Source of the DNA: a virus
Lineage: Duplodnaviria; Caudoviricetes
IMG/VR virus record: IMGVR_UViG_3300008113_000041
Coordinates: 807 to 64,806 of that record
DNA: 64,000 nt
Reading direction: 5' to 3' (one strand)
In this document: positions 1 through 64,000 of the stretch, piece after piece
Layout: each line of letters starts with the position of its first letter
How positions within the stretch are numbered: position 1 is the stretch's first letter
Notes under the pieces: generated by a model
What the model saw: the letters and a program-made list of their open reading frames with translations, nothing else
Told to the model about the DNA's origin: nothing
Database searches by the model: none
Position numbers and translations under genes: made by a program

Positions 1-194
1 AAAAGTTATTGGACTTAACAAAACCAATAAACCATACCGCATTGGTTCTTAGTCTGTACGAACAGATGCCAAATAAAGAAGGCGGTAAATATACTTTTGA
101 AGACGCTATTGCTCAAGCAAGATGCGTTAGAATTCTTAGAAATGAAGATTGGGATAACCAAATTATACCTTGGTATCCAAAGGAGTTAAAATGA
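1..194 (+). CDS. 5'-3' exonuclease (T7 gp6-like), C-terminal fragment cut by window edge
   Basis: Ends AQARCVRILRNEDWD..IIPWYP, resembling the T7 gp6 C-terminus (ARILR..W.P); context next to nucleotide metabolism genes. Confidence 0.65.
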   Translation, partial: KLLDLTKPINHTALVLSLYEQMPNKEGGKYTFEDAIAQARCVRILRNEDWDNQIIPWYPKELK

Positions 195-652
195 TTAGAC
201 CATATGCACCAAGTGGAATGCCTATGTCAGACTTAGGATTTGCTTTACCAGATAACACAACTTATATAAGATCCCCCTTATCAGATTATGGCACTGCTTA
301 TGGTGGAAATCTTACTTTAAGTAGAGCCAATAATTTTATACCAGTTTCTTTTATGACAAATATTAAAAACTTTGGAGATGGACCAGCAATTTTTACAGGT
401 ATTCGTTGGGATACAATAGCTATTCCTTCTGGTGGCTCTTTAAGTTGGTTTATAAGAAGTGGAACTATACCAATAAACTCGACAACACCTATTGTTATTG
501 CACCAAAAGAAACAATTGATTTTGCTTATACCTATAGTGGTCCTGACGGTATTATTAGAGGGGATTTATTCTTTTTAGGAGGTAGAGGTATGAATACTAG
601 AGAACCTTTTTCTGTTGTAAATATTAGAACTAGTGTAGTAACATCAGTATAA
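191..652 (+). CDS. hypothetical protein, possible Ig-like beta-sandwich
   Basis: ATG 191 after AAGGAG; IKNFGDGP..IAPKETIDFAYTY pattern suggests an Ig-like fold. Confidence 0.55.
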   Translation: MIRPYAPSGMPMSDLGFALPDNTTYIRSPLSDYGTAYGGNLTLSRANNFIPVSFMTNIKNFGDGPAIFTGIRWDTIAIPSGGSLSWFIRSGTIPINSTTPIVIAPKETIDFAYTYSGPDGIIRGDLFFLGGRGMNTREPFSVVNIRTSVVTSV

Positions 653-665
653 TTGGGGCTATAGA
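653..665 (+). promoter_or_regulatory. putative phage RNAP promoter (TTGGGGCTATAGA)
   Basis: Exact 13-mer also at 25172, 40397, 46602, 56141, 62798; CTATAG core as in T7/SP6 promoters; intergenic. Confidence 0.8.
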
Positions 666-675
666 GATATATAAC

Positions 676-1194
676 ATGGATAATACATATTACTACAATG
701 GACATTCTTTTGATAATCCTAAGTCGTTTGAGGTTTCTTCCTTTACTTATATTCCTGAAACAACAGTTAAGATATCTTCTGTTCGGTTTCCTGTTCCAAC
801 TAAAGGAACTGATGGAGCAGCAGCCTATGATATCCAAGCCAACCTTTTACATGAAGGCAAGGTAGAAATTCTTCCACAAGAAACAAAAGTTATAGGAACT
901 GGTATTACTTTGGAGTTACCAAGTCATCTTATGGCTTTACTGTTGCCTCGTTCGGGTCTTGCTACAAAGCATGGTATAACACTAGCTAACTCTGTCGGTT
1001 TAATTGATCCCGATTACAGAGGTGAAATTAAAGTTGCTATAAAAAACACAGGAACTAAAACTTTTGTAATTAATGATGCTGATCGAATTGCTCAGATGTT
1101 AATTATGGGTTTTGTTTCTCCCGAATTTATTAGTGTAAAACAAGTATTTAATACTACCAGAGGCTCTGGTGGTTTTGGTTCAACAGGAGTATAA
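676..1194 (+). CDS. dut: trimeric dUTPase
   Basis: Motifs AAYDI, PRSGLA, GLIDPDYRGEI, DRIAQM, RGSGGFGSTG. Confidence 0.97.
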   Translation: MDNTYYYNGHSFDNPKSFEVSSFTYIPETTVKISSVRFPVPTKGTDGAAAYDIQANLLHEGKVEILPQETKVIGTGITLELPSHLMALLLPRSGLATKHGITLANSVGLIDPDYRGEIKVAIKNTGTKTFVINDADRIAQMLIMGFVSPEFISVKQVFNTTRGSGGFGSTGV

Positions 1195-1195
1195 T

Positions 1196-3085
1196 ATGGA
1201 TACATTTCAAAAGTTTATTGCTATTAGTCGATATGCTAGATGGATTGAAGAAGAAGGTCGTAGAGAAAACTGGGAAGAAACTGTAGATAGATGGTGGAAT
1301 TACTTTACAAGTAAAGAACCATCTATGTTAGAACGACCAGACATTAAGAAAGCAATTCTTAATAGAGAAGTTCTTCCTAGTATGCGTGGTCTTATGGTTG
1401 CAGGTCCAGCTTTGGATCGTGACCATACCGCTTTATATAATTGCGCTTATTCTGAAATTGATTCGCCCGAATCTTTTTCAGAACTAATGTATGTTCTTAT
1501 GTGTGGTACTGGTATGGGTTTCTCTGTTGAGCGTAGATGCACAGAAAAGCTACCTACAGTACCAAAGATTGACAAAGATTGGAATATCATTATTAATGTT
1601 GAAGACTCAAGAGAAGGTTGGTGCAACGCATTAAAGAGTCTAATCAACTTCTTATACAATGGTATTCATCCTAAGTGGTCTACAACTAAAGTAAGACCAG
1701 CTGGGGCAAGACTAAAGACATTTGGTGGGCGGGCTAGTGGTCCTGCTCCTTTAGAAGAAGTCTTTAGGTTTATTGTACAGATTTTCTATAAGGCACAAGA
1801 TAGAAAACTAACACCACTAGAGTGTCACGATATCTGTTGTAAGATTGCTCAGTCTGTAATTGTTGGTGGAGTAAGACGCTCCGCTATGATTTCACTAAGT
1901 GATCTTTCCGATAGAGAGATGGCGTTGTGTAAGAGCGGGGCTTGGTGGGAGGGATCGGGTCATCGTTCCCTAGCTAACAACTCAGCCGTATACACAAGCA
2001 AGCCAAGCTTAGGACAATTCCTAGAAGAGTGGACCGATCTGTATAACTCACACTCAGGAGAGCGTGGTATGTTAAACAGACAAGCACTAGCAAGTGTAGC
2101 AGAAAGAGCAGGAAGAGAAACACAAAACATTTATTTTGGAACAAATCCCTGTAGTGAAATTATTCTTAGACCAAATCAATTCTGTAATCTTTCTACCGTT
2201 GTTGTAAAAGATTATGACACAGAAGAAACACTGTTGGCTAAGATTGAAGTAGCTACTATTATAGGTACTATTCAAAGTAAGTTTACTTATTTTCCCTACT
2301 TAAGTGAAAAGTGGAAAAAGAACTGTGAAGACGAAAGACTTCTTGGTGTAAGCATGACTGGTATTTTTGATAACCCACTTACATCAGGCAAAGTAAGCCC
2401 AACAAAATTAATCAGCCTTCTACAAAAGCTAAAAGCACACACAGAAGTCATTAATAAAGAGTGGTCTGAAAAGATTGGAATTAATCCATCTAAGTCTATT
2501 ACCTGTGTTAAGCCAGAAGGAACAACAAGTTGTCTAGCTGGTTGTGCCAGTGGTCTTCATCCACAGTATGCGCCTTACTTTATTCGTAGAGTTCGTATTG
2601 ATAAGAAAGATCCTGTGTATAATCTTATGAAAGATCAGGGTGTTCCTTGTGAAGACTGTGTTATCAATCCCGACAACCAAGCAGTATTCTCGTTTCCCAT
2701 GAAGTCTTCTAATATGACAATGACATCTAGAAATCTGGATGCTATTACACACATGATTCTTTGGAAGATCTATCAAGATTACTACTGCCACCACAAACCA
2801 AGTGTTACTGTAAACTATAATGATAATGAGTTTTTGCTTTTAGGTCAGTGGGTATATGAATACTTTGACGGTATTTCTGGTGTATCCTTCTTACCAAAGA
2901 CAGAACATACCTATCAACAAGCACCATTTGAAGAAATTTCAGAAGAAGTATATAATACATTCCCATATGTAGATGTAGATTTCTCTGTATTACCAAGTTA
3001 TGAAAAGTCTGATACAACCACAAGCAGTCATAGTTTTGCTTGTACAGCTAATGGTTGTGAACTAACAGACATTACAACAGGATAA
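1196..3085 (+). CDS. nrdJ: class II (B12-dependent) monomeric ribonucleotide reductase
   Basis: YNC, GTNPCSEI, QFCNL, CVKPEGT, C-terminal CxxxxC; no small subunit nearby; ATG 1196 after AGGAG. Confidence 0.92.
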   Translation: MDTFQKFIAISRYARWIEEEGRRENWEETVDRWWNYFTSKEPSMLERPDIKKAILNREVLPSMRGLMVAGPALDRDHTALYNCAYSEIDSPESFSELMYVLMCGTGMGFSVERRCTEKLPTVPKIDKDWNIIINVEDSREGWCNALKSLINFLYNGIHPKWSTTKVRPAGARLKTFGGRASGPAPLEEVFRFIVQIFYKAQDRKLTPLECHDICCKIAQSVIVGGVRRSAMISLSDLSDREMALCKSGAWWEGSGHRSLANNSAVYTSKPSLGQFLEEWTDLYNSHSGERGMLNRQALASVAERAGRETQNIYFGTNPCSEIILRPNQFCNLSTVVVKDYDTEETLLAKIEVATIIGTIQSKFTYFPYLSEKWKKNCEDERLLGVSMTGIFDNPLTSGKVSPTKLISLLQKLKAHTEVINKEWSEKIGINPSKSITCVKPEGTTSCLAGCASGLHPQYAPYFIRRVRIDKKDPVYNLMKDQGVPCEDCVINPDNQAVFSFPMKSSNMTMTSRNLDAITHMILWKIYQDYYCHHKPSVTVNYNDNEFLLLGQWVYEYFDGISGVSFLPKTEHTYQQAPFEEISEEVYNTFPYVDVDFSVLPSYEKSDTTTSSHSFACTANGCELTDITTG

Positions 3086-3087
3086 TT

Positions 3088-3303
3088 ATGATTAGTATTG
3101 AACAAATTGCATTACGATTAAACTCAGGTGTAGCTTTAACATCAGCAGAAAGTTCTTTATTTTTAAGAACATTACATCAAGAACTTACAAAATTAAAGGA
3201 AGAAGTTAATGAACTCAAAGTATCCGTATCTAAATCCAGAGTGGATTCCGCTACTAAGACAGTTGTACCAGCCTCTACAATACGACGAAAGGATGACAGC
3301 TGA
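3088..3303 (+). CDS. hypothetical protein
   Basis: ATG directly after RNR stop; short coiled-coil; overlaps next ORF by 95 nt. Confidence 0.45.
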   Translation: MISIEQIALRLNSGVALTSAESSLFLRTLHQELTKLKEEVNELKVSVSKSRVDSATKTVVPASTIRRKDDS

Positions 3304-3403
3304 TGAGTTTATTAGGCTTGCGGCTTTTACTGCTGGTCAAATCTCACTAATAGATAAATTAGAATCTATTATTAAACTACAACAAAAGGAAAATCTTAAA
3401 TGA
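3209..3403 (+). CDS. hypothetical protein typical of the pre-portal region of T7-like phages
   Basis: AAGGA RBS; AGQISLIDKL motif; stop overlaps next start. Confidence 0.6.
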   Translation: MNSKYPYLNPEWIPLLRQLYQPLQYDERMTADEFIRLAAFTAGQISLIDKLESIIKLQQKENLK

Positions 3404-4281
3404 GTTCCTTTCAAGATTTGCTTTCTAGTGTCTCAAATATGTTTAGTCAACAACAAAAAGAAAGACAAGTTAGACAAACCAATTTAGAACTAGGAAAACC
3501 AACTGGCCGTCTTTCTAAAGCACAAAGACAAATAGCAAAGAAAAAAGAAATCGCACAACTAAAAAGTAAGATAGGTGAACTTCAAAGATCAGATCTTGGT
3601 GTGCGCGTTTCTGATATAGAAACTAATTTCTACAAACAAGCCTTACAAGGTTTCGAGTCAAAAGTAGCAGAAACCTATCAAAAAAAATTTGAAGCAAGAA
3701 CAAAACTAGAACAAGTAAATCAAGCATTTCAAGACGCTTTACAACAACAGCAACAAAGCACAACTTCGTTTTCGCTTTGGCGAACTGATCCAAATCTTCG
3801 TTTATCAGAAGCAGAAAAAACAGCAATGTCAAGTCCAAAAGCAATTGTCGATTTGTTTAATCAAAAAAACGAAATGCAAAAAAAAGGCTATCGTTCTGCT
3901 GCTAGATGGATGAAAAGAAACTGGAATAATGAAGACTCTTATCTCTATAAAGCTTATGTACAAGCTAATGAAATACTAAAGCAACAAGAAATGGGTACTT
4001 CTTATAACCAACAAATAGAAAATACACAAAGAAGTTTAGACTTAGCTACACAAACAGCTATTGAACAGGCACAAATTACAGCAGCTCCTTTAGATGTTAT
4101 TCGTAATCAAACTATAGATACTCTTGGAAGAGAAATTAAAGAAAGAGAAACAACACCAAGCACTTCTATTCTTACTGAGGCAAAAGAAGGACCAGCCAAA
4201 ACAGAAACAACCACCCCTAAAGTTAAACAAAAACTTAAGCGGGTTCAACAACCTTCTTATTATGAAGGTAGACCACAGTAA
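3400..4281 (+). CDS. hypothetical Gln/Lys-rich coiled-coil protein
   Basis: 293-aa ORF with AAGGA RBS, tightly packed. Confidence 0.75.
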   Translation: MSSFQDLLSSVSNMFSQQQKERQVRQTNLELGKPTGRLSKAQRQIAKKKEIAQLKSKIGELQRSDLGVRVSDIETNFYKQALQGFESKVAETYQKKFEARTKLEQVNQAFQDALQQQQQSTTSFSLWRTDPNLRLSEAEKTAMSSPKAIVDLFNQKNEMQKKGYRSAARWMKRNWNNEDSYLYKAYVQANEILKQQEMGTSYNQQIENTQRSLDLATQTAIEQAQITAAPLDVIRNQTIDTLGREIKERETTPSTSILTEAKEGPAKTETTTPKVKQKLKRVQQPSYYEGRPQ

Positions 4282-4292
4282 AGGAGGTACTT

Positions 4293-4646
4293 ATGGGCGG
4301 CGCACCTACAATTGAAGGTGGTATGACTAAAGCAGAGCAAGAAGAACTGCTTGCAGACGAACGAAGATATCAAGAAGAACAAGAAAACATTAGACGCGAA
4401 AGAGCTAAATCCGAAGAAAAAGAAAGAGAAGAAGCAGCAAAAGCAGAAAGAGAAAGAATTAAAGCAGAAGAAGCAGCTAGGATTACCGAAGCTAACATGG
4501 CTGAAGAAGAAGCAATTTCTGCGGCAACATCTATGGAGGAAGAAGAAGAAGGAAAAGACAAACTAACCGTAGACTTTTATGGCTCTCTATATAACGGAGT
4601 CGGATCAAGACCAACAACCAGAACTAATACAACAAGGCCAGCATGA
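4293..4646 (+). CDS. putative virion assembly protein (gp7.3-like position)
   Basis: MGG start, charged helix, AAGGAGG RBS, immediately before portal. Confidence 0.6.
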   Translation: MGGAPTIEGGMTKAEQEELLADERRYQEEQENIRRERAKSEEKEREEAAKAERERIKAEEAARITEANMAEEEAISAATSMEEEEEGKDKLTVDFYGSLYNGVGSRPTTRTNTTRPA

Positions 4647-6265
4647 ACCCAAAGACTTTAGCCGAACGCTTTAGAATTCTGGATTCAGCCCGAACAAGTA
4701 AAGTTGATAGAGCTAGATTGTGTTCATCATTAACAATCCCATCTATTCTACCCCCAGAAAATTGGACAGAAGAAATGGCATTACCACAACCATATAGCTC
4801 TGTTGCTTCCAGAGGTGTTACGGCTTTAGCATCTAGGATTCTTAGTGCATTGATGCCTTTAAACGATACGCCTTTCTTTAAGTTTAAAATAAAAAGTGGT
4901 GTTGAACCACCAACAGAAATTTCGGGATATTTAGAAACTCTAAGCTTTCAAGTATATAATAAACTTATTTCAAAAAACTTAAGAGAGTCTGTATATATCG
5001 CTCTCCAACACTTAATTGTTACGGGAGATGTTTTATTTTGTATGGAAGATAACTATAGTTTTAGAAACTATAGATTAGATCAGTTTGTTGCTCAACGAGA
5101 TGTAATGGGTGAAGTAAAAGAAATTATTCATTTAGAATATCTTGCTGTAGATCCTGAAAACGAACTTTATTATTTTGGTTCTGAATCGGGGATTGAATAC
5201 AGACGAGGATATAAAACTATCTATTGTCAGTATTTAAAGCAAGAAGATGGAACATGGTATTCTAGAAAAGAAACAGAAAATGGAGAACTACTGGATGAGG
5301 GTTATTATGAAATCCTTCCATTAGTTCACTTAAGATGGTATTCTATTGCGGGTGAAAACTACGGTAGATCTCATTGTGAAGATATACTTGGTGATTTAAC
5401 TGCACTAGAAAACTATACTCAAGGTATGTTAGAAGGAATGTCCGCTGCTTCTGCTTTCTGGATGGGCGTTGATCCTACTGGTATTACAGAAGTAGATGAT
5501 ATTGCTTCAGCAAGAAACGGAAGTTTTATTGCAGCAAGACCTAATGATGTCTTTACTATTTCTCCAGCACAAACGATTAATCCACAAATATCATCTACCA
5601 GTACAGCAGTAGAAAACATGAGAAGAGAAGTTGGACAGGCTTTCTTAATGTCCTCTTCCGCTATCCCAACAGGGGATCGTGTTACTGCTACTGCAGTTAG
5701 AATGATTGGTTCTGAACTTGAGACTATTCTTGGTGGTGCTTTCTCTAGTATTTCTAGAACATTAATGGAACCACTTGTAAAACGAACTTTAGCTTTAATG
5801 TTAAAGGATGAAGAAATAGATCCAAGACTACAAGATCAATTCTTTGATAAAGACGGAACACTTGCGGTAGAAATTATCACTGGTCTTCAAGCTTTATCAA
5901 GAGATACTGATCTTCAAAAACTTATTCAGATGGGTGAAATGGTTAGAAATTTACCAGAGCAAGCCGTAGCTACCTTTAAATGGGATAGTTATGCTAAAGC
6001 CTTAATTACTTCTCTTGGGTTTGATTCGCGTATGTGGGTCAAGTCAGAAGAAGAAGTACAAAATGAAATGATGGAAATGCAGAATAAACAAATGCAAATG
6101 CAAATGAGACAACAAGCGGGTAACGCTATGACTCAAGGTGCTATTAATACAGCAACCGCTGCTGCTACTTCCGATCTACAACAAACAGGTGGGCAGAATA
6201 TTCAAGCCATGTTAGAACAGGCTGGAGTAAACCCACAGCAACTATTAGGAGGTTTGGGTGGCTAA
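4643..6265 (+). CDS. portal / head-tail connector (T7 gp8-like)
   Basis: GENYGRS, GDRVTATAVR, ELETILGGAFS, GLQALSR motifs; 540 aa. Confidence 0.95.
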   Translation: MNPKTLAERFRILDSARTSKVDRARLCSSLTIPSILPPENWTEEMALPQPYSSVASRGVTALASRILSALMPLNDTPFFKFKIKSGVEPPTEISGYLETLSFQVYNKLISKNLRESVYIALQHLIVTGDVLFCMEDNYSFRNYRLDQFVAQRDVMGEVKEIIHLEYLAVDPENELYYFGSESGIEYRRGYKTIYCQYLKQEDGTWYSRKETENGELLDEGYYEILPLVHLRWYSIAGENYGRSHCEDILGDLTALENYTQGMLEGMSAASAFWMGVDPTGITEVDDIASARNGSFIAARPNDVFTISPAQTINPQISSTSTAVENMRREVGQAFLMSSSAIPTGDRVTATAVRMIGSELETILGGAFSSISRTLMEPLVKRTLALMLKDEEIDPRLQDQFFDKDGTLAVEIITGLQALSRDTDLQKLIQMGEMVRNLPEQAVATFKWDSYAKALITSLGFDSRMWVKSEEEVQNEMMEMQNKQMQMQMRQQAGNAMTQGAINTATAAATSDLQQTGGQNIQAMLEQAGVNPQQLLGGLGG

Positions 6266-6563
6266 ACCAAAATTAAATAAAGCAAGTATGCCTTGCAATA
6301 AACCACGAAAGTCTCCAAATCCAGCTAAAAAAAGAGTAGTTAAAGCTTGTGCAAATGGTAAGGAGAAGATCATTCATTATGGTGCTTCGGGTTATGGACA
6401 CAACTATAGTCCTGAAGCGCGTAAATCTTTTAGAGCAAGACATAAATGTGATTCGGCTAAAGATAAACTATCAGCCCAATATTGGGCCTGTAAAGATTTA
6501 TGGGCTGGACCAGGAGGTTCTAAAAAGTCTTGCCCTAAAGGAAGAAAGTGTAAAGGTAAATAA
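6258..6563 (+). CDS. small basic Cys/Lys-rich protein
   Basis: GTG after AGGAGG; KIIHYG..RKSFRARHKC..YWAC pattern. Confidence 0.75.
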   Translation: MAKPKLNKASMPCNKPRKSPNPAKKRVVKACANGKEKIIHYGASGYGHNYSPEARKSFRARHKCDSAKDKLSAQYWACKDLWAGPGGSKKSCPKGRKCKGK

Positions 6564-6694
6564 TGCCTTTTAAATCAAAAGCACAAAGACGCTTTATGTA
6601 TGCAACTCATCCTAAGATTGCCGCTAGGTGGTCTAAGGAAACACCAAAGAAAACTAAATTACCAAATAAAGTTTCTAAAAAAAAGAAACGATAA
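6563..6694 (+). CDS. small basic protein, 43 aa (not in ORF track)
   Basis: MPFKSKAQRRFMYATHPKIAARWSKETPKKTKLPNKVSKKKKR; TAATG coupling to upstream gene. Confidence 0.75.
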   Translation: MPFKSKAQRRFMYATHPKIAARWSKETPKKTKLPNKVSKKKKR

Positions 6695-6704
6695 AGGATA
6701 ACAA

Positions 6705-7616
6705 ATGGAACAAAACGATACCATGACTCCACAGGATACTCCTGTTGAACAATCACAGGTTTCGACTGAGACTACTCAATATCAGTCTGAACTAAAAGCT
6801 TTTAATACTTATGTTGAAGCCAACCAAGTACAAGTACCAAGCAATTTTAAATCATCTGGTGATTGGTTTAAGTCTCTAAAGAATGCACAATCAGAGTATA
6901 CAAAAGCTAGACAAGAACTAGCACAATTAAAGAAACAACCAGTGGCTCCTGTTGTTGAAGAAACTGTGGAAGACGCAGCTCTTGAACAAACTGAAGTAGA
7001 ACCCGTACCTCAGATTCAAGAAGAACTAAGAATTCCAAAGAAAGAACCACCAAAGGAACAACCACCACAGACAGCACAAACGGATCTAACACAAGAAGAA
7101 TGGAAGAAGTATTCTGTTGAAGTCGCTACGACTGGAGAGTTATCTCAAGAGTCAAGGCTTGCTATTAAGCAGAAAACTAAATTACCAGATTTTGTGATTG
7201 ATGAGTTTATGCAGGGTCAAAAAGCCCGTCTGAATGCTGCCTATACAGAAGCAGCAAAAGTTATTGGAGGTAAGGATAATCTTGCTAGAGTCTTTAACTG
7301 GGCTAGTAAGAACCTTTCTCAAGAGCAACAAGCAGAAATTAATGCAACACTAGCTTCTCCATCGTGGGAAGTTGCGTTGCTTGGTTTAAAAGCTAAGTAC
7401 GATTCTGCCACAGCTAATAAACCAACATCAAAAGAACCAGTTACTAAAGTAGGAGAAAAGGTTTCAGTAGCTAAAGCTCAGGCTGCTACTGGTCCTTATC
7501 TATCTAAGGCAGAGTTTTACAAAGATCGGTCTAATCCCTTATTCAAAACCGATTCAAGATTCAGACAAACAGTTGAAGCCCGTATGATGAAAACGGATTT
7601 TAACAAACTAACTTAA
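6705..7616 (+). CDS. capsid scaffolding protein (gp9-like)
   Basis: Between portal and capsid; GGKDNL..WA..NL and C-terminal FRQTVEARM pattern. Confidence 0.85.
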   Translation: MEQNDTMTPQDTPVEQSQVSTETTQYQSELKAFNTYVEANQVQVPSNFKSSGDWFKSLKNAQSEYTKARQELAQLKKQPVAPVVEETVEDAALEQTEVEPVPQIQEELRIPKKEPPKEQPPQTAQTDLTQEEWKKYSVEVATTGELSQESRLAIKQKTKLPDFVIDEFMQGQKARLNAAYTEAAKVIGGKDNLARVFNWASKNLSQEQQAEINATLASPSWEVALLGLKAKYDSATANKPTSKEPVTKVGEKVSVAKAQAATGPYLSKAEFYKDRSNPLFKTDSRFRQTVEARMMKTDFNKLT

Positions 7617-7630
7617 AAGGATAAAACAAA

Positions 7631-9052
7631 ATGGCTATCACTAGCGATTTAGGAGCAGGCGACCTAGTAATGCGTACCAGCGTTTCTGCTGGTATTTCAG
7701 GACCATTAACAGGCGCAAACAAACTTTGGCTCCCAATTTGGAGCGGCGAGGTTATTCACGCTTATGATGAATATAATGTATTTGAGTCTCTTGTTGACTC
7801 AAAGACTATTGCAAGTGGTGTTGCAATGGAATTCCCAATTACTGGTACAGTAGCTCTTAGATCATCTTGGGCTGCTGGTGAAGAGCTTGGTGGTGGAGAT
7901 GCGTCTTCAACAACCATTGCTATCAAGCTTGATAAACGACCAATGGCAGCACACTTTGAAATTGACAACATTGATCTTATGCAAACCCAATGGGAGTTTA
8001 GATCAGAACTTGCTCGTCAGGCTGGTATGACTCTTGCTAATGCAAGAGATAAGCAAATTGCTGCTTATATTGCAAGAGCTGCTACTGAAGATCTTTGCTT
8101 CAATACAGCCTACGATGGTGACGGTACTCCACCAGCAATGGATTTAACACTAGATCCAAGAGCTGTTAATACTGGTCCTGTTTATATTAACACTAAATTC
8201 TTTAATCTTGGTAATACCGCAGCAACCGCTGCAGAAAGAAATAGTGCAGCACTTGCAGCACTACAAACAATTGAAGAATTCTTTGTTTATTTACAAACCA
8301 TTAACGCACCCACTGAAGGTGTCGTTCTTGCTGTAACCCCAAGAGTATTCCAAGATATTCGTTCTCTTGGTGTTGCTAGAGACAACGCTGGTTTATTTGG
8401 TAGCAATGCTTCAAGTGGTCCTCTCTTTGGTGGCGTAGCTGAAGCTGGTGGTCTAGGCGCACAACTCACTATGGGTATGCACAGTCTTTCTGATGCTCTT
8501 GAGTATCAGGGTGCAATGATTATTAAGAGCAACCACCTCCCAGTAGCAAACTACGGTGCTGGTGCTATTGGTGAAGCTAGATATAATCTTAACTTTGGTG
8601 ATGCTGGTATTTGCGGTCTTCTCTTCCAAAAGAGTTGTGTTGCTTCGCTTAAGCTTCAAGGTCTTAAAGTAGACACTGTTGATGATGTTCGTCGCAATAC
8701 TGTATTTACCGTTGCTAGTATGCTAAACGGTACAGGTGTTCTTCGTCCAGAATGCGCTGCTGTACTTATTAAACCAAATGCAGGTAATACACTTGTTTCT
8801 TCAGCATCAGATCCTGGTCAAACCGCAGCATCAACTGTTGAAATCTTTAGAACTACAGCTGCATCTTTTGCTCTAACTACAGCTCAAGCAGATGCTGGTA
8901 CTACAGTTCTACTATTAGCCCACCTTGTTGGTGCTGGTGAAGGCGGATTGGTTTCTTCTATTGCTAGATATTCTCTTCGTACTATCTTAGGTATGACTAG
9001 AGAGTACCTACCAACTGCTGGTGGTTCTTCACCTAGCTTCCCTTATAACTGA
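7631..9052 (+). CDS. major capsid protein (gp10-like) with C-terminal extension
   Basis: LWLPIWSGEVIHAY, FPITG, RSELARQAG..LA..RD, GTGVLRPECA; followed by a strong terminator. Confidence 0.93.
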   Translation: MAITSDLGAGDLVMRTSVSAGISGPLTGANKLWLPIWSGEVIHAYDEYNVFESLVDSKTIASGVAMEFPITGTVALRSSWAAGEELGGGDASSTTIAIKLDKRPMAAHFEIDNIDLMQTQWEFRSELARQAGMTLANARDKQIAAYIARAATEDLCFNTAYDGDGTPPAMDLTLDPRAVNTGPVYINTKFFNLGNTAATAAERNSAALAALQTIEEFFVYLQTINAPTEGVVLAVTPRVFQDIRSLGVARDNAGLFGSNASSGPLFGGVAEAGGLGAQLTMGMHSLSDALEYQGAMIIKSNHLPVANYGAGAIGEARYNLNFGDAGICGLLFQKSCVASLKLQGLKVDTVDDVRRNTVFTVASMLNGTGVLRPECAAVLIKPNAGNTLVSSASDPGQTAASTVEIFRTTAASFALTTAQADAGTTVLLLAHLVGAGEGGLVSSIARYSLRTILGMTREYLPTAGGSSPSFPYN

Positions 9053-9152
9053 TAGTTATTTGGGATAATTAGTTTTTGGTATTTTCCCCGTTTTATAGGA
9101 AAGGAGGTATATTGTTTACTCTATCCTAGAAAGGGGGTGATCTTAAATCTAG

Positions 9153-9193
9153 CCTTGGTGGGTCGAAAGGCCCACCAAGGTTTTTCTTTCTTT
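9153..9193 (+). terminator. intrinsic terminator after capsid gene (T-phi equivalent)
   Basis: CCTTGGTGGGTC-GAAA-GGCCCACCAAGG followed by TTTTTCTTTCTTT. Confidence 0.9.
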
Positions 9194-9206
9194 AAAGGAG
9201 GTATCT

Positions 9207-9875
9207 ATGGGCTACATTAGTAAACTTGATGCAGTTAATAATATGATGTTGGCAGCGGGTGAAAGCCTAGTTGCCGATCTTGAAGAAGCATCAGGCATTG
9301 ACACAGGTATTGCTGTGTTTATTTTAGAGCAAACAAGTCTAGACTATCAATTAAGAGGTCTAGCAAACAATAAGATTGTAAAGAAACTAACACCAGATTC
9401 AGATGGTTATATTTACCTTCCTATGGGGGACGGTGATGAAGATGGTTTAATTTCTGCAAACTTATTGTCAAGTCATTATAATGACGATTCTGTTCAGTTG
9501 GTTGCTAGAATCCTAGAATCTATTCCACCCAAGTTATGGAACATTACCGATGATACAGATAAATGGGATACTAGTGAAGAGTATTATGTAGAGATTATTA
9601 AAAAACTTAAATGGGAAAATATTGATACAACCACACAAAGATCCATTATGACTAGTGCTATGAGAAACTATCAAATAGCCACACAAGGCGATGGAGATGC
9701 GGATGCGTTCTTTGCTGGTCAAGAAGCCATCTATGGAGCAAAAGCAAAAGCTTCTGATATTAACAGCAAGCGTAGAAATATATTCCTTAGTGGAGATCCT
9801 GTTGTACGAAACTCGGTTAATAGAGTTCCGTTTAGCAATGACCCAGCAAGATTTAGATTCTGGAGAACTAGTTAA
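9207..9875 (+). CDS. tail tubular protein A (gp11-like)
   Basis: N-terminal KLDAVNNMMLAAGE; position after capsid. Confidence 0.9.
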   Translation: MGYISKLDAVNNMMLAAGESLVADLEEASGIDTGIAVFILEQTSLDYQLRGLANNKIVKKLTPDSDGYIYLPMGDGDEDGLISANLLSSHYNDDSVQLVARILESIPPKLWNITDDTDKWDTSEEYYVEIIKKLKWENIDTTTQRSIMTSAMRNYQIATQGDGDADAFFAGQEAIYGAKAKASDINSKRRNIFLSGDPVVRNSVNRVPFSNDPARFRFWRTS

Positions 9876-12628
9876 TGCCTCCAGTTAGACGATTAAGTAC
9901 AAAAAAGGGAGCCACTATTCCAACTAGACTTCCTATTCCATCCCTTAGCGGTGGTGTAGGAAGACAGGCGGCTTCTAAACGAACACCATTTGAAGCAGAA
10001 AATATTGATAATTGTTTTGTAACAATTGAAAGATCTATCGAAAAAAGATCTGGTTTTGAAGTTCTTTCTAAAAGTGATTTAAATAACTATGTTCTTCAAG
10101 ATGTTACAACAGATACCATAAGTAATTATTTTTACTATTGGTTAAATATAGACAAGTCTAATAGATTTGTAATTATTATAAACTACAAAGCTAGACTAGC
10201 AACAGATCGTTTATTTTCTGTTTATAGAATCTTAGAAAATACATGGGAAGATGTAACACCACCATATCAGTGGGATAGTACAGATACTGCATTAAGTTGG
10301 AATGGTACGGATACAATTGAACAGGTAGATGTACGATATCCAGTATATGCCGCTGCTTTTACAACTGCTGGTGGAACGCCAACATTAGCTCAATATAATA
10401 CTATGTTAGCTAATGGTGTTGTAAAAAGAGAATCAAGACAGTATATTACTTTTGGTTCTATAGTTGAAGATACGGGTGAAAAAGTATATACACCAAAAGA
10501 AGCTTTAAGAATTGTGTCATTAGGAACAAATACACTTATTCTAAATACTTTAGTTTATGCTGGTTTTTCTTCTAGTGAAGATGGTTATGAGTTTGATTTA
10601 AATGGGTATACTACAAATACTGTAGATTTAAAAGGAAGAAAAGTAACTTATTATACAGCAGCTCAAATTGTTAAAACAAACCTAGGTAGACTATGGCCTA
10701 CTGGAACTACTTTACCAAGTGGAGAAACAGCTCTTGCAACTTGGACTACAAAATTTATTCCAGTTGAAGATTTTATCTATGCTGAAATAGATCGTCCTTG
10801 GCTTGGTCAATCCGTTGCTGACTTTTCAGAAATTAGATTTCCACCAGATGAAAATGATTGGTATGCAAATAATGCAGATACTGCTCAATCACCAAGTGAT
10901 AATAAAGCACAACTTATGTTACAGGCTTTATATGATAAAGACCACCCATACTTAACAGGTAACTATCCTGTAGGTGGTCGTGGTAAAATATACTATTGTG
11001 CTGGTCCTTACTTAAGTCAACCATCTGGTTATTATCGTATTATTAGTTTTCCAGAAACAGAAACATATGATCCAAATACAGGGGATGCTATTGCTGGTGT
11101 TACTGGTAAAGGTAGACCATATACACAAAGAATTAGAACACCAGACGCATTCTCTTACCTAGATCCAAATAGAATGCCACAGAATCTTTTATTTGATTCT
11201 GATACTGGTTGGAGACTTCAAACTATTGACTGGACTCCAAGAACAACAGGAAATAGATATACTAATCCTGGTCCTAGTCCTTTCCTTAGTGAAGATAAGA
11301 AAACAGCTCAACCAGCAAGAATTAACTCTATTGCTGTATTTAGAGATAGACTTTTCTTTTCTGTTGGTGATGTTGTGTTTTCTTCTCAATTAGGAAACTT
11401 TCAGGATCTGTGGATTAATGATCCAACTTCTGTAACAACAGCAGACCCTATAGATTTAAGAGCGTCTTTAAATCAATACGCTGAAATTATATCTATGACC
11501 CCCTTTGATGAATTCCTTTTTATCAACACAAAAGGAAATGTTCAGTTTGAATTAAAGGGTTCACAGAATGTTATTAGTCCTCTTACTGCAGAAATATCAC
11601 CAACAACCTTTTATGCTACAGCTCCTCTTGTTGATCCTGTACTAATTGGTTCTCAGGTATATTTCTTTGATGCAAAGCGTTTGTATATTTATTACTCACA
11701 AAAGGTAAGAGGGTTGAATACAGCTGTTGAGTTAAGTTCAACTTGCCCAGACTATTTACCAAAAGAGTTTGATTCCGTTTGTACTGCTGTAGCACAAGAT
11801 ACAATTCTTTGTACAGATGCAAACGCAAAGAACAACATCTATCTGTATACAAATAGGTACAGTGGAGAAAGAATTTTACAAAGTGCTTTCTTTAGATTTG
11901 TTTTAAATGAACAAGATCTAGTAGAATCAATGCAAAGTTATGATAACTATTTATATTGTTTAATCTATAGAGAAACAGGCTCACTTTACTTAACTCGTTG
12001 TTTACTAAGAAGTGACGAGTTATCTGTACCTAAATTAGATTTTTATAGAAAGTTTACAATAAACACAGGTTTAGATGCGTCTTTAACTCAATCAATAACC
12101 GTTCCTTATGATCTTCCTTATGATAATGTTTACCTTGTATTAGGCGAAGACTTTGAAAATCTTTCTGGAACTATGTATAAAGCACAAACAAATGTTTTAG
12201 GAAACGCCACAGAAGTAACAATTACAGGAATAGATCTATCTAAACATGTTGGTAAAACTTATTACATTGGTGGTTCGTTCTTAATGAATGTTGAACTATC
12301 AGAACAGTTTTTAAGAGATGATGGAAATAACTCTGTTAATGGTGTTTTAAATCTAAGAACATTGGTTACAAGACACAATAACACAGGACACTATAAGGTT
12401 ATTGTTGAACGACGAGGTAGACCAGAAAACCTAGAGTCTGAATTTAGCTACACTAAATTAGATATCGTAAATGGAACTTACGAAAAAGACGGAGAGTTTG
12501 TGAGTAAAGTCTTTGGTTATTCAGACAACACAAAAATATTTATTCAAAGTGATTTACCTTCTCCTTGTAATATAGTACAGATGGAATTAAAAGGTAAGTT
12601 TAAACAAACATATACATCCTTGAGGTAA
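9875..12628 (+). CDS. tail tubular protein B (gp12-like)
   Basis: IPSLSGGVGRQ, INSIAVFRDRLFF, DPIDL motifs. Confidence 0.9.
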   Translation: MPPVRRLSTKKGATIPTRLPIPSLSGGVGRQAASKRTPFEAENIDNCFVTIERSIEKRSGFEVLSKSDLNNYVLQDVTTDTISNYFYYWLNIDKSNRFVIIINYKARLATDRLFSVYRILENTWEDVTPPYQWDSTDTALSWNGTDTIEQVDVRYPVYAAAFTTAGGTPTLAQYNTMLANGVVKRESRQYITFGSIVEDTGEKVYTPKEALRIVSLGTNTLILNTLVYAGFSSSEDGYEFDLNGYTTNTVDLKGRKVTYYTAAQIVKTNLGRLWPTGTTLPSGETALATWTTKFIPVEDFIYAEIDRPWLGQSVADFSEIRFPPDENDWYANNADTAQSPSDNKAQLMLQALYDKDHPYLTGNYPVGGRGKIYYCAGPYLSQPSGYYRIISFPETETYDPNTGDAIAGVTGKGRPYTQRIRTPDAFSYLDPNRMPQNLLFDSDTGWRLQTIDWTPRTTGNRYTNPGPSPFLSEDKKTAQPARINSIAVFRDRLFFSVGDVVFSSQLGNFQDLWINDPTSVTTADPIDLRASLNQYAEIISMTPFDEFLFINTKGNVQFELKGSQNVISPLTAEISPTTFYATAPLVDPVLIGSQVYFFDAKRLYIYYSQKVRGLNTAVELSSTCPDYLPKEFDSVCTAVAQDTILCTDANAKNNIYLYTNRYSGERILQSAFFRFVLNEQDLVESMQSYDNYLYCLIYRETGSLYLTRCLLRSDELSVPKLDFYRKFTINTGLDASLTQSITVPYDLPYDNVYLVLGEDFENLSGTMYKAQTNVLGNATEVTITGIDLSKHVGKTYYIGGSFLMNVELSEQFLRDDGNNSVNGVLNLRTLVTRHNNTGHYKVIVERRGRPENLESEFSYTKLDIVNGTYEKDGEFVSKVFGYSDNTKIFIQSDLPSPCNIVQMELKGKFKQTYTSLR

Positions 12629-12630
12629 AC

Positions 12631-14562
12631 ATGCCAACAAATTACGATAGAGCTTCTTTAGAGATAACAGGAACTTTTACTGTTCCTATCTCTTATTCGA
12701 CTTTATCTTTGTTTGATTCTATTGCACATAAAGATCAAATTGAAATCTATAGAACAAACATAGAAACATTATATGAAACAGAATTTGCTACTACAATAAC
12801 TTTAACAAGAGATGAAAAGAATGACTTTGGTATTATTAAACCAGAGTGGATTACTTATGATGAAGTAAATAAAACAATTACGGCTATTGCAATTCCAACA
12901 AGCCAACCATTTACTTTAGAGAACTCAACGACAATTAATTACCCAGCTATGGTTGTTGGAGAACCACTAGTTATTCGTAGACGAGTAGTAAACTCAGATA
13001 CTTTAGTTGAGTGGATTACTGGATCACGAATTACAGCAGAGCAACTAAACTTACTATCTTCTCAACTTATTGGTATAGGACAAGAAAATAGATTTGAGCT
13101 AGAAGAAAAAGTTGTTAAACTAGAAGATGCTGGTATTGAATATGCTACACCAGCTTATGTTGATGCTACTTTTGATACACTGGCAGATCTTATTACACTA
13201 CCTTCTGGTATTGAAAACGCAAACAATAGAGATAAGTGTTTGGTTGTTTTATCTAGAATTGGATCAGAAAATATTCCACAGGCTGCGGCTTCTTTAAAAT
13301 GGGACACAGTTACTAGTCAATTAGAATTAATTGGTTTGGCTTCCCAAACTCAAAATAGATTAGAGTTTTTAGCCAGTGATGGAACAACACTAATAAATTA
13401 CTTTAATCCTAGAGGTGTTTTAAATAACGCTGGTCGTGTATATTATGGTTCTACAACCCCAACAGCACCAAATGCCGCAGATACAGGTCTTTTATGGTGG
13501 GATACTTCAGCTGGAAACCAAGTATTAAAAGCATGGAATGGTTCAAGTTGGGATTCTTTAACTGTGGGTGCTGGTTCTTATGTAACTATAGATACCACAC
13601 AAACTATCTCGGGAGCTAAAACCTTTTCTGCTGCTACGACTTTTACAAATTCTGTAACTGTAAATAGTACAGGTAATATCTTACTAGGAGCAACAGCTGA
13701 TATTAGAGGTAGCGGCGCAAGTAAATCAATTTTACTACGACCAACATCAAGCGGTTCAGTAGTAACTACTGTTCTTACTGCAACAGACTCACAAGTTTCC
13801 GTTGCAACAGGTAAAGCTTTAGATTATGATACATTAAGCGCAACAGCAAAAACAATTACTTGTACCTTAGCAGACAACCAGACAATAACTGGTGTTAAAA
13901 CAATCAACACACATCTTGTACTTGGACCAAGCACTACTTATGGAAACCAAAGTAACATCTTAACTACAACAAGTGCAGCATCAAGTGATGGATCTAACTT
14001 AGTAATGAGAATTAATGGTTCTGCAACAACAAGATATGTAAAGATTAATAAAGAAACAGAAACAACTACTGGTATTGAGTTAAGACCAAAAAATCAAGCA
14101 GGAAATGGTTCTACTTATCTTCAAGGACCAACTATTCAAAACGACGGTGACTTTACTTTAGGAGCTACGAGTAGAATTAGGAACTTAAAAAACTGTAGAA
14201 TTCCTGGGTCGGCTATTATATTTGGAAGAAACGCAGCTAACTTTACAAGTCCTTTAGGAAATATAGGTGGTTTACCTTCTATTCCAGAAGCAACCATAAC
14301 TTGTACACAAACAGGAGCTGGAGTAGTTAGTGTTGCTATAACAAATACAGGAACAACAGAACAACAATATAGAATTACATGGGAACAAATTCACCCAGCT
14401 ACAGTAACAACTGGAACAGTTTCTCACTTTATTGTTCCTGTTGGAGCAGATACGATTACATTAGCTGGAGGAGCAAATACAACATGGACAATAACAACAT
14501 CACACTCTGGTACTTATAATGCTAACTATCATACTAAGATTTATGTAACGGTTATCTACTAA
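12631..14562 (+). CDS. tail fibre protein
   Basis: gp17-like attachment segment (VIRRR..GSRITAEQLN..Q..QE); QTISGAKTF / QTITGVKTI fibre repeats; Thr/Gly-rich. Confidence 0.8.
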   Translation: MPTNYDRASLEITGTFTVPISYSTLSLFDSIAHKDQIEIYRTNIETLYETEFATTITLTRDEKNDFGIIKPEWITYDEVNKTITAIAIPTSQPFTLENSTTINYPAMVVGEPLVIRRRVVNSDTLVEWITGSRITAEQLNLLSSQLIGIGQENRFELEEKVVKLEDAGIEYATPAYVDATFDTLADLITLPSGIENANNRDKCLVVLSRIGSENIPQAAASLKWDTVTSQLELIGLASQTQNRLEFLASDGTTLINYFNPRGVLNNAGRVYYGSTTPTAPNAADTGLLWWDTSAGNQVLKAWNGSSWDSLTVGAGSYVTIDTTQTISGAKTFSAATTFTNSVTVNSTGNILLGATADIRGSGASKSILLRPTSSGSVVTTVLTATDSQVSVATGKALDYDTLSATAKTITCTLADNQTITGVKTINTHLVLGPSTTYGNQSNILTTTSAASSDGSNLVMRINGSATTRYVKINKETETTTGIELRPKNQAGNGSTYLQGPTIQNDGDFTLGATSRIRNLKNCRIPGSAIIFGRNAANFTSPLGNIGGLPSIPEATITCTQTGAGVVSVAITNTGTTEQQYRITWEQIHPATVTTGTVSHFIVPVGADTITLAGGANTTWTITTSHSGTYNANYHTKIYVTVIY

Positions 14563-14858
14563 TGAGTCCAGAATTAAATACACTAACAGTCGAAGAACTT
14601 CTAAAGATATTGGGAGTTCTTGTAATTCCAGTTATTGGTGCTGTTGTTTGGACTACAACTGTTATGTTTAGTATGAAAGCTGATATCAAAGCTTTAGAAA
14701 CTATGGTAAAAGCTTTGAAAGATAATGAAAGTCAGCGTATTGATAGATTAGAAAAGAATCTAAATGAGATTCGCAGTTTAGTCACAGCTTTATTAGTTAA
14801 CTTTGCCAAACAAAATGTTAAGATAGACACTTTTGACGAAAGGAATAAACATGATTAA
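14562..14858 (+). CDS. membrane protein, holin-like candidate
   Basis: One hydrophobic helix (ILGVLVIPVIGAVVW) plus coiled coil. Confidence 0.5.
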   Translation: MSPELNTLTVEELLKILGVLVIPVIGAVVWTTTVMFSMKADIKALETMVKALKDNESQRIDRLEKNLNEIRSLVTALLVNFAKQNVKIDTFDERNKHD

Positions 14859-15420
14859 ACATTTAGTTTTATCCACAGTTATTCTTTTTGGTTGTTCTAG
14901 TGTAAAAGAAATCTCTTCAAGCAATCAAAATATCCAAGACAAAGCTATTCAGTCAAAGGAAAAATTTGAATTCATCCACGAAGAAACCAGAGGCCCAGAA
15001 GTCCCAGATTTTATTAAAATCCACGAAGTCTCCGCACAAGGGATTCTTGAACAGACCCATATCATTGAGGAAACCAAGGACATTGTACAAGCTACCACGG
15101 GCGTAAAAGACATTACTCCTTGGTGGTCTGAAATGATTGTCTATGTTATGGTTTGTTTATCAATCCTTGGGGTTATCTTTGGTCTTTGGTATCTTGGCGT
15201 TGGTCATCTAACTAAAGCTTTGTTTATGAGAATTGGTTTTATTTCTGCAGCTAAGAAAGACGAAGCAAAATTATTTTTAGATGCATTAGACACAAGTAAC
15301 AAAACAACAATCGAAGAAGCAATTGCTGCTTTAAGAGCAAGAGATACAGAACTGGATCTTGCTTTTAAAAAAGAAAAGAAGGTGAGAAATGCCAGGAAAC
15401 AGAGTAACACAACCAGTTAA
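14851..15420 (+). CDS. lipoprotein with internal TM helix (spanin candidate)
   Basis: MIKHLVLSTVILFG-C lipobox; later hydrophobic helix MIVYVMVCLSILGVIFGLWYL. Confidence 0.55.
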   Translation: MIKHLVLSTVILFGCSSVKEISSSNQNIQDKAIQSKEKFEFIHEETRGPEVPDFIKIHEVSAQGILEQTHIIEETKDIVQATTGVKDITPWWSEMIVYVMVCLSILGVIFGLWYLGVGHLTKALFMRIGFISAAKKDEAKLFLDALDTSNKTTIEEAIAALRARDTELDLAFKKEKKVRNARKQSNTTS

Positions 15421-17863
15421 AGGACAAAAAGGAGAGCAAGGCTTTAGTATTAAGTCGGCTTCCCTTGTTGGCGACAACCTAGTATTACAGTCAACCAGCG
15501 GCTCCTCCTACGATGTGGGTAATGTGAAGGGAGCTACTGGTCCTGCTGGTGCTAGTGGTTCGGATATTAGCGATCCTAATGAACCAGATATTGTAGTGGA
15601 TAACTTTGTTAGTTTAGGCGATGGTAATACAAGTGGTGATAATGTTATTATTTATTCTTTTGATGGAGAAGGATTACTATATACAAACACTAAAACACTA
15701 TCATCAAATGGCGCAATAAAAGTATATGAAGCTGACTCAGAAACAGATCATATTGGTGTTGTTCAATTAAGATGTGAAAATGATTTGGGTGCTGGTAGTG
15801 AAGTTGGCTTATTAACGCTAGGTAGAGATACTAGTAATATAGTAGATTTTGCACAGTTAAATACACTAACATTTGTTATTAAAACACCAGCAAACAGTGC
15901 AGATCCAACAGGAGGAGTTAGCCCAACATCTACAAACTACGATCTTTATTTTGGATTATTTGATGATGCTAATAACCCACCAACAAATGGAATTTATTTT
16001 AGAAGATTAAATGGTGCCGCTTGGACTCCAGTTTGTAAAAACGGCGGTTCAACGACTACAGGCACAACAACAGCGTATTCTAGCAATACTTGGTATACAT
16101 TAAAGATTAGAAAAGTTTCTGCTACTGAGGTTGGTTTTACAGTAAACACAGGAACAGAAGTAGTTATTTCTACTAATATTCCTACTGGTTATATGAATTG
16201 TGGTATTATAATTGTAAATAATACAGCAGGTTCTAGTGTTCGTTATCTTAAACTAGATTTCTTTAGTTTAAAAATAGGAACTTCAAACGCAACAACAACA
16301 AATACAATTGTTGGTACAGCAAACGAAGTAGAAGTAACTGGTCCTGTTAGTAATGTGATTACCGTAGGTTTACCTAATACAGTTATTGTAGATCAAGTTA
16401 CAGTAGACCAACTAAACTTAGATACCACACTAACTCCAGTAAATCCATTGGGAGATGGTGTTATTGCTTATGATCCAGAATATCAGTCTCCGATTATGGG
16501 CTTGGATGGTGGTCTAACAAACACAAATATTACCGCTCCTTTGGGTTCTGCTCTTGTTAAATTAGTTCGTAATAATACAGGCGCAACGATCACAAAAGGT
16601 CAAGTAGTTTATATTACTGGATCTCACGCATCAACTCATATTTTAGTGAGCCTTGCTGATGCCTCTAGTGAAGCAACAGCTAAAGATACAATTGGTGTTG
16701 CTGCTCACGATATTGCTAACAATACCGAAGGCTGGATCATAACTCAAGGATATCTTAAAGGATTTACCACAAACACAACTACAGGTACAGGTGGAGAAGG
16801 TTCCACACTATGGTTATCTACTACAGCAGGAGCTTTTACTTATGATAGACCAACAGCACCAGATCATGGTGTAGTTGTTGGATTCATGGTAAAGTCTGCA
16901 GGATCTGGGGCTGGGTCTATCTATGTTAAAGTTTCTAATGGTCAAGAACTAGAAGAACTACACGATGTTTATATTAACAGCATAGCAAATAACGATGTAT
17001 TACAGTGGGATAACACAGATCTCCGTTGGGAAAACAGATCTTTATCTGCGGCTGGTATAGCTTCATCTGGTCATACACATACATTAAACGACCTATCTGA
17101 TGTTACAATTACTTCAGTAGCTAGTAATAATCTCATTCAATATAACGGTACAGATTGGATTAATAGATCTATAACTGCTGCTGGTATAATGCCAGATCCA
17201 ACAAGCGCAACAAATCCTGTTTACTTTGTTGAAGACTTTTTGCAAGCTGGTACAGAAACAGGCGAAGTTGGCCTTTACAACTGGAACTTAGCAAACGGTC
17301 AAGTTACTGCTGTTAACTCAGAACTTAATCACCCTGGTATTTGTCGCTATCGTTGTAGTGGTACGGCTAATACCGTTAGTTGGTTATCTACTTCCAATAC
17401 TAACAACAACACAACAGCTCAATTTCATATTGATGATGTACAAGAATTTACTATTGTTTTTAAAGATGTTCAAACAGATTTAGATACATATAGAACATAT
17501 GGTTTACTTGCAGACGCTACAAATACAGCAGGACAACCAAACGGAATTTATTTACAAAAAGATATATTAGGTGTCGGCTCTGGAAATTGGAATTTTGTTT
17601 GTCAAAGAAATACAGTAACACGAACTTCTGTTCTTTGGCAAGCACAAAACACTAACTGGCACAAAATAAGGGTTGTTATTACAGCATCTCAAGTAGACTT
17701 CTATGCTGATGGAGCAACCAGTCCAACAGCAAGCATTACAACAAACATCCCAACAAGCACAACACTTGCTCCGTTTATTATTTTGACTCCAACAGGAACA
17801 AGTCTTGTTCGGACTGTAGATTTTGATTTCTTCTCTTATAAACTAAGAGGAATAACTAGATAA
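15389..17863 (+). CDS. second fibre / receptor-binding or decoration protein
   Basis: N-terminal Gly-X-Y triplets; two related beta-rich domains (NGIY, TNIPT, DFFS); L..L.DV fibre repeats. Confidence 0.7.
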   Translation: MPGNRVTQPVKGQKGEQGFSIKSASLVGDNLVLQSTSGSSYDVGNVKGATGPAGASGSDISDPNEPDIVVDNFVSLGDGNTSGDNVIIYSFDGEGLLYTNTKTLSSNGAIKVYEADSETDHIGVVQLRCENDLGAGSEVGLLTLGRDTSNIVDFAQLNTLTFVIKTPANSADPTGGVSPTSTNYDLYFGLFDDANNPPTNGIYFRRLNGAAWTPVCKNGGSTTTGTTTAYSSNTWYTLKIRKVSATEVGFTVNTGTEVVISTNIPTGYMNCGIIIVNNTAGSSVRYLKLDFFSLKIGTSNATTTNTIVGTANEVEVTGPVSNVITVGLPNTVIVDQVTVDQLNLDTTLTPVNPLGDGVIAYDPEYQSPIMGLDGGLTNTNITAPLGSALVKLVRNNTGATITKGQVVYITGSHASTHILVSLADASSEATAKDTIGVAAHDIANNTEGWIITQGYLKGFTTNTTTGTGGEGSTLWLSTTAGAFTYDRPTAPDHGVVVGFMVKSAGSGAGSIYVKVSNGQELEELHDVYINSIANNDVLQWDNTDLRWENRSLSAAGIASSGHTHTLNDLSDVTITSVASNNLIQYNGTDWINRSITAAGIMPDPTSATNPVYFVEDFLQAGTETGEVGLYNWNLANGQVTAVNSELNHPGICRYRCSGTANTVSWLSTSNTNNNTTAQFHIDDVQEFTIVFKDVQTDLDTYRTYGLLADATNTAGQPNGIYLQKDILGVGSGNWNFVCQRNTVTRTSVLWQAQNTNWHKIRVVITASQVDFYADGATSPTASITTNIPTSTTLAPFIILTPTGTSLVRTVDFDFFSYKLRGITR

Positions 17864-17873
17864 AGGAATTAAC

Positions 17874-17972
17874 ATGGCAAAAAAATTAAAACCACTAACT
17901 AAAAAAACCACAAAAAAATCAGAAACAAAAAGCAAAAATAAAAAGTCTTGCAACTGTGGTTGCAAACACTAA
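17874..17972 (+). CDS. small Lys-rich peptide, 32 aa (not in ORF track)
   Basis: MAKKLKPLTKKTTKKSETKSKNKKSCNCGCKH; AAGGA RBS. Confidence 0.6.
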   Translation: MAKKLKPLTKKTTKKSETKSKNKKSCNCGCKH

Positions 17973-17981
17973 GGATTATAA

Positions 17982-18125
17982 ATGCCTAAAGACGCTTGCT
18001 ACAAAAAAGTAATGAAGGCTTACAAAGGAAAGAACAGTGCGTATGCATCTGGAGCTATGGTTAAGTGTAGAAAAGTAGGTGTAGCTAAGTGGGGAAATAA
18101 AACAAAAAAAGCAGGTAAGAAATAA
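17982..18125 (+). CDS. small basic protein, 47 aa (not in ORF track)
   Basis: MPKDACYKKVMKAYKGKNSAYASGAMVKCRKVG...; AAGGA RBS; TAATG-coupled to next gene. Confidence 0.75.
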   Translation: MPKDACYKKVMKAYKGKNSAYASGAMVKCRKVGVAKWGNKTKKAGKK

Positions 18126-18361
18126 TGGCAGACTTTTCATTAGAAAAGAAGTATGGTTTACACGGTTGGTTTAAAAGGAATAAAGGTAAAGGCTGGGTAA
18201 ACTGTAAAACAGGCGGTCCATGCGGTCGTAAATCAGCTTCATCTGGTGGTTCTTATCCTGCTTGTAGACCAACTATGGCACAGTGTACAACTAAAGGTGT
18301 TAAAGCTAAAAAAAGTTCTAAGCCTGTTTCTTGGACTTCTTCTAAAAAGAAGAAAAAATAA
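18125..18361 (+). CDS. small basic Cys-containing protein
   Basis: GLHGWF..WVNC..PCGRK..YPACRP. Confidence 0.75.
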   Translation: MADFSLEKKYGLHGWFKRNKGKGWVNCKTGGPCGRKSASSGGSYPACRPTMAQCTTKGVKAKKSSKPVSWTSSKKKKK

Positions 18362-18434
18362 AACACTTACGGATCTACCAAAATACTTATAAATTCATTG
18401 TTAGGTTTTAAAACACTTACAGAAAGGACAGTTT

Positions 18435-18548
18435 ATGCTATTAGCTAGTATTGAGTCATTCTTGGGTTCACTTTGGTTTGCTGCTCTTCTTGGCGTGGTC
18501 GGCTATGTTGCTGGTCACATCTTTCCTATTTCAAAGTTCAAGAAGTAA
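18435..18548 (+). CDS. small membrane protein, 37 aa (holin candidate; not in ORF track)
   Basis: MLLASIESFLGSLWFAALLGVVGYVAGHIFPISKFKK; AGAAAGGA RBS; position of T7 holin gene 17.5, just before terS. Confidence 0.6.
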   Translation: MLLASIESFLGSLWFAALLGVVGYVAGHIFPISKFKK

Positions 18549-18551
18549 GCA

Positions 18552-18758
18552 ATGAACAAGGTCGAACTCCTTAATCAACTACTTATCTCAAAGTTAATTG
18601 AGGATCTTAACGACCCTAATAAATGTACCCCTGGTTTATATCAAGCAGCTCGGGGCATTGTTAACGATAATAGAGATAAGTTGGATGAGATTCCTACAGA
18701 TTCGCTTGATAGTTTAGAATCAAGACTGATTTCTAAAGCACCTTTTAAGTTAAAGTAA
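18552..18758 (+). CDS. terminase small subunit (gp18-like)
   Basis: Size, helical pattern and position upstream of terL. Confidence 0.65.
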   Translation: MNKVELLNQLLISKLIEDLNDPNKCTPGLYQAARGIVNDNRDKLDEIPTDSLDSLESRLISKAPFKLK

Positions 18759-18767
18759 CCTTATTGC

Positions 18768-18994
18768 CCTATACCTACATAGTCACTGGGTATAGGTACG
18801 CTGGCCGCTCATGCCTTAACGGGCATGGGGTGGGTAACTCCCACAGGCCGCCTCATTACTGGGCATTCATGCGCCAGTATTTCGCTACACCCGTTCAGAG
18901 CGAAGGCTCTGGGCGGGCTTTACAGCCCATTACAGCCGTTTCTCCACCTTGCCCCACCATCCGTAGGGGTCGGAAACGGAACGCCTCTAATGGG
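18768..18994 (+). ncRNA. putative structured RNA/ssDNA element between terS and terL
   Basis: GC-rich island with consecutive stems; see findings. Confidence 0.55.
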
Positions 18995-19011
18995 ATTCTA
19001 GGAGGATTTTT

Positions 19012-20694
19012 ATGAAAGTTCCAAATGAGATGTTAGATGATTTTAGAAACCATGTATGGGCTAGTTTTAAGTATCTTGGATTAGGAGAACCATCTTTAAT
19101 CCAGTATGCTATTGCAGATAAGATGCAAAATGGTCCATTAGACTTTCAATTACAAGCAGGAAGAGGAAAGGGAAAGTCTACAATCGCTGCTGTTTATGCC
19201 AGTTGGCTATTACTAAAAGATCCAGATACTACGATCATGGTTCTTTCTGCGACTGCAGATAAAGCAATTAAGTTTATTGCTCAAGTAAGGCAGATTGTGG
19301 AATTGGTTCCGTATATGCAACATCTAAAACCAAAGGAGTTTGATAAAGATAATGCTTTTGGTTTTAAGGTTGGTTGTAGAACAAGAGAAGGACAGGATCT
19401 TTCTTGCTATGCCAAGGGTATCTCTGGTCAGATAACTGGTAGCCACGCTGACCATATAATTGCAGACGATGTTGAAATCGAAGAAAACTCAGATACACCA
19501 TACGCAAGAGAAAAACTACTAGAAAAACTAGCAGAACTAGAGCAAATTAGAAACCCCATTAAAGATGGGACTATAAGAATACTTGGTACATTCCAATCTA
19601 CTGATAGTATATACCTAAAGTTACCTTATCCTATCATTAAGTTTCCTGCGGTTAAACCAGACTTAAATAACCCTACAGAAACTATAGATGTAGATCCATA
19701 TGTATTAAACTTAGATATAGACGAAGGAGAAACCACAGAACCAGAACGATTTAGCAATGAAGTCTTAGAACAAAGAAAAGCAAAGATTGGTCCTAAGTTA
19801 TTTTCATTACACTATAAACTAGATCCTACTTTGTCAGATAGAGGAAAGTATCCTTTAAAGTTAGAGGATCTTGTTGTTATGGATGTATCTCCAGATATCT
19901 TTCCAGAAAAGGTTGTTTGGGGTAAAGCATACCCAAGTAAAGAAATAGCAAGCTTTGGTATTACTGGAGATCTAATTTATAACCCACAATGGGTATCTGA
20001 TAAGTATACAGAGTATGTAAATACCGTTATGTTTGTAGACCCCAGTGGTCGAGGAACAGACGAAACAGCAATATGTATTGCATCCTTCGTAAATGGTTAT
20101 GTTGTTATTCACGAACTTCTTGGTATTGAGGGTGGTTATGATAACCTAGCCTTGAAGAAAATCGCACAACTCGCTTATAAGTATTCTCTTACAGAGATAC
20201 AAGTTGAGTCCAACTTCGGAGATGCAATGTATGCAAACTTACTTAGACCTGTGGTTTCAGAGATGTGTGGTCAAGTCGCTATTGAAGACTTCAGAGTTAA
20301 GGGAGCAAAAGAAGAAAGAATCATTAGAACCCTTGAGCCAATTATGTCTCAGCACAGACTTGTGTTTGACAAAAAAGCTATTAAAGATGAAACAAATCAA
20401 AGACAAATTACAAGAATCACAGAAAAAAGAGGATCGCTAAAACACGATGACCGCGTAGATATTCTTGCTAGTGCAGTTCACCATTGGGAATCAGCTCTAG
20501 CTATATCGCCAGATCAACAAATTATTAAGAACCAACAAAAAGAAACAAAAGAAACAATCAAAGATTGGTTAAGTAATAAAAGAGTTCTTGGTTTACTTGG
20601 TGACAAAGTATCTGGAGCGGTTTTGGTTAACGACCAACCACTAAAAAAACCACATATAAATTTAAAAGATAGATTTAAACGGAGACTTAGATAA
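19012..20694 (+). CDS. terminase large subunit (gp19-like)
   Basis: LQAGRGKGKS Walker A, IIADDVE Walker B, VDPSGRGTDE, VESNFG, HDDRVD. Confidence 0.96.
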   Translation: MKVPNEMLDDFRNHVWASFKYLGLGEPSLIQYAIADKMQNGPLDFQLQAGRGKGKSTIAAVYASWLLLKDPDTTIMVLSATADKAIKFIAQVRQIVELVPYMQHLKPKEFDKDNAFGFKVGCRTREGQDLSCYAKGISGQITGSHADHIIADDVEIEENSDTPYAREKLLEKLAELEQIRNPIKDGTIRILGTFQSTDSIYLKLPYPIIKFPAVKPDLNNPTETIDVDPYVLNLDIDEGETTEPERFSNEVLEQRKAKIGPKLFSLHYKLDPTLSDRGKYPLKLEDLVVMDVSPDIFPEKVVWGKAYPSKEIASFGITGDLIYNPQWVSDKYTEYVNTVMFVDPSGRGTDETAICIASFVNGYVVIHELLGIEGGYDNLALKKIAQLAYKYSLTEIQVESNFGDAMYANLLRPVVSEMCGQVAIEDFRVKGAKEERIIRTLEPIMSQHRLVFDKKAIKDETNQRQITRITEKRGSLKHDDRVDILASAVHHWESALAISPDQQIIKNQQKETKETIKDWLSNKRVLGLLGDKVSGAVLVNDQPLKKPHINLKDRFKRRLR

Positions 20695-21368
20695 TGGCAG
20701 CATTAGTTCTCGGCGGTCTTGCGTTAGCACAAGGTATTTTCTCTGGTATTATGGGATCAAGCCAAGCAGAAGCCCAAGCTATTGCACAACAACTACAAGC
20801 ACAAAACGCAAACTTCCAAAATAAATGGAAGAGCGACGCAGAAAATAGAAACATGCTTCGACAATTAGAAGCACAAGAAAGAGCTAACATTCAAATTGAA
20901 AAGTTAGCAACACAAGAAAGAGCATCAAGTGAGTTTGCCGCAAGACAAAGTTATTTAAACAGTCGTTCTGTTTTATCAAAACAAACGCAACAAACAAATG
21001 ATATGTTTCTTAGTGGTGTCTCTTCTAGGAATATTTCTTCTGATTCGGCAAGCGTAAAAGCCTTGCTAAGACAAAACACACAAACAGCACAGAACAATAT
21101 GAGCATGATTAGAACAAACTATGGTTCAGCCATGCAAGACATTGAAGCAAATTACAAGAATAGATTAGCCCAAAGAAACAATGGTTTTGTTTCACAAAGA
21201 GCTTTTATTCCTCAAGCAGAAATGTCAGTAGATTCTTCATCATCAGCTTTAATGAGTGGTATTGCTAGTGGTATATTTGGTGCAGCACAGGCTGGTATTG
21301 CCGCCCGATTGGAGTATGGAAATAAATCTATTGGGCAGATTTTTAGTTCCTCCTACACAGGACAATAA
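20694..21368 (+). CDS. internal virion protein (gp14-like)
   Basis: Hydrophobic Gly/Ala N-terminus, Gln/Ala helical body, Gly/Ala-rich C-terminus. Confidence 0.7.
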   Translation: MAALVLGGLALAQGIFSGIMGSSQAEAQAIAQQLQAQNANFQNKWKSDAENRNMLRQLEAQERANIQIEKLATQERASSEFAARQSYLNSRSVLSKQTQQTNDMFLSGVSSRNISSDSASVKALLRQNTQTAQNNMSMIRTNYGSAMQDIEANYKNRLAQRNNGFVSQRAFIPQAEMSVDSSSSALMSGIASGIFGAAQAGIAARLEYGNKSIGQIFSSSYTGQ

Positions 21369-21374
21369 CTAACT

Positions 21375-22427
21375 ATGAATAAACTAGAACAACTATATCA
21401 AATCGCCACAAATAACAATAAACAACAAACCACCATACACAATCAATTACTAGAAAGAAACTCCAAAGAAAATTTAGCTAAAGCACAAAAAGAAATTGGA
21501 TTAGCTAAGATGTCAAGTAAAGATCCATATGAAGTTTTTACTAAGTGGTTTGATTCAACTCAAAAATATGTAGACGATATGAATAGAAACCAATATTGGT
21601 CTACTGCTATGGGTTTATTTCCTGGTTCTCAAGAACAAGCAAAGTCTTTTTTAAAAGCACATATTGATTCTCAAACAAAAGGTGATTCATATCAAGAAGA
21701 AGTTGCTTTAAGAAACCTTAGTACAAAGATTCCTGATTGGGCTGTTGCCGAAGTAAAACCAAGAATAGATTTCTTACAGTCTCAGAATGCAAATCAAAAC
21801 CTAATGAAAGCTGTTAATCTATACAAAAAAAACTTGACACAAAGATTACAGGTATTAACACAGAATCCTTTAGATCTAGATGTTCCAGAAGAAGAGCATG
21901 TTAAAGACTTCTTAAAGTTAGAAGGATTAAACCTACTAGATGTAGCAAGAGTTGAAAACGGTAGATTAATTACAGCAAATGATAAAGGAACTATTATTCC
22001 CGCGTTTCAACTAGAAGATAGAAAACAAGTTCTAAAAAAAGATACAAATGGTACACCCATTCCATCTGAAATGGATCTTATTTATAGAGTAGCTCCAGAT
22101 TTAATCAAAGAAGCAGTAAAGAATAATATACAAAAGAACAAAGAAATTGTAAATCTGGGTAATAAAGCAGCTTCTGCTGCCGCAATGAAAATGTTAGAAT
22201 CTGGGGATTTATCTTTACCAGACTGGGGCGAAGCCTTTTCTATTACAAGTGGACTTGAACCAGATATGGTTATGGGTGCAGCAATTAAAGGTTCCGCGAA
22301 AAAGAATCCATATAAGTCTGTTTCTGATATTGTTGCCGAAACAATGCAGATAGATAGAACATACCCAGATTTAATGTCTGAAATAAACTTAAGGAGAAAT
22401 AATGTCTCAGTTTCCAAACCAAAATGA
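21375..22427 (+). CDS. putative internal virion protein
   Basis: 350-aa helical ORF inside the internal-virion cluster. Confidence 0.55.
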   Translation: MNKLEQLYQIATNNNKQQTTIHNQLLERNSKENLAKAQKEIGLAKMSSKDPYEVFTKWFDSTQKYVDDMNRNQYWSTAMGLFPGSQEQAKSFLKAHIDSQTKGDSYQEEVALRNLSTKIPDWAVAEVKPRIDFLQSQNANQNLMKAVNLYKKNLTQRLQVLTQNPLDLDVPEEEHVKDFLKLEGLNLLDVARVENGRLITANDKGTIIPAFQLEDRKQVLKKDTNGTPIPSEMDLIYRVAPDLIKEAVKNNIQKNKEIVNLGNKAASAAAMKMLESGDLSLPDWGEAFSITSGLEPDMVMGAAIKGSAKKNPYKSVSDIVAETMQIDRTYPDLMSEINLRRNNVSVSKPK

Positions 22428-25400
22428 ACTGATTGAATACAGAGGCAGACAACAGTTTGAACAGCCACTACAGCCAGCTGTTTATCAAGAACAGATGCCT
22501 ATTCTTCCTACACCCAGTTTTAGAATTGGCTATAGTGGAATTAATTTAGCAGAAATTGGAATGATGGCTGCAAAGGCTGGCTCTAGTATTGCAGAAAATC
22601 TATATGCTTATGATGTAAAAAAGAAACAACAAGCCTTAGAAAGTATCTTTTCAGAAACAAACGATACATTAGAAAATCAATATAGACAAGGAGCAAGCAA
22701 AGAAGAAGTAGAAGCAACAAGAACACAAGCAAACGCTAAGATTAAAACAGCTTTAGGATTTGATCCTGAAGATCAAAATTTAAAAGAAAATGATTTTGGT
22801 GTGCAGTATGGAAATCTTTTAGTTGCTTCTAGAAAAGGTTTATCTTCATTGGGTGCTAAGAATGCACAATACACAGAAAACAAAAGAGCAAGCGATTATG
22901 TTAACAATGCTGTTGTTGCTGCGTTGCAAGTAGACGAAACTTTTGCACAAAACCCTAATGCACCAATTGAAACATATGATGTTGGTATTGAATCTATTAG
23001 AAGAATGCTTGGTTCTATTTTAGGACCAAACGCAGAAGTAAACAGTTCTTCTATTCTAGCAATTCAAAATGTAGCCGACAAAGAATCTGCATTAAAGGCT
23101 TATGGTATTCTAGTTAAACTACAAGAAGCAAAAGCAAAAGCACTAGTAGACCAAGAAAAAGCAAAAGCAGAGTTTGGAAAAGACCAATTTGAATTAGAAC
23201 AAGAAAATAGAAAAACACAAAACGAAAGATTAAGAGACACACTTACATCCTATAGCGCAAAAGCAAAAGGTTTAAAAGAACAAATTGCTTTCTTTACAAA
23301 CATCCCTATAGATGAAAGAACAGATGAGCAAAGCGCACAACTTAGCGGACTTATTACACAGTATTTACAGCTACAAGAAGATGTACAAAACGAAACCGCA
23401 GCTTTTGCTTATTCAAGATACAGCGATGAATCTACATATCCAGTCAATCTTTCTGATATTCTACGAGAAAGAAGCGGTGGTCAAGAAGTTCCACTAGCTG
23501 TTGATACAGAAAGTCCATATAGAGGTTCTTATAGTTATGATAGTGAGTTCTTTGATCGCATTGTAATTGGAGATGCTGCTGTAGATACTCCACCTGTTCG
23601 CACAGCTTATGGTACTTTCTTAGATGAAATGCGTGGAGTTGAAGAAAGCATTGGTCGTGTAAGATTAGATATGGTTAAAAAAGCAAAGGAAGAAGCAAAG
23701 AAAGCCATATCTGATAGATGGAAGGGTATCTCTGGTGAGCTAGATGTTAGAATAGCAGAATCAGATACCAATGGAACTTTAGATAGAGATAGATCTGAGT
23801 TTTTAACTCGACTTAATAATTTTAATTCAGCAACAATAGATACATTAATGGGTTATCTTGGTTCAAATCGAATTCAAGAAATCTATAATACTCAGTTTAA
23901 AATAGGTACAAAACTTACATTAGCTGATGGAACAGAACATACTGTTGGTACTTATGAAGAAGAATCTAAAAAAGGTTTTCCTTCTTTAAAGATGCTATTA
24001 GATCTTAATACACCACCAGAACAAGAAGCAGTTATAAGCGAATTGTTTCAAGGAAATAGCGCGGCTTATGATTCTTGGAAAGATGCTAGTTTAGAGTTTA
24101 AAAGAATTCAAGCTAAGATCTTTAAAGCTGATAGTCCAGAAGCTGGTCGAAGTGCAGCAAGAAAAAAACAACAAGAAATATCAGAAGCTGTTTCGGTATT
24201 GCTTGGAACAAGATCAAATACAAACATAACACCAGCAACATATACAGAAGCCAGTGATTACATGTTGTCTCAACAGCTTGGACCGTCAGTTGACTTCGGT
24301 AACTTTGATTCAGTAAAGCAAGCTAGTCTACAAGCAAGCACTACAAACAATGAAGTTGGTGTACCTGTGGATGTTATGTTACCTTCTAGAATGTTTAGTA
24401 CAGTATACCAAGGGGCTTCTACAGCAGAAGAACTTATATCAACTATTGGAAGATTCCTACCAAAAGATAAAGACGGTAAACCTTTAGTTTATCGCCCAAG
24501 TCCTTGGTCTTCAACTGTATCAAGTTCTTCTTTTGCTGCTATAGAGACAATAAAAACAGATCTTCAAACAAAAGATAGAGATAGTGCTGAATACAGAAAA
24601 GCTCTTGCTGCTTTTGCTTTACTACCAAAAGCTTGGCGAATTCAAGTTATAAATTCAACAACTGAAGATATTCAACTTAGAGAAGTAGACTCTGCACTAA
24701 CAGACAACCCAAGCGCAAATTTAACTACAGTTTTATCTATTGCTTCTAGAAATGGTTATAGTAATGAAGCTATTGAAAGTGCAAACACAACAGCCCAAAG
24801 AGTTGTGTCATCCGCTTTATTTAGTAAAGATGACTTCACAGCACCAAGACCAAACGAAACAGATGCACAAGTAGAAGAAAGAAAAGTTGTTGTAAACGCT
24901 TTAATAGAAGAACTAAAGAAAGGTGCAGCAGCTTCTACTGGTTTTGTGTTTAAAGATAATCTTGAGTTATATAAAAGAGCCGAAAATAAAACAAGAGATT
25001 CTTTTAAATACATGTTAGAGCGAGCTGTTAAATACTACGAATTATACAGAAACGATAGACCAGAAGCTGCTTTAAATTTAGCCATACAAGATGCTATTAA
25101 AGACTTTACTTCTTATAAAGTTGTTACTCCTAGGGGTATTGTATCTAGGGGTAATGTTAAAGCTGATTATGTTGGGGCTATAGATAGTTCTCGTATAGTT
25201 CCAGATGGTTTAATTAGTGGCGCAAGAATGTACTCTGGTCAACCAAATAACTCAGCTGTATTAGATCAAGATATTGTACAGTTTGTTACAGATAGAACTA
25301 ATGCACCAGTCTATATTAATGGTGCTGTTATTCCTACAGGTAAAAAAGATTCCTTTTTACCTACCTTTGGTGTGAGCGATAATGTTATTTTAGCAAATAA

Positions 25401-27849
25401 CAAAAGTAATAAAGACCAAGTATTTGCAGATATGGTTATTACTTCTCAAAACAGAAACAGTGGAATCAGTCTAAGCACAAGAAGACAACTGATGAGAATG
25501 CGTTTTGAGGAAAAAGATTTTAATGAAGCAAATGAAAAAGCTTTATATTCTGAATTAATAAACGCAACAAAAGTAGGAAGTACAACAACAAGACGAGATG
25601 TTCTGGTTTCTGCGGCTGTTCTAAAAGAAATAGAACTAGCTATGCAAACGCCCTCAGAAGCATTAGATACTTTTGAAGAAGTTCTTGCTTTTGCTCAAAC
25701 AAAAGCAGATCAAATTAGAGTTGCTTTAAAAGATTCCAAAGATTCTCCAACAGCAGATTCTCCTTATACAGTTCAATTTACCTCTGGTGGTTTAACTAAA
25801 AAAGAAAATGGAGAACTAGAACAAACCTATAGTTTAGAGTTACTGAAAAAAGAACCAGATGGTAGCTATAGACGAATGTCTAACCTACAAGAAGGTTTGG
25901 AATCAGCGTCATTTCCTAACTATACAATGCGTGGTAACTCAACTAATATTGAGGTTTTAAGTTCAGTTGGAGATGTAAATCTATATACAAAGCCAACTCA
26001 AAATCTAGAAAGAGACATTCAAGCTCTTTACGATAAAGGTTTATTAGTTGGTAATTTTAAATATAGAATTTTAAAACCATATGGAGATAGTTCTCCTGCT
26101 GACACAACCAGAGCTAAAGATTTTGAAACTAGTAGTTTTTTAAATATTGTTCCAATAATTGAAGTTAAACAAGACCCACAAACTAAAAAAGTAACAATAA
26201 CAAGAAAGTTTGAAGAACAACCAACGGGTATTTCTCGTAATTATGGTGCAACTAAAGGTATGGGACCAGACATTAAAGCGGTTCTTGAAAACACCCCACA
26301 GTTTACAGAAGAAGAAAGTTTACTTAAAGAAGAAAAAGTAACACCATCAGTAACATTACCAGTAACACCAACAGTAACACCAGTAAATCAAGAAAAACTA
26401 TCTGAAAAAACACTGGCTTGGAATCGTAGTGTTAGTAATCTAGCAAGAGGAGTGGATTATCAAAGACCTTGGCAAACTGCATTTAGATCTCCAAGAGAGG
26501 GAAAGCTAACTGTTCTAGATCCTAATACATCTATTGAAAGCGGATTACCATTTCCTGATCTTCCTATTAGTGATAATAATAAACCAAATTATTACATTTC
26601 TTATGATAAGAAACAAGAACTTTACTTTGTTATTCCAGACCCATATAAGATCGAACCAAAGTATAATGAAAAGTCAAAACATATAGGAGCATTTGTAAAT
26701 AGAGAAGACGCACAGTTTTATTTAAGAAAACTTCAAACCTTTATGGAATCTCCTAATAACACAAATCAGGTTTTAAAATCTGCGGTTCAAAAACCACAAA
26801 CTTCACCGCTTGGAGTAACTAGATCTGAAGTTCCATTTATGCTTTATGATGTAAAGTCAGCAAGAGATTATTATGAAAGTATTTATGGTCCTGAAGTAAC
26901 AAATGAGCTTTTTAGACAAGCTTCAGAACAACAAGCAGTAAACCAAGATAGGTTTATTAATGGTATTCCAATTAGAAGTAGGTTCCCAGATTTTAATTCT
27001 TGGTATACAGCTAAAGAAGAAACCGCTGATAAAAGACTTTTTGAAAAATATAATATAGTAAAACCAGAATATCCTACTAGTACGAGCAAGGATTATGAAA
27101 ATCCAGAAAGTATACAAGCTCATAGAGAAAGAGTAAAAAGATATGATTCTGATTTTGATAAATATTATTCAGCTCGTAGTGCAGAGTTTGCTCTTATGTC
27201 AGAAGAAGAAAAACAAATAACACTTCCTACCGATGTTTCTAACATACCAAATTACAACACCGCAGATATGACAGCTCAGATATGGGAATCGGAGTATAAG
27301 GGAGATAGTGTAAAAGCTGATCCAATATATTATCAAGATAGTGCCTTAGCATTACAAACACAAAACGAAGAAACAGGAAAACCAGAAGTTTACTTTTCTA
27401 ATGAATTATTAAAAGACAAAACTAAAACTAAAGTAACTGGTTTACATGAGCTTATCCATGTAATGCAAAGATATTCTGGTCCAACAGCGTTTCCTATAGC
27501 AAACAGTATTTTTAAAACAGATAAAGAATTAAATTCAGATGAATTCTATGTTTTAAATCCGTTTGAGATACCAGCTTGGTTAGGTCAACTAAAAGCTGAA
27601 TATTATTTAGAAACAAATACTGTTCTATATCCAAAATCAAACGAAGAAGAATATTCTAAATTCTTTGCTTGGATAAAAGAAAAAGATACAAATAGCGAAA
27701 CACAACAAAAATATAAAGTAGAGAGTTTCTATGGTATATTACATAGAATGTTAACAAACCCAGACCAAAAAATTAAAGATGTAATGGGTGATATATTACG
27801 GCAAGTTGCTTTTGATTCATCTATAGATGGGGCTACAGCAATAATTTAA
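22402..27849 (+). CDS. large internal virion protein (gp15-like position), 1815 aa, C-terminal HExxH
   Basis: AAGGAG RBS; long helical protein; GLHELIHVMQ near the C-terminus. Confidence 0.7.
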   Translation: MSQFPNQNELIEYRGRQQFEQPLQPAVYQEQMPILPTPSFRIGYSGINLAEIGMMAAKAGSSIAENLYAYDVKKKQQALESIFSETNDTLENQYRQGASKEEVEATRTQANAKIKTALGFDPEDQNLKENDFGVQYGNLLVASRKGLSSLGAKNAQYTENKRASDYVNNAVVAALQVDETFAQNPNAPIETYDVGIESIRRMLGSILGPNAEVNSSSILAIQNVADKESALKAYGILVKLQEAKAKALVDQEKAKAEFGKDQFELEQENRKTQNERLRDTLTSYSAKAKGLKEQIAFFTNIPIDERTDEQSAQLSGLITQYLQLQEDVQNETAAFAYSRYSDESTYPVNLSDILRERSGGQEVPLAVDTESPYRGSYSYDSEFFDRIVIGDAAVDTPPVRTAYGTFLDEMRGVEESIGRVRLDMVKKAKEEAKKAISDRWKGISGELDVRIAESDTNGTLDRDRSEFLTRLNNFNSATIDTLMGYLGSNRIQEIYNTQFKIGTKLTLADGTEHTVGTYEEESKKGFPSLKMLLDLNTPPEQEAVISELFQGNSAAYDSWKDASLEFKRIQAKIFKADSPEAGRSAARKKQQEISEAVSVLLGTRSNTNITPATYTEASDYMLSQQLGPSVDFGNFDSVKQASLQASTTNNEVGVPVDVMLPSRMFSTVYQGASTAEELISTIGRFLPKDKDGKPLVYRPSPWSSTVSSSSFAAIETIKTDLQTKDRDSAEYRKALAAFALLPKAWRIQVINSTTEDIQLREVDSALTDNPSANLTTVLSIASRNGYSNEAIESANTTAQRVVSSALFSKDDFTAPRPNETDAQVEERKVVVNALIEELKKGAAASTGFVFKDNLELYKRAENKTRDSFKYMLERAVKYYELYRNDRPEAALNLAIQDAIKDFTSYKVVTPRGIVSRGNVKADYVGAIDSSRIVPDGLISGARMYSGQPNNSAVLDQDIVQFVTDRTNAPVYINGAVIPTGKKDSFLPTFGVSDNVILANNKSNKDQVFADMVITSQNRNSGISLSTRRQLMRMRFEEKDFNEANEKALYSELINATKVGSTTTRRDVLVSAAVLKEIELAMQTPSEALDTFEEVLAFAQTKADQIRVALKDSKDSPTADSPYTVQFTSGGLTKKENGELEQTYSLELLKKEPDGSYRRMSNLQEGLESASFPNYTMRGNSTNIEVLSSVGDVNLYTKPTQNLERDIQALYDKGLLVGNFKYRILKPYGDSSPADTTRAKDFETSSFLNIVPIIEVKQDPQTKKVTITRKFEEQPTGISRNYGATKGMGPDIKAVLENTPQFTEEESLLKEEKVTPSVTLPVTPTVTPVNQEKLSEKTLAWNRSVSNLARGVDYQRPWQTAFRSPREGKLTVLDPNTSIESGLPFPDLPISDNNKPNYYISYDKKQELYFVIPDPYKIEPKYNEKSKHIGAFVNREDAQFYLRKLQTFMESPNNTNQVLKSAVQKPQTSPLGVTRSEVPFMLYDVKSARDYYESIYGPEVTNELFRQASEQQAVNQDRFINGIPIRSRFPDFNSWYTAKEETADKRLFEKYNIVKPEYPTSTSKDYENPESIQAHRERVKRYDSDFDKYYSARSAEFALMSEEEKQITLPTDVSNIPNYNTADMTAQIWESEYKGDSVKADPIYYQDSALALQTQNEETGKPEVYFSNELLKDKTKTKVTGLHELIHVMQRYSGPTAFPIANSIFKTDKELNSDEFYVLNPFEIPAWLGQLKAEYYLETNTVLYPKSNEEEYSKFFAWIKEKDTNSETQQKYKVESFYGILHRMLTNPDQKIKDVMGDILRQVAFDSSIDGATAII
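25172..25184 (+). promoter_or_regulatory. putative phage RNAP promoter inside CDS
   Basis: Exact TTGGGGCTATAGA. Confidence 0.6.
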
Positions 27850-27854
27850 TCACA

Positions 27855-27890
27855 AAGGGGGGAGTGAAATACCTCCCCCTTATTTTTTAT
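27855..27890 (+). terminator. intrinsic terminator
   Basis: AAGGGGGGAG...CTCCCCCTT stem followed by ATTTTTT. Confidence 0.75.
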
Positions 27891-27901
27891 AAGGAATTTA
27901 A

Positions 27902-30900
27902 ATGAGTCAATTTACTCCAAGTTCCCTCGGACAACCAATCCCTTCGGGAACTGAGCCTGATTTCTCATACAATTTATTCGGTGGTTTACAACCAGTAGAA
28001 GTAAACAACCAACAACAAGTATTACGATACTCACTACCAGATGAGTTTGCAAAGACAGACGAACTAAAAAGAAAGCAAGAAGAAATTTCTAGCTTGCGTT
28101 TGTTTGGTGCTGTTGATAAAGATGATCCTAACTTTAAATCTATTGTTCAAGTTGGACAATACGAAATTCCAACTTATATTGGAATGCGCCAAGGAACAGG
28201 ATTAAGCACAAGCTTAGATGCAGAAACAGTTGGCGAACAAGAAGTGAATAGACAAACAACAGCTGGGTCTGGTAGAAGAGGAATCTTTGCCGAAACCAAT
28301 AGAGAGTTTAATAGACTAATGGTAAAGACGGCTAACTCAGAAGCTGATATGTTTCCGTTTGATGCTAATGAATCATACGACTGGGCTACACAAAATCTAG
28401 CTGGTAGCTTTGGTTCTTGGCTAAAATCTGTCGGAGATCTTATTGGTTGGACAAATACAGAACAACAAGATAACGCTGCTTTTAATGTTGAGTTAGCTTT
28501 AAGCCATGAAGATAGAAACTGGAACGGTGCATTAGCAGCAGAAGCAACAAATAAGTTTCTAACAGATAAACCAGAAGTTGCTCAATACTTTGAACTTACT
28601 GGTGTTGATCCTCATCAATTTACAAGACTTAGTAAGAATCCTTTAGGTTGGACTTTCCAATTAAACCAAGCCGTTATTCAAGCACAAGCAAATCTAAGAA
28701 TGCAAATATACGAAGAAGAAACTGGTTGGATTGGAAAGCAAGCAGATAAGTTATACTATGGTGTTAAAGATCCTACAATGATTCGGGATCTTATAGTGAC
28801 AACATTGGCATCTTATGGTTTAGCTACAACAGAAACCGCACTAGCTGGTTTAGCTAGAACAGGTATCGCTAGATCAGCTGGTGCTGCAGGACTTATAGAT
28901 AAAACCAGTCTTGCTGTAGGACGATATGGCGTTCGTGGTCTTTCTGGTGGTCCTCTTACTGGTCCTATTGAAAACTTTATTTTCCAAACATCTAAAGTAC
29001 TCGTTCCAACAGTCGGAGAAAAAGGATTCCAAACAGCAGTTGCTCGTAGCGTAGCTATTATGGGAGAAGCTGCTGCGTGGTCTGGTATCTCTGCAGCCCA
29101 AATGCAAAAAGAAGATTATAGATTTAAACATCTAGTTTTAAACTTTGGAGAATATGCTCCTGAGTTTAAATACGATCTGTCCTCTATCTATCAAGCTGCC
29201 TATGAAGGTGGTTTATTAGGTCTTGGTATGTTTGGATCTATGCGTGTTGTTATGGGCGGTTTAGGAGATATCTCAGCAGTCCGTAGTGCAAAACCAGGTG
29301 AAAAGATTTCTACTCTTTCTAGACAGATTGCAAACTCATTAGATAGTTTTGCAACAACAGTGGAAGGTAGAACAGTCTTTGGAAATAGACTAGGACAAAA
29401 TAGAGGCATTGCTTTCGGTAACTGGTTAGATAAGAACATGAAAGGTTTGGATAATAGAAACACCGCAAGCATTGTTGTTAATGGAAAAAACCTGTACCAC
29501 TTTGATGGGTTCAGTCCAGAAGTAATTTCAAAGGCAAACTTTAATGAAGCAAAGTCTAGAGAAATTGTATCTCTTTGGGCTAAAGCCACAAACACAGTAG
29601 AGACTCCAGAATCTTTATTTGATCCTGAAGTATTATCTACTAAAGGTTTAACATACGATCAGGTTATTGATACTCTTAAGACATTTAATAAAGCAATTGA
29701 GATTGGTGTAGAAGCTAGAAAGTCAATGCCAAGAGGTATGTTTGAAGCCATTAAACCATATGATGAGTTTAATGAAAGCTTTATAAATAAGGTTGCTCAG
29801 GATACTGAAGACCAAGCAACAAGAACTATTATGCGTGGCATCGTGGATGAGTGGCGAAGTCTTAATGAACAAAGAACCGCTAAGATAAACGCAGAACAAA
29901 ACAAAGATCTTACTGAACTTTCTGATTTAGAATTTGAAGAAAGACGAACTGAACTAACAACTAGATTATCCGAATTAGAAGAAAAGAAAAAGTCATTTGG
30001 ATCTAATTCAAGTAAACTAGATAAAGAAATTTCAGATATTCAAGGACAACTTAAGCAAGTTAATTCTGAGATAGCTAAACTTAATAGCAAAGGAAAGTAT
30101 CCTAATGCTTTAAAGAATATCTCAGACGCACTACGAATTACAGTAAAGAAACTAAATGATCTTACTCAAAAGCAGCAAGACGATAAACAAAAGAGACTTG
30201 CTGACATTGACAAGAAAGCAGAAAAAATTGAACGAAAGAGACAAATCTATTTAGCTTTACCTGATGAAACACCTGATCAGATTACTTATAAGAATAGACT
30301 ATTAAACGATTTGATTGGTGAAGAAGAAAAACTAAACGCAAAAAGAAATAAGATTGAATCTGAAAAGGGAGCCACAAGAAAAGAACAACGAGAACTAGTT
30401 AACCTAGAAAAAGAAAAGAGTGAACTAGAACAACTAGAGTCTCAGTGGTTGTTGAAAGATAAACAAGAAACAGATCTGCAAACCAAGCAAAAAGAACTAG
30501 ACGATCTTAAAGCAGAATACGAAGTTAAAGATGCAGATGGAAGTACAAATGAACAACGGATTGTCAGTACAAAAAATAGTATAGATGAGCTGGATCGTGT
30601 TAAAAAAGAAACAGCAGAATACGATGCTAAGGTTAAGGACATTAAGCAACGATTCAATGCGTCTAGAGAAAAGTTAAATCAAGGAAAAGATAATATTGTA
30701 TTCCTGGGTTTAACCGACAAACTAAAGAGACTGAATGATCTAAAACTACAAAGACAAATTATTAAAGACCCAAAGAGATTAAAGAGAATAGATAGAATTA
30801 TTAAGCAGTTAGAAGCTTACTTTGAAACGGAACAAGGAGTCAAAGAAGCAGTAAGAGCAAAGATTATCGAAGATACCATTGATAATAATCGTGGTTTTGG

Positions 30901-33900
30901 TACAGCAAACACTGTAGCAAATATTCTTCTTGCTCTTAATATTCAAGCGGCTTTTGGTAAAGCAGAAAAGAATAAGATCTCCATTAAGACTATTACTTCT
31001 AAGTTTAAGGAAGTAACAGGTAAAGATGTAGATTACGGTAATATCAAAGATCTATTTAACTTACAAACAGTTACAAACAATCTTATTGGTATTACCCATA
31101 TTAATTCTGCAGATTCCTTTATAGGAAAACTCTTAGACTTAGAAACAACTACAACAGTTTCTACTAATGGTGGTATTGTTAAGGGTTCCGCTATCGTTGG
31201 TTTATTTAGAAACATACTTACAAGACTAGATAAGCGAGAAGGAAAAACTACTACAACAGTATTTATTTCAGATAGAGATTTTACTTTAACAAACCAAGCT
31301 AAGGCTGGTCTTAATAATATTATAAAGATAACCATCAAAGAAGATGGAACATTTGCAACAGAAATGCAATTTGGAAAATTAGAAATGGATGAAGCTGGTA
31401 ATGTCAAATCTACCAAGCCTGAACTATTCAATGATCCAGATCTTTCTGATCAAAATGTAATTGATTGGAATACATTTGCAGCAATGGTAAAAGAATGGAA
31501 AGATGCGGCAGATGTTATTATTAAACAAGAAGATGAGAAAGCTGTAAAACTTCTTAGCACTACATTAGATGAAATGCAAGAAGATATGAAAGCAATTCTT
31601 ATTAATGCCCAACTCTTCTCCGAAGAGATCACTGGTGTTTTTAAAGATTTGCTTAGTTCCCTAGAAGATGGTGATGTATCTAATGTAATACTTCAAATGA
31701 AAAAAACATTTGACGATCAAATTAAAGAAGCAATAGAAGCTACATCTAAAGAACAATACCGAAGAGTGTATACTGGAATTATTGCTAATATGTTTGCATT
31801 AGAACAAATCAAACCACTGTTAAAGCAAAGAGTTGACGCTCTTAGTAATGCCGAACTAAAAGCAAAAGCAACTAAAGAACTTGCCGAACTTGATAATAGC
31901 AAGTATACCGTAACACAAGCAATTCAAGATTACCATACAAGACCTAAAACAAATAAAGTAGAAACAAAGTCAGATAAGAAAAAAGCAAAGACACAACCAC
32001 TAGATTTAACTGGTGTTACTTTTATAGAAGAAACAACAGCCCCAGTTAAAGCAGATACAGAAACTCCTGCACTTGTTCCTACTATAGATAATCTAAAGTT
32101 AGTCTTTGGCTTAACAGATAAAGAAGCTCGCGTTGGTTCTATAATCATGCAAGCTTTGGGATCTAAAGTCGTAGATGGATTAACAAGTAATGTTGGTCTT
32201 GCTAAGGGTGGAGAAGAAAACGAACTTGCTCGTATCTTCCTAAAGCGTGTTGATGGTGGAGTAAAAGCACTTATAAAAGCAAATGAAGGCGCAGATCTAT
32301 TCTCTATTTCACACGAAATGGGTCACTACGCTAGGTTCTTCTTCTTAGATCCTAGAGCATCTGTAGCAGAAAGAGCAGCTGTTGGTATTACTGATAGCAT
32401 GTACGATAAAGTTATGTCTTGGTTAGGCGTAGCAAAAGACGCTGACGGTAACTACGAAAAACTAACAGACGCACAAGAAGAAAAATTTGCTAATGGTTTT
32501 GCTTTGTATCTTATGAAGCTTCTACAAGGTGATGGCAAGGCAACCAATACTGGTATTCAATTTGCATTTAATAAACTTGGAGAACACTTAGGAGACTTAG
32601 GTAATAAGTTTAAATCACTAAAGAAAACCAAAGATATTGAAGCAGCCAAGTTAACCCCAGAAGCAGAAGAAGTCTATGCTGCTCTTTTATCAAAGACTTC
32701 AGAAGATAATATCACAACCATCTTTATGGATGGATTCAAAGATATTATTTCAGATCTTACCGAAGAGCAAAAGACTTTACTGGGTCAAAGAATTCTTGGA
32801 TCTATGCGTTGGGAAAAATATAAAGCTGGAATAGAACTAGAAAGAGAAGCTGCCGCAAAAGCAACTTCTGCTGTTAGTGAAACTATTGCTGAAGCAAATA
32901 CAATTCCTGTAGAGCGTGTAGATACTGTTGCCGATTCTGTAGAAACCCCAAAGGTAGATATTGAAAAAGCCACAACACCAGCGGCTAAGGTTGAAGCGGC
33001 TGCAGAAGCAGCTGCTGTAGATGTCGCTATAACAAGACTAGAAGTAAAAGCAGATATTGATAAGGAAGTTGCAACATCACTTGCAACTACTGTAGATGCA
33101 ATTATTACTAGAACAGAACCTGAAGTAGAACCTGTACCCACACTAACCACAACGCCAAAGATTACAACTGAACGCGAGTTAACGCTGAATGAAATATCTA
33201 ATCTTAAAGAAGGCGATGTAATAAAGTATACAAGTAGTAAGAGCCGTACAGACTATACTGGTGTTGTCAGAGGAACTTCCGATCAACTTAGTACTAGATG
33301 GGTAGTTGTAAAAGTTACTGATACAGAAGGTCGCTCTAAAACAATTAATAAGAATATTAATTGGTGGTTAAAAAATAAAGTAACAGGTATTGTAGAAGCT
33401 GAAACACCCACTTCTGTAGAAACAAAACCAACAGATGTTACTGCTGAAGTTAAACCAGAAGAAACAGTAACAACGGCTATTGTTACAAATATTAGGAGAG
33501 AAAGAAAGCCACGAACAAAGAAAACAGTACAAGAAACTCAACAACAAAATAATCAAGCTAATACTACAGTTCAAGAAGCAGCTGTAAAAATTGATGAAGT
33601 TTCTCAACAAGAACAAACAGTGGCTGCTACTATTATTGAAGAAGTAAGAGCAATAGAACCAACGGCAGTTCCTGTTGTTACTAAACAACTTGAAGAAAGA
33701 GTAAAACCTGATTTGAGTTTCTTAGGAGATAGAAGATCTGAAACACTAGATAAAGCTGTTGAAGACTTTGAAAAGCTTAATATTAAACTCAGTTTCCTTA
33801 GTTCTATTATTGGACTTTCTGAAGCAGAAGATATTGTAAAGTTTAGAGCTTTACAAGAAAACCCAATATATAAACAAAAGCAAGAAAGAGGAGAACTAAA

Positions 33901-36900
33901 TAATGAGTTTAGTATTGAAGGAACACTACAATATATTTCTGGTTTATTAAAACAAGAGTTAAGTTTAGAAAATGGAACCGTAGATTATTTAGGTTTAAGA
34001 ATAAATAACAAACCTTTATTACTTACATCAGAACTAGTTGGTGTTATTAAAGCAGCAGCAACTAAGTTAGGTTTCAAAGAAGAAACTTTCTCCATGATGG
34101 TAAGAGCAACCTTTGCGGTTGAAAAAGCAAAGACAGACCATTTAATGTCTATCTTGGGAAAGAAACTAAAAGCAATAGAAACAAAGATTGCTGAAGGTAA
34201 GAAACTACAAACAGCAGATAGAGAAGCTATAGCACAAGTGAAAACAATTGCTGATATAGAAGAAGCAGCTAAACAACCAACTATTGAAAAAGTTTCACCA
34301 GAAAGACAGGAACTAGCAAAGGTTATATTTGAGGCTTATGATTCCTTGTTTAGAGCGCGTAGATTAGATGAAGATTCTATAAACAATCTTTATGTTAACT
34401 TTGTTACAAAAGAAGGCTTAGTTAATCTCCTTAAAACTAGACTTGGTGATGATTACTTAGATCCTAACTTTATTAGGAATAAACTAAAAGCAGAACCAGC
34501 TAGAGTTGGAGATCCTATTTACAACCTTCTTGTGGGTTCTATTAAGAATCTAGAGTTGTCTGAAAGAAGATCTAAGATAGGACAGATAACAACAAAGATA
34601 AAAGAAGTTAATGAAAAGGGAGAAGTTGTTGAAGAAACAATAATTCAAAAGTTTAAAAAAGAAGGAAGTCAAAGAATTGGTAAGGGTGAAAACGAAGTAG
34701 ATATAATTGGTAGAGAAACTTCAAGACGAACATTACAAGAGCCAGAATTAGAGATGAACATTGAACATGCCAAAGCAGCAATTAATAGTGGACATGTGTT
34801 TGGTTCCTTGTTCAAGTTTATTCAAGCTCAAGGTGATACTGATGTCTTAAACTTCTTCGTAGCCAAGATGCAAGCTATTCAAGAAGGCCACGCAACTAAC
34901 TATAAGTCTTATATTGCTAAACTATTTGATGTTCATAATATTAAGAGAAACGGAACATTTGCATATACTTCAGAAACCTTAAAAACTCTTGAAGAAAAAG
35001 CAGAAGCATATATAGATGAATGGTTGACTGCTGTATCTGAAGTAGAGCCAGATATTGCTAAAGGTATTAGAGAAGTTATCCCTGGTGTCAAAAAAAGAAA
35101 ACCAAGGGAAGTTACTATTAAAGACGAAGCTTCATTTGCACAGTCTTTAAAACAACTAGAGTATTTTACAAAGTCTACAGGAACAAAACTTTTAGAAGGA
35201 TTTGATTGGTCTAAAGCTCAAACAACGGAACAAGAAATTTTACAAACTTTTAAAAGTAATTTCCCTAACCAACCAACTTTAAGAAATTTACTAAATGTAA
35301 TAGAAGAAAAAATACCATTAGATTCTCCAATAGCCTCATCTTATAAAGATATTGTAGCTTTGTTTAAACAAGCTCCAAAAGATATTATAGATGAAACAAA
35401 AGTAGAAATTAAAGACGCTAGAGCTAGGGTTACTCTTGTTGGTAATATAATTAGTGTTTCAGAAAAAAATAATATTAATACAATATTCCATGAAATAGCA
35501 CATGGTGTTACTGTTCAATATATTAATAGATACATTTCTAAAGCGTCTAAATTAGATTCAGAAACTCTGTATAAACAAAGTGCAAAACAAATGATAGATA
35601 CACTAATTTCAATTCAAGATAATAAAGTATTACCAAAAGAAGTATCAAATATGATAAAAGCGTATCTTACTTATCTTACTAATAGATTTGGTTCTTTAGA
35701 GGTTGTAAAAGGAGAGAAAAAAATTGAGTTAAAAAACTTAGTAATGATGCAAAATTTTGAAGATTTAGAATCTATTGTTATGGATAAAACCTATGCTTTT
35801 GCTAGAGAACAAGAAGATAATTATAAATATGGATATCCATTAATATCAAAAGATGCTGCTACTACTCAAAGAATAAAAACAGCTTGGACTAAATTTAAAA
35901 ATAAAATGTCTACGGTTGAAAATGGAGTGTATTCAATTTCATTAGCTCCAAAAATAATTCAAACTATTTCTAGACTTGATTATACTTTTATTGATGATTC
36001 TTTTGCTTCTTCTAAAAAAAACATTGAGCTAGAAAATATTTTCCTTATTAGAGATATAATAACAAGTATAGAAAATAAAAGAGGATTTATTGAAGGTAAA
36101 GATTATTTCATTCTTGAGGAAGGTTGGGGCGAAAAACGAAGAGTATACATTATATATACTAAACCTTTAGTAGAAAACCTTAAACAAAAAGGATTAGTTG
36201 AACCAGAGTTTGAAAATAACTCAGCAAATAATTACAGGCTTACTGATTTAGATTATGATAATGATTTGCTATTAGCTAATAAAGATTTACTTTTACCTAA
36301 ATTAATAGGATTTAAAAAAAGTTTACCAGATGTATTTAAAACAAATGGTTTACCATATGCGGCTGGTAGTATCTATGAATTTATTTCTGAAATATTTACA
36401 AGAGAACAACACGCAAGATTTTTAGATAATATAAAACTAAATAATGAAAATAGTTTAAAATCAGTATTAGTAGACGCTATAAGAGCGTTGTGGGGAATAG
36501 AAGGAAACGCAAACAAACAAACATTACTAACGAAAGTTCTGAGTAATGTAGAAATTATTTCAAAAAACGAAAGAAACTTTATTGCAGTTAAATCAATAAC
36601 AGATCAATCTAAAGTTTTAAGTTTTGCTCAATCAAAGAAAATAAAAACAAAAGAAAGCCGTGGTATAAAAAAAGCAGAAAAATTTAGGCAAGATTTAAAT
36701 ACAAGTAAGGGTAGATGGTTAGTTCTTGCTACAAAACTAAAGCAACTAATCAATCAAGATATTCCAAACGAAACAGAAATTGCCAAAGTAAAAGAAGAAT
36801 TAAACAGTGTACTTGCTACTATTTCTGTAAAGAGAAAGGGATTAAAGGCTTTAGGTTTATCTGAAAACTTTAGTGATAAAGATATCGCAATAGTAAATAG

Positions 36901-39900
36901 ATTGCTAGAAGGACTAGATCCAGTTGATGATCTATCAACTAGACTTGGTGTTGAGAATGCAAATAGAATTATTACTGCTGATATTTTAGAACTAAAAGAT
37001 CCAGAACAAAAGATGGAATTTGTTAAGGCTTTCCGTGGTATGATTAAATCCAAACCACAACTAAGATCCTTCTTACGGGAATTAGAAAAAGTAAAAACAG
37101 ATCCAAGCTTTATCTCTAAGGTTGCTGATGAATTAGCTATTACAAGAGAAGACGATGAAGCAGTAGATACTAAAGGTTTACGAGACATGAGTACAGAACA
37201 GCGAAGAGACTTTTTAATTAATGAGTTTATTCCGAAGATTAGCGAAACACTAGGTGAACGGGCTGGTCCTCAGAATATTCTTAGTAAGTTCTTTGAAGCC
37301 GTTCCTGGTGGCTCTGCTATTGCTAGACAATTCCAAAGAAGAGTTGGTGGTAGCGTATCTTATGCGGATACTGTAAACTCTCCATACCTTACTTTGGCTT
37401 TCCTAGCAAAGATACTAGATCCTAATATTGATGTTAGAAACGGAGAACTATCTGGTAACTTCAGATTGTTCTCAATGGAAGAAGCAGAAGCAGAAGCAAA
37501 ACTTATTCTAACAAGTTCTGGTATTCCTGATATCTTGTCTGAGATTCAAGCAAAGAAACTAAATGAAGAACAGCTTAAGGCACTAAATAACATTGCTTGG
37601 AGATACCTTACAAAGCCCGAAGAACTACCAACAGATACTCCAAATAAAGAATTAATACTTGGTTTAATAAAAGCACGAAACAAGTTTAATGCTTTAGTAT
37701 CGGATTATCTAAAGCAGTACGGTGGGTTGGGTGCTAAACTAGAAGATCCAGATATGTATGGAACTTCTCATAGACCTAGCCTATATGCTATAAACAATCC
37801 AGATGAGTTTGTGAAAGCACTTACTAAACACGAAACAGAAAAGTTCTTAAACAGTAATGAACTTAACGGTGCTACTTTACACGCTATGGGTTGGATTGAA
37901 ATCACAAGAGCTAATGATGACGGTCATGTTGATATGGTTGTCATTAGAGAAGATTCTCCAATTGCTGGTTTGTTTGAAGACAAACAAATAACAAAGAAAG
38001 ACGCAAAGAAAACTAAAAAGATAACATGGGGTAAGGCTAAGAAACAACTACAAATAAAAGATGAAGAAGGTAATCTTAGACTTCCACAAGAAACCCTAGA
38101 TAGATACTACGATGCATTGAAGGATGTAACAGATGATTATCTTCCTGCTTGGACTGAATACTACAAGAACTTTGCAAATCCAACAGCAATCTTTGTATCA
38201 ATGCGTACTGCTAAGGATCGTATTCTACGGGTTCCTGAAGGAGAAAGTGATAACAAATCTCTATCTCCAAAGACATACTATGCAAACAAAGCAAGTGATT
38301 ATACAGAAGAAAGATTATTTACACACGACGAGTTAGTTGGTAATGAAGAACTAGCCAAGTTCTTTAATGACAATATTCTTGGTTTGACTATTGAAGAAGC
38401 AAATGTTAGACTCTTCCAACATGTAGTTACTAAGAAACTAACTGAAGTCTTTGGTGTACGAATGTCATTCGATGATCTTCTTCAGTTTGCAAAACTAGCA
38501 GAACTTAACTATGTCAGAGATATAGATAAAGTATCTGTAAAAGAAAGAGAGAGTTTCTTTAGGGGTTGGGAAAAGATTCGTAGATCTTGGTTACAGAAAA
38601 CAAATAGACTATCAACTGAATCTTCGGATTATGATCCTAGCTTTAAATGGTTAATGGAAAGTTCTCCAGGAATTATAATGGCTCTTGGTGGATTATCTGC
38701 TGGTACTAAGACTGTTGTATCTGAGTTGCCTAGAGCATTGCTGGCTTCAGATAGAAATAGATCCTTTGTTACTCAGTTTATTCCCAATCTATTTACCATG
38801 TTAAAGTATACCTTTGGATTAAATGCAGCTCAAAAGAGACTAGAGTTGTTAAAGCAAGCTTCTGCTATTCACTGGACTAGAGCTGTCCTAGAAGACACCT
38901 TCTCCGCTAACTACGAACACTCAGCTTCAAGACACGATTATGCTGGTCCTGTTCTTGGTAGACAAGGTTGGTGGAGAAACCTATCAGGTAGATGGAACTC
39001 TCTAGTCGAAGCAAATAGAATGGAAAAGACCGCTAGTGATAAAGCTAGCAATATAGTAGCTAGTATTGGTTGGCTTGGTGGTAGTTTACTACGCTGGTCA
39101 AACGAAATGGTAAATGTCATTTCAATGCAAAATGCAATGCATAACATCCAATCCAATATAACTAACTTTAGAAATCTTGCTATTATGTTAGATAAGTATG
39201 GTACTGAACTATCTGGAAAAAGCCCAAGACGAGCTGAGTTTAATAAACTAGCTAGATCCTGTGGTATCTCTCCAGAAGAAGCATTAGATCTATCAAGATC
39301 TGGTTTGCTGGATTTAGAAACCATAAATATTATGCACAAAGCATTGACTAAAGATTATAAGTTAGTTACTACTGAAGGTCTTCCAGATTCTTCCAAGTTA
39401 CTCAAGTGGGCAGAAACCCTATCAGCAGAAGATCAAGTAAAAGCAAAGAATGCTGTTTATAAACTAGCAGGATACATTAAGACTCTGGCAAGAAACACAA
39501 ACACCGAACCAACTTTATTGGATACTAGAGTTACCGTTGATCCTGTAGCAAGAGCCTTAAGATTGTATACTCAGTTCGGTACTAGTAACTCTGTCCAAGC
39601 AATTGGTAGAGTTAGACGATCTGGTAATGCAGCCTTGGCTAGATTCGTAGCTGGTCAGTTCCTAATGCAAGTAGCTGGTGGTGTTCTAATCTCCTATCTC
39701 CTAAATGCTGGAGATGAAGATGAAGCAACAAATGAAATCACCAGTTCACCTGTAGCCTTCATGTTAACCAATGCTGCTAGAATGCCCGTATACGGAAACT
39801 ATAGCTGGCTCTTTAAGTTATTGGTTACTGGTGCCTATCAGACCTATGCCCATGTTGCACAGGAAGATGTACCAAAGAGCATGGAAAGACTAGACCTACC

Positions 39901-40348
39901 TAATGTTATTGACTCACCATTCCAGTATAGATTTGATGCCATGACTAAGGACTTTGAGAAGATGCCAGGTATCATAACCAGATATATGGAAGGTAAGCCA
40001 CTAACTAGAAAGCAAAGAGAACAAGCTATACAAGCTATACCATTCTTAGATAATATGTTATTATCAGGACTAATAAAGAATGCTCTTGAAGAAGAGTACA
40101 CCCCACCCACCGTAGGTAGGGTATATAATCCTGGTATTATTGAATCTAAGAAGCCAGCTCCAAAGGCCGTAGAATCGCCTATGGAGCCTAGGGTACAACA
40201 ACCTATGGTAGAGCCTACTCCAGAGGTAGGAATGCCTAGGGAGCCTATGCCCGTGGCTAGAACGACTCAGCCATTGAATATACCCAGTAGACCTGTAAAA
40301 CTACAGGGAGTATCTACTGAGTTGGCTGATCTGTTAGAAAGATTCTAA
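27902..40348 (+). CDS. giant internal virion / polyvalent protein (gp16-like position), 4148 aa
   Basis: Uninterrupted 12.4-kb ORF; coiled coils; HEMGH..EEKFA and HEIAH..EFISE zincin-like motifs; hydrophobic segments in the N- and C-terminal regions. Confidence 0.75.
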   Translation: MSQFTPSSLGQPIPSGTEPDFSYNLFGGLQPVEVNNQQQVLRYSLPDEFAKTDELKRKQEEISSLRLFGAVDKDDPNFKSIVQVGQYEIPTYIGMRQGTGLSTSLDAETVGEQEVNRQTTAGSGRRGIFAETNREFNRLMVKTANSEADMFPFDANESYDWATQNLAGSFGSWLKSVGDLIGWTNTEQQDNAAFNVELALSHEDRNWNGALAAEATNKFLTDKPEVAQYFELTGVDPHQFTRLSKNPLGWTFQLNQAVIQAQANLRMQIYEEETGWIGKQADKLYYGVKDPTMIRDLIVTTLASYGLATTETALAGLARTGIARSAGAAGLIDKTSLAVGRYGVRGLSGGPLTGPIENFIFQTSKVLVPTVGEKGFQTAVARSVAIMGEAAAWSGISAAQMQKEDYRFKHLVLNFGEYAPEFKYDLSSIYQAAYEGGLLGLGMFGSMRVVMGGLGDISAVRSAKPGEKISTLSRQIANSLDSFATTVEGRTVFGNRLGQNRGIAFGNWLDKNMKGLDNRNTASIVVNGKNLYHFDGFSPEVISKANFNEAKSREIVSLWAKATNTVETPESLFDPEVLSTKGLTYDQVIDTLKTFNKAIEIGVEARKSMPRGMFEAIKPYDEFNESFINKVAQDTEDQATRTIMRGIVDEWRSLNEQRTAKINAEQNKDLTELSDLEFEERRTELTTRLSELEEKKKSFGSNSSKLDKEISDIQGQLKQVNSEIAKLNSKGKYPNALKNISDALRITVKKLNDLTQKQQDDKQKRLADIDKKAEKIERKRQIYLALPDETPDQITYKNRLLNDLIGEEEKLNAKRNKIESEKGATRKEQRELVNLEKEKSELEQLESQWLLKDKQETDLQTKQKELDDLKAEYEVKDADGSTNEQRIVSTKNSIDELDRVKKETAEYDAKVKDIKQRFNASREKLNQGKDNIVFLGLTDKLKRLNDLKLQRQIIKDPKRLKRIDRIIKQLEAYFETEQGVKEAVRAKIIEDTIDNNRGFGTANTVANILLALNIQAAFGKAEKNKISIKTITSKFKEVTGKDVDYGNIKDLFNLQTVTNNLIGITHINSADSFIGKLLDLETTTTVSTNGGIVKGSAIVGLFRNILTRLDKREGKTTTTVFISDRDFTLTNQAKAGLNNIIKITIKEDGTFATEMQFGKLEMDEAGNVKSTKPELFNDPDLSDQNVIDWNTFAAMVKEWKDAADVIIKQEDEKAVKLLSTTLDEMQEDMKAILINAQLFSEEITGVFKDLLSSLEDGDVSNVILQMKKTFDDQIKEAIEATSKEQYRRVYTGIIANMFALEQIKPLLKQRVDALSNAELKAKATKELAELDNSKYTVTQAIQDYHTRPKTNKVETKSDKKKAKTQPLDLTGVTFIEETTAPVKADTETPALVPTIDNLKLVFGLTDKEARVGSIIMQALGSKVVDGLTSNVGLAKGGEENELARIFLKRVDGGVKALIKANEGADLFSISHEMGHYARFFFLDPRASVAERAAVGITDSMYDKVMSWLGVAKDADGNYEKLTDAQEEKFANGFALYLMKLLQGDGKATNTGIQFAFNKLGEHLGDLGNKFKSLKKTKDIEAAKLTPEAEEVYAALLSKTSEDNITTIFMDGFKDIISDLTEEQKTLLGQRILGSMRWEKYKAGIELEREAAAKATSAVSETIAEANTIPVERVDTVADSVETPKVDIEKATTPAAKVEAAAEAAAVDVAITRLEVKADIDKEVATSLATTVDAIITRTEPEVEPVPTLTTTPKITTERELTLNEISNLKEGDVIKYTSSKSRTDYTGVVRGTSDQLSTRWVVVKVTDTEGRSKTINKNINWWLKNKVTGIVEAETPTSVETKPTDVTAEVKPEETVTTAIVTNIRRERKPRTKKTVQETQQQNNQANTTVQEAAVKIDEVSQQEQTVAATIIEEVRAIEPTAVPVVTKQLEERVKPDLSFLGDRRSETLDKAVEDFEKLNIKLSFLSSIIGLSEAEDIVKFRALQENPIYKQKQERGELNNEFSIEGTLQYISGLLKQELSLENGTVDYLGLRINNKPLLLTSELVGVIKAAATKLGFKEETFSMMVRATFAVEKAKTDHLMSILGKKLKAIETKIAEGKKLQTADREAIAQVKTIADIEEAAKQPTIEKVSPERQELAKVIFEAYDSLFRARRLDEDSINNLYVNFVTKEGLVNLLKTRLGDDYLDPNFIRNKLKAEPARVGDPIYNLLVGSIKNLELSERRSKIGQITTKIKEVNEKGEVVEETIIQKFKKEGSQRIGKGENEVDIIGRETSRRTLQEPELEMNIEHAKAAINSGHVFGSLFKFIQAQGDTDVLNFFVAKMQAIQEGHATNYKSYIAKLFDVHNIKRNGTFAYTSETLKTLEEKAEAYIDEWLTAVSEVEPDIAKGIREVIPGVKKRKPREVTIKDEASFAQSLKQLEYFTKSTGTKLLEGFDWSKAQTTEQEILQTFKSNFPNQPTLRNLLNVIEEKIPLDSPIASSYKDIVALFKQAPKDIIDETKVEIKDARARVTLVGNIISVSEKNNINTIFHEIAHGVTVQYINRYISKASKLDSETLYKQSAKQMIDTLISIQDNKVLPKEVSNMIKAYLTYLTNRFGSLEVVKGEKKIELKNLVMMQNFEDLESIVMDKTYAFAREQEDNYKYGYPLISKDAATTQRIKTAWTKFKNKMSTVENGVYSISLAPKIIQTISRLDYTFIDDSFASSKKNIELENIFLIRDIITSIENKRGFIEGKDYFILEEGWGEKRRVYIIYTKPLVENLKQKGLVEPEFENNSANNYRLTDLDYDNDLLLANKDLLLPKLIGFKKSLPDVFKTNGLPYAAGSIYEFISEIFTREQHARFLDNIKLNNENSLKSVLVDAIRALWGIEGNANKQTLLTKVLSNVEIISKNERNFIAVKSITDQSKVLSFAQSKKIKTKESRGIKKAEKFRQDLNTSKGRWLVLATKLKQLINQDIPNETEIAKVKEELNSVLATISVKRKGLKALGLSENFSDKDIAIVNRLLEGLDPVDDLSTRLGVENANRIITADILELKDPEQKMEFVKAFRGMIKSKPQLRSFLRELEKVKTDPSFISKVADELAITREDDEAVDTKGLRDMSTEQRRDFLINEFIPKISETLGERAGPQNILSKFFEAVPGGSAIARQFQRRVGGSVSYADTVNSPYLTLAFLAKILDPNIDVRNGELSGNFRLFSMEEAEAEAKLILTSSGIPDILSEIQAKKLNEEQLKALNNIAWRYLTKPEELPTDTPNKELILGLIKARNKFNALVSDYLKQYGGLGAKLEDPDMYGTSHRPSLYAINNPDEFVKALTKHETEKFLNSNELNGATLHAMGWIEITRANDDGHVDMVVIREDSPIAGLFEDKQITKKDAKKTKKITWGKAKKQLQIKDEEGNLRLPQETLDRYYDALKDVTDDYLPAWTEYYKNFANPTAIFVSMRTAKDRILRVPEGESDNKSLSPKTYYANKASDYTEERLFTHDELVGNEELAKFFNDNILGLTIEEANVRLFQHVVTKKLTEVFGVRMSFDDLLQFAKLAELNYVRDIDKVSVKERESFFRGWEKIRRSWLQKTNRLSTESSDYDPSFKWLMESSPGIIMALGGLSAGTKTVVSELPRALLASDRNRSFVTQFIPNLFTMLKYTFGLNAAQKRLELLKQASAIHWTRAVLEDTFSANYEHSASRHDYAGPVLGRQGWWRNLSGRWNSLVEANRMEKTASDKASNIVASIGWLGGSLLRWSNEMVNVISMQNAMHNIQSNITNFRNLAIMLDKYGTELSGKSPRRAEFNKLARSCGISPEEALDLSRSGLLDLETINIMHKALTKDYKLVTTEGLPDSSKLLKWAETLSAEDQVKAKNAVYKLAGYIKTLARNTNTEPTLLDTRVTVDPVARALRLYTQFGTSNSVQAIGRVRRSGNAALARFVAGQFLMQVAGGVLISYLLNAGDEDEATNEITSSPVAFMLTNAARMPVYGNYSWLFKLLVTGAYQTYAHVAQEDVPKSMERLDLPNVIDSPFQYRFDAMTKDFEKMPGIITRYMEGKPLTRKQREQAIQAIPFLDNMLLSGLIKNALEEEYTPPTVGRVYNPGIIESKKPAPKAVESPMEPRVQQPMVEPTPEVGMPREPMPVARTTQPLNIPSRPVKLQGVSTELADLLERF

Positions 40349-40355
40349 TTATTCT

Positions 40356-40395
40356 GGTCCTGTACCCTGAAATATGGGTACGGGACTATTCGTTG
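40356..40395 (+). terminator. hairpin / probable terminator after last late gene
   Basis: GGTCCTGTACCC-TGAAATAT-GGGTACGGGACT; weak U-tract. Confidence 0.55.
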
Positions 40396-40396
40396 G

Positions 40397-40409
40397 TTGG
40401 GGCTATAGA
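40397..40409 (+). promoter_or_regulatory. putative phage RNAP promoter near genome end
   Basis: Exact TTGGGGCTATAGA, intergenic. Confidence 0.8.
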
Positions 40410-40580
40410 TGATATATAATCATTATAAGGAATTTTCTTTTACCTTGTAGGAATACAAGGGTTTTCTTTAAGTTGATATTATTATAGGGTTAGCCCACAG
40501 GATCTCCTAAGTAAGCAAGGGACTCCGTGGTTTGCCTAACACGGAGCTTGGGTCTTTGCCGTCTACACGGGAGGTCAGCT

Positions 40581-40691
40581 ATGATATCTATTGATGGGTT
40601 AGATGGTCCACTGGATTTTGAGGTGGATGATGATGACTTTGACATGGAAATTGACTTAGGGGTCAGAAATTTATTCTGGGTTCCTCCCTAA
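40581..40691 (+). CDS. acidic peptide, 36 aa (not in ORF track)
   Basis: MISIDGLDGPLDFEVDDDDFDMEIDLGVRNLFWVPP; GGAGG 6 nt upstream. Confidence 0.45.
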   Translation: MISIDGLDGPLDFEVDDDDFDMEIDLGVRNLFWVPP

Positions 40692-40886
40692 ATCCCTCCG
40701 CTGATGGCCCCCCTTTAGCCCCTCGGTCGGCTCGGGTCATAACCTCGGAGGCTGATAACCGAATCGGGCATAGCCTACCCTGCCTTTCTTTCGCGGCATA
40801 CCCTAGGATACAATCCTGCAGCGTATACCATCGAAGGGAAAGCATCGTAGCCTACCCTATCCGTTCCAAGTTAAGGAGTCTGAATC

Positions 40887-41261
40887 ATGTCGATCCTCGC
40901 TATCATCGCCAAGTCTTCTCTGCTCGTCAAGTTCGACGCGGCTATCGTCAAGGGTGATATCGTCAACCCCGCTACGCGCAAGGTGGACATGCGCTCGGTC
41001 AAGTCCCTCGCGGTCAAGGATGCCACGGTCAAGGGTTCGGACGGTAAGGACTACCCTTTGATGGCGGTCTGCGTCAAGATGCTCGGGGGTAACCCCGTGA
41101 CGGAAGACCTCCGCACCTCTGACTTCGCGGTCAAGGCGGGTGAGGTCATGCGCGAGTACCTCATGGCGGAACGCCCTGACGCGGGCTGGGTTAACGCCAA
41201 CACGGCTAACAAGGCGAACCCGAAGGCTGCGCTCGCTAACCTCGACGCGGTTACCTTCTGA
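40887..41261 (+). CDS. early hypothetical protein (first early gene)
   Basis: AAGGAG RBS; strongly GC3-biased codons. Confidence 0.85.
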   Translation: MSILAIIAKSSLLVKFDAAIVKGDIVNPATRKVDMRSVKSLAVKDATVKGSDGKDYPLMAVCVKMLGGNPVTEDLRTSDFAVKAGEVMREYLMAERPDAGWVNANTANKANPKAALANLDAVTF

Positions 41262-41292
41262 TTCCATCGGGGGGAGGTTACTAACCCCCAAC

Positions 41293-41326
41293 ATAACCCT
41301 TCGCCCTAACGGGTGAGGGGTTATTT
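41293..41326 (+). terminator. hairpin after first early gene (terminator or processing site)
   Basis: ATAACCCTTCGCCC-TAAC-GGGTGAGGGGTTAT then TT. Confidence 0.5.
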
Positions 41327-41367
41327 CCGTTTGGTCATTCGCCTCAAAGTTAAGAGGAGTCGTGGTT

Positions 41368-41694
41368 ATGGTTACCATGTTTAGCGTGTGCGAAGTTAAG
41401 GACGGGGCAGTTAAGGAACTCAACTATCTGCGTTCGCTTAATGAGGCGAAGGCTTATGCCTCGGGTCGTTATGATGGAACCGTTAAGTTCCTTCCATTGT
41501 CCGCTGTGGTTATGTCCGTCACGGGTGACGATCCACGCTTTATGCGGGAGGATGTTTACATTGTCGAGGTTAAGATGACGCAGGATGAGTTGGACGAGCC
41601 TATGGGCGGCAAGGCTGTTCCCGATAGGTTGTACTGGGAGATTGTCGAGTCGTGGGATAAGTTTGAAGCCTCTAACGGAATGGGGGTTAAGTAA
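41368..41694 (+). CDS. early hypothetical protein
   Basis: AAGAGGAG RBS, ATG 41368. Confidence 0.75.
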   Translation: MVTMFSVCEVKDGAVKELNYLRSLNEAKAYASGRYDGTVKFLPLSAVVMSVTGDDPRFMREDVYIVEVKMTQDELDEPMGGKAVPDRLYWEIVESWDKFEASNGMGVK

Positions 41695-41696
41695 TC

Positions 41697-42059
41697 ATGG
41701 GTAAGATCAATCCAGTCATGCTCACCTGCATTAACCAAGCCATCGCTAACGCGAAGGCAACTAGGTCGCGTGAGGCTATTCACGCCGCAGTTATCAGCCT
41801 CGCCCGTAATGCTGGAATCAGTTATGGGGTTGCGGCTAACATCCTGCGGGTTAAGTCGGGCTTGGATACGCCCGATGCGGATGAGGCTCGCGCACTTAAT
41901 GAGCGCGGGGCTTATCTCGGGCAGTATATCACGCCCGTTAAGGATTACAAGCCTATCACGACAGACCCTAACCCGCAGCCAGTTAAGGCGAAGGCGGTTA
42001 AGCCGAAGGTTGTTACCACCGTTACGGTTATCCCGTCTGACCCTAACTTCTTTCTCTGA
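41697..42059 (+). CDS. early basic protein, possible HTH
   Basis: LARNAGISYGVAANILR resembles an HTH; Lys/Pro/Val tail. Confidence 0.7.
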   Translation: MGKINPVMLTCINQAIANAKATRSREAIHAAVISLARNAGISYGVAANILRVKSGLDTPDADEARALNERGAYLGQYITPVKDYKPITTDPNPQPVKAKAVKPKVVTTVTVIPSDPNFFL

Positions 42060-42075
42060 TAAGGAGTCATCAGTT

Positions 42076-42270
42076 ATGAGCGAAGAACTTAAGTCCCTCA
42101 TCCTTGAGAGTCAGACAGATATGATTCTGTCGGGTAGCCTTGAGCCTATCAAGGAAGAGGTTAAGGTGAAGCGGGTTAAGACTGACTACGATCCGCACCG
42201 CGCACCTAACTGGTTCCGCGTTGTGTGGGACGAGGTTATGGCTGACACGGTTGAAGGTCAACTTGGTTAA
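42076..42270 (+). CDS. early hypothetical protein
   Basis: AAGGAG RBS; true start is internal to track ORF 41770. Confidence 0.7.
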   Translation: MSEELKSLILESQTDMILSGSLEPIKEEVKVKRVKTDYDPHRAPNWFRVVWDEVMADTVEGQLG

Positions 42271-42282
42271 GAAAGGAACACC

Positions 42283-42594
42283 ATGATTAACAATCTTGAC
42301 GAGTACAATAAGTGGCAGGCTATGCAGGTTGCTCCTATTGTGAGCCAACTTAATGAGATCACGGGTGTCTTTGATGCGCTTATGCGCGAAGAAGATATGC
42401 CTGCACAGCGTATGATGTTCTTGGTTAGCGCGGCTTGGAAACAGTACGACAAGGTTATCAATGCTGATGGTTATGCCATGTGGTGTAATCATTCAGAGGT
42501 TATTGCCGCGAGGGAAAACCTCTACAATACGCACTTGTCGCTTATGTCTCTCGTTTGTTGCGACGATTATAAGAACAAGCAAGTTTGGGCATAG
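42283..42594 (+). CDS. early hypothetical protein
   Basis: AGAAAGGA RBS. Confidence 0.75.
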   Translation: MINNLDEYNKWQAMQVAPIVSQLNEITGVFDALMREEDMPAQRMMFLVSAAWKQYDKVINADGYAMWCNHSEVIAARENLYNTHLSLMSLVCCDDYKNKQVWA

Positions 42595-42702
42595 TCTATA
42601 TAACAGACTTGTCGAAACACAAGTTATGAGTTATGACTTGTGTCGTATAGGATTGGTTATCCTATGCCTGATGAGACAAACCAAGTTAAGGAGATTTCAA
42701 GT

Positions 42703-42861
42703 ATGAAACTGTTCTTTGTTCGGTACGGGTCTTTCTCTGTCCATGTTATCGCTGCAAATAAGGATGCTGCGGCTATCCTTGCGGTGGATTTGTTTGTGGA
42801 TACAGGACTACCGTTTAACGCCGATGTAGTTGTTGTTACGCTTGTTAAGGACTACAACTAA
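42703..42861 (+). CDS. early hypothetical protein
   Basis: AAGGAG RBS. Confidence 0.65.
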   Translation: MKLFFVRYGSFSVHVIAANKDAAAILAVDLFVDTGLPFNADVVVVTLVKDYN

Positions 42862-42875
42862 AGGAGATTTCAGTT

Positions 42876-43022
42876 ATGCTCGACGGAACAATCGGCCCAA
42901 AGTGGTTGGTTCTAGTTGTCATCAACAACAAGGTTAAGATGGAGTTGTTTAACTCTTTGGTTGAAGTCAACAACTACATGAACACCGTTAAGGGCTATGA
43001 AATCAAGGTCTTCCGCGTCTAA
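42876..43022 (+). CDS. early hypothetical protein, 48 aa (not in ORF track)
   Basis: AAGGAG RBS; MLDGTIGPKWLVLVVINNKVK... Confidence 0.65.
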   Translation: MLDGTIGPKWLVLVVINNKVKMELFNSLVEVNNYMNTVKGYEIKVFRV

Positions 43023-43035
43023 AGGAGATTCAACT

Positions 43036-43416
43036 ATGAGCGAAGCGCGTATCTACGATGCACTTAACAACACGATTAACCTCATTCGTAAGAAGATGGA
43101 AGGTTATCGTGACGATATTGCAGAGTTGCGTAAGGAGAACTACGCTTTGCGTCAGCAAGTTAACACAACAAGCGGTAAGTTTGTTGTTGTTGAAAGACAT
43201 GACAATATGTGTATGTCGATTCCCCTTCATCGGGCATCGGAAAACGGTTATGGGATTGCTACTTTCCCTACCGTTAATGATGGTATCAAGTTTGTGAACA
43301 ATCTTCTTGGTACGGAAGGTATCGTTTGGGAGTTTAAGAGTTCCCAATATGATTCCTTTAAGGCGGTCGGTGTTACCAACGATGGTCGTAAGTTTGCGGT
43401 TGTGTTCTGCAACTAA
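43036..43416 (+). CDS. early hypothetical protein
   Basis: AAGGAG RBS; N-terminal coiled coil. Confidence 0.75.
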   Translation: MSEARIYDALNNTINLIRKKMEGYRDDIAELRKENYALRQQVNTTSGKFVVVERHDNMCMSIPLHRASENGYGIATFPTVNDGIKFVNNLLGTEGIVWEFKSSQYDSFKAVGVTNDGRKFAVVFCN

Positions 43417-43422
43417 GGAGTA

Positions 43423-43689
43423 ATGACTATGCGTGATCGTGCATGGCGGCGAGAGCAAGCTCGGAAGCATAAGCGGCGCAATCTTAAGGCTTGTCGGGAT
43501 ATCTTCCCGAAGGCTGTGGGTTCGCTCAATGATGTTTCAGAGTATCTTCGTAACGATACGGGATTCTCTGGTAACTTTGCGGCGGGTATGGAATCGCCGT
43601 TTGGCAAGGAACGGTTGAGCGAGAAGGAACCATACCTTCGATATAAGAAGGCGCGAGAAATCCCGATGGAGGATAACACCAATGGGTAA
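43423..43689 (+). CDS. early hypothetical protein
   Basis: AAGGAG RBS. Confidence 0.65.
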   Translation: MTMRDRAWRREQARKHKRRNLKACRDIFPKAVGSLNDVSEYLRNDTGFSGNFAAGMESPFGKERLSEKEPYLRYKKAREIPMEDNTNG

Positions 43690-43787
43690 GAACACCAAGT
43701 TTGGTAGTCGTGGTCTGGACGCATGGTATTATGCCATGTGGGTTGTGTTCATCATTGTTGTCGTGGTCACCATTAAGGAGGGAATGT

Positions 43788-44024
43788 ATGCTGCGTGAGC
43801 ATTCGAGTCGCCTTATTGTTGTAAGGTCTGATCGTTACCGTCCTGGTTGTGAGCCTACCCGTAATGGGTTTAAGGCTTATGCCAAGCGTATGACGGACGA
43901 GCGTAATCACCGTTTGGCTGTGGTTCATGCCGTTATCAATGGCTTGCCTATTCCTACGAATAATACGGCAAAGTCTAAGGGTTCTTCGATTAAGGTGGAT
44001 ATCTCTAACGAGGTGACATTCTAA
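43788..44024 (+). CDS. early hypothetical protein
   Basis: AAGGAGG RBS; coupled to next gene. Confidence 0.6.
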   Translation: MLREHSSRLIVVRSDRYRPGCEPTRNGFKAYAKRMTDERNHRLAVVHAVINGLPIPTNNTAKSKGSSIKVDISNEVTF

Positions 44025-44350
44025 TGAGCAAGGTTGAAACTGTGTTTCTTGTTAAGAACTGCTGCGGTATGATTCTTTCCGTTAATACGGAACGAGTAAG
44101 CATTCAAAAGCATTACTGTGAGACTTGTGGTGATAGGTCTTATCGCCAATATAAGTGTCACTTGGTTAGAGCAGATGTTGATAAGCCTGTTTCGGCTTAT
44201 GGTGCTAACCTTCTTGGTCTTGGCGTTGACTTCTCTACCATTAGAGAGATTGATGCTATTGGAGCAGAGGGTGTTTATCTTGTGCCTCATGTGTTTGGTT
44301 TTAGACTTGACACTTGTCAGGGTGATATTTGGGGAAGGGAGGTTGCCTAA
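44024..44350 (+). CDS. early hypothetical protein, possible Zn-binding
   Basis: CC..CETC; TAATG coupling. Confidence 0.65.
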   Translation: MSKVETVFLVKNCCGMILSVNTERVSIQKHYCETCGDRSYRQYKCHLVRADVDKPVSAYGANLLGLGVDFSTIREIDAIGAEGVYLVPHVFGFRLDTCQGDIWGREVA

Positions 44351-44553
44351 TGTATCTTAAGGGTTCTTTGATTGATCCACCTTCGGGATGGAAGTACGGT
44401 TTTCCAAAGGAACTTGACCGCGATCTGGTTACAGGTCGTGAACTACGGGAATGGGTCATTGCTAATGGATATCCATACGAAGTTATGGTTTCCTTTCGTA
44501 ATAACTTTCCGATTAGGATTATTGCTAATGTTAAGGAAAACAACAATGGATGA
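44350..44553 (+). CDS. early hypothetical protein
   Basis: IDPPSGWKYGFPK..W...NGYP; GGAGG RBS. Confidence 0.7.
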   Translation: MYLKGSLIDPPSGWKYGFPKELDRDLVTGRELREWVIANGYPYEVMVSFRNNFPIRIIANVKENNNG

Positions 44554-44707
44554 AAAAGAAAAGTGTACCTGTTGTCATTGTGATCGGGTGTATTATAACA
44601 CACCTGATAACTATTCGTGGAATATGTGCCACGATTGTTGTGATATTTGGTTTGCTTTTGGTTGTCCGATTGAAGGTTAATCCCTAACTTTTTTCAAGGA
44701 GATTGTT

Positions 44708-44896
44708 ATGTCCATCACCGAAAAGCTTGCCTTCACTTATATCTTTGCCGTTGGTCTTGCTCTGATTGTGTTTACTCGGGTTAACTGGGAGTGGGAGAAC
44801 GCCGCACTAGTTGTCTTTGGTGTGGTTAACATTCTGTTTGTTGTCTACTTTGCGTTTGGTCTTGATCGTATTAAGGTTTCCATTACTAAGGAGTAA
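44708..44896 (+). CDS. early two-TM membrane protein
   Basis: Two hydrophobic helices; AAGGAG RBS. Confidence 0.7.
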   Translation: MSITEKLAFTYIFAVGLALIVFTRVNWEWENAALVVFGVVNILFVVYFAFGLDRIKVSITKE

Positions 44897-44973
44897 TATG
44901 TTTAAGAAGCACAAGCCAGCGCGTTGGGTTTATGTTTCTTTTGTTAACTGGGATTATGATGACGAGGAGGACT

Positions 44974-45183
44974 ATGAGATGTTCTGATTGTGGTAATAAT
45001 ATACCACAAGAAAGACTTGACTTTTTTCCTGACATAACTTATTGTGTTGGTTGTGCTGACAAGCATGAACCAATCAAGATATGCAGGATTATCTATCCCC
45101 ATAAGACAGGCGGGGAACTCTTTGTGGCTGAAGGTAAGCAGAACATTGATAGGCTTAACGCCGAATATAGGAGATCACGCTGA
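44974..45183 (+). CDS. DksA/TraR-type C4 zinc-finger protein
   Basis: CSDCGNNIPQERL..P..YCVGC. Confidence 0.8.
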   Translation: MRCSDCGNNIPQERLDFFPDITYCVGCADKHEPIKICRIIYPHKTGGELFVAEGKQNIDRLNAEYRRSR

Positions 45184-45530
45184 TGCTTGTTGAGATTGTT
45201 CGTTTTGTTTCTGACATTGAAGACTATGGTGCTAAGGATTGGAGCATTAGGTTTACCGTGGAACACGAATGCAAGTATCAGCTTCTTCGTAATAAGATTA
45301 ACGATAGGCTCGAAAGAGACTATGGTATGTCTGTTTTCCGTTTGTCTTGGCGTGAGGAAGATATCTCTGGTCAAGGTATGGGTTGTAAGCAATCACCTGT
45401 ACTGCATATAACTTTCTCTAGTTACATGGAGATTAAGGAATTCTTTGATGCTCATGGCAGTTTTCCTGCTTGGGTTTATGAACTTCGTAATCGTATTGAA
45501 GGTGTAGAAAAGGAGAATGGACATGGTTGA
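45183..45530 (+). CDS. hypothetical protein
   Basis: AGGAG RBS; TGATG coupling. Confidence 0.7.
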   Translation: MLVEIVRFVSDIEDYGAKDWSIRFTVEHECKYQLLRNKINDRLERDYGMSVFRLSWREEDISGQGMGCKQSPVLHITFSSYMEIKEFFDAHGSFPAWVYELRNRIEGVEKENGHG

Positions 45531-45738
45531 AGGATATGAGATGGACTTTTTGCCTGATGGTGAATGTGGTATCTCTGATTGTATCCATGCTATTAAGCAT
45601 GGGTTTTATCGCAATCTAGATGTTGCTGTGATGACAGCAAGCAACTGCATATGCTCTGGTCTTTATCTTTCGGATGATGAAGAAGAGTTTCTTATTCGTT
45701 TTCTTTTTAACGCAACAGGAGTACGCTATGGGTCTTGA
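45517..45738 (+). CDS. hypothetical protein
   Basis: AAGGAG RBS. Confidence 0.6.
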   Translation: MDMVEGYEMDFLPDGECGISDCIHAIKHGFYRNLDVAVMTASNCICSGLYLSDDEEEFLIRFLFNATGVRYGS

Positions 45739-46099
45739 TACTTATGCAATGTTTCCTAAGCAACACGAATCTTATGTGGAGGGTGGTATTAATACACTTC
45801 CAGATGATTGGTTTAATCATACCTTGTGTGCGGGTATGTTAAGTGGAGATGGTTCATCGTTTCGTGGTAAGGTGTACAATGATTATGTACACTTTGTAAC
45901 TGGTGAATCGTTGTATCAGGAAGAGATTCCCGTTGAGCGGGTTAAGCGTATGGCAGAGATGCTAGCAAAGCCTGACGCATTTGATAAGTATCAACGGGCT
46001 AGGCATGATCCTTATATCACAGAAGACCAAGCGGTGATGTTAGCCGAATGGTTTAAGGTTGTAGCAGATAACGATTCTGTGGTTGTTGGTTGGTGGTAA
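45728..46099 (+). CDS. hypothetical protein
   Basis: MGLDTYA start after AGGAG. Confidence 0.75.
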   Translation: MGLDTYAMFPKQHESYVEGGINTLPDDWFNHTLCAGMLSGDGSSFRGKVYNDYVHFVTGESLYQEEIPVERVKRMAEMLAKPDAFDKYQRARHDPYITEDQAVMLAEWFKVVADNDSVVVGWW

Positions 46100-46119
46100 T
46101 TAAACAAGGAGATACGACA

Positions 46120-46440
46120 ATGAGTGATACCGATAACAGTGTTGATGGTTCTGATTTTGTTAGCGAGGATAAGGCTGCGTTTGCTAAGTTTGCTGCTTTT
46201 ATTCCTGCCTCGTATTACCCTATGGAGGGTTTCCGTATTGGTTATCGTGCGCGTATGGCAGGTAAGCCTATGGTGCATGAGCCGTACTATATGACGGAAG
46301 CGGATATTAGTACCCTTCCTGAGTATTGGGGTGTTTGGTACGATGATTATCGTCGTGGTTATGAGTCTGCTGATAATCTTCTTCAGGAAAGTGAAGCACT
46401 TATTGTTAAGAATGGAACCCTTTACAATGCATGGATTTAA
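46120..46440 (+). CDS. hypothetical protein
   Basis: AAGGAG RBS. Confidence 0.7.
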   Translation: MSDTDNSVDGSDFVSEDKAAFAKFAAFIPASYYPMEGFRIGYRARMAGKPMVHEPYYMTEADISTLPEYWGVWYDDYRRGYESADNLLQESEALIVKNGTLYNAWI

Positions 46441-46601
46441 TAAAGGTTTGATTGTACAAGAAGACATCTTTAATGATGGTCTTTGGTTTAGTGTTTATGA
46501 TGGCGACTCTCTTATTGAATCCTTTCGCTTTAGAGATGATGCCGAAGCCTATCTATCCTTTCTTGAAAGGGCTGATCACTTTGAGGATCACTACCTGTAA
46601 G

Positions 46602-46614
46602 TTGGGGCTATAGA
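46602..46614 (+). promoter_or_regulatory. putative phage RNAP promoter upstream of tRNA region
   Basis: Exact TTGGGGCTATAGA, intergenic. Confidence 0.8.
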
Positions 46615-46660
46615 TAATCGCTCTGGAGGGATGCGTATTCCATACAATAACGCATACTAT

Positions 46661-46738
46661 GGTAGGGTGCCTGATAGATTTGGTAAAAGGTCGTGACTTA
46701 TAATCGCGCTCATGTGGGTTCGACTCCCACCCCTACTA
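46661..46738 (+). tRNA. tRNA-Ile(UAU)
   Basis: Acceptor GGTAGGG/CCCTACT, anticodon arm CGTGA-CTTATAA-TCGCG, T arm GTGGG-TTCGACT-CCCAC; no encoded CCA. Confidence 0.85.
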
Positions 46739-46741
46739 CTT

Positions 46742-46921
46742 ATGACTAATGAAGAAAAACTGAAACAATTTATTGAGAGTTGGTATATCTTTATGGTAGA
46801 CTATGATGGTTACTATGATAAGGAGACTAAAAAGATAGATAAAGAAGGTATTATCAGTCTTATTGATGAGTTCGTTGATGGCGCAAAGAATATCCTAAAG
46901 GAGACAAACAATGAGCAATAA
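46742..46921 (+). CDS. hypothetical protein
   Basis: ATG just after tRNA; no clear RBS. Confidence 0.5.
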   Translation: MTNEEKLKQFIESWYIFMVDYDGYYDKETKKIDKEGIISLIDEFVDGAKNILKETNNEQ

Positions 46922-47258
46922 GGTTACTGTTGATTCTTTTAATGCGTTTATGTCTATGCTTCCGAAGCGAAGCAGTATGGATATCCGTCCCATGATTAAG
47001 TTTGGTTCTAATGATAATAGCTTGAAGCTTAGTATTCAAGCATCTGAGTTTCACTATAGTAGTCCTAGGCTTAATAACTTGAATAACTACACTCATTATG
47101 AGGTTGGTTTTCCATCTAGTGTAGAGCCTATGCTTATGCCTTACATAGAGGTTGAGGGAGACAATCCAACAGAAACTGTTTATCCTTATGTTCCTGTGGA
47201 AGTTATTGTTGATATCGCAAATAAGTATGGTGGAACAATGGAGGTGTGGGATGCGTAA
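46911..47258 (+). CDS. hypothetical protein
   Basis: LSIQASEFHYSSPR..YEVGFPS..VYPYVP; AAGGAG RBS. Confidence 0.8.
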   Translation: MSNKVTVDSFNAFMSMLPKRSSMDIRPMIKFGSNDNSLKLSIQASEFHYSSPRLNNLNNYTHYEVGFPSSVEPMLMPYIEVEGDNPTETVYPYVPVEVIVDIANKYGGTMEVWDA

Positions 47259-47556
47259 GATTGAACAAGAAATGATTCATGCTTTTATTAATCGTGGTAC
47301 TAAGAAGAATAAGAACGACCATGTAGTTACTAGTTGGGGAACTACAGCGTGGTATTATAGAGGCAATCTTATTGCTGTACTTAAGGGTGATTCTTATTGT
47401 CAGATTAATGATGCTACTTGGCGATCAAAGACTACAAAGAGTAGATTGAATGCTATTCTTTATACACTTAAGCCAGACACACGCATCTCTCAAAAGGATT
47501 ATACTTGGTACATTAACGATAAGGTTTGGCAAGGTAGTCTTGGCTTTTATTACTAG
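47251..47556 (+). CDS. hypothetical protein
   Basis: MRKIEQEM..W.SKTTKSRLNAIL; GGAGG RBS. Confidence 0.8.
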   Translation: MRKIEQEMIHAFINRGTKKNKNDHVVTSWGTTAWYYRGNLIAVLKGDSYCQINDATWRSKTTKSRLNAILYTLKPDTRISQKDYTWYINDKVWQGSLGFYY

Positions 47557-47564
47557 GAGAATAT

Positions 47565-47789
47565 ATGGAAGACGAACGGTTTGATGTGTTTACTCCTGCT
47601 ACTATAAACTATGAAGTGCTTGCTTGGCAACGAGAGTTTGTTTATGAAGCACTTAAGGAAGTAGATAGAGATAAGCAACACATAAAGTATCGTACTTTAT
47701 CTGGGCTTGTTGCTATGCTTGATGGTATTCAGGATCGTCGTTTGATTGTTTACTATTGTGGTCCCGCTGAGAATAGTTGTTACTACTAA
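47565..47789 (+). CDS. hypothetical protein
   Basis: AGGAG RBS. Confidence 0.65.
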   Translation: MEDERFDVFTPATINYEVLAWQREFVYEALKEVDRDKQHIKYRTLSGLVAMLDGIQDRRLIVYYCGPAENSCYY

Positions 47790-47796
47790 AAGGAGA

Positions 47797-48237
47797 ATGT
47801 TTATGGATTATATTTTTGCTGCTGGTATTGCCTGTATTACTGCTACCGTATCGTGGGCTGTAACTGATTACTTTTATAATCGTAAGATTGAAGACTTTAA
47901 GAAGCGTCTAGATAATATTGATCGTATTATTGATACTCATGTTGATTCTAGTAATCGTTTCTTTGCAACAAAGGCACAACTTAATTGTCTTGAAGAGCGT
48001 ATTAGTCTTGTTGCTCGACATGAAAAGGATAGTTTTGAGTGTGTTGCTAACCTTAGTCGAAAGATTAATGAGGTTACTCAACGCTGCAATGCTATGCAGG
48101 ATACTCTTAATCTCATCAAACCTTTGACTTCTTTTATTCGTGCAAAGGATGCAACCGAAAAGACAGGAAATAGCCATAAGCTTAATGTTGCTAGGACTAA
48201 GGAACTTAAGAAGGCTGCCGCTGATCTGATTGGTTAA
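47797..48237 (+). CDS. membrane-anchored coiled-coil protein
   Basis: N-terminal hydrophobic helix, coiled coil; AAGGAG RBS. Confidence 0.7.
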   Translation: MFMDYIFAAGIACITATVSWAVTDYFYNRKIEDFKKRLDNIDRIIDTHVDSSNRFFATKAQLNCLEERISLVARHEKDSFECVANLSRKINEVTQRCNAMQDTLNLIKPLTSFIRAKDATEKTGNSHKLNVARTKELKKAAADLIG

Positions 48238-48269
48238 TACATATAGGCTACTGTAATAGGTAGCCAACT

Positions 48270-48353
48270 GGTTTCATGGCGGAACAGGCAGACGCAACAG
48301 ACTTAAAATCTGTCGATCTTATGATCGTGAGGGTTCGATTCCCTCTGAAACCA
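48270..48353 (+). tRNA. tRNA-Leu(UAA)
   Basis: GGTTTCA/TGAAACC acceptor, ACAGA-CTTAAAA-TCTGT, long variable arm, GAGGG-TTCGATT-CCCTC. Confidence 0.95.
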
Positions 48354-48374
48354 CTAACAGAAAGGAGATAGAGT

Positions 48375-48587
48375 ATGAAGGAAATCACTGTGTTTACTGT
48401 GTGTAAGACGGTTCGTGGTGAAACTTGGTCTATTAAAGCGGAGGATGATATTCATGTAAAAGAAATCCTTGTGGAACTTATAAACGATCCTGATAATATG
48501 TTTAAGCAAAACTACCAACTCATTGATTCCGAAGACTTTGATACCGAAGAGTTTAAGATTGAAAGGATTGATATTAACAATGCCTAA
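48375..48587 (+). CDS. hypothetical acidic protein
   Basis: AAAGGAG RBS. Confidence 0.65.
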   Translation: MKEITVFTVCKTVRGETWSIKAEDDIHVKEILVELINDPDNMFKQNYQLIDSEDFDTEEFKIERIDINNA

Positions 48588-49083
48588 CTGGTGCATGAAC
48601 GAACTAACTATTAGTGGTCCTCGTAAGGCAGTAGCAGAATTTCTTAATGATGCTGGATATAATGAAGGTTGCTTTTCTTTTGGTCGCCTTCGTCCTATTC
48701 CTCAAGACTTGCTTGATATTCATTATGGTTCTGTCTTTGTAGGTGAAGTTCAGTATACTTGGTGGCGTGAAAAGGATGGTGTTGTTACTCCACTTAGTAA
48801 TGAAGAGATTGATGAACTCACTAAAAAGTATGGAACTTGTGATGCTTATCATTGGTGTATTTCTAACTGGGGAACCAAGTGGGATTGTTGTAATCTAGAC
48901 TATCTTTCTGATGGTTTTAGGGATGGTGATGACTATCCTTATGTTGAGCTTATGTTTGAAACTGCTTGGGGTCCACCAGATGTTCTTTATGATTATCTGA
49001 TTCAACAGTATCCTGAAGTTTGTCTTGATTGGTTTTATAAGGAACCAGGTTGTCGTATGGCGGGTTGGTTAGGAGATGAGTAA
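48580..49083 (+). CDS. Api92/YubB (DUF1281)-like ferredoxin-fold protein
   Basis: MPNWC.N.L, NWGTKWD, FETAWGPP motifs. Confidence 0.8.
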   Translation: MPNWCMNELTISGPRKAVAEFLNDAGYNEGCFSFGRLRPIPQDLLDIHYGSVFVGEVQYTWWREKDGVVTPLSNEEIDELTKKYGTCDAYHWCISNWGTKWDCCNLDYLSDGFRDGDDYPYVELMFETAWGPPDVLYDYLIQQYPEVCLDWFYKEPGCRMAGWLGDE

Positions 49084-49124
49084 TGGATTTGGAAGACGAT
49101 ACACATCTAACAAAGGAGAGTAAA

Positions 49125-49385
49125 ATGACAGCGCAAGAAGTTATTAATGTTCCCATTATGGTTTCGCCAGAGATCTATAATCAGGTTGCTGATCTGGTTA
49201 TTTCTAAGATTGAAACGAATCCTGCATTTATTAATATGATTGATGCCAAGATTGATTCTTGGATGGATCGTAATTTTGATATCAATGATTATGATGTCGA
49301 TGGTATTCGGGATGATATCCTTGACGCGGTTCGGTATGATCTTCGTAATAGCATTCGTGCTGAAGTTGAAATTTTTGTTGACTAA
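49125..49385 (+). CDS. hypothetical acidic protein
   Basis: AAGGAG RBS before ATG 49125 (alternative start 49083). Confidence 0.65.
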   Translation: MTAQEVINVPIMVSPEIYNQVADLVISKIETNPAFINMIDAKIDSWMDRNFDINDYDVDGIRDDILDAVRYDLRNSIRAEVEIFVD

Positions 49386-49402
49386 CTAAAGGAGATATAA
49401 CA

Positions 49403-49849
49403 ATGAAGGAAAATATTGCAAAGATGTGGGTTAAGGCTCTTCGTAGTGGTGAGTACAAGCAAGTTAAGAACACCCTTTGTGGTGTTCGTAAGGATGGTGA
49501 TGTTGGCTTCTGTTGTCTTGGTGTTCTTACCGATCTTTATATGAAGGATCGTAAGGCTAAGAAGAAGGGTTGTGAATTTGATCTTGTTAGACTTGAACCT
49601 TGTTATGATAGCCTTACTGAATCTACTCCTCTTTGGGAAGCCGATGGTTGTAATGGTCAACTTCCTCTTGCTGTTGCTAAGTGGGCTGGGTTTAATGTGG
49701 ATAAGCATAATTGGGAAACTGGAGATTATGGAGATGATAACGATATTGATCTTGCATCTCTAAATGATGGATGTAAAACTAAGAAGGTGAATCCTCGTAA
49801 TTTTAAGCAGATTGCTAGCACGATTGAGAAGAACTGGGAAAACATTTAA
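49403..49849 (+). CDS. hypothetical protein, paralogue A
   Basis: WVKALRSGEYKQ..FCCLGVL..LNDG..F..IA..IE. Confidence 0.85.
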   Translation: MKENIAKMWVKALRSGEYKQVKNTLCGVRKDGDVGFCCLGVLTDLYMKDRKAKKKGCEFDLVRLEPCYDSLTESTPLWEADGCNGQLPLAVAKWAGFNVDKHNWETGDYGDDNDIDLASLNDGCKTKKVNPRNFKQIASTIEKNWENI

Positions 49850-49881
49850 CTAAGTACCCTAGTCTACAAGACTAGGGGAAT

Positions 49882-49954
49882 GGTCTTCTAGCTCAATTGG
49901 TAGAGCAGCGGACTTTTAATCCGCTGGTTGTGGGTTCAAGTCCCACGGGGACCA
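49882..49954 (+). tRNA. tRNA-Lys(UUU)
   Basis: GGTCTTC/GGGGACC, GCGGA-CTTTTAA-TCCGC, GTGGG-TTCAAGT-CCCAC. Confidence 0.95.
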
Positions 49955-49972
49955 CTTAATAAAGGAGATTAT

Positions 49973-50410
49973 ATGAAAAAGAATATCATGGAAAAGTGGG
50001 TAAAGGCTCTGCGTTCTGGTGACTATAAGCAAGGTAAGGGTTATTTGAATCGGTGTAATGATACTTTTTGTTGTCTTGGTGTTCTTTGTGAACTCTATAA
50101 TAACCATCTTATCTGGAGTGATCAAGAAGGAATTAAGCGTAGACATGCATGGGATCATTGGTATAAGTATGATGAACAAGATGGTAGTCTTCCTAAGTGC
50201 GTAATGGAATGGGCTGGTATTTCAAGTTCTTATGGTGACTTTAACAACAATCAATATCTATTTGAAGATATGAATAAAGAAGAGCATCTGTCTTCATTGG
50301 CTCAACTTAATGATGGTGCTGATCCACACAATGTTTTTGTAACTACGGGAAAGCCAAAAACATTTAATGAAATTGCTGATATTATTGAGTCTAATTATAG
50401 TAGACTCTAG
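49973..50410 (+). CDS. hypothetical protein, paralogue B
   Basis: WVKALRSGDYKQ..FCCLGVL..LNDG..F..IA..IE. Confidence 0.85.
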   Translation: MKKNIMEKWVKALRSGDYKQGKGYLNRCNDTFCCLGVLCELYNNHLIWSDQEGIKRRHAWDHWYKYDEQDGSLPKCVMEWAGISSSYGDFNNNQYLFEDMNKEEHLSSLAQLNDGADPHNVFVTTGKPKTFNEIADIIESNYSRL

Positions 50411-50416
50411 TTAATA

Positions 50417-50505
50417 GGGGATACAGCCATGTAGGAAATGGCAGATACGACAAGTTTCGTACTAGCGTAAAAGCTAGAAACTCAGTGCAAATCTGAGTAT
50501 CCCGC
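50417..50505 (+). ncRNA. tRNA-like RNA without a canonical anticodon loop
   Basis: Five-arm cloverleaf; see findings. Confidence 0.65.
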
Positions 50506-50515
50506 TTATATTTAT

Positions 50516-50589
50516 ATCCCTGTAGCTCAGTTGGATAGAGCAACAGCCTTCTAAGCTGTGGGTCAATGGTTCAAATCCATTCAGGGATG
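50516..50589 (+). tRNA. tRNA-Arg(UCU)
   Basis: ATCCCTG/CAGGGAT, ACAGC-CTTCTAA-GCTGT, AATGG-TTCAAAT-CCATT. Confidence 0.95.
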
Positions 50590-50594
50590 TTCAT

Positions 50595-50665
50595 TCTTTG
50601 GTGATGTAATAGTAGCATGGTAGGCTTTGAACCTACTCGTTTTGGTGCGAATCCAAACCAAAGAG
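50595..50665 (+). tRNA. tRNA-Gln(UUG)
   Basis: TCTTTGG/CCAAAGA, GTAGG-CTTTGAA-CCTAC, TTTGG-TGCGAAT-CCAAA (non-canonical T loop). Confidence 0.8.
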
Positions 50666-50682
50666 TTAGAAAGGAGAGTGCT

Positions 50683-51009
50683 ATGTCTATTGAATTTGAT
50701 TTTGAGTTTGAATCGGAAGACTTTGAAGGCGGTTGTTACTTTGGTTGCGCTACTGTAGAAGGAGATGTTAATCGTGATTATCTTGTTGATGATCGTGGTA
50801 GTTATGGTTTTTTAGACGCAACACTCAGTGATTTTGTTATTGTTGAGGCTTTTGATGTTGATGAGTTTGGAGAAGAAAAGCAGGTTGTAGATAAGGATCT
50901 TCTGCATAGACTTGCAGAACATCTTTATTACAAGTATGAAACCCGCCTTTCGGAAACTCTCATGGAAGAATATGATAATAGAGCAGATGATTATTACGAG
51001 GAGGATTAA
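50683..51009 (+). CDS. highly acidic protein
   Basis: AGAAAGGAG RBS; Asp/Glu-rich throughout. Confidence 0.75.
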   Translation: MSIEFDFEFESEDFEGGCYFGCATVEGDVNRDYLVDDRGSYGFLDATLSDFVIVEAFDVDEFGEEKQVVDKDLLHRLAEHLYYKYETRLSETLMEEYDNRADDYYEED

Positions 51010-51297
51010 TGGAACTTATTTTTAGTTTTGTTTTAGGTGTAGTCTTTACAATCTTTTTAAATACTTATTACCTTAAGTATTTTATTTACCTTAATCGAAA
51101 GGAGACTAAGTGCTGTGAACGACGAAAGGAATATGGAGTCATCGGATACGGAGCGGGATCAAACGAATCCCAAAGAGAAGCCTTATAAGAATAAGCCAAA
51201 GAAGTCTAGGCTCCAAGAATGGAATAGATCAAGAGTAAAGCATAACGATAGAAATGGTCGTTGGGATTCAGAAGAAGATTAACAAAGGAGATTAACT

Positions 51298-52296
51298 ATG
51301 GCAGCAGAGATTTATGAAGATGATGGTGCTGTGTTTGCTCAGTCTACTTGGCATGGTCTTGGTAAGTATGTTGGTGATGCGCTTGAACCTAATGAGGCTA
51401 TGCGTATTGCTGGTCTTGATTGGACTGTAGCAAAGGTTCCTGTGTATGCTTCTTACAATAACAATAGTATCTATGATGCTGACTATGCCGCTATTGTACG
51501 AGAAGATAACCAGAAGATTCTTAGTATTCAGTCTTCTGATTATCAGCTTGTACAGAATAGTGAGGTGTTTGATCTTGCTTATGCTCTTAGTGATACGGTA
51601 AAGGTTGAGTCGGCTTTTAGTATGAACAATGGGCGAAAGCTTGTCGTTCTTCTTAAGGCTGGTTCCTTTATCTCTGCTCAGGGTAGTGATGATCAGATTG
51701 ATGAATATATGTGTATGTGTAGTTCTCACGATGGTACTATTGCACTTGGTGGTTTTGGTACCAGCATTCGTGTTGTTTGTTCTAATACTTTGAGCATGGC
51801 TTTTGCTGATAGAGCAAAGAAGAAGAAGCAAATGTATCGTGTTACCCATACTGGTAACATGGAAGATAAGCTTGACTCTATGCGTAAGGCTTTGGCTCAG
51901 TATGCAAAGACGGCTAAGTTCTTTGAGGAGTCTGTTCAGACTCTGAGTTCTAGAACCATGACTCAGGATGATATCCAGCGGTTCTGGCTTGATGTTTGGG
52001 GTATTATGGAAGAGCCTGTTGTTTCTAATCCACAGACTGATGATGAGAGTCGTAACTATCGTGAGGCTGTTGCTGCTATCTCAACTTGGTCTGAAACCTT
52101 TGATCAGGAGCGTAAGGATCTGAACCTTACGCCAAATCTGTGGGTTGCTGCTAATGCAGCGACTAAGTGGTTGCAGCATAAGAATCCTGCGCGTGGTCGT
52201 AAGCCTAGTGCGGAAAGTCGAGCATATAATAATATCCTTGGTAAGCAACAGGATACAACCCTTGCTATCATGGGTTATGCATTAGAGCTTGTTTGA
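51298..52296 (+). CDS. DUF932-family protein
   Basis: WHGLG, AGLDW.V, YQLVQN, SSHDG, IRVVCSNTL, HTG motifs. Confidence 0.88.
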   Translation: MAAEIYEDDGAVFAQSTWHGLGKYVGDALEPNEAMRIAGLDWTVAKVPVYASYNNNSIYDADYAAIVREDNQKILSIQSSDYQLVQNSEVFDLAYALSDTVKVESAFSMNNGRKLVVLLKAGSFISAQGSDDQIDEYMCMCSSHDGTIALGGFGTSIRVVCSNTLSMAFADRAKKKKQMYRVTHTGNMEDKLDSMRKALAQYAKTAKFFEESVQTLSSRTMTQDDIQRFWLDVWGIMEEPVVSNPQTDDESRNYREAVAAISTWSETFDQERKDLNLTPNLWVAANAATKWLQHKNPARGRKPSAESRAYNNILGKQQDTTLAIMGYALELV

Positions 52297-52330
52297 AAGA
52301 AAGATTAACTTAGTTCATTGGAGGTCTATC

Positions 52331-54796
52331 TTGTTAATCAACTGGAATAATTTATCTAAAGAGGAACAAGAAAGACGAAAGAATCTTCAAGTAACTCTTG
52401 AAGAAGATATGCTTGTTGCTAGTGAACAAAAGTATTGGGATGTCTATGATGTTCACCCTGATGAGGGGATTCCAGAACAGGAACTACTTAATAAGTGTGT
52501 CTTGTATCTGGAACCCTCTTATCAGGAGTGGATTGATACAGTATCTAAATCCAAGAGAACACCAGATTGGGCTTATCCTTTGTTTGCTTTAGGCGCAAAG
52601 AAGATGGCTGATGTTACTCTGCGTGTCATTATGATTGAGTGGTTTGGATCTAATGTTTGGACTAGAGATCTTGATTTAAAAGAGTTGCCATTACCTTCTG
52701 CACAACACATTGCTTTAGAGATAGCCAATATGACTATTGATATTATTGGTTATAATAAAGCAAGGATTGATTTTAAAAAGGACTGGCTAACTCAATCTCA
52801 GTATCTAAAAGCATGGACACCTAAACGATGTACTGCGTTTGCTAAGAAGATGGGATGTTTAGATAGATCAAAGTTTTCTAGAAAACAAAAGGAAGACTTT
52901 GGTCATCATATGTTGCGTATTGCAGAAACAAGCGGTGTTATTGAACTTCGTAATATTCGTACATATAATAACAAAGGGTGGCGTGAAAAAGTATTAGTTG
53001 GTTTTAGTGATACTATCTTGCAAGAGCTTAATCAGGCTCACTCTGATATGATTACACAAGCCGCTATGATTTATAGACCAATGATTGTTCCTCCTATTAA
53101 GCATTCCGTTGATGCTTCTGGTGGACATCTTTTGTCTTATGTTAGAAAACCTGTTGTTCAACGCTTTAGGGATGTGTTTGAAGATGAAGAACAAACAAAA
53201 AAACAAAAGGGTTCAGTCCCTAGTAATATTGTTGTTGACGGTCTTAATTCTCTTATGCACACAGAGTGGGCAATAAATCCACATGTGTATAATATAATGG
53301 AGACTTTGTTTAAAAACAACACTAGAGAAGGTAACCTACCAGCTTATGATTTTAACGCTTTTGATTTCTCAGAACCATATCCAGAGAATGGAACTAAAGA
53401 AGAAAAGATTTTCTGGAAGTCAAGAAAAGAAGAAGCATATGCAGCTTGGTATAAGGAAGAACATCTTAGATCTAGAATGCTTGTTCGTATGCGACTAGCA
53501 AAAGACTTACTTAAGTACAAGTTCTTTTACCATGTGTATACTTGTGACTTTAGAGGTCGGGCTTATACGGCTTGTGAACTTTTAAGTCCACAATCTTGTG
53601 ACTTTGATAAGGCTTTGATTTATTTTGCAACGCCAATTAAACAAACAGATAGTGGAAGGTATTGGTTAAAGGTACACATTGCAAATCTTTTTGATCAAGA
53701 TAAGATTTCTTTTAAGGATCGTATTAAATGGGTAGATGATAATATGGAAATGTTACGGGCTATCTATGATAATCCTTATGATACAAGAAGATTCTGGTGT
53801 TCGGATAAGAAGAAAAAGAATACTACATTTCAGCGGATTGCTGCCATCTATGAGTTGTTTAGAACAGATGGCATGACTCAGTTACCTGTACAAATGGATG
53901 GGTCTTGTAATGGTATTCAGCATTGGGCTGCTATTATGAAAGACGAAGCCATTGGTAAGATGGTTAATTTATTTGATTCAGGCGAACCCCAAGATGTTTA
54001 TTCTTTTGTAGCAGATCGTTGTACTAATATGATGAAAGAAGAAGCAAAAGAAAACCAATGGTGTAATATATTTCTTGACCATTGGGAGGGAGAGATTGGA
54101 CGATCTGTTGTTAAGCGTGCTGTAATGACTGATCCATATGGTGTTACTTTCTACGGGATTCGTAAGTATTGTCGTAGTGATGGACACTTAGATTGGGTAG
54201 CTAAAGAAAACCTTAGTGCTGCTGTAATGGAGTTGGCTACTTACATTGACCAGTCTTTGCGTGGTTGTTTAGAATCAGCAAATGAAGGAAAGAAATGGTT
54301 AAAAGAAGTGGCTGATATTGCAAGCAATCTAGCAAAGAATCTTGAGTGGACTACTCCTTGTGGATTTAGGGTTGTTCATCAGTACCATGAAATAGAAACA
54401 AGAAGAAGCGTTGCCAAGTTATTTAACATGAAAGAACTACACTTTGGTAACGCAAATATTAAAACAATAGATTCAGAATCTGTAAATAATGCTGTTGCTC
54501 CTAACTATATTCATAGTTTAGACGCTTCTCATATGTGGTCTGTAATCTATTCTCTGATAAGTAAAAACATTTTAGAGTTATCTTTTGTACACGATAGTTA
54601 CGGAACATACGCTCCTTATGTAGAAACATTACGAGTAGTAACAACAGAAGAGTTTTTTAATATACACAAACACAATCAACTTGCCTTGTTAAAGGAAAGT
54701 CTTGAGTCTTTATTGTGTGTTGAACTACCGCAACTACCAAATACAGGAACTCTTGAAATAGAAAAAGTAAAGGAGTCTCCTTATTTCTTCCAATGA
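52331..54796 (+). CDS. single-subunit DNA-dependent RNA polymerase (T7 gp1-like)
   Basis: DFRGRAY, DGSCNGIQH, RSVVKRAVMT.PYG, APNYIHSLDASH, VHDSY; TTG start after GGAGG (start uncertain). Confidence 0.97.
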   Translation: MLINWNNLSKEEQERRKNLQVTLEEDMLVASEQKYWDVYDVHPDEGIPEQELLNKCVLYLEPSYQEWIDTVSKSKRTPDWAYPLFALGAKKMADVTLRVIMIEWFGSNVWTRDLDLKELPLPSAQHIALEIANMTIDIIGYNKARIDFKKDWLTQSQYLKAWTPKRCTAFAKKMGCLDRSKFSRKQKEDFGHHMLRIAETSGVIELRNIRTYNNKGWREKVLVGFSDTILQELNQAHSDMITQAAMIYRPMIVPPIKHSVDASGGHLLSYVRKPVVQRFRDVFEDEEQTKKQKGSVPSNIVVDGLNSLMHTEWAINPHVYNIMETLFKNNTREGNLPAYDFNAFDFSEPYPENGTKEEKIFWKSRKEEAYAAWYKEEHLRSRMLVRMRLAKDLLKYKFFYHVYTCDFRGRAYTACELLSPQSCDFDKALIYFATPIKQTDSGRYWLKVHIANLFDQDKISFKDRIKWVDDNMEMLRAIYDNPYDTRRFWCSDKKKKNTTFQRIAAIYELFRTDGMTQLPVQMDGSCNGIQHWAAIMKDEAIGKMVNLFDSGEPQDVYSFVADRCTNMMKEEAKENQWCNIFLDHWEGEIGRSVVKRAVMTDPYGVTFYGIRKYCRSDGHLDWVAKENLSAAVMELATYIDQSLRGCLESANEGKKWLKEVADIASNLAKNLEWTTPCGFRVVHQYHEIETRRSVAKLFNMKELHFGNANIKTIDSESVNNAVAPNYIHSLDASHMWSVIYSLISKNILELSFVHDSYGTYAPYVETLRVVTTEEFFNIHKHNQLALLKESLESLLCVELPQLPNTGTLEIEKVKESPYFFQ

Positions 54797-54824
54797 TATA
54801 CTTTACATAAGTAACGAAGGACAA

Positions 54825-55052
54825 ATGGAAGAAGGTATTGAAATACTTATTAAACTTTTAAAATCGAAAAAGAAAAAGAAAGAACTAACTATTTTTGTAC
54901 CTACCATAAAGTTTGCAAATCTCTTTGTTGAGAATGCAGAAAGAGAACTGGATCTACAAGACATAAAAACTTTTGATCCACGGGTTGATTTAAATATTTT
55001 TGTAGGAGCTGATGATAATGACAAAGGTAAAGAGAAAAAAGATAGAACTTAA
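54825..55052 (+). CDS. hypothetical protein
   Basis: ORF after RNAP; start uncertain. Confidence 0.5.
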   Translation: MEEGIEILIKLLKSKKKKKELTIFVPTIKFANLFVENAERELDLQDIKTFDPRVDLNIFVGADDNDKGKEKKDRT

Positions 55053-55245
55053 TGGGCGTTTTTATAGGGCTGCTGAAGACACAACTTTAAATAAGTATCA
55101 AGTCATGCATATGTCTGGATACTTTGATGTCAATGCGCCTATTCCACAAGAGGATGGAGGAGAACCATTGCCTCCGCTAAGTCAACAATGGAAAGAAGAT
55201 ATGCAAAGGAGATTTAATGTCAAGAACCGTTCTCGTAATCGGTGA
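55012..55245 (+). CDS. hypothetical protein
   Basis: AGGAG RBS nearby; overlaps next gene. Confidence 0.55.
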   Translation: MIMTKVKRKKIELNGRFYRAAEDTTLNKYQVMHMSGYFDVNAPIPQEDGGEPLPPLSQQWKEDMQRRFNVKNRSRNR

Positions 55246-55879
55246 TACCCATTTTCCTGCGGTACACCCTGACTATTTAGAGTTTGTAAAAAAGATACGC
55301 TTTAAGTATAAATGTGATGAGGTTGTACATATTGGTGATATTGTAGATCACCATTGTATTTCGTTTCATAAGAAGCACCCAGAACATCCTGCTGCTATGG
55401 ATGAGTTTAAGGCAGCAACTAAATGTATTAAGAAGTGGTATGCAGCTTTTCCTCATATGCGTATTTGTATTGGTAATCACGATGAGCGTGTTGCTAGACT
55501 TGCTGCTGATGCTGGTATTCCTGATGTGTATTTGAAGAATTGGAATGAGTTGTACGACACACCTAATTGGTCGTGGGATTGGGGACACACCATTGATGAT
55601 GTCTTTTATACACACGGTACTGGTTGCTCATCTTTATATCCTGCTTTTAATGCAGCAAAGATGAGAGCAATGTCTGTAGTTATGGGACACACTCATAGTG
55701 TTGCTGGTATCAATTGGGTTGTTGGTCCTAATACTAGATTCTTTGGTATGAATGTAGGATCTGGTGTGGATAGAAACCATCTTGCTATGCGGTATGGTTC
55801 TAACTATCTTAAGAAACCAATCCTTAGTTGTGGTGTTGTAAAAGATGGTCATCCTTATTTGGAGTTAATGAATCTATGA
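55217..55879 (+). CDS. calcineurin-like metallophosphoesterase
   Basis: GDTH, GDIVD, GNHD, THG, GHTH. Confidence 0.92.
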   Translation: MSRTVLVIGDTHFPAVHPDYLEFVKKIRFKYKCDEVVHIGDIVDHHCISFHKKHPEHPAAMDEFKAATKCIKKWYAAFPHMRICIGNHDERVARLAADAGIPDVYLKNWNELYDTPNWSWDWGHTIDDVFYTHGTGCSSLYPAFNAAKMRAMSVVMGHTHSVAGINWVVGPNTRFFGMNVGSGVDRNHLAMRYGSNYLKKPILSCGVVKDGHPYLELMNL

Positions 55880-56133
55880 TTCTAAAAGAACACATTATTA
55901 AAACAACAACAGCTAACTTTGATATTCGCATTTGGCGCGAGTTTAGCGACACATATCAAACAAATGATGAACTATTAAACTTTGTTAAAACTTATTGGAA
56001 GTGCGAAGATGGGGAAGAATTAGCCGAAGCAATTCTAAATCAGTCCCATGTTAATGCTGTCGAAGTTGTTCCAAATTGGTTTAAGCATAACGCAGTCGCT
56101 GTTGGCTGCGTCTTTTACAAAGATTGGCCGTAA
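55876..56133 (+). CDS. hypothetical protein
   Basis: ATGA overlap with upstream stop. Confidence 0.6.
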   Translation: MILKEHIIKTTTANFDIRIWREFSDTYQTNDELLNFVKTYWKCEDGEELAEAILNQSHVNAVEVVPNWFKHNAVAVGCVFYKDWP

Positions 56134-56140
56134 CCTAGAG

Positions 56141-56153
56141 TTGGGGCTATAGA
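56141..56153 (+). promoter_or_regulatory. putative phage RNAP promoter upstream of replication genes
   Basis: Exact TTGGGGCTATAGA, intergenic. Confidence 0.8.
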
Positions 56154-56183
56154 TGATTTCACATCAGAAAGGAGAAATTAAAC

Positions 56184-56363
56184 ATGACAGAAACTAAAGG
56201 TACAATTATTGTTGAAGGTAATGAAGTAAAGAATTATATGATTAGAGTACGAGATTATATTCAGGCTCTAGTCGCAGATCTTGATAACAATATTAATGAT
56301 CTTGATAAGAAGATCGAAGAAGCAAATAAGGAAGTTTCACAAGGAGATTCAAATAATGGCTGA
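56184..56363 (+). CDS. hypothetical coiled-coil protein, 59 aa (not in ORF track)
   Basis: AGAAAGGAG RBS; MTETKGTIIVEGNEVKNY... Confidence 0.7.
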   Translation: MTETKGTIIVEGNEVKNYMIRVRDYIQALVADLDNNINDLDKKIEEANKEVSQGDSNNG

Positions 56364-56862
56364 TAAGATTCCAGGTTTTATTACTGAAGTTATTGATTGT
56401 CGTTGGTCAAATCTTTCTAAACCAGATATTGAGTTTGGTGAGGCATCGGCTAATCATAACATTACAGTGGTTGTTGATGCTTCTCTTGACAAGAAGCTTA
56501 AGGAAATCCTTAAGAAGTCTGGCGCAAAGAAGATCAACGGTCTTAAGGAAAAGGATGGTGTGGTCACTCTTAAGGCAAAGACCAAGAGCCATTTAGAGAA
56601 GGGTGCCTTTCCCTGTTTTGACTCACAAGCCAAGCCTAGCGAGGTGGTGGCTATGGGTGGGGACAAGGTTAAGCTGCGTCTACAGCCCGTTGTACTGTCT
56701 AGGGACAAGTCCCTGAGCCTGTACCTTAACGGTGTACAGATCATCCAAAAGGGAGAGCGTAGCGGTTCTTCTAGTGGTGGGTTTACTTCAGTTGAAGGTG
56801 GTTTTGTATCACAACAAAGCAAACCAGAAGTACCTACTACGGATGAAGATCTTCCGTTTTGA
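56356..56862 (+). CDS. single-stranded DNA-binding protein (gp2.5-like)
   Basis: W..L.KPD..F, GG.KVKL, SLYLNGVQII, acidic tail DEDLPF. Confidence 0.85.
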   Translation: MADKIPGFITEVIDCRWSNLSKPDIEFGEASANHNITVVVDASLDKKLKEILKKSGAKKINGLKEKDGVVTLKAKTKSHLEKGAFPCFDSQAKPSEVVAMGGDKVKLRLQPVVLSRDKSLSLYLNGVQIIQKGERSGSSSGGFTSVEGGFVSQQSKPEVPTTDEDLPF

Positions 56863-57239
56863 ATTGGAAGTTTGATATCCCGCCTGTTGCCGCAAGCAGA
56901 CCGAGAGTAGGCAAATGGGGTGCTTATTATTCTGGTCCCTATAGGGATTTCAGAGAACAAGCAAGGGATAAAGTTATGGATATTCTAGGATCTGAATTCA
57001 AACCGCTACAAGGTCCACTTGCTGTTGTCATAGAGTTATATGTAACTCGACCAAAGACAACCAAACTAGATTATCCAAAGCCTGACATAGACAACTATGC
57101 CAAGGCTGTGTTAGATGTGTTGAATGGGTTAATGTGGGAAGACGATTCCCAAATCATCTCTGTGTATGTCACTAAACAGTGGGCAGAGGAAGAAGAAGAA
57201 GGTTATTTTACAATTGAGGTTAACAATGAGCAACTATAA
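56859..57239 (+). CDS. rusA: RusA-family Holliday junction resolvase
   Basis: RPR, KPDIDNYAKAVLDVLNG..WEDDSQI. Confidence 0.92.
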   Translation: MNWKFDIPPVAASRPRVGKWGAYYSGPYRDFREQARDKVMDILGSEFKPLQGPLAVVIELYVTRPKTTKLDYPKPDIDNYAKAVLDVLNGLMWEDDSQIISVYVTKQWAEEEEEGYFTIEVNNEQL

Positions 57240-57429
57240 GCCAGGTATGTATTATGTCATGGGTCGTAAGGATCGTTACAACGGCGTAGGTATGGATGGT
57301 AGTGTACCAGAACAACATGTTCCAGAGTATACTACTGGATATACTGATGCTGAAAATGAGATCGTATGGAATACTCGCGTGATGGAAAAGGTTCGTCCTT
57401 TCTACAAGACACCCAAGGATTCTAACTAA
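57226..57429 (+). CDS. hypothetical protein
   Basis: GAGG RBS. Confidence 0.6.
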   Translation: MSNYKPGMYYVMGRKDRYNGVGMDGSVPEQHVPEYTTGYTDAENEIVWNTRVMEKVRPFYKTPKDSN

Positions 57430-57480
57430 TTACCCCTAAGATAGTATCTTAGGGTCTATCCTAGTATATCTAGGATATCT

Positions 57481-57517
57481 GCCACTCATAGTAGAAATGC
57501 TATGGGTGGTTTTTTTC
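57481..57517 (+). terminator. intrinsic terminator (third of three tandem hairpins)
   Basis: GCCACTCATAGTA-GAAA-TGCTATGGGTGGT then T-run. Confidence 0.8.
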
Positions 57518-57529
57518 CAAGGAGGTTCT

Positions 57530-58192
57530 ATGTATTATTTTGGTAATGAAGAAACTTTAGTTCAGTATGTAGATCATATGGGTGATGATGATGCTGTTTG
57601 TGATGCAGCAAGAGTGAGCATGAATAAGTCCTCAGATCTTTTTACTGTTGGACAAAATGAAAAGCTTATTAACTACTTAGCAAAGCACAATCACTGGAGT
57701 CCTTTTAGTCATTGTCAAATTAAGATGCGCTTTAAAGCACCTATCTTTGTGGCACGACAACTACAGAAACATCAAGTTGGTTTTGCTTGGAATGAAGTAT
57801 CTCGTCGTTATGTAAATGTTTCTCCTGATTTTTGGCTTCCTTTTGAACTTCGTCAAAAAGCAGAGAACATTAAACAGGGATCATCTAATGTAATCCATCC
57901 AGATACAGAATTGTTTAAACTAGAAATAGATGATCTTACTCATAGAGCTTCACTTCTCTATGAAGATATGATTAGACGCGGCATCTGTGCAGAACAAGCA
58001 CGAATGGTTTTACCACAAAATATGATGACTGAGTGGATTTGGACAGGTAGTCTCTATGCGTGGAATCGAATGTATAAACTTCGATCAGATCCTCATGCTC
58101 AATTTGAGTGTCGTATCTATGCTGATCTTGTAAATAAAATTTGTTCTAGTCACTTCCCGATTAGTTGGAGAGCCTTGAATGAAGTTGGATAA
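57530..58192 (+). CDS. thyX: FAD-dependent thymidylate synthase
   Basis: AARVS, HWSPF, RQLQKHQVG..NEVSRRY, EQARMVLPQ, HAQ.E. Confidence 0.95.
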   Translation: MYYFGNEETLVQYVDHMGDDDAVCDAARVSMNKSSDLFTVGQNEKLINYLAKHNHWSPFSHCQIKMRFKAPIFVARQLQKHQVGFAWNEVSRRYVNVSPDFWLPFELRQKAENIKQGSSNVIHPDTELFKLEIDDLTHRASLLYEDMIRRGICAEQARMVLPQNMMTEWIWTGSLYAWNRMYKLRSDPHAQFECRIYADLVNKICSSHFPISWRALNEVG

Positions 58193-58547
58193 CCGTTGGA
58201 TTAATATAGCCCAGAAGATTGCGACTAATGTTGTAAGAGAAAAAGCACATATCAGTCTTATTCTAAGAAAGAACGAACTATTGGCTATTGGTAACAACGA
58301 ATGGAAGACCCACCCAAAGGCAGTTGAATTGGGTTATAAGTATCCGTGGCTTCATTCAGAACTAGATGCTTATACAAAGCTGAAGAATAAGAACTTAGAT
58401 AAATTGATACTAGTAAATCTTAGGTTTTCTAAGACTGGTAAATTAGGTATGGCAAAGCCGTGTAAGTATTGTATGCCTTGGTGTGAACAAATCTTTAATA
58501 CTATCATATACTCAAATGAAAACGGAACTATCGACATTTATAGGTAA
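58179..58547 (+). CDS. cytidine/dCMP deaminase-fold protein
   Basis: HSE and PCKYC zinc motifs. Confidence 0.75.
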   Translation: MKLDNRWINIAQKIATNVVREKAHISLILRKNELLAIGNNEWKTHPKAVELGYKYPWLHSELDAYTKLKNKNLDKLILVNLRFSKTGKLGMAKPCKYCMPWCEQIFNTIIYSNENGTIDIYR

Positions 58548-60261
58548 ACGAAGTCGCTGTCCTAAATGTGCAAGTGTAGGGGCAGACAACTCAGGAAATA
58601 ATCTTGCTGAATATACGGACCATTTCTATTGCTTTAGTTGTGGTTACAATAAACAAAAGAAAGGAAGTTCTATGGATCTTGTAAAGGAAGAAGAACAAAC
58701 AACCAACTTCAAACAATTACGAGGTAGTGTTGTTGGTCTTTCCCATCGTATGATTGATGAAAAAACATGTAGGCAGTTTGGATATGAGACAGTCAACTAC
58801 AATGGAAAAGACATTGAGATTGCTAATTATTACAAGGGAGGAGAACTTGTAGGACAACATCTTCGTGGTCCTGATAAGGCTTTTGCTTGGCGTGGTTCTA
58901 GTAAGAATGTAGAACTATTTGGTCAGCATCTATGGAAGAGTACCAATGGTAAGCGACTAGTCATTACAGAGGGAGAGATTGACTGTATGACTGTGTGCCA
59001 GTTACTTGGTGGTACTTGGCCTGTTGTTTCTGTACCTAATGGGGCGCAGTCTGCACTAAAGGCAATCAAAGATAATCTTGAGTTTATCAATTCATATCAA
59101 GAAGTTATTCTTTGTTTTGATAATGATGAAGCAGGACAAAGCGCGGTTCAACAAATTGCTGGTATACTACCGCCAGGAAAGTGTAAGATTGCAAAGCTTC
59201 CTTACAAGGATGCTAATGAATGCTTGATGAAGGCAGCAAGTAAAGCTGTTGTAACTGCTATTTGGGAAGCACAAGTATATTCTCCCGATGAGATTCTACA
59301 TATTTCTCAGGTTATTTCTAACACAGAAGCAGCAGCAAACATTAGAGTATACCCATTTCCATTCGATGGTCTATCTGAATTCCTTATTGGACAACGGTCT
59401 GGTGAGATTAGTCTTTGGGCTTCAGGTACTGGTTCAGGTAAGTCTACTATTCTACGCGAACTAATGATGCACCATCTAGACGAAGGTCGTAGTGTGGGTG
59501 CTATCATGTTAGAAGAATCGCCAGAAGAAACAATGGATGATATGATTAGCTTGATGCTAAACAAACCAGTTCGTGCTTTACGAGCAACACGAATGATGAA
59601 CGAACTAAGAACACGAATGGGAAAGCCACCAATTAATGTTTCTTTTGTTGATGATCTATCTGATGAAGAATACGCCGAAGCAAGAAATAAACTAGCAGGA
59701 ACACACTTCTACATCTACGACCATCTTGGTAATAATGCAATGGCTAATCTACTAGCCCGTATGGAATACATGGCTGTCTCTCTTAAGGTAGATGTCATTG
59801 TTCTAGACCATATTACAGCTGCGGCTGCTGGTCTTATGGGTGTACAAGATAAAGATATTGAGGGTGGTAGTTCAGAGCGCATCATTATTGATACACTAAT
59901 GAAAGAACTACGATCTCTTGCTGTTCGTACTGGTGTTCATATTGATATTGTATCACAACTAAAGAAGACTGATAAGGCTTACGAAGAAGGAGATAGAATT
60001 ACACTACAAGATCTTCGTGGTTCTGGTGCGTTGGCTAGCGTTCCTAATACTGTTATTGCTTTGGAGCGAGATAGACAAAACGCAGATGAAAAGGTTGCAA
60101 ACACAACACTTGTTCGTGTTCTAAAGAATAGACTAACAGGTAAGTCAGGTATTGCTGTTGCTCTATTCTATGATTGGAAGAGCGGAAGAATGTCTGAGAT
60201 TGACTTTGGTATTGGTGATGATGGACAAGTAGTATTTGAACCCGTGGTGGACAATGGTTGA
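58516..60261 (+). CDS. DNA primase-helicase (gp4-like)
   Basis: CPKC..CFSC Zn finger, ITEGEIDC, FDNDEAG TOPRIM, SGTGSGKST, LDH, DLRGSG, KNR..G. Confidence 0.96.
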   Translation: MKTELSTFIGKRSRCPKCASVGADNSGNNLAEYTDHFYCFSCGYNKQKKGSSMDLVKEEEQTTNFKQLRGSVVGLSHRMIDEKTCRQFGYETVNYNGKDIEIANYYKGGELVGQHLRGPDKAFAWRGSSKNVELFGQHLWKSTNGKRLVITEGEIDCMTVCQLLGGTWPVVSVPNGAQSALKAIKDNLEFINSYQEVILCFDNDEAGQSAVQQIAGILPPGKCKIAKLPYKDANECLMKAASKAVVTAIWEAQVYSPDEILHISQVISNTEAAANIRVYPFPFDGLSEFLIGQRSGEISLWASGTGSGKSTILRELMMHHLDEGRSVGAIMLEESPEETMDDMISLMLNKPVRALRATRMMNELRTRMGKPPINVSFVDDLSDEEYAEARNKLAGTHFYIYDHLGNNAMANLLARMEYMAVSLKVDVIVLDHITAAAAGLMGVQDKDIEGGSSERIIIDTLMKELRSLAVRTGVHIDIVSQLKKTDKAYEEGDRITLQDLRGSGALASVPNTVIALERDRQNADEKVANTTLVRVLKNRLTGKSGIAVALFYDWKSGRMSEIDFGIGDDGQVVFEPVVDNG

Positions 60262-60469
60262 ACAAGCAATACTAATGCGTATGGCTGCATGGGATATGTA
60301 TGCAGCTGGTGTTCTCAGTATGGCTATGCATCCTGGAACTACTAGAGATAAACAAAGACCAATGACCATAGAAGAAATAGCTCAACTTGCAGATCAACTT
60401 TTAGAAGAAAGGGATAAACGGTTTACCAATCCATGCGACTTGTTATTGACATCGAAGCAAACGGACTAA
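60254..60469 (+). CDS. hypothetical protein
   Basis: WDMYAA..HPG..A.LAD..L.ER. Confidence 0.6.
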   Translation: MVEQAILMRMAAWDMYAAGVLSMAMHPGTTRDKQRPMTIEEIAQLADQLLEERDKRFTNPCDLLLTSKQTD

Positions 60470-62139
60470 ACGAAATCCTTTTAAACTCAAAAGGACAAGC
60501 AGTAAAAGAAGGAGATAAAATCTGGTGTGTAGTAACACAAGATGTAGATACTGGTATTGTACGCTCGTATCCACATACAGATTTTGTTGGACTAAAGGAA
60601 CAACTTGAAGCAGCCACACTAATCATTGGACATAACATACTGTCTTTTGATATTATTATGCTTCGTCGTATTCTTGGTGTGAACTTTACATGTCAATTTT
60701 GGGATACTCTTGTTGTTAGTAAGCTGATGTATCCAGATATCAATAATCACCCACTTGGTGATAATAGTCTAGAGTCTTGGGGTAAATACCTAAATAACCC
60801 AAAGCAAGACTACACTGGTGGTTGGGAAAGTTACTCAACAGAAATGCTTGAGTATTGTATTCAAGATGTTCGTCTTTGCAAGGATATTTTTGAAAGACAA
60901 TCTATTTGGGTTAAAGAAAACAACTACGAAAAAATTGTAAAGTTTGAACATATTGTATCACAAATCCTTATGGAACAAACAAACACAGGTTTTTGTTTTG
61001 ATCTAGATAAAGCGTATGCTTTGCACAATGAATTGCTTATGGATAAAGTTGGTATTGAAGATGAAACAAGAAAGATCTTTCCTGATAAAATCCATTATCG
61101 CAAGTCAGAGAAAACAGGAAAAGATCTAAAGCCAAAGATTGAAGTGTTTAATCCTGGATCTAGACAACAGATTGCACAAAGACTAGAAGAAAAGTATGGA
61201 TGGAAAGCACCACTTACAGATAAAGGAAATCCAAAAGTAGACGAGTCTGTATTGGCTGAACTAGAATACCCAGAAGCAAAAGCTCTATTAAAATACTTTG
61301 CTTGTATTAAGTTAATTGGTCAGGTTGAAGACTGGATTAATAGAGCCTCTTCAAGTAGGGATGGTAAGATTCATGGATTTATTAATCCACAAGGTGCAGC
61401 AACGGGTAGGTGTACGCACTCCCAACCTAATGTTGCTCAGGTTAGTGGAGATCACAGAGCAAGAGAACTATGGATTCCTAACAAGAACGAAGTCTTACTT
61501 GGCTCAGATCTTAGCGGTCTTGAACTAAGAATGCTTGCTCACTACATGCATAAATATGACAAAGGTGCGTATGGAGATATTATTTTAAATGGAGATATCC
61601 ATGTACACAATCAAATGGCTGCTGGTTTACCTACTAGAAACAACGCAAAAACTTTTATTTACGGTTTTCTATATGGTGCAGGAGATGCTAAGATCGGTAA
61701 AATCGTTAATGCTTCCTCCAAAGAGGGATCGAAATTAAAAGAAAAGTTTCTAAAAGAGATTCCTGCCTTGGCTAAGGTACAGCAGGAAGCCAAGTTTATG
61801 GCGGCTAAGTGGGGCGCGGTGTTGCTACCTGATGGTCGTAAAGTACCCGTCAGATCGGAACACGCTGCGTTAAACACATGGCTACAGGGATCTGGTGCCA
61901 TCCTTTCCAAGTATTGGATGGTGCTTGCAAACAAAAAGCTAAAAGAAAAATTTGGAAATAAAGTAAAACAGGTCGCTTATATTCACGACGAACTTCAATT
62001 TACTTGTCCTCAAGAAATTGCAGATGAAGCTGGTAAGTTAATTATTGCAGCAGCAACAGAAGCAGGAGAACGACTGAAGATTAACATGCGTATTGATGCT
62101 GAATATAAAGTAGGTTCAAATTGGTCTAACACACACTAA
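60433..62139 (+). CDS. family A DNA polymerase (gp5-like) with 3'-5' exonuclease
   Basis: DIEANGL, GHNILSFD, YCIQD, DLSGLELR, KTFIYGFLYG, IHDE. Confidence 0.97.
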   Translation: MRLVIDIEANGLNEILLNSKGQAVKEGDKIWCVVTQDVDTGIVRSYPHTDFVGLKEQLEAATLIIGHNILSFDIIMLRRILGVNFTCQFWDTLVVSKLMYPDINNHPLGDNSLESWGKYLNNPKQDYTGGWESYSTEMLEYCIQDVRLCKDIFERQSIWVKENNYEKIVKFEHIVSQILMEQTNTGFCFDLDKAYALHNELLMDKVGIEDETRKIFPDKIHYRKSEKTGKDLKPKIEVFNPGSRQQIAQRLEEKYGWKAPLTDKGNPKVDESVLAELEYPEAKALLKYFACIKLIGQVEDWINRASSSRDGKIHGFINPQGAATGRCTHSQPNVAQVSGDHRARELWIPNKNEVLLGSDLSGLELRMLAHYMHKYDKGAYGDIILNGDIHVHNQMAAGLPTRNNAKTFIYGFLYGAGDAKIGKIVNASSKEGSKLKEKFLKEIPALAKVQQEAKFMAAKWGAVLLPDGRKVPVRSEHAALNTWLQGSGAILSKYWMVLANKKLKEKFGNKVKQVAYIHDELQFTCPQEIADEAGKLIIAAATEAGERLKINMRIDAEYKVGSNWSNTH

Positions 62140-62148
62140 GGAGTTTTT

Positions 62149-62343
62149 ATGAAACCAGGTTATCAAACTACAGAATTTTGGTCTGCTCTTGTTCCTATTG
62201 TTGCGAGTCTAACGCTCAAAGAAGGAACAAACCAAGGAACTCTTATTATCTGTGGTACTTGTTTAATGGGTCTATATATTATTTCAAGAACATTTGTAAA
62301 GTGGAAAGTCAAGGAGGAAACAACAAATGAAGAATCAAAATGA
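62149..62343 (+). CDS. small two-TM protein (holin-like)
   Basis: KPGYQTTEFW start, two hydrophobic segments, YIISR, basic tail. Confidence 0.6.
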   Translation: MKPGYQTTEFWSALVPIVASLTLKEGTNQGTLIICGTCLMGLYIISRTFVKWKVKEETTNEESK

Positions 62344-62575
62344 TATTTTAGTTCGCTTAACTAATCTATCTGAAGCTATGAGGAATGGGATTCCTTTTAA
62401 CGATGGGGCTTTTTTGGAGATTGAAAGTGCTATCCAAGAGATTGAAAGTCTACGGGAACTAAACGAAGACTTGCACATTCAACTTAGCTTTTATAAAGAA
62501 AAAGAAGAAGCTGATTGGAATAATAAATCTTGGCGTATGAGTGACGGAGAATCCTTTGATGGTAAACTAGAATGA
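62327..62575 (+). CDS. hypothetical protein
   Basis: AAGGAGG RBS; DILVRL..AIQEIESLR. Confidence 0.7.
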   Translation: MKNQNDILVRLTNLSEAMRNGIPFNDGAFLEIESAIQEIESLRELNEDLHIQLSFYKEKEEADWNNKSWRMSDGESFDGKLE

Positions 62576-63081
62576 AACACGATTGCTATATTGGGTTTTA
62601 CGATATATCAAAGTTACAAGGATTTTGGGGAACGATAATTAAAACAGTTTCCTTTTCTAAAGTTACCCATATAGCTCCGATAATTAAAACAAAAGACGAT
62701 TATATTACAGTTGTTCTTTTGAATGGTGGTAAGATGAGGATTTCTAAAGTATCCAACTTCCAAAAACTGGAAGTTAAACTTCTAGATTGTTGCTATGTTG
62801 GGGCTATAGACACTAGTGTGGAACAGATTCTAGAAGACTGTGAAAAGTATACGCAAGTTTCTACTTGGTCAGTCTTTTGGTGGTTCTTCTTTACTCGTTA
62901 CTTTACAAACAAGTATCCTAAAGTGTGTACTACTTATACTTGTGATTTATTCAAACTTAAATATACTGATACCCTAACAAGGGTAATACCAGCCAAGTTA
63001 TATAGGAGACTAAAGAATGATTGTAATTATGTTAGGTGGGAAAGCCCGTGTTGGGAAGACAACAGCAGCAAACATACTTAA
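62572..63081 (+). CDS. possible permuted papain-like (NlpC/P60) protein
   Basis: N-terminal S..THIA and C-terminal VCTTY, i.e. His before Cys. Confidence 0.45.
   Translation: MKHDCYIGFYDISKLQGFWGTIIKTVSFSKVTHIAPIIKTKDDYITVVLLNGGKMRISKVSNFQKLEVKLLDCCYVGAIDTSVEQILEDCEKYTQVSTWSVFWWFFFTRYFTNKYPKVCTTYTCDLFKLKYTDTLTRVIPAKLYRRLKNDCNYVRWESPCWEDNSSKHT
62798..62810 (+). promoter_or_regulatory. putative phage RNAP promoter inside CDS
   Basis: Exact TTGGGGCTATAGA. Confidence 0.6.
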
Positions 63082-63748
63082 AGTAATTGCTGAGAACATG
63101 GGAATGCGTCCTGTTATTGTTCCGTTTGCTAAGGCAATCAAAGATGAAGCAACAAAACTAGGACTTTCTAAAGATACAAAACCAGATTTATATCGTGCTT
63201 TTTGTCAAGACCTAGGCGAAAGAAAAAGAAAAGAAAATCCAGATCATTGGGTAAATGCTTTTAATCAGGTCTTTGAAAAACTAGCCAAAGAAGAAAATGA
63301 GGCACTAGAATCAACGGACAAAAAGTACAAAGAACGAGTCGTTATAATTGATGACTGTCGTTATTTAAATGAAGTAGCTTATGGTAGAAAGATTGGTGCA
63401 AAACAAGTATTCATTGCTCATGGATCTAGAGAAATCGAAGATCTAAATGGAGAATGGAGACAGCATGAATCAGAAGACATGGCAAATAAAATTGAAACAA
63501 AACAAAAAGATTATGACAATCTATTTGAGTATCGTATTTCAAATGATGGGTCAATGGATAATTTTGTAGAAGTTCTATCACAACTTTCTTTAGTTCTATT
63601 CAATGTCATTGCTGAGTCTCTTACTCTATGTCCTTGTGAAGTTTGCACGGCACACAGACAGGGAAGAGATATTAATTACGATTCTTTATTGGCAGAAGTC
63701 GAAGAATTGATTGAAGATCTATATAAAAAGAAAGAAAAAGAAAAATGA
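63017..63748 (+). CDS. deoxynucleoside monophosphate kinase-like protein
   Basis: GKARVGKTT P-loop, FA.AIK, IIDDCRYLNE, HESE. Confidence 0.85.
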   Translation: MIVIMLGGKARVGKTTAANILKVIAENMGMRPVIVPFAKAIKDEATKLGLSKDTKPDLYRAFCQDLGERKRKENPDHWVNAFNQVFEKLAKEENEALESTDKKYKERVVIIDDCRYLNEVAYGRKIGAKQVFIAHGSREIEDLNGEWRQHESEDMANKIETKQKDYDNLFEYRISNDGSMDNFVEVLSQLSLVLFNVIAESLTLCPCEVCTAHRQGRDINYDSLLAEVEELIEDLYKKKEKEK

Positions 63749-64000
63749 AACCAATTCCAGCAAAACCAAGTATTGTTGTATTCAACGGAGGACCAAAGGA
63801 TGGAACCACCATACCTTACAAGTTTTCCATGTATCCAGAATATAAGGTTGCAGATAACCCATGCTATAGTATTGGAAACTACTATACAGACAGTGATCCC
63901 TTGCCATTTGAAGATATCAAGTGGGTTCGGTATGAATTAAAGAAGGCAATGCGCCAAGTCTTTGAACCGCGTAAATACATGGAAATCAATCCAGAATACG
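63745..64000 (+). CDS. hypothetical protein, truncated by window edge
   Basis: ATGA overlap; MKPIPAKP..FNGGPKDG. Confidence 0.55.
   Translation, partial: MKPIPAKPSIVVFNGGPKDGTTIPYKFSMYPEYKVADNPCYSIGNYYTDSDPLPFEDIKWVRYELKKAMRQVFEPRKYMEINPEY

Follow-up and report, generated by a model that had tools for sequence, protein, structure and literature searches.

A TpA lattice with a 14.7-nt period overlaid on the first early genes of a T7-like podovirus

Genes and elements at the late-to-early junction

The window, i.e. the whole stretch of 64,000 nucleotides analysed here, stems from an uncultured freshwater T7-like phage and carries all its genes on the + strand. A periodic array of TpA steps, called the lattice in the following, adjoins the late-to-early junction, its start lying about 0.5 kb downstream of the last late gene. 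This gene encodes a giant protein of 4148 aa. Pfam and PHROGs gave no family for it. Judging by its size and by its position behind the terminase and other late genes, we presume an internal virion or ejection protein. The following features were distinguished, L003 being a metagenomic relative.

27902–40348, + strand: gene of the 4148-aa protein, directly upstream; last late gene, context and candidate partner only
40349–40886, + strand: conserved region from the last late gene to the first lattice gene; presumed genome junction or end region
40500–42250, no strand assigned: GC-rich island holding the lattice; GC content 51–56% vs 36–39% in the remaining genome
40740–40871, + strand: possible non-coding onset of the array, tentative; steps of ~14–16 nt
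40872–42702, + strand: core lattice, 1.83 kb; ~125 units, mean period 14.64–14.69 nt
40887–41261, + strand: lattice gene 1, 124 aa; without Pfam family
41262–41367, + strand: non-coding spacer with conserved hairpin element; lattice phase kept
41368–41694, + strand: lattice gene 2, 108 aa; without Pfam family; frame differs from gene 1
41697–42059, + strand: lattice gene 3, 120 aa; predicted to form four helices, with a disordered Lys/Pro-rich tail
42076–42270, + strand: lattice gene 4, 64 aa; homologue in L003 39% identical, in another gene order
42283–42594, + strand: lattice gene 5, 103 aa; weaker lattice, R = 0.48
42595–42702, + strand: conserved structured spacer at the lattice end; a pair of hairpins followed by the ribosome-binding site of the gene downstream

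The region between the last late gene and gene 1 holds a small ORF (40581–40691), two copies of TAGCCTACCCT, a terminator-like hairpin and, at 40397, a copy of a phage-promoter-like word. With its counterpart in L003 it shares 84% identity, compared with 58% for the flanking giant protein. All five lattice genes are small ORFans for which no Pfam family was found, and the structure model of gene 3 gave no significant fold match. The lattice words of gene 1 are mostly GTCAAG, GCTATC and GCTAAC. In one population contig, the stretch of gene 5 is swapped for 250 other letters. The hairpin element of spacer 41262–41367, inside which a terminator-like stem lies at 41293–41324, occurs once in the window and twice in L003.

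A TpA-centred unit recurring every 14.7 nt

Each lattice unit consists of an A/T patch, about 4 nt long and centred on TpA, with G/C on both sides, typically GTTAAG, GTTATG, GCTAAC, CCTAAC or GTCAAG, and the remaining ~9 nt are unconstrained. In the position weight matrix the central step reached 0.83 for T and 0.80 for A, with G at 0.60 in position −2 and S at 0.85 in position +3. Outside the 6-nt core the information amounted to about 0.03–0.15 bit, as had been supposed when the lattice was described by eye in a sequence-only reading of this DNA, according to which the bases between motifs are not conserved. A tandem repeat or minisatellite was rejected on account of this near-zero information and of Tandem Repeats Finder, which at a minimum score of 30 detected no repeat at the lattice and only two tiny ones elsewhere. 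The motif is strand-polar (GTTAAG 15 vs CTTAAC 0). This polarity is equally compatible with a signal at the RNA level.

The periodic TA lattice is real and far beyond chance. Fourier analysis of TA steps in 40870–42600 gave a peak at 14.7 nt with a normalised power of 31.9, the refined period being 14.69 nt (bootstrap 95% range 14.675–14.71); at exactly 15.0 nt the power was only 2.3. The sequence-only reading, which had estimated a mean spacing of ~14.7 nt, had proposed a genome-wide Fourier comparison with synonymous-shuffled controls, and in both the peak stood out. When 254 sliding windows of 750 nt covering the whole 64 kb were scanned, a power above 10 near 14.7 nt was found in only six, with starts at 40751–42001 and values from 13.3 to 28.9, whereas the best 750-nt window elsewhere reached 8.1. 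Shuffle controls were run on 40872–42702, where the observed power was 31.9. It was matched by none of 1000 synonymous-codon shuffles (mean 13.4, maximum 21.9), none of 1000 codon-order shuffles (mean 4.8, maximum 10.5) and none of 500 dinucleotide shuffles (maximum 9.6).

A/T patches (WW) gave a stronger signal than TA, with powers of 33–48. Their spectrum over the lattice was highest at 14.68 (power 47.9); a 10–11 bp component was lacking (power 4.4 at 9.98). Bending at the helical repeat or a nucleosome-type signal was thereby rejected.

One rigid lattice accounted, to within 2.5 nt, for 76 of 109 TA steps, against an expected 34% (p = 4e-14). Although 15 nt is the commonest step, short steps outnumbered long ones in the window (32 vs 9, p = 0.0004) as in L003 (30 vs 13, p = 0.014), so that the true mean period is less than 15. 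Short and long steps followed one another no more regularly than in random orders (p = 0.40 and 0.16), and a rigid long-range ruler is hence not demonstrated.

The motif positions picked out by eye agreed with a lattice laid by dynamic programming. The limits fared less uniformly: the proposed start at 40870 holds for the core, which begins at 40872, but a weaker non-coding onset may begin further upstream, near 40740, and the signal, thought to fade by ~43000, is lost after about 42702. The onset shows the words CATAAC, GATAAC, CATAGC, CATACC, TATACC and CCTATC and runs 2–5 nt off the main phase; it has to be regarded as tentative because the coherence of the segment was low (R = 0.18, 40692–40886).

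One phase across genes, frames and spacers

A single phase was kept, to within 2.4 nt, over seven consecutive segments comprising the five genes and two non-coding spacers, consistent with the earlier claim that the lattice crosses five ORFs. In spacer 41262–41367, which had been said to be in phase, all seven TA steps lay on the lattice (7/7, R = 0.83, offset −0.5 nt). Phase was also kept in spacer 42595–42702 (offset −1.1 nt) and lost afterwards. ORFs 1–3 occupy two reading frames and, by arithmetic on the start coordinates, all five together three.

Within the genes, 68 TA steps lay across a codon boundary and 17 inside Tyr codons, which serve the non-triplet steps of the lattice. Val preceded the T|A boundary in 34% of cases, and Lys and Asn followed it in 25% each, in keeping with the Val-Lys/Ala-Asn bias seen by eye. 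Since synonymous shuffles retained a mean power of 13.4, amino-acid order contributes to the signal; by the same test, codon choice adds to it over and above the amino-acid sequence. Taken one by one, the five proteins showed no significant periodicity of K/N/M/I/T residues (power 3.7–4.8, best periods scattered). A five-residue protein repeat was rejected on this ground and because the same phase runs through different frames and two spacers.

The lattice in relatives

L003 carries a lattice of ~1.75 kb at the same place, with a period of ~14.66 nt (14.53–14.83 nt); the mean step is the same in the two genomes (14.642 vs 14.638). Gene order in this region differs between the two genomes. The homologue of gene 1 (38% identity) carries lattice sites in the aligned columns that also hold them in the window, and the gene 3 homologue is 55% identical. 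The L003 gene at the position of gene 2 is unrelated (BLASTP E = 2.8) and yet bears the lattice, which is the outcome that had been looked for in relatives with non-homologous early genes. The end is shared as well: spacer 42595–42702 aligns with 11403–11500 of L003, where the lattice of that genome also ends.

In three aligned gene pairs of the window and L003 the YA steps at codon boundaries coincided (odds ratio 10.8, p = 1e-14), and in 27 of the 42 shared YA columns the dipeptide differed. In the strictest columns, where both residues differ, YA retention was not significant (6/21 vs 13/79, p = 0.22).

The lattice was carried by these two genomes only. Relatives whose giant protein is 28–33% identical had none, and it is thus not essential to this virion design. 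The GC island is retained in relatives at about 30% identity.

Discussion

Because unrelated genes, different frames and spacers share the lattice, and the relative does likewise, it is a code at the level of nucleic acid and neither a protein repeat nor a decayed tandem repeat. Here our data bore out the sequence-only reading, which had dismissed a protein repeat or tandem duplication: phase ignores frames, and Tandem Repeats Finder was blank. That reading had further taken the code to be written in DNA. Frames, spacers and codon choice support a nucleic-acid code, whereas the preference for DNA over RNA is our inference. Along 1.8 kb, five genes convey a second message besides their proteins and pay for it measurably in the codons and amino acids they use, which makes them an unusually clear example of overlapping coding at the DNA level. 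Its simple Fourier signature can be used to search other phage genome ends.

On the reading that we favour, the lattice would be a selected, strand-polar array in double-stranded DNA, with DNA rather than RNA as the target; stiff duplex DNA would fit a strict period better than flexible RNA. Gene order and the analogy with T7 suggest that it may mark the leading end of the genome. We tentatively favour, at somewhat less than an even chance, a docking track with polarity, to which a protein would bind cooperatively, on the DNA that would be packaged last and be the first to enter the cell. According to the sequence-only reading, a period other than 10.5 bp would point to a protein footprint. 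The array of ~125 TpA patches, ~14.7 bp apart and written into the first five early genes of this T7-like podovirus, would be bound cooperatively and head to tail, with about one protein unit per 15 bp. The candidate binder might be a virion-delivered, a very early or a host protein; it would coat the ~1.8 kb in question, and the coat might serve to retain, meter or shield this end while the DNA enters the cell or as packaging finishes. Such a track would offer a handle on the long-open question of what the phased arrays at T7-type ends do, and on another, how a podovirus meters the entry of the first part of its genome, which requires no transcription.

Pfam and PHROG scans and one fold did not reveal a candidate binder. 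Among the 28 early and middle ORFs scanned no nucleoid-protein or other DNA-binding Pfam family was present; the four Pfam families that were, including a DksA/TraR zinc finger, are unrelated. A protein of 1815 aa had no match in PHROGs (E ≤ 0.001) or Pfam.

A lack of binder in these scans would suit a protein-free mechanical code, in which kinkable or meltable TpA patches in a stiff GC-rich duplex would tune bending, twisting or threading of the last-packaged, first-ejected DNA at the portal, core or ejection channel, or its pulling in by a polymerase. The unit is just a TpA patch with G/C clamps and a nearly information-free remainder, the GC island around the patches is shared by distant relatives, and 14.69 bp would by arithmetic correspond to 1.40 turns of 10.5-bp B-DNA, placing every fifth site on the same face. 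However, no 10–11 bp component was present and a non-helical period yields no net bend, and a pure hinge does not need strand polarity. The T7 and T3 arrays at ~13 bp indicate a period that is lineage-specific and not set by DNA geometry, and the distant relatives do without the lattice. We consider this explanation unlikely.

Unlikely as well is a signal at the RNA level, where the sense words GUUAAG, GUUAUG and SCUAAC along the early mRNAs would be sites for an RNA-binding protein or ribonuclease, or would keep GC-rich early transcripts open or stable. All genes lie on the + strand and the words are strand-polar (15 to 0, 9 to 1 and 4 to 0), as this would have it. Folding divided the evidence: one 300-nt stretch folded better than its shuffles (z = −3.46), whereas a second folded like them (z = −0.40). 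Against this reading, the mean period is not divisible by three, neither a terminator-like hairpin nor the gene borders interrupt the phase, and the tentative non-coding onset has words in opposite orientation (CATAAC, GATAAC). Rfam gave only tRNAs in the window, and the flexibility of RNA would hardly call for a strict period over as many as 125 units.

Quite unlikely in our estimation is that the lattice serves as a motor rack, along which the giant 4148-aa protein, delivered by the virion, or a co-ejected partner would grip the A/T patches one after another, ratchet the leading 1.8 kb in ~14.7-bp steps without transcription and halt at the conserved hairpin spacer. If so, the sequence itself would encode a ruler for the initial stage at which a podovirus genome enters the cell, and the 13-bp array of T7 would be a small version.

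The early ORFans might instead have arisen on an expanded terminal short-repeat array of the T7 kind, leaving a trace now under weak or no selection. Every lattice gene is a small ORFan without family, the lattice is common to unrelated genes, T7-type arrays lie at the equivalent place and the strict YA-retention test was not significant. Neutral decay, however, would erase TA as fast as other positions, but T and A remain at 0.80–0.85 and the others carry about 0–0.1 bit. Codon choice contributes signal over the protein sequence, the mean step of 14.64 is common to two lineages whose proteins have drifted apart to 38–55% identity, and Tandem Repeats Finder detects no repeat; such a relic is improbable. 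Five-residue protein repeats or a compositional or chance artefact are highly improbable, for although synonymous shuffles keep part of the signal, periodicity within each protein was not significant, spacers are in phase, frames share that phase, Tyr codons make non-triplet steps and the observed power lay beyond every shuffle of any kind.

Comparison with known systems

In phage phi29, which replicates by protein priming, protein p6 forms a cooperative coat reaching kilobases inward from the linear genome end and reads a periodic structural signal, the periodicity being weak and 24 bp long (12 per monomer). The docking track proposed here would share with it a cooperative end coat and a periodic signal without strict consensus. 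The period differs (24/12 bp vs 14.69). An end coat of the p6 type was rejected, given the period of 14.69 and lattice genes without Pfam family. Plasmid and phage arrays for ParR, TubR and omega-type proteins consist of short head-to-tail sites, spaced 7–20 bp apart, that nucleate a cooperative helical filament. Such centromere or iteron arrays have 4–10 near-identical, non-coding units, compared with ~125 degenerate units within genes in the window, and Pfam and PHROG scans recognised no partition genes in the window. Phage T5 transfers its DNA in two steps and stops at a structured cluster of repeats and palindromes; the end of the lattice at a conserved two-hairpin spacer in the window and L003 is a parallel only.

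For adeno-associated virus genomes, a ~15-bp periodicity of YY/RR steps in coding sequence is reported to be under selection (PMC13555545). The likeness lies in a virus-specific period near 15 nt, unrelated to the 10–11 bp helix and running over coding sequence. There, however, the genome is single-stranded DNA and the YY/RR pattern genome-wide, whereas the window has a local TA lattice at one end; the viruses and their hosts are unrelated.

The large internal virion protein gp16 of T7 has been proposed to ratchet and then clamp the leading ~850 bp during transcription-independent entry, and DNA binding by gp16-C is reported as sequence-independent (PMC8954989). The likeness lies in a large protein and a defined stretch of DNA, the presumed internal 4148-aa protein of the window being encoded beside the 1.8-kb track; unlike gp16-C binding, the proposed track would be encoded in sequence. 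Pfam and PHROGs gave no homology of the 4148-aa protein to gp16.

The closest parallel suggested by the sequence-only reading, the CCTAAAG arrays of T7, proved a good lead, since the T7 left-end array is itself phased: we measured 13 CCTAAAG-type units at 175–355 with a period of 13.1 bp, and a period of about 12.85 bp in T3. The T7 arrays are named SRL and SRR, with Dunn and Studier 1983 as the reference, and the terminal repeat of T7 is 160 bp long. We know of no phased track as long as the present one. The window lacks a matching array across the junction, unlike the T7-type partner array: no periodicity was found at 39000–40500 (≤1.9 near 14.7 nt; ≤7 at other periods). A terminal repeat was not found in the contig, only assembled contigs being involved. 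The window lattice is about ten times longer (1.83 kb vs ~0.17 kb), has a longer period (14.69 vs 13.1) and a degenerate unit instead of a near-exact heptamer, and lies inside five protein-coding genes, whereas the T7 array is non-coding. Both arrays, in turn, belong to a T7-type genome coded on one strand, the T7 array lying near the left end and upstream of the early genes and the lattice near a presumed junction or end region, and both are built from a TpA-containing A/T patch with C/G flanks (CCTAAAG, CATAAAG and CCTAACG in T7; CCTAAC and GCTAAC in the window), with all units in one orientation and a period that is not a multiple of the helix repeat. The lattice may thus correspond to the short phased arrays near T7-type ends, much enlarged and overlapping genes.

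Periodicity and controls

The TA-step lattice downstream of the giant-protein gene is real, is selected at the nucleic-acid level, is bound to a position rather than to genes, and is conserved in one diverged relative. The sequence-only reading had claimed a TA periodicity of about 14.7 nt, and Fourier analysis bore this out: the TA steps of 40870-42600 gave a peak at 14.7 nt with a normalised power of 31.9 (chance mean 1). The signal was local. Among 254 sliding windows over the whole window, only six, with starts at 40751-42001, exceeded a power of 10 near 14.7 nt (maximum 28.9), and the best value elsewhere was 8.1. The refined period was 14.69 nt (bootstrap 14.675-14.71), and the power at exactly 15.0 nt was 2.3. 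On one rigid lattice, 76 of the 109 TA steps lay within 2.5 nt of a lattice point, against 34% expected. Traced by dynamic programming, the lattice has 128 points from 40858 to 42717 and advances on average by 14.638 nt; 86 steps were of 15 nt, 16 of 14 nt, eight each of 13, 12 and 16 nt, and one of 17 nt.

Each unit is an A/T patch of about 4 nt with a TpA step at its core (T 0.83, A 0.80). It is flanked by G/C, with G at 0.60 in position -2 and S at 0.85 in position +3, and other positions are nearly free of information. For WW dinucleotides the peak was higher than for TA. A GC island coincides with the lattice (51.2% GC vs 35.7% upstream and 38.5% downstream). Antisense ORFs of 188 and 181 aa run across this GC-rich stretch on the minus strand (40857-41423 and 41556-42101); such long antisense ORFs in the lattice are probably by-products of composition.

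Short steps outnumbered long ones in the window (32 vs 9, p = 0.0004) and in L003, the locus of the one lattice-carrying relative (30 vs 13, p = 0.014), so that the mean period is truly below 15 nt. This is most naturally read as a spacing preference near 14.65-14.7 bp that coding pressure rounds to 15, with occasional steps of 12-14 correcting the drift. The order of the steps was no more regular than in random orderings (permutation p = 0.40 in the window, 0.16 in L003), and we thus make no claim to a rigid long-range ruler on the strength of evenly spread short steps.

No shuffle of three kinds attained 31.9, which rules out chance or composition: the maximum was 9.6 in 500 dinucleotide shuffles, 10.5 in 1000 codon-order shuffles and 21.9 in 1000 synonymous shuffles. 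The last comparison, which had been proposed along with the pattern, thus came out in favour of the lattice. As the synonymous shuffles kept a mean power of 13.4, the signal lies partly in amino-acid order and partly in codon choice. Seven consecutive segments, with genes in differing reading frames, shared one phase on the single 14.69-nt lattice.

Segments of the lattice and their phase offsets
40887-41261, + strand, gene 1: +1.8 nt
41262-41367, spacer: -0.5 nt
41368-41694, + strand, gene 2: -1.3 nt
41697-42059, + strand, gene 3: -0.6 nt
42076-42270, + strand, gene 4: +2.4 nt
42283-42594, + strand, gene 5: +0.1 nt
42595-42702, spacer: -1.1 nt

By a rough arithmetic estimate, six further segments would agree with the first by chance with a probability of about 0.001. 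All 7 TA steps of the spacer 41262-41367 fell on the lattice, and the pattern does, as had been stated, keep its phase across this spacer and unrelated ORFs. TA straddled a codon boundary in 68 cases, fell within a Tyr codon in 17 and never took codon positions 2-3. Past 42702 coherence collapsed (R 0.16, 0.40 and 0.04 for the three genes that follow). The periodicity of K/N/M/I/T residues inside each lattice protein was not significant, which together with the phase shared over frames and spacers rules out a protein repeat. Tandem duplication was rejected as well, Tandem Repeats Finder reporting nothing in the lattice region; with the shuffles, these results uphold the earlier denial of both explanations.

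Genome setting

The window, 64,000 bases long, comes from a single contig of 64,806, and its large ORFs are all on the + strand. PHROG matches identified a single-subunit RNA polymerase, a primase-helicase, a ribonucleotide reductase, a head-tail adaptor or portal, a major head protein, a tail protein and a large terminase. Downstream of the terminase gene follow ORFs of 224, 350, 1815 and 4148 aa, in that order; no family was found for the 1815-aa protein (PHROGs at E <= 0.001, Pfam) or for the 4148-aa giant protein (Pfam, PHROGs). The genome plan is T7-like and one-stranded. The lattice follows directly after the 4148-aa gene and, by gene order, sits at the end of the late genes and the start of the early genes. 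The contig ends had no terminal repeat. No cultured phage has an RNA polymerase more than 26.5% identical to this one, blastn against the phage collection gave no DNA match to the window, and many studies have recovered the window's DNA in metagenomes of fresh water and lakes.

Pfam scans of the early and middle ORFs found no DNA-binding family. Matches in these genes included a DksA/TraR C4 zinc finger (44974-45180, E = 8e-10), Kyano_Gp96 (47251-47553, E = 5e-20) and DUF932 (51298-52293, E = 2e-36). Gene 3 was considered as a DNA binder and rejected, with an AlphaFold2 mean pLDDT of 65 and no Foldseek match in the PDB below E = 1; the Atlas returned nothing for its protein, and only one homologue, 91% identical, was found.

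Conservation in relatives

The giant protein has six relatives of 81-29% identity. Locus searches with its alignment yielded 11 loci; a single-protein locus search gave 0 matches, as did a search of viral contigs for two exact conserved words. In L003, where the giant protein is 58% identical, the same lattice lies shortly past the giant gene (about 9650-11400; period 14.53-14.83), with TA power up to 21 and WW power up to 32 at 14.5-14.7 nt. Its 121 points are on average 14.642 nt apart (14.638 in the window), and GNTATC is commoner among its units. Homologues of genes 1, 3 and 4 (38, 55 and 39% identity) occur there in another order, and the second gene in line is not related to gene 2 (E = 2.8) yet bears the lattice. 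The region before the lattice is 84% identical between the two genomes, and a homologous spacer with two hairpins marks the end of the lattice in both.

When the homologous genes were aligned, YA steps at codon boundaries in the window coincided with those in L003 (odds ratio 10.8, p = 1e-14), and the dipeptide differed in 27 of the 42 shared YA columns, for example Val-Lys vs Val-Ile, Val-Thr or Ala-Ile. In columns with both residues differing, YA retention was 6/21 vs 13/79 (p = 0.22), so that the evidence from YA conservation is suggestive, not decisive.

Only two genomes, the window and L003, were found to carry the lattice. Five loci of the clade with 28-33% identity had enough downstream DNA for the test (L002 and L008-L011; L001 and L005-L007 are too short there), and none showed a lattice above shuffle levels; weak SS peaks at 12.3-12.9 lay inside the shuffle range. 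All five loci retain a GC-rich early region (up to 55-59% GC). A GC-rich early region without a lattice was present at L002 21400-24000, L008 2400-5400 and L009 2600-4600 (55-59% vs 42-49% beside). Since distant relatives (28-32% identity) have the GC island without the lattice, the island is older than the lattice. The contig of L001 stops 506 nt past the giant gene (20413-20919), its tail being 85% identical to L009; the stop may mark a repeat or genome end near the counterpart of the lattice start. In run X3, loose contig ends at window 40793-41332 resembled L003 sequence at conserved blocks on comparison by eye, and that sample seems to contain an L003-like phage alongside the window's own.

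Junction and spacers

The conserved junction region between the last late gene and the first lattice gene holds a small, very acidic ORF of 36 aa with a Shine-Dalgarno site (40581-40691, MISIDGLDGPLDFEVDDDDFDME...), whose start is kept in L003 (MPDIDGLDGPLDW...). It matched no Pfam family, and in size and place it is like T7 gene 19.5. An element conserved in spacer DNA, GGGGGAGGTTACTAACCCC ... CCTAACGG ... GGTTATTTCC, includes a terminator-like stem and occurs once in the window (41270-41330) and twice in L003 (10100-10150 and 10563-10620); lying between early genes, it may terminate transcription or be a site of RNA processing. Population contigs revealed a flux of early-gene cassettes at 42317-42861. 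One contig has 250 other letters in place of 42317-42602 (gene 5), contigs of two runs skip 42687-42861 (a 52-aa gene) with 12-nt matching ends, and a 7-nt unit at 42622-42636 has an extra copy in two runs.

Possible function

The reading that we favour, tentatively, is a docking track with a polarity, along which a protein would bind cooperatively, on what is presumably the first-entering, last-packaged 1.8 kb. The words are polar with respect to strand: GTTAAG occurred 15 times and CTTAAC 0 times, GTTATG 9 times and CATAAC once, and G at -2 (0.62 vs 0.36) was above general codon bias. Such polarity is compatible with proteins arrayed head to tail on DNA and with a sense-RNA signal alike. DNA is ahead of RNA as the target because a stiff duplex is well suited to a period kept strictly through about 125 units, because the phase passes through a terminator-like hairpin, because the mean period is not a multiple of three, and because a tentative non-coding onset of the lattice (40740-40871) has the opposite orientation. 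A signal at the RNA level, to which the polar words would be equally suited, is unlikely; one stretch folds well (z = -3.46), but another folds like its shuffles (z = -0.40), and RNA folding was thus inconsistent.

Arithmetically, 14.69 bp corresponds to 1.40 turns of 10.5-bp B-DNA, which sets successive sites about 144 degrees apart, so that neither a net bend nor a 10-11 bp component results. A helical 10.5-bp signal was absent from the lattice spectrum. That the lattice is a mechanical code working free of protein is likewise improbable. It is doubtful that the lattice is a weakly selected relic of genes born on a terminal array, and a protein repeat or an artefact retains hardly any probability after the controls.

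Comparison with known systems

The closest known feature is in T7, whose short arrays had been named in the sequence-only reading. Measured here, the T7 array at 175-355, near the left end and upstream of phiOL and the A1-A3 promoters, has 13 units (CCTAAAG, CATAAAG, CCTAACG) with a period of 13.1 bp; we take it to start just inside T7's terminal repeat. It is strictly phased (11 TAAAG sites, Rayleigh power 10.1). In T3, a period of about 12.85 bp was found at 51-250, inside the annotated terminal repeat 1-231. A scan of the first 3 kb of SP6 and phiKMV in 200-nt windows found nothing above power 9 at periods near 13-15 bp; SP6 had a 10.35-nt peak (power 12.8) at about 1950-2150.

A review (PMC8954989) describes T7 gp16-C as the presumed agent that ratchets the genome inwards independently of transcription and clamps it at about 850 bp; according to the same review, gp16-C binds DNA without sequence preference. 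For AAV, a very different virus, one study reports a selected periodicity of about 15 bp (PMC13555545). Our literature search, mainly of non-subscription journals, found neither a description of a kilobase-scale TA lattice with a period near 15 bp at the end of a phage genome nor anything on the function of the T7 arrays. The T7 array is like the lattice in its kind of unit, its single orientation, its non-helical period and its place near the left end of the T7 genome. The lattice, however, is ten times longer, degenerate, of another period and written through genes.

What the first reader, a model, noticed from the sequence alone, without database searches (positions are those of the whole stretch)
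40887..54796. Early-to-late codon switch matched by an all-U34 tRNA set placed just before the RNAP gene
Seen: the five tRNAs read AUA, UUA, AAA, AGA and CAA. The first early gene (40887-41261) uses none of these five codons, and every Lys codon I read in the DUF932 gene (51298-52296) is AAG. The RNAP gene and late genes use A-ending codons heavily (e.g. CAA CAA AAA GAA AGA CAA GTT AGA CAA at 3448-3474). GC content falls from the early end inward. Inference: the host is GC-rich, early genes use host codons, and later genes depend on phage tRNAs, giving a translational gate on RNAP and late expression.
Basis: partly seen in the sequence, partly recalled or inferred. Interest (0 to 1): 0.72.

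Follow-up and report, generated by a model that had tools for sequence, protein, structure and literature searches.

The report
Phage codon switch tied to tRNAs
An uncultured T7-like phage keeps A-ending codons, above all AAA, TTA and AGA, out of every gene that lies before its RNA polymerase gene, uses them freely afterwards, and carries tRNAs for just those codons, which is a sharp example of the known idea that phage tRNAs serve codons the host reads poorly.

Summary
The window is most of a 64.8 kb uncultured T7-like podovirus.

- **tRNAs:** four U34 tRNAs (Leu-UAA, Lys-UUU, Arg-UCU, Gln-UUG) are called by two tools. The fifth (Ile-UAU, 46661-46737) is below threshold but homologous to tRNA-Ile genes of relatives.
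- **Codon switch:** in the 33 genes before the RNAP gene, AAA is 17/215, TTA 9/235, AGA 20/172 and ATA 10/193. In late genes these are 67%, 41%, 69% and 24%.
- **Not a GC gradient:** early genes with GC3 about 0.3 still avoid them, while GAA (59%) and CAA (53%) are tolerated. The effect is in-frame and confined to the third position.
- **Not tRNA-specific either:** all A-ending codons are depleted early. CTA, TCA and ACA, which have no phage tRNA, shift as much as TTA and AGA at the RNAP boundary.
- **Relatives:** one clade has tRNA-Leu moved behind the DNA polymerase gene and withholds TTA (5/243) from RNAP to DNAP. Two other clades break the positional rule.

A translational "gate" on RNAP is unproven and the host is unknown. 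I read this as a new variant of known codon compensation by phage tRNAs.

The parts
40349..40886 (+). Non-coding junction between the last late ORF and the first early gene. It is taken as the left (first-entering) end region and holds one copy of the promoter-like motif at 40396-40410.
   Evidence: ORF map; sequence; motif. Assigning it as the physical end is an inference from T7-like gene order.
40887..44024 (+). GC-rich early block of 10 small genes. GC3 is 0.58 overall and 0.82 in the first gene; A3 is 0.08. AAA 2/68, TTA 0/64, AGA 1/53, ATA 0/45.
   Evidence: AAGGAG-type ribosome-binding sites precede the starts.
44024..52296 (+). AT-rich early block of 23 genes. GC3 is 0.31, T3 0.54 and A3 0.16. 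AAA 15/147, TTA 9/171, AGA 19/119 and ATA 10/148, but GAA 120/187 and CAA 34/62.
46601..46615 (+). Copy of the conserved motif GTTGGGGCTATAGAT, a likely phage-RNAP promoter, directly upstream of the tRNA block.
   Evidence: Similar motifs sit at syntenic places in relatives G1 and G2. Function was not tested.
46661..46737 (+). tRNA-Ile(UAU)-like gene, below the calling thresholds, with a 4-nt insertion in the D loop.
48270..48354 (+). tRNA-Leu(UAA), reads UUA.
49882..49955 (+). tRNA-Lys(UUU), reads AAA.
50515..50590 (+). tRNA-Arg(UCU), reads AGA.
50594..50666 (+). tRNA-Gln(UUG), reads CAA.
51298..52296 (+). DUF932 gene, the last gene of the avoiding block. AAA 0/19, TTA 1/24, AGA 2/15, ATA 0/15, CAA 2/17. 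Its homologues avoid the codons in every relative examined.
52331..54796 (+). Single-subunit T7-type RNA polymerase with a TTG start. It is the first gene that uses the codons freely: 81 of its 821 codons are AAA, TTA, AGA or ATA, spread evenly along the gene.
56356..56862 (+). Gp2.5-like ssDNA-binding protein in the middle region. It still avoids the codons (AAA 2/21, TTA 1/14, AGA 0/4, ATA 0/9), as do its positional counterparts in L006, L013, L018 and L019.
7631..9052 (+). Major capsid protein, a late gene with partial avoidance: ATA 0/24 and TTA 7/47, against class means of 24% and 41%.
191..40348 (+). Late block of 26 genes (A3 0.40). AAA 624/935, TTA 458/1125, AGA 426/620, ATA 196/825.
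   Evidence: Without the two giant ORFs the figures are 290/435, 250/588, 217/328 and 84/449.

Best explanation
The window is a T7-like podovirus in which synonymous codon choice is partitioned along the genome, and so (inferred) along infection time.

Inferred mechanism. The unknown host reads A-ending codons poorly. This holds most for those of split codon boxes that need their own U34 tRNA: AAA, UUA, AGA and AUA. The roughly 11 kb of genes ahead of the RNAP gene must be translated from the host tRNA pool alone, so selection keeps them almost free of these codons. The phage's AT pressure is absorbed there by U-ending codons, which use the same G34 tRNAs as the C-ending ones. The leftmost genes keep host-like G/C-ending codons.

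The phage tRNA genes lie inside this early region. They are transcribed with it, and probably again from a phage-type promoter at 46601. They raise the capacity for AAA, UUA, AGA, CAA and probably AUA. From the RNAP gene onward those codons are tolerated, and in the long late genes they dominate. Highly expressed genes (the SSB-like gene, the capsid gene) still avoid them.

Shown: the codon partition, its specificity to codon and reading frame, the match between the tRNA set and codon demand, and the conservation of both in relatives.

Inferred: the poverty of the host tRNA pool, the timing, and any dependence of RNAP synthesis on the phage tRNAs.
For: 1. Sharp partition. The 33 pre-RNAP genes have AAA 17/215, TTA 9/235, AGA 20/172 and ATA 10/193. 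The RNAP-to-DNAP block has 115/261, 56/267, 52/149 and 27/205. Late genes have 624/935, 458/1125, 426/620 and 196/825. The step falls between adjacent genes: DUF932 has AAA 0/19 and RNAP 31/64.
2. Not GC. GC3 is 0.31 in early genes 44024-52296 and 0.27 in middle genes.
3. Codon-level, not mutational. The T-over-A excess is confined to codon position 3 (AT skew -0.55 to -0.61). Positions 1 and 2 show +0.05 to +0.33 and intergenic DNA -0.05 to +0.17. In-frame AAA is 0.36 of expectation, against 1.05 and 1.20 out of frame. TTA is 0.39 in frame against 1.37 and 0.73 out of frame. In the same genes GAA is 59% and CAA 53% while AAA is 8%.
4. Match to the tRNAs. AAA, TTA and AGA show the three largest shifts of all 59 codons (lnOR 2.65, 2.28, 2.10). 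Matched codons exceed unmatched A-ending codons with one-sided Mann-Whitney p 0.021. The tRNAs cover ranks 1, 3, 4 and 5 of the late-minus-early usage gap.
5. Conservation. Lys-UUU, Ile-UAU, Arg-UCU and Leu-UAA occur together in 12 of the 20 related loci scanned. Three more loci hold a subset and 5 hold none; these 8 loci cover little or no sequence upstream of RNAP. A GC-rich left end is seen in 7 loci. Early avoidance is seen in G1 and G2.
6. Natural experiment. In G1, tRNA-Leu lies behind the DNAP gene. TTA is 5/243 from RNAP to DNAP, although CTA is 54/243, AAA 69/264 and AGA 48/156. TTA rises to 26/236 after the tRNA gene and 386/1134 in late genes. The same block has TTA 56/267 in the window and 88/315 in G2. 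Fisher tests of TTA against CTA give p 6e-7 and 5e-12. RNAP TTA is 0-1 of 62-65 Leu codons in three sublineages of that clade, whose RNAPs are 87% identical.
7. Selection by expression level. The Gp2.5-like SSB and the capsid gene avoid the codons even in the middle and late regions.
Against: - At the GC3-matched step (early 44024-52296 against middle genes), CTA (lnOR 1.65), TCA (1.42) and ACA (1.12) have no phage tRNA but shift as much as TTA (1.54) and AGA (1.04). ATA (0.80) and CAA (0.81) shift no more than GTA or GGA. Much of the switch is therefore a general change in tolerance of A-ending codons.
- The switch sits at the RNAP gene, not at the tRNA genes. The 3 genes behind the last tRNA still have AAA 0/26 and ATA 0/21.
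- In L018 all four tRNAs lie 5-7 kb downstream of an RNAP gene with AAA 44/69 and TTA 27/77. In L019 the RNAP has AAA 16/70 and TTA 9/73 with the tRNAs downstream. In L009 the TTA withholding is weaker (15/254).
- Presence or absence of tRNA-Gln or tRNA-Glu is not mirrored in usage. CAA in middle genes is 73% in the window (tRNA-Gln present) and 67% in G2 (absent). GAA is 74% (absent) and 76% (present).
- The host, its tRNA genes and its codon usage are unknown.
- tRNA expression and charging were not tested.
- The fifth tRNA is below threshold.
- Gene calls in relatives are automatic longest-ORF calls.
Confidence: 0.6

Rival explanations
1. A true translational gate. RNAP, and through it all middle and late expression, cannot be made until the phage tRNAs have accumulated, so the tRNAs act as a timer.
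For: The RNAP gene is the first heavy user, with 81 of its 821 codons among the four, and it lies 1.7-5.7 kb behind the tRNA genes. In G1 the RNAP has TTA 0/65, and its tRNA-Leu lies downstream. The window's RNAP has a weak TTG start.
Against: In L018 the RNAP carries AAA 44/69 and TTA 27/77 with every tRNA gene downstream. In L019 it carries AAA 16/70 and TTA 9/73. Such RNAP genes can therefore be translated from host tRNAs. The rare codons are spread evenly along the gene, at 5-11 per 82-codon bin, and are not clustered as a barrier. No expression data exist.
Confidence: 0.2
2. A plain compositional gradient (mutation bias or amelioration) that merely coincides with the tRNA set.
For: GC3 falls from 0.82 to about 0.25 across the early region. 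All 14 A-ending codons rise from early to late genes, except CGA.
Against: The partition persists at equal GC3. It is confined to codon position 3 and to the reading frame. Within the same genes it differs tenfold between AAA (10%) and GAA (64%). It steps between two adjacent genes.
Confidence: 0.08
3. The early genes are recent imports from GC-rich hosts or from phages of such hosts and keep the donors' codon usage.
For: Of the 33 early proteins, 26 have no tblastn match (E<=1e-4) in the 10 related loci I searched, out of 30 loci held. The leftmost genes are GC-rich.
Against: DUF932 is conserved in 9 of those 10 loci and is among the strictest avoiders in the window and in L006, L013 and L018. 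The early genes from 44 kb on are already AT-rich at position 3 (T3 0.54) yet poor in A. GC-rich left ends recur in relatives with non-homologous genes.
Confidence: 0.06
4. The tRNAs are mainly anti-defence spares. They replace host U34 tRNAs (Lys, Gln, Glu, Arg, Leu) that are cut by anticodon nucleases or degraded during infection.
For: Papers propose this role for phage tRNAs (PMC10264068 and bioRxiv 10.1101/2024.01.02.573894; search listing and start of abstracts only). The set consists of tRNAs of the kind I recall as nuclease targets (recalled, not tested).
Against: This does not explain why early genes avoid the codons, nor the TTA pattern in G1. All four called tRNAs have ordinary 7-nt anticodon loops of the form C-U-NNN-A-A. 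It is not exclusive of the best explanation.
Confidence: 0.06

Closest known systems
Codon compensation by U34 tRNAs of AT-rich phages in GC-rich hosts, as in cyanomyoviruses (Limor-Waisberg et al. 2011, PMC3152331; passages read)
   Same: An AT-rich phage carries a few tRNAs whose anticodons start with T(U). They match codons frequent in the phage and rare in the presumed host. Lys(UUU) and Glu(UUC) are singled out in that paper as especially useful.
   Different: Here the phage is a T7-like podovirus, a group that paper describes as matching its host's GC instead. One genome holds both strategies side by side, with host-like or A-free early genes and tRNA-served later genes. The host is unknown.
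Early and late codon usage differences in phages, and use of phage tRNAs for late genes. Sources: Mioduser et al. 2017, PMC5683454 (listing and start of abstract only); Ross and Doore 2025 on Sf14, PMC12482277 (abstract and outline); T4 work by Cowe and Sharp and by Kunisawa (recalled, not seen).
   Same: Early and late genes differ in codon usage, and phage tRNAs favour late genes.
   Different: In the window the partition is nearly all-or-none for AAA and TTA. It falls at a single gene junction and is achieved by swapping A-ending for U-ending codons at unchanged GC3. A displaced tRNA gene in a relative goes with a displaced onset of its codon.
Streptomyces bldA: tRNA-Leu(UAA) and TTA codons as a developmental translational switch (recalled, not searched)
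   Same: TTA is almost absent from genes that must be expressed before the tRNA is available (9/235 in the window; 8/457 up to the DNAP gene in G1). It is present in genes expressed later.
   Different: Dependence on the tRNA is untested here. Four or five codons are involved rather than one. Relatives L018 and L019 break the rule.
T7-type genome organisation (Autographivirales-like)
   Same: The window has a single-subunit RNAP (PF00940), T7 gp4-type primase-helicase, family A DNAP, gp2.5-like SSB, portal, capsid and TerL, all on one strand in T7-like order.
   Different: The RNAP is only 25-26% identical, and TerL 37-39% identical, to any cultured phage in the collection. The genome is 65 kb. 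There is about 11 kb of early genes, tRNA genes, and two giant ORFs of 1815 and 4148 aa without any Pfam family.

Membership tests
Codon-compensating phage tRNA set | Intact tRNA genes in the phage genome | tested here: met
   Four tRNAs score 55-73 bits against a gathering score of 29 and are called by ARAGORN. The fifth scores 25.7 bits, which is inconclusive.
Codon-compensating phage tRNA set | Cognate codons are frequent in the phage, especially in late genes | tested here: met
   Late genes have AAA 47.5, TTA 34.9, AGA 32.4 and CAA 35.4 per 1000 codons. These are ranks 1, 3, 4 and 5 of the late-minus-early gap. ATA is rank 12.
Codon-compensating phage tRNA set | Cognate codons are rare in the host, or the host's tRNAs for them are scarce | not testable with these tools
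   The host is unknown. The only proxy is the phage's own early genes (AAA 8%, TTA 4%, AGA 12%, ATA 5%).
Temporal translational gate (bldA-like) | The codon is absent from genes expressed before the tRNA | tested here: met
   Pre-RNAP genes have TTA 9/235 and AAA 17/215. In G1, TTA is 5/243 up to its displaced tRNA-Leu. That position reflects timing of expression is inferred.
Temporal translational gate (bldA-like) | The tRNA gene always precedes its users | tested here: not met
   In L018 and L019 the RNAP genes use the codons although the tRNA genes lie downstream.
Temporal translational gate (bldA-like) | Expression of the target depends on the tRNA | not testable with these tools
   This needs a tRNA deletion or recoding experiment in a cultured phage-host pair.
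T7-like phage (single-subunit RNAP podovirus) | Phage-encoded single-subunit RNAP with T7-type replication and head genes on one strand | tested here: met
   PF00940 at E 1e-89 and phrog_414 at E 7e-149; primase-helicase, DNAP A, portal, capsid and TerL are present.
Anti-defence spare tRNAs | Anticodon-loop changes that escape nucleases | tested here: inconclusive
   The loops are CUUUUAA, CUUCUAA, CUUAAAA and CUUUGAA, which is the ordinary C32-U33 ... A37-A38 pattern. There is no host tRNA to compare them with.

The most novel reading that the evidence does not exclude
In this clade of 65 kb T7-like phages, codon choice is colinear with the order of genome entry and with the position of each tRNA gene. 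A codon becomes usable only downstream of its own tRNA gene. The phage therefore carries a translational clock written in tRNA gene order. Moving one tRNA gene (tRNA-Leu in clade C) re-times a whole block of genes, and RNAP synthesis is licensed by the phage's own tRNAs.
Probability: 0.22. Interest if true: 0.78.

Novelty: new variant of a known kind. Interest (0 to 1): 0.57.

Why it matters
Why phages carry tRNAs is an old question with several competing answers: codon compensation, host tRNA loss and evasion of defence. This genome and its relatives offer an unusually clean natural data set.

- One strand of genes is read in a fixed order.
- AAA and TTA are almost completely excluded from everything ahead of the RNAP gene, at unchanged GC3.
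- A small conserved set of U34 tRNAs matches the excluded codons.
- One clade has a displaced tRNA gene and a displaced onset of its codon.

The data also show how an AT-rich phage can stay AT-rich in its early genes without paying a tRNA cost, by using U-ending rather than A-ending codons. If a host is found, the system would let the timing role of phage tRNAs be tested directly. The four literature searches (CC-licensed PMC and bioRxiv only) listed no paper whose title or abstract start describes codon use that follows the position of a phage tRNA gene.

Tried and rejected
- **Near-identical cultured relatives.** Megablast of 40400-56000 against 50,697 phage records matched only the tRNA-Arg gene.
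- **Host identification.** None was achieved. Protein searches gave only distant aquatic T7-like phages for TerL (Roseobacter, Limnohabitans, cyanophages, Pelagibacter; 37-39% identity) and actinophage DUF932 genes at 26-28%. I did not use the genome-contig scan or the large protein searches, because no query promised a host.
- **Two-state change-point scan.** It put the AAA change at the RNAP gene in the window, but the TTA, AGA and ATA changes fell at the middle-to-late border, because the pattern has three levels. I used fixed classes instead.
- **Consensus scans.** The sigma-70 promoter scan found 39 sites against 44.5 expected, which is uninformative. Terminator-like sites numbered 17 against 11.6 expected; the hairpin at 41293-41324 after the first gene is the strongest.
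- **Pfam and PHROGs on early proteins.** Of the 19 pre-RNAP proteins scanned with Pfam, 3 had a family: DUF932, Kyano_Gp96 and a DUF1281_C domain.
- **RNA evidence.** One RNA-library run, labelled freshwater by its record, holds 8 listed short contigs on 45500-55400 (9 were laid). These are contigs only. They show no starts, strand or levels, and they may derive from DNA. Parts without cover mean nothing. Three further runs held next to none of the sampled words.
- **Motif-level explanation.** I considered and rejected avoidance of A-rich nuclease sites, because out-of-frame AAA and TTA are not depleted.
- **Tools and files not available.** Supplementary files were not consulted; the supplementary tRNA tables of PMC3152331 might bear on the comparison.

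Full report
**What the window is.**
The window is bases 807-64806 of a 64,806-base virus record rated 96% complete. All credible genes lie on the + strand.
- Pfam and PHROGs identify a single-subunit T7-type RNA polymerase (52331-54796; PF00940 E 1e-89, phrog_414 E 7e-149), a T7 gp4-type primase-helicase (58516-60261) and a family A DNA polymerase (60433-62139).
- They also identify ThyX, a metallophosphatase, a Gp2.5-like SSB (56356-56862), dUTPase and a class II ribonucleotide reductase.
- The structural genes found are portal, scaffold, major capsid (7631-9052), tail proteins and TerL (19012-20694).
- Two giant ORFs (1815 and 4148 aa) match no Pfam family.
- The record is a circular permutation. 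A 538-base non-coding stretch (40349-40886) separates the last late ORF from a run of small genes that ends at the RNAP gene. By analogy with T7 (recalled knowledge: early genes at the left end, entry and expression in map order) I treat 40887 as the start of the early region.
- No cultured phage is close. RNAP is 25-26% and TerL 37-39% identical to the best records, and the best TerL matches are aquatic T7-like phages.

**The tRNAs.**
- ARAGORN and Rfam agree on four: Leu(UAA) 48270-48354, Lys(UUU) 49882-49955, Arg(UCU) 50515-50590 and Gln(UUG) 50594-50666. All have U34 and ordinary anticodon loops.
- ARAGORN finds it only at lowered thresholds and then folds it differently, as Thr(CGU).
- It is nevertheless homologous to the tRNA-Ile(UAU) genes that ARAGORN calls in relatives. 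The anticodon arm is identical to that of L006 and the D loop has a 4-nt insertion.
- I count it as a probable but unproven fifth member.

**The codon partition.**
I curated 77 genes from ORFs, ribosome-binding sites and the tRNA positions. Usage by class (the middle column is all 18 middle genes, a wider block than the 14-gene RNAP-to-DNAP block quoted elsewhere):

| Codon | 33 pre-RNAP genes | 18 middle genes | 26 late genes |
|---|---|---|---|
| AAA | 17/215 | 155/315 | 624/935 |
| TTA | 9/235 | 67/315 | 458/1125 |
| AGA | 20/172 | 61/173 | 426/620 |
| ATA | 10/193 | 35/244 | 196/825 |

- The step is abrupt. DUF932 (51298-52296) has AAA 0/19, TTA 1/24 and ATA 0/15. The adjacent RNAP gene has 31/64, 24/70 and 9/48.
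- Per-gene density of the four codons has a median of 1.2, 8.6 and 13.6 per 100 codons in the three classes (Mann-Whitney p 3.7e-6 and 1.8e-10).
- Removing the two giant ORFs leaves the late figures unchanged in kind.

**It is not simply the GC gradient.**
- GC3 does fall from 0.82 (first gene) through about 0.5 (to 44 kb) to 0.22-0.36 (47-52 kb). From 44 kb on, the early genes (GC3 0.31) are as AT-rich at third positions as the middle genes (0.27).
- What differs is which AT base is used. Third positions are T 0.54 and A 0.16 in those early genes, T 0.42 and A 0.31 in middle genes, and T 0.40 and A 0.40 in late genes.
- The T-over-A excess is confined to codon position 3 and is absent from positions 1 and 2 and from intergenic DNA.
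- In-frame AAA and TTA are at 0.36 and 0.39 of expectation, even after allowing for the low A3. The same triplets out of frame are at 1.05 and 1.20 (AAA) and 1.37 and 0.73 (TTA).
- Within the same genes, AAA is 8% of Lys codons while GAA is 59% of Glu and CAA 53% of Gln.
- A mutational or strand bias cannot produce that. Selection at the level of decoding can.

**How specific is it to the phage tRNAs?**
Only partly.
- Comparing middle plus late genes with the AT-rich early genes, AAA (lnOR 2.65), TTA (2.28) and AGA (2.10) lead all 59 codons. ATA (1.29) and CAA (1.19) sit among unmatched A-ending codons: TCA 1.40, ACA 1.38, CTA 1.37, CCA 1.20, GTA 1.04 and GAA 1.03. The one-sided Mann-Whitney test of matched against unmatched gives p 0.021.
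- At the GC3-matched early-to-middle step alone, CTA (1.65), TCA (1.42) and ACA (1.12) shift as much as TTA (1.54) and AGA (1.04).
- So there is a general exclusion of A-ending codons from early genes, on top of which AAA stands out.
- In absolute demand (late minus early use per 1000 codons) the tRNAs cover ranks 1, 3, 4 and 5 (AAA 42, TTA 32, AGA 26, CAA 23). ACA (33) is uncovered and ATA is rank 12.
GAA, ACA and CCA do shift, though less than AAA, TTA and AGA.

**Relatives.**
A scan of viral contigs with the RNAP found 21 related loci.
- Lys-UUU, Ile-UAU, Arg-UCU and Leu-UAA occur together in 12 of the 20 loci scanned. Three loci hold a subset and 5 hold none, and these 8 loci cover little or no sequence upstream of RNAP. 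One clade adds Glu-UUC and Asn-GUU. Only the window and its near-identical fragment L002 have Gln-UUG.
- A GC-rich left end (0.49-0.57 in 1 kb windows) is seen in 7 loci.
- Two complete relatives were fetched: G1 (68,158 bases, RNAP 60% identical) and G2 (66,041 bases, 62% identical). Both show the same early avoidance. AAA is 29/184 in G1 and 24/155 in G2. TTA is 3/214 and 8/169.
- The DUF932 homologue is among the strictest avoiders in L006, L013 and L018. Its AAA is 0/22, 1/18, 0/15 and 2/13 in L006, L013, L018 and L019, and in L019 its other counts are less extreme (TTA 1/20, AGA 1/20, ATA 2/22).
- Most other early genes are not conserved. Only 7 of 33 have a tblastn match in the 10 loci I searched.

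**A natural experiment, and its limits.**
- In G1 the Lys, Ile and Arg tRNA genes lie 3.3 kb upstream of the RNAP gene, but tRNA-Leu lies directly behind the DNAP gene, 9.8 kb after the RNAP start.
- There, TTA is 0/65 in RNAP and 5/243 over the 13 genes from RNAP to DNAP. In the same genes CTA is 54/243, AAA 69/264, AGA 48/156 and ATA 30/208.
- TTA then rises to 26/236 after the tRNA gene and 386/1134 in late genes.
- The same gene block has TTA 56/267 in the window and 88/315 in G2, where tRNA-Leu precedes RNAP. Fisher tests of TTA against CTA give p 6e-7 and 5e-12.
- RNAP TTA is 0/65, 0/65, 1/63, 1/63 and 1/62 in the five loci of that clade, which fall into three sublineages with 87% RNAP identity. 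It is 8-24 of 62-71 in the three clades with tRNA-Leu upstream or of unknown position.
- Against this, L009 (same clade) shows weaker withholding over the whole block (15/254).
- In the more distant L018 all four tRNA genes lie 5-7 kb downstream of an RNAP gene with AAA 44/69, TTA 27/77 and AGA 24/42.
- L019 and L020 are intermediate (RNAP AAA 16/70 and TTA 9/73 in L019).
- The positional rule is therefore clade-specific, not universal.

**Other anatomy.**
- The motif GTTGGGGCTATAGAT occurs 11 times with up to 3 mismatches, against 1.33 expected. The 6 copies with 2 or fewer mismatches are all on the + strand, at 652, 25171, 40396, 46601, 56140 and 62797.
- Similar motifs stand at syntenic places in G1 and G2, including just upstream of the tRNA block: 31 nt before tRNA-Lys in G2 and about 500 nt before it in G1.
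- I read the motif as the phage RNAP promoter (inference). If so, the tRNA block and the RNAP gene are also transcribed by the phage enzyme, a feed-forward arrangement.
- The window's RNAP starts with TTG where relatives have ATG. Its 81 rare codons are spread evenly along the gene.
- The Gp2.5-like SSB (AAA 2/21, TTA 1/14, AGA 0/4, ATA 0/9) and its positional counterparts in four relatives avoid the codons despite lying in the middle region. The capsid gene does so partly (ATA 0/24, TTA 7/47). This is what translational selection graded by expression level predicts.

**Most likely mechanism.**
- The host reads A-ending codons poorly, worst of all the split-box ones that need a dedicated U34 tRNA.
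- Genes that must be translated before phage tRNAs accumulate are kept free of these codons. AT pressure is taken up by U-ending codons, which share G34 tRNAs with C-ending ones (established wobble rules).
- The leftmost genes retain G/C-ending codons.
- The phage tRNAs then relieve the constraint for the bulk of the genome.
- This is the codon-compensation idea described for AT-rich cyanomyoviruses in GC-rich hosts (PMC3152331, passages read). It also fits the late-gene use of phage tRNAs (PMC12482277, abstract; PMC5683454, listing only).
- The stronger claim, that RNAP synthesis is gated by the tRNAs, is not excluded for the window. It is contradicted as a general rule by L018 and L019.
- The host is unidentified. 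The TerL relatives and a Kyano_Gp96 domain hint at an aquatic setting, and 8 listed short RNA-library contigs from one run labelled freshwater match the stretch. None of this is host evidence.

**Novelty.**
The kind of system is known. Four things appear to be new:
- the near-total, single-junction partition at unchanged GC3;
- the A-for-U substitution in early genes;
- its conservation in an uncultured clade of 65 kb T7-like phages;
- the displaced tRNA-Leu with a displaced onset of TTA.

Four literature searches listed no paper whose title or abstract start describes codon use that follows tRNA gene position in a phage. Those searches cover only CC-licensed PMC and bioRxiv.

Noticed in passing
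L013:1711-3744 (= G001:C1:39682-41715): Relative G1 encodes a second, divergent single-subunit RNAP of 677 aa (PF00940 E 1.7e-30). It is 25% identical over 424 aa to the window's RNAP, and in the printed alignment an Asp, a Lys/Tyr-Gly pair and a His-Asp align with the window RNAP's counterparts, at what I recall as catalytic motifs A, B and C (recalled assignment, not tested). It lies inside the GC-rich left-end block and has host-like codons (AAA 3/40, TTA 0/48, AGA 0/40, ATA 0/28). The window has no counterpart. The 640-aa early ORF of L019 is unrelated to it.
   Followed up: partly
window 22402-27849 and 27902-40348: Two giant late ORFs of 1815 and 4148 aa lie after the terminase gene. Neither has a Pfam family. 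The 1815-aa ORF has no PHROG; the 4148-aa ORF was not scanned against PHROGs. Together they hold 45% of the late-class codons. G1 has counterparts of 1204 and 4266 aa.
   Followed up: partly
window 652-666, 25171-25185, 40396-40410, 46601-46615, 56140-56154, 62797-62811: The conserved motif GTTGGGGCTATAGAT, all copies on the + strand, is likely the phage RNAP promoter. One copy lies inside the 1815-aa ORF and one directly upstream of the tRNA block. Related motifs sit at syntenic sites in G1 and G2.
   Followed up: partly
window 41293-41324: A 14-bp hairpin directly follows the first early gene. It is the strongest terminator-like site in 40300-58000 and could be a terminator or an RNase III-type processing site.
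   Followed up: no
window 44024-52296 (codon position 3): G exceeds C at third positions most strongly in early genes (GC skew 0.29, against 0.22 in middle and -0.01 in late genes). Early mRNAs are therefore G-rich and C-poor. This is unexplained; avoidance of Rho loading on host-RNAP transcripts is one idea.
   Followed up: no
window 52331: The RNAP gene starts with TTG (GGAGG lies 7 nt upstream), whereas L006, L013, L009 and L018 have ATG at the aligned position and L019 has GTG.
   Followed up: partly
window 47251-47556; 49403-49849 and 49973-50410: One early gene matches Pfam Kyano_Gp96 (E 5e-20), a family named after cyanomyoviruses. Two neighbouring early genes that flank tRNA-Lys are paralogues, sharing a 57-nt repeat and common homologues in relatives.
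   Followed up: no
L006:917-991 and the same place in L010, L011, L017, L021: One clade of relatives carries a tRNA-Asn(GUU) just upstream of its GC-rich early genes. It is not a U34 tRNA, so the all-U34 rule does not hold across the lineage.
   Followed up: no
window 18764-19015: An 83-aa ORF just before TerL is a GC island (GC 0.55, GC3 0.55) in the AT-rich late region. It has no PHROG match, and it may not be a real gene.
   Followed up: no
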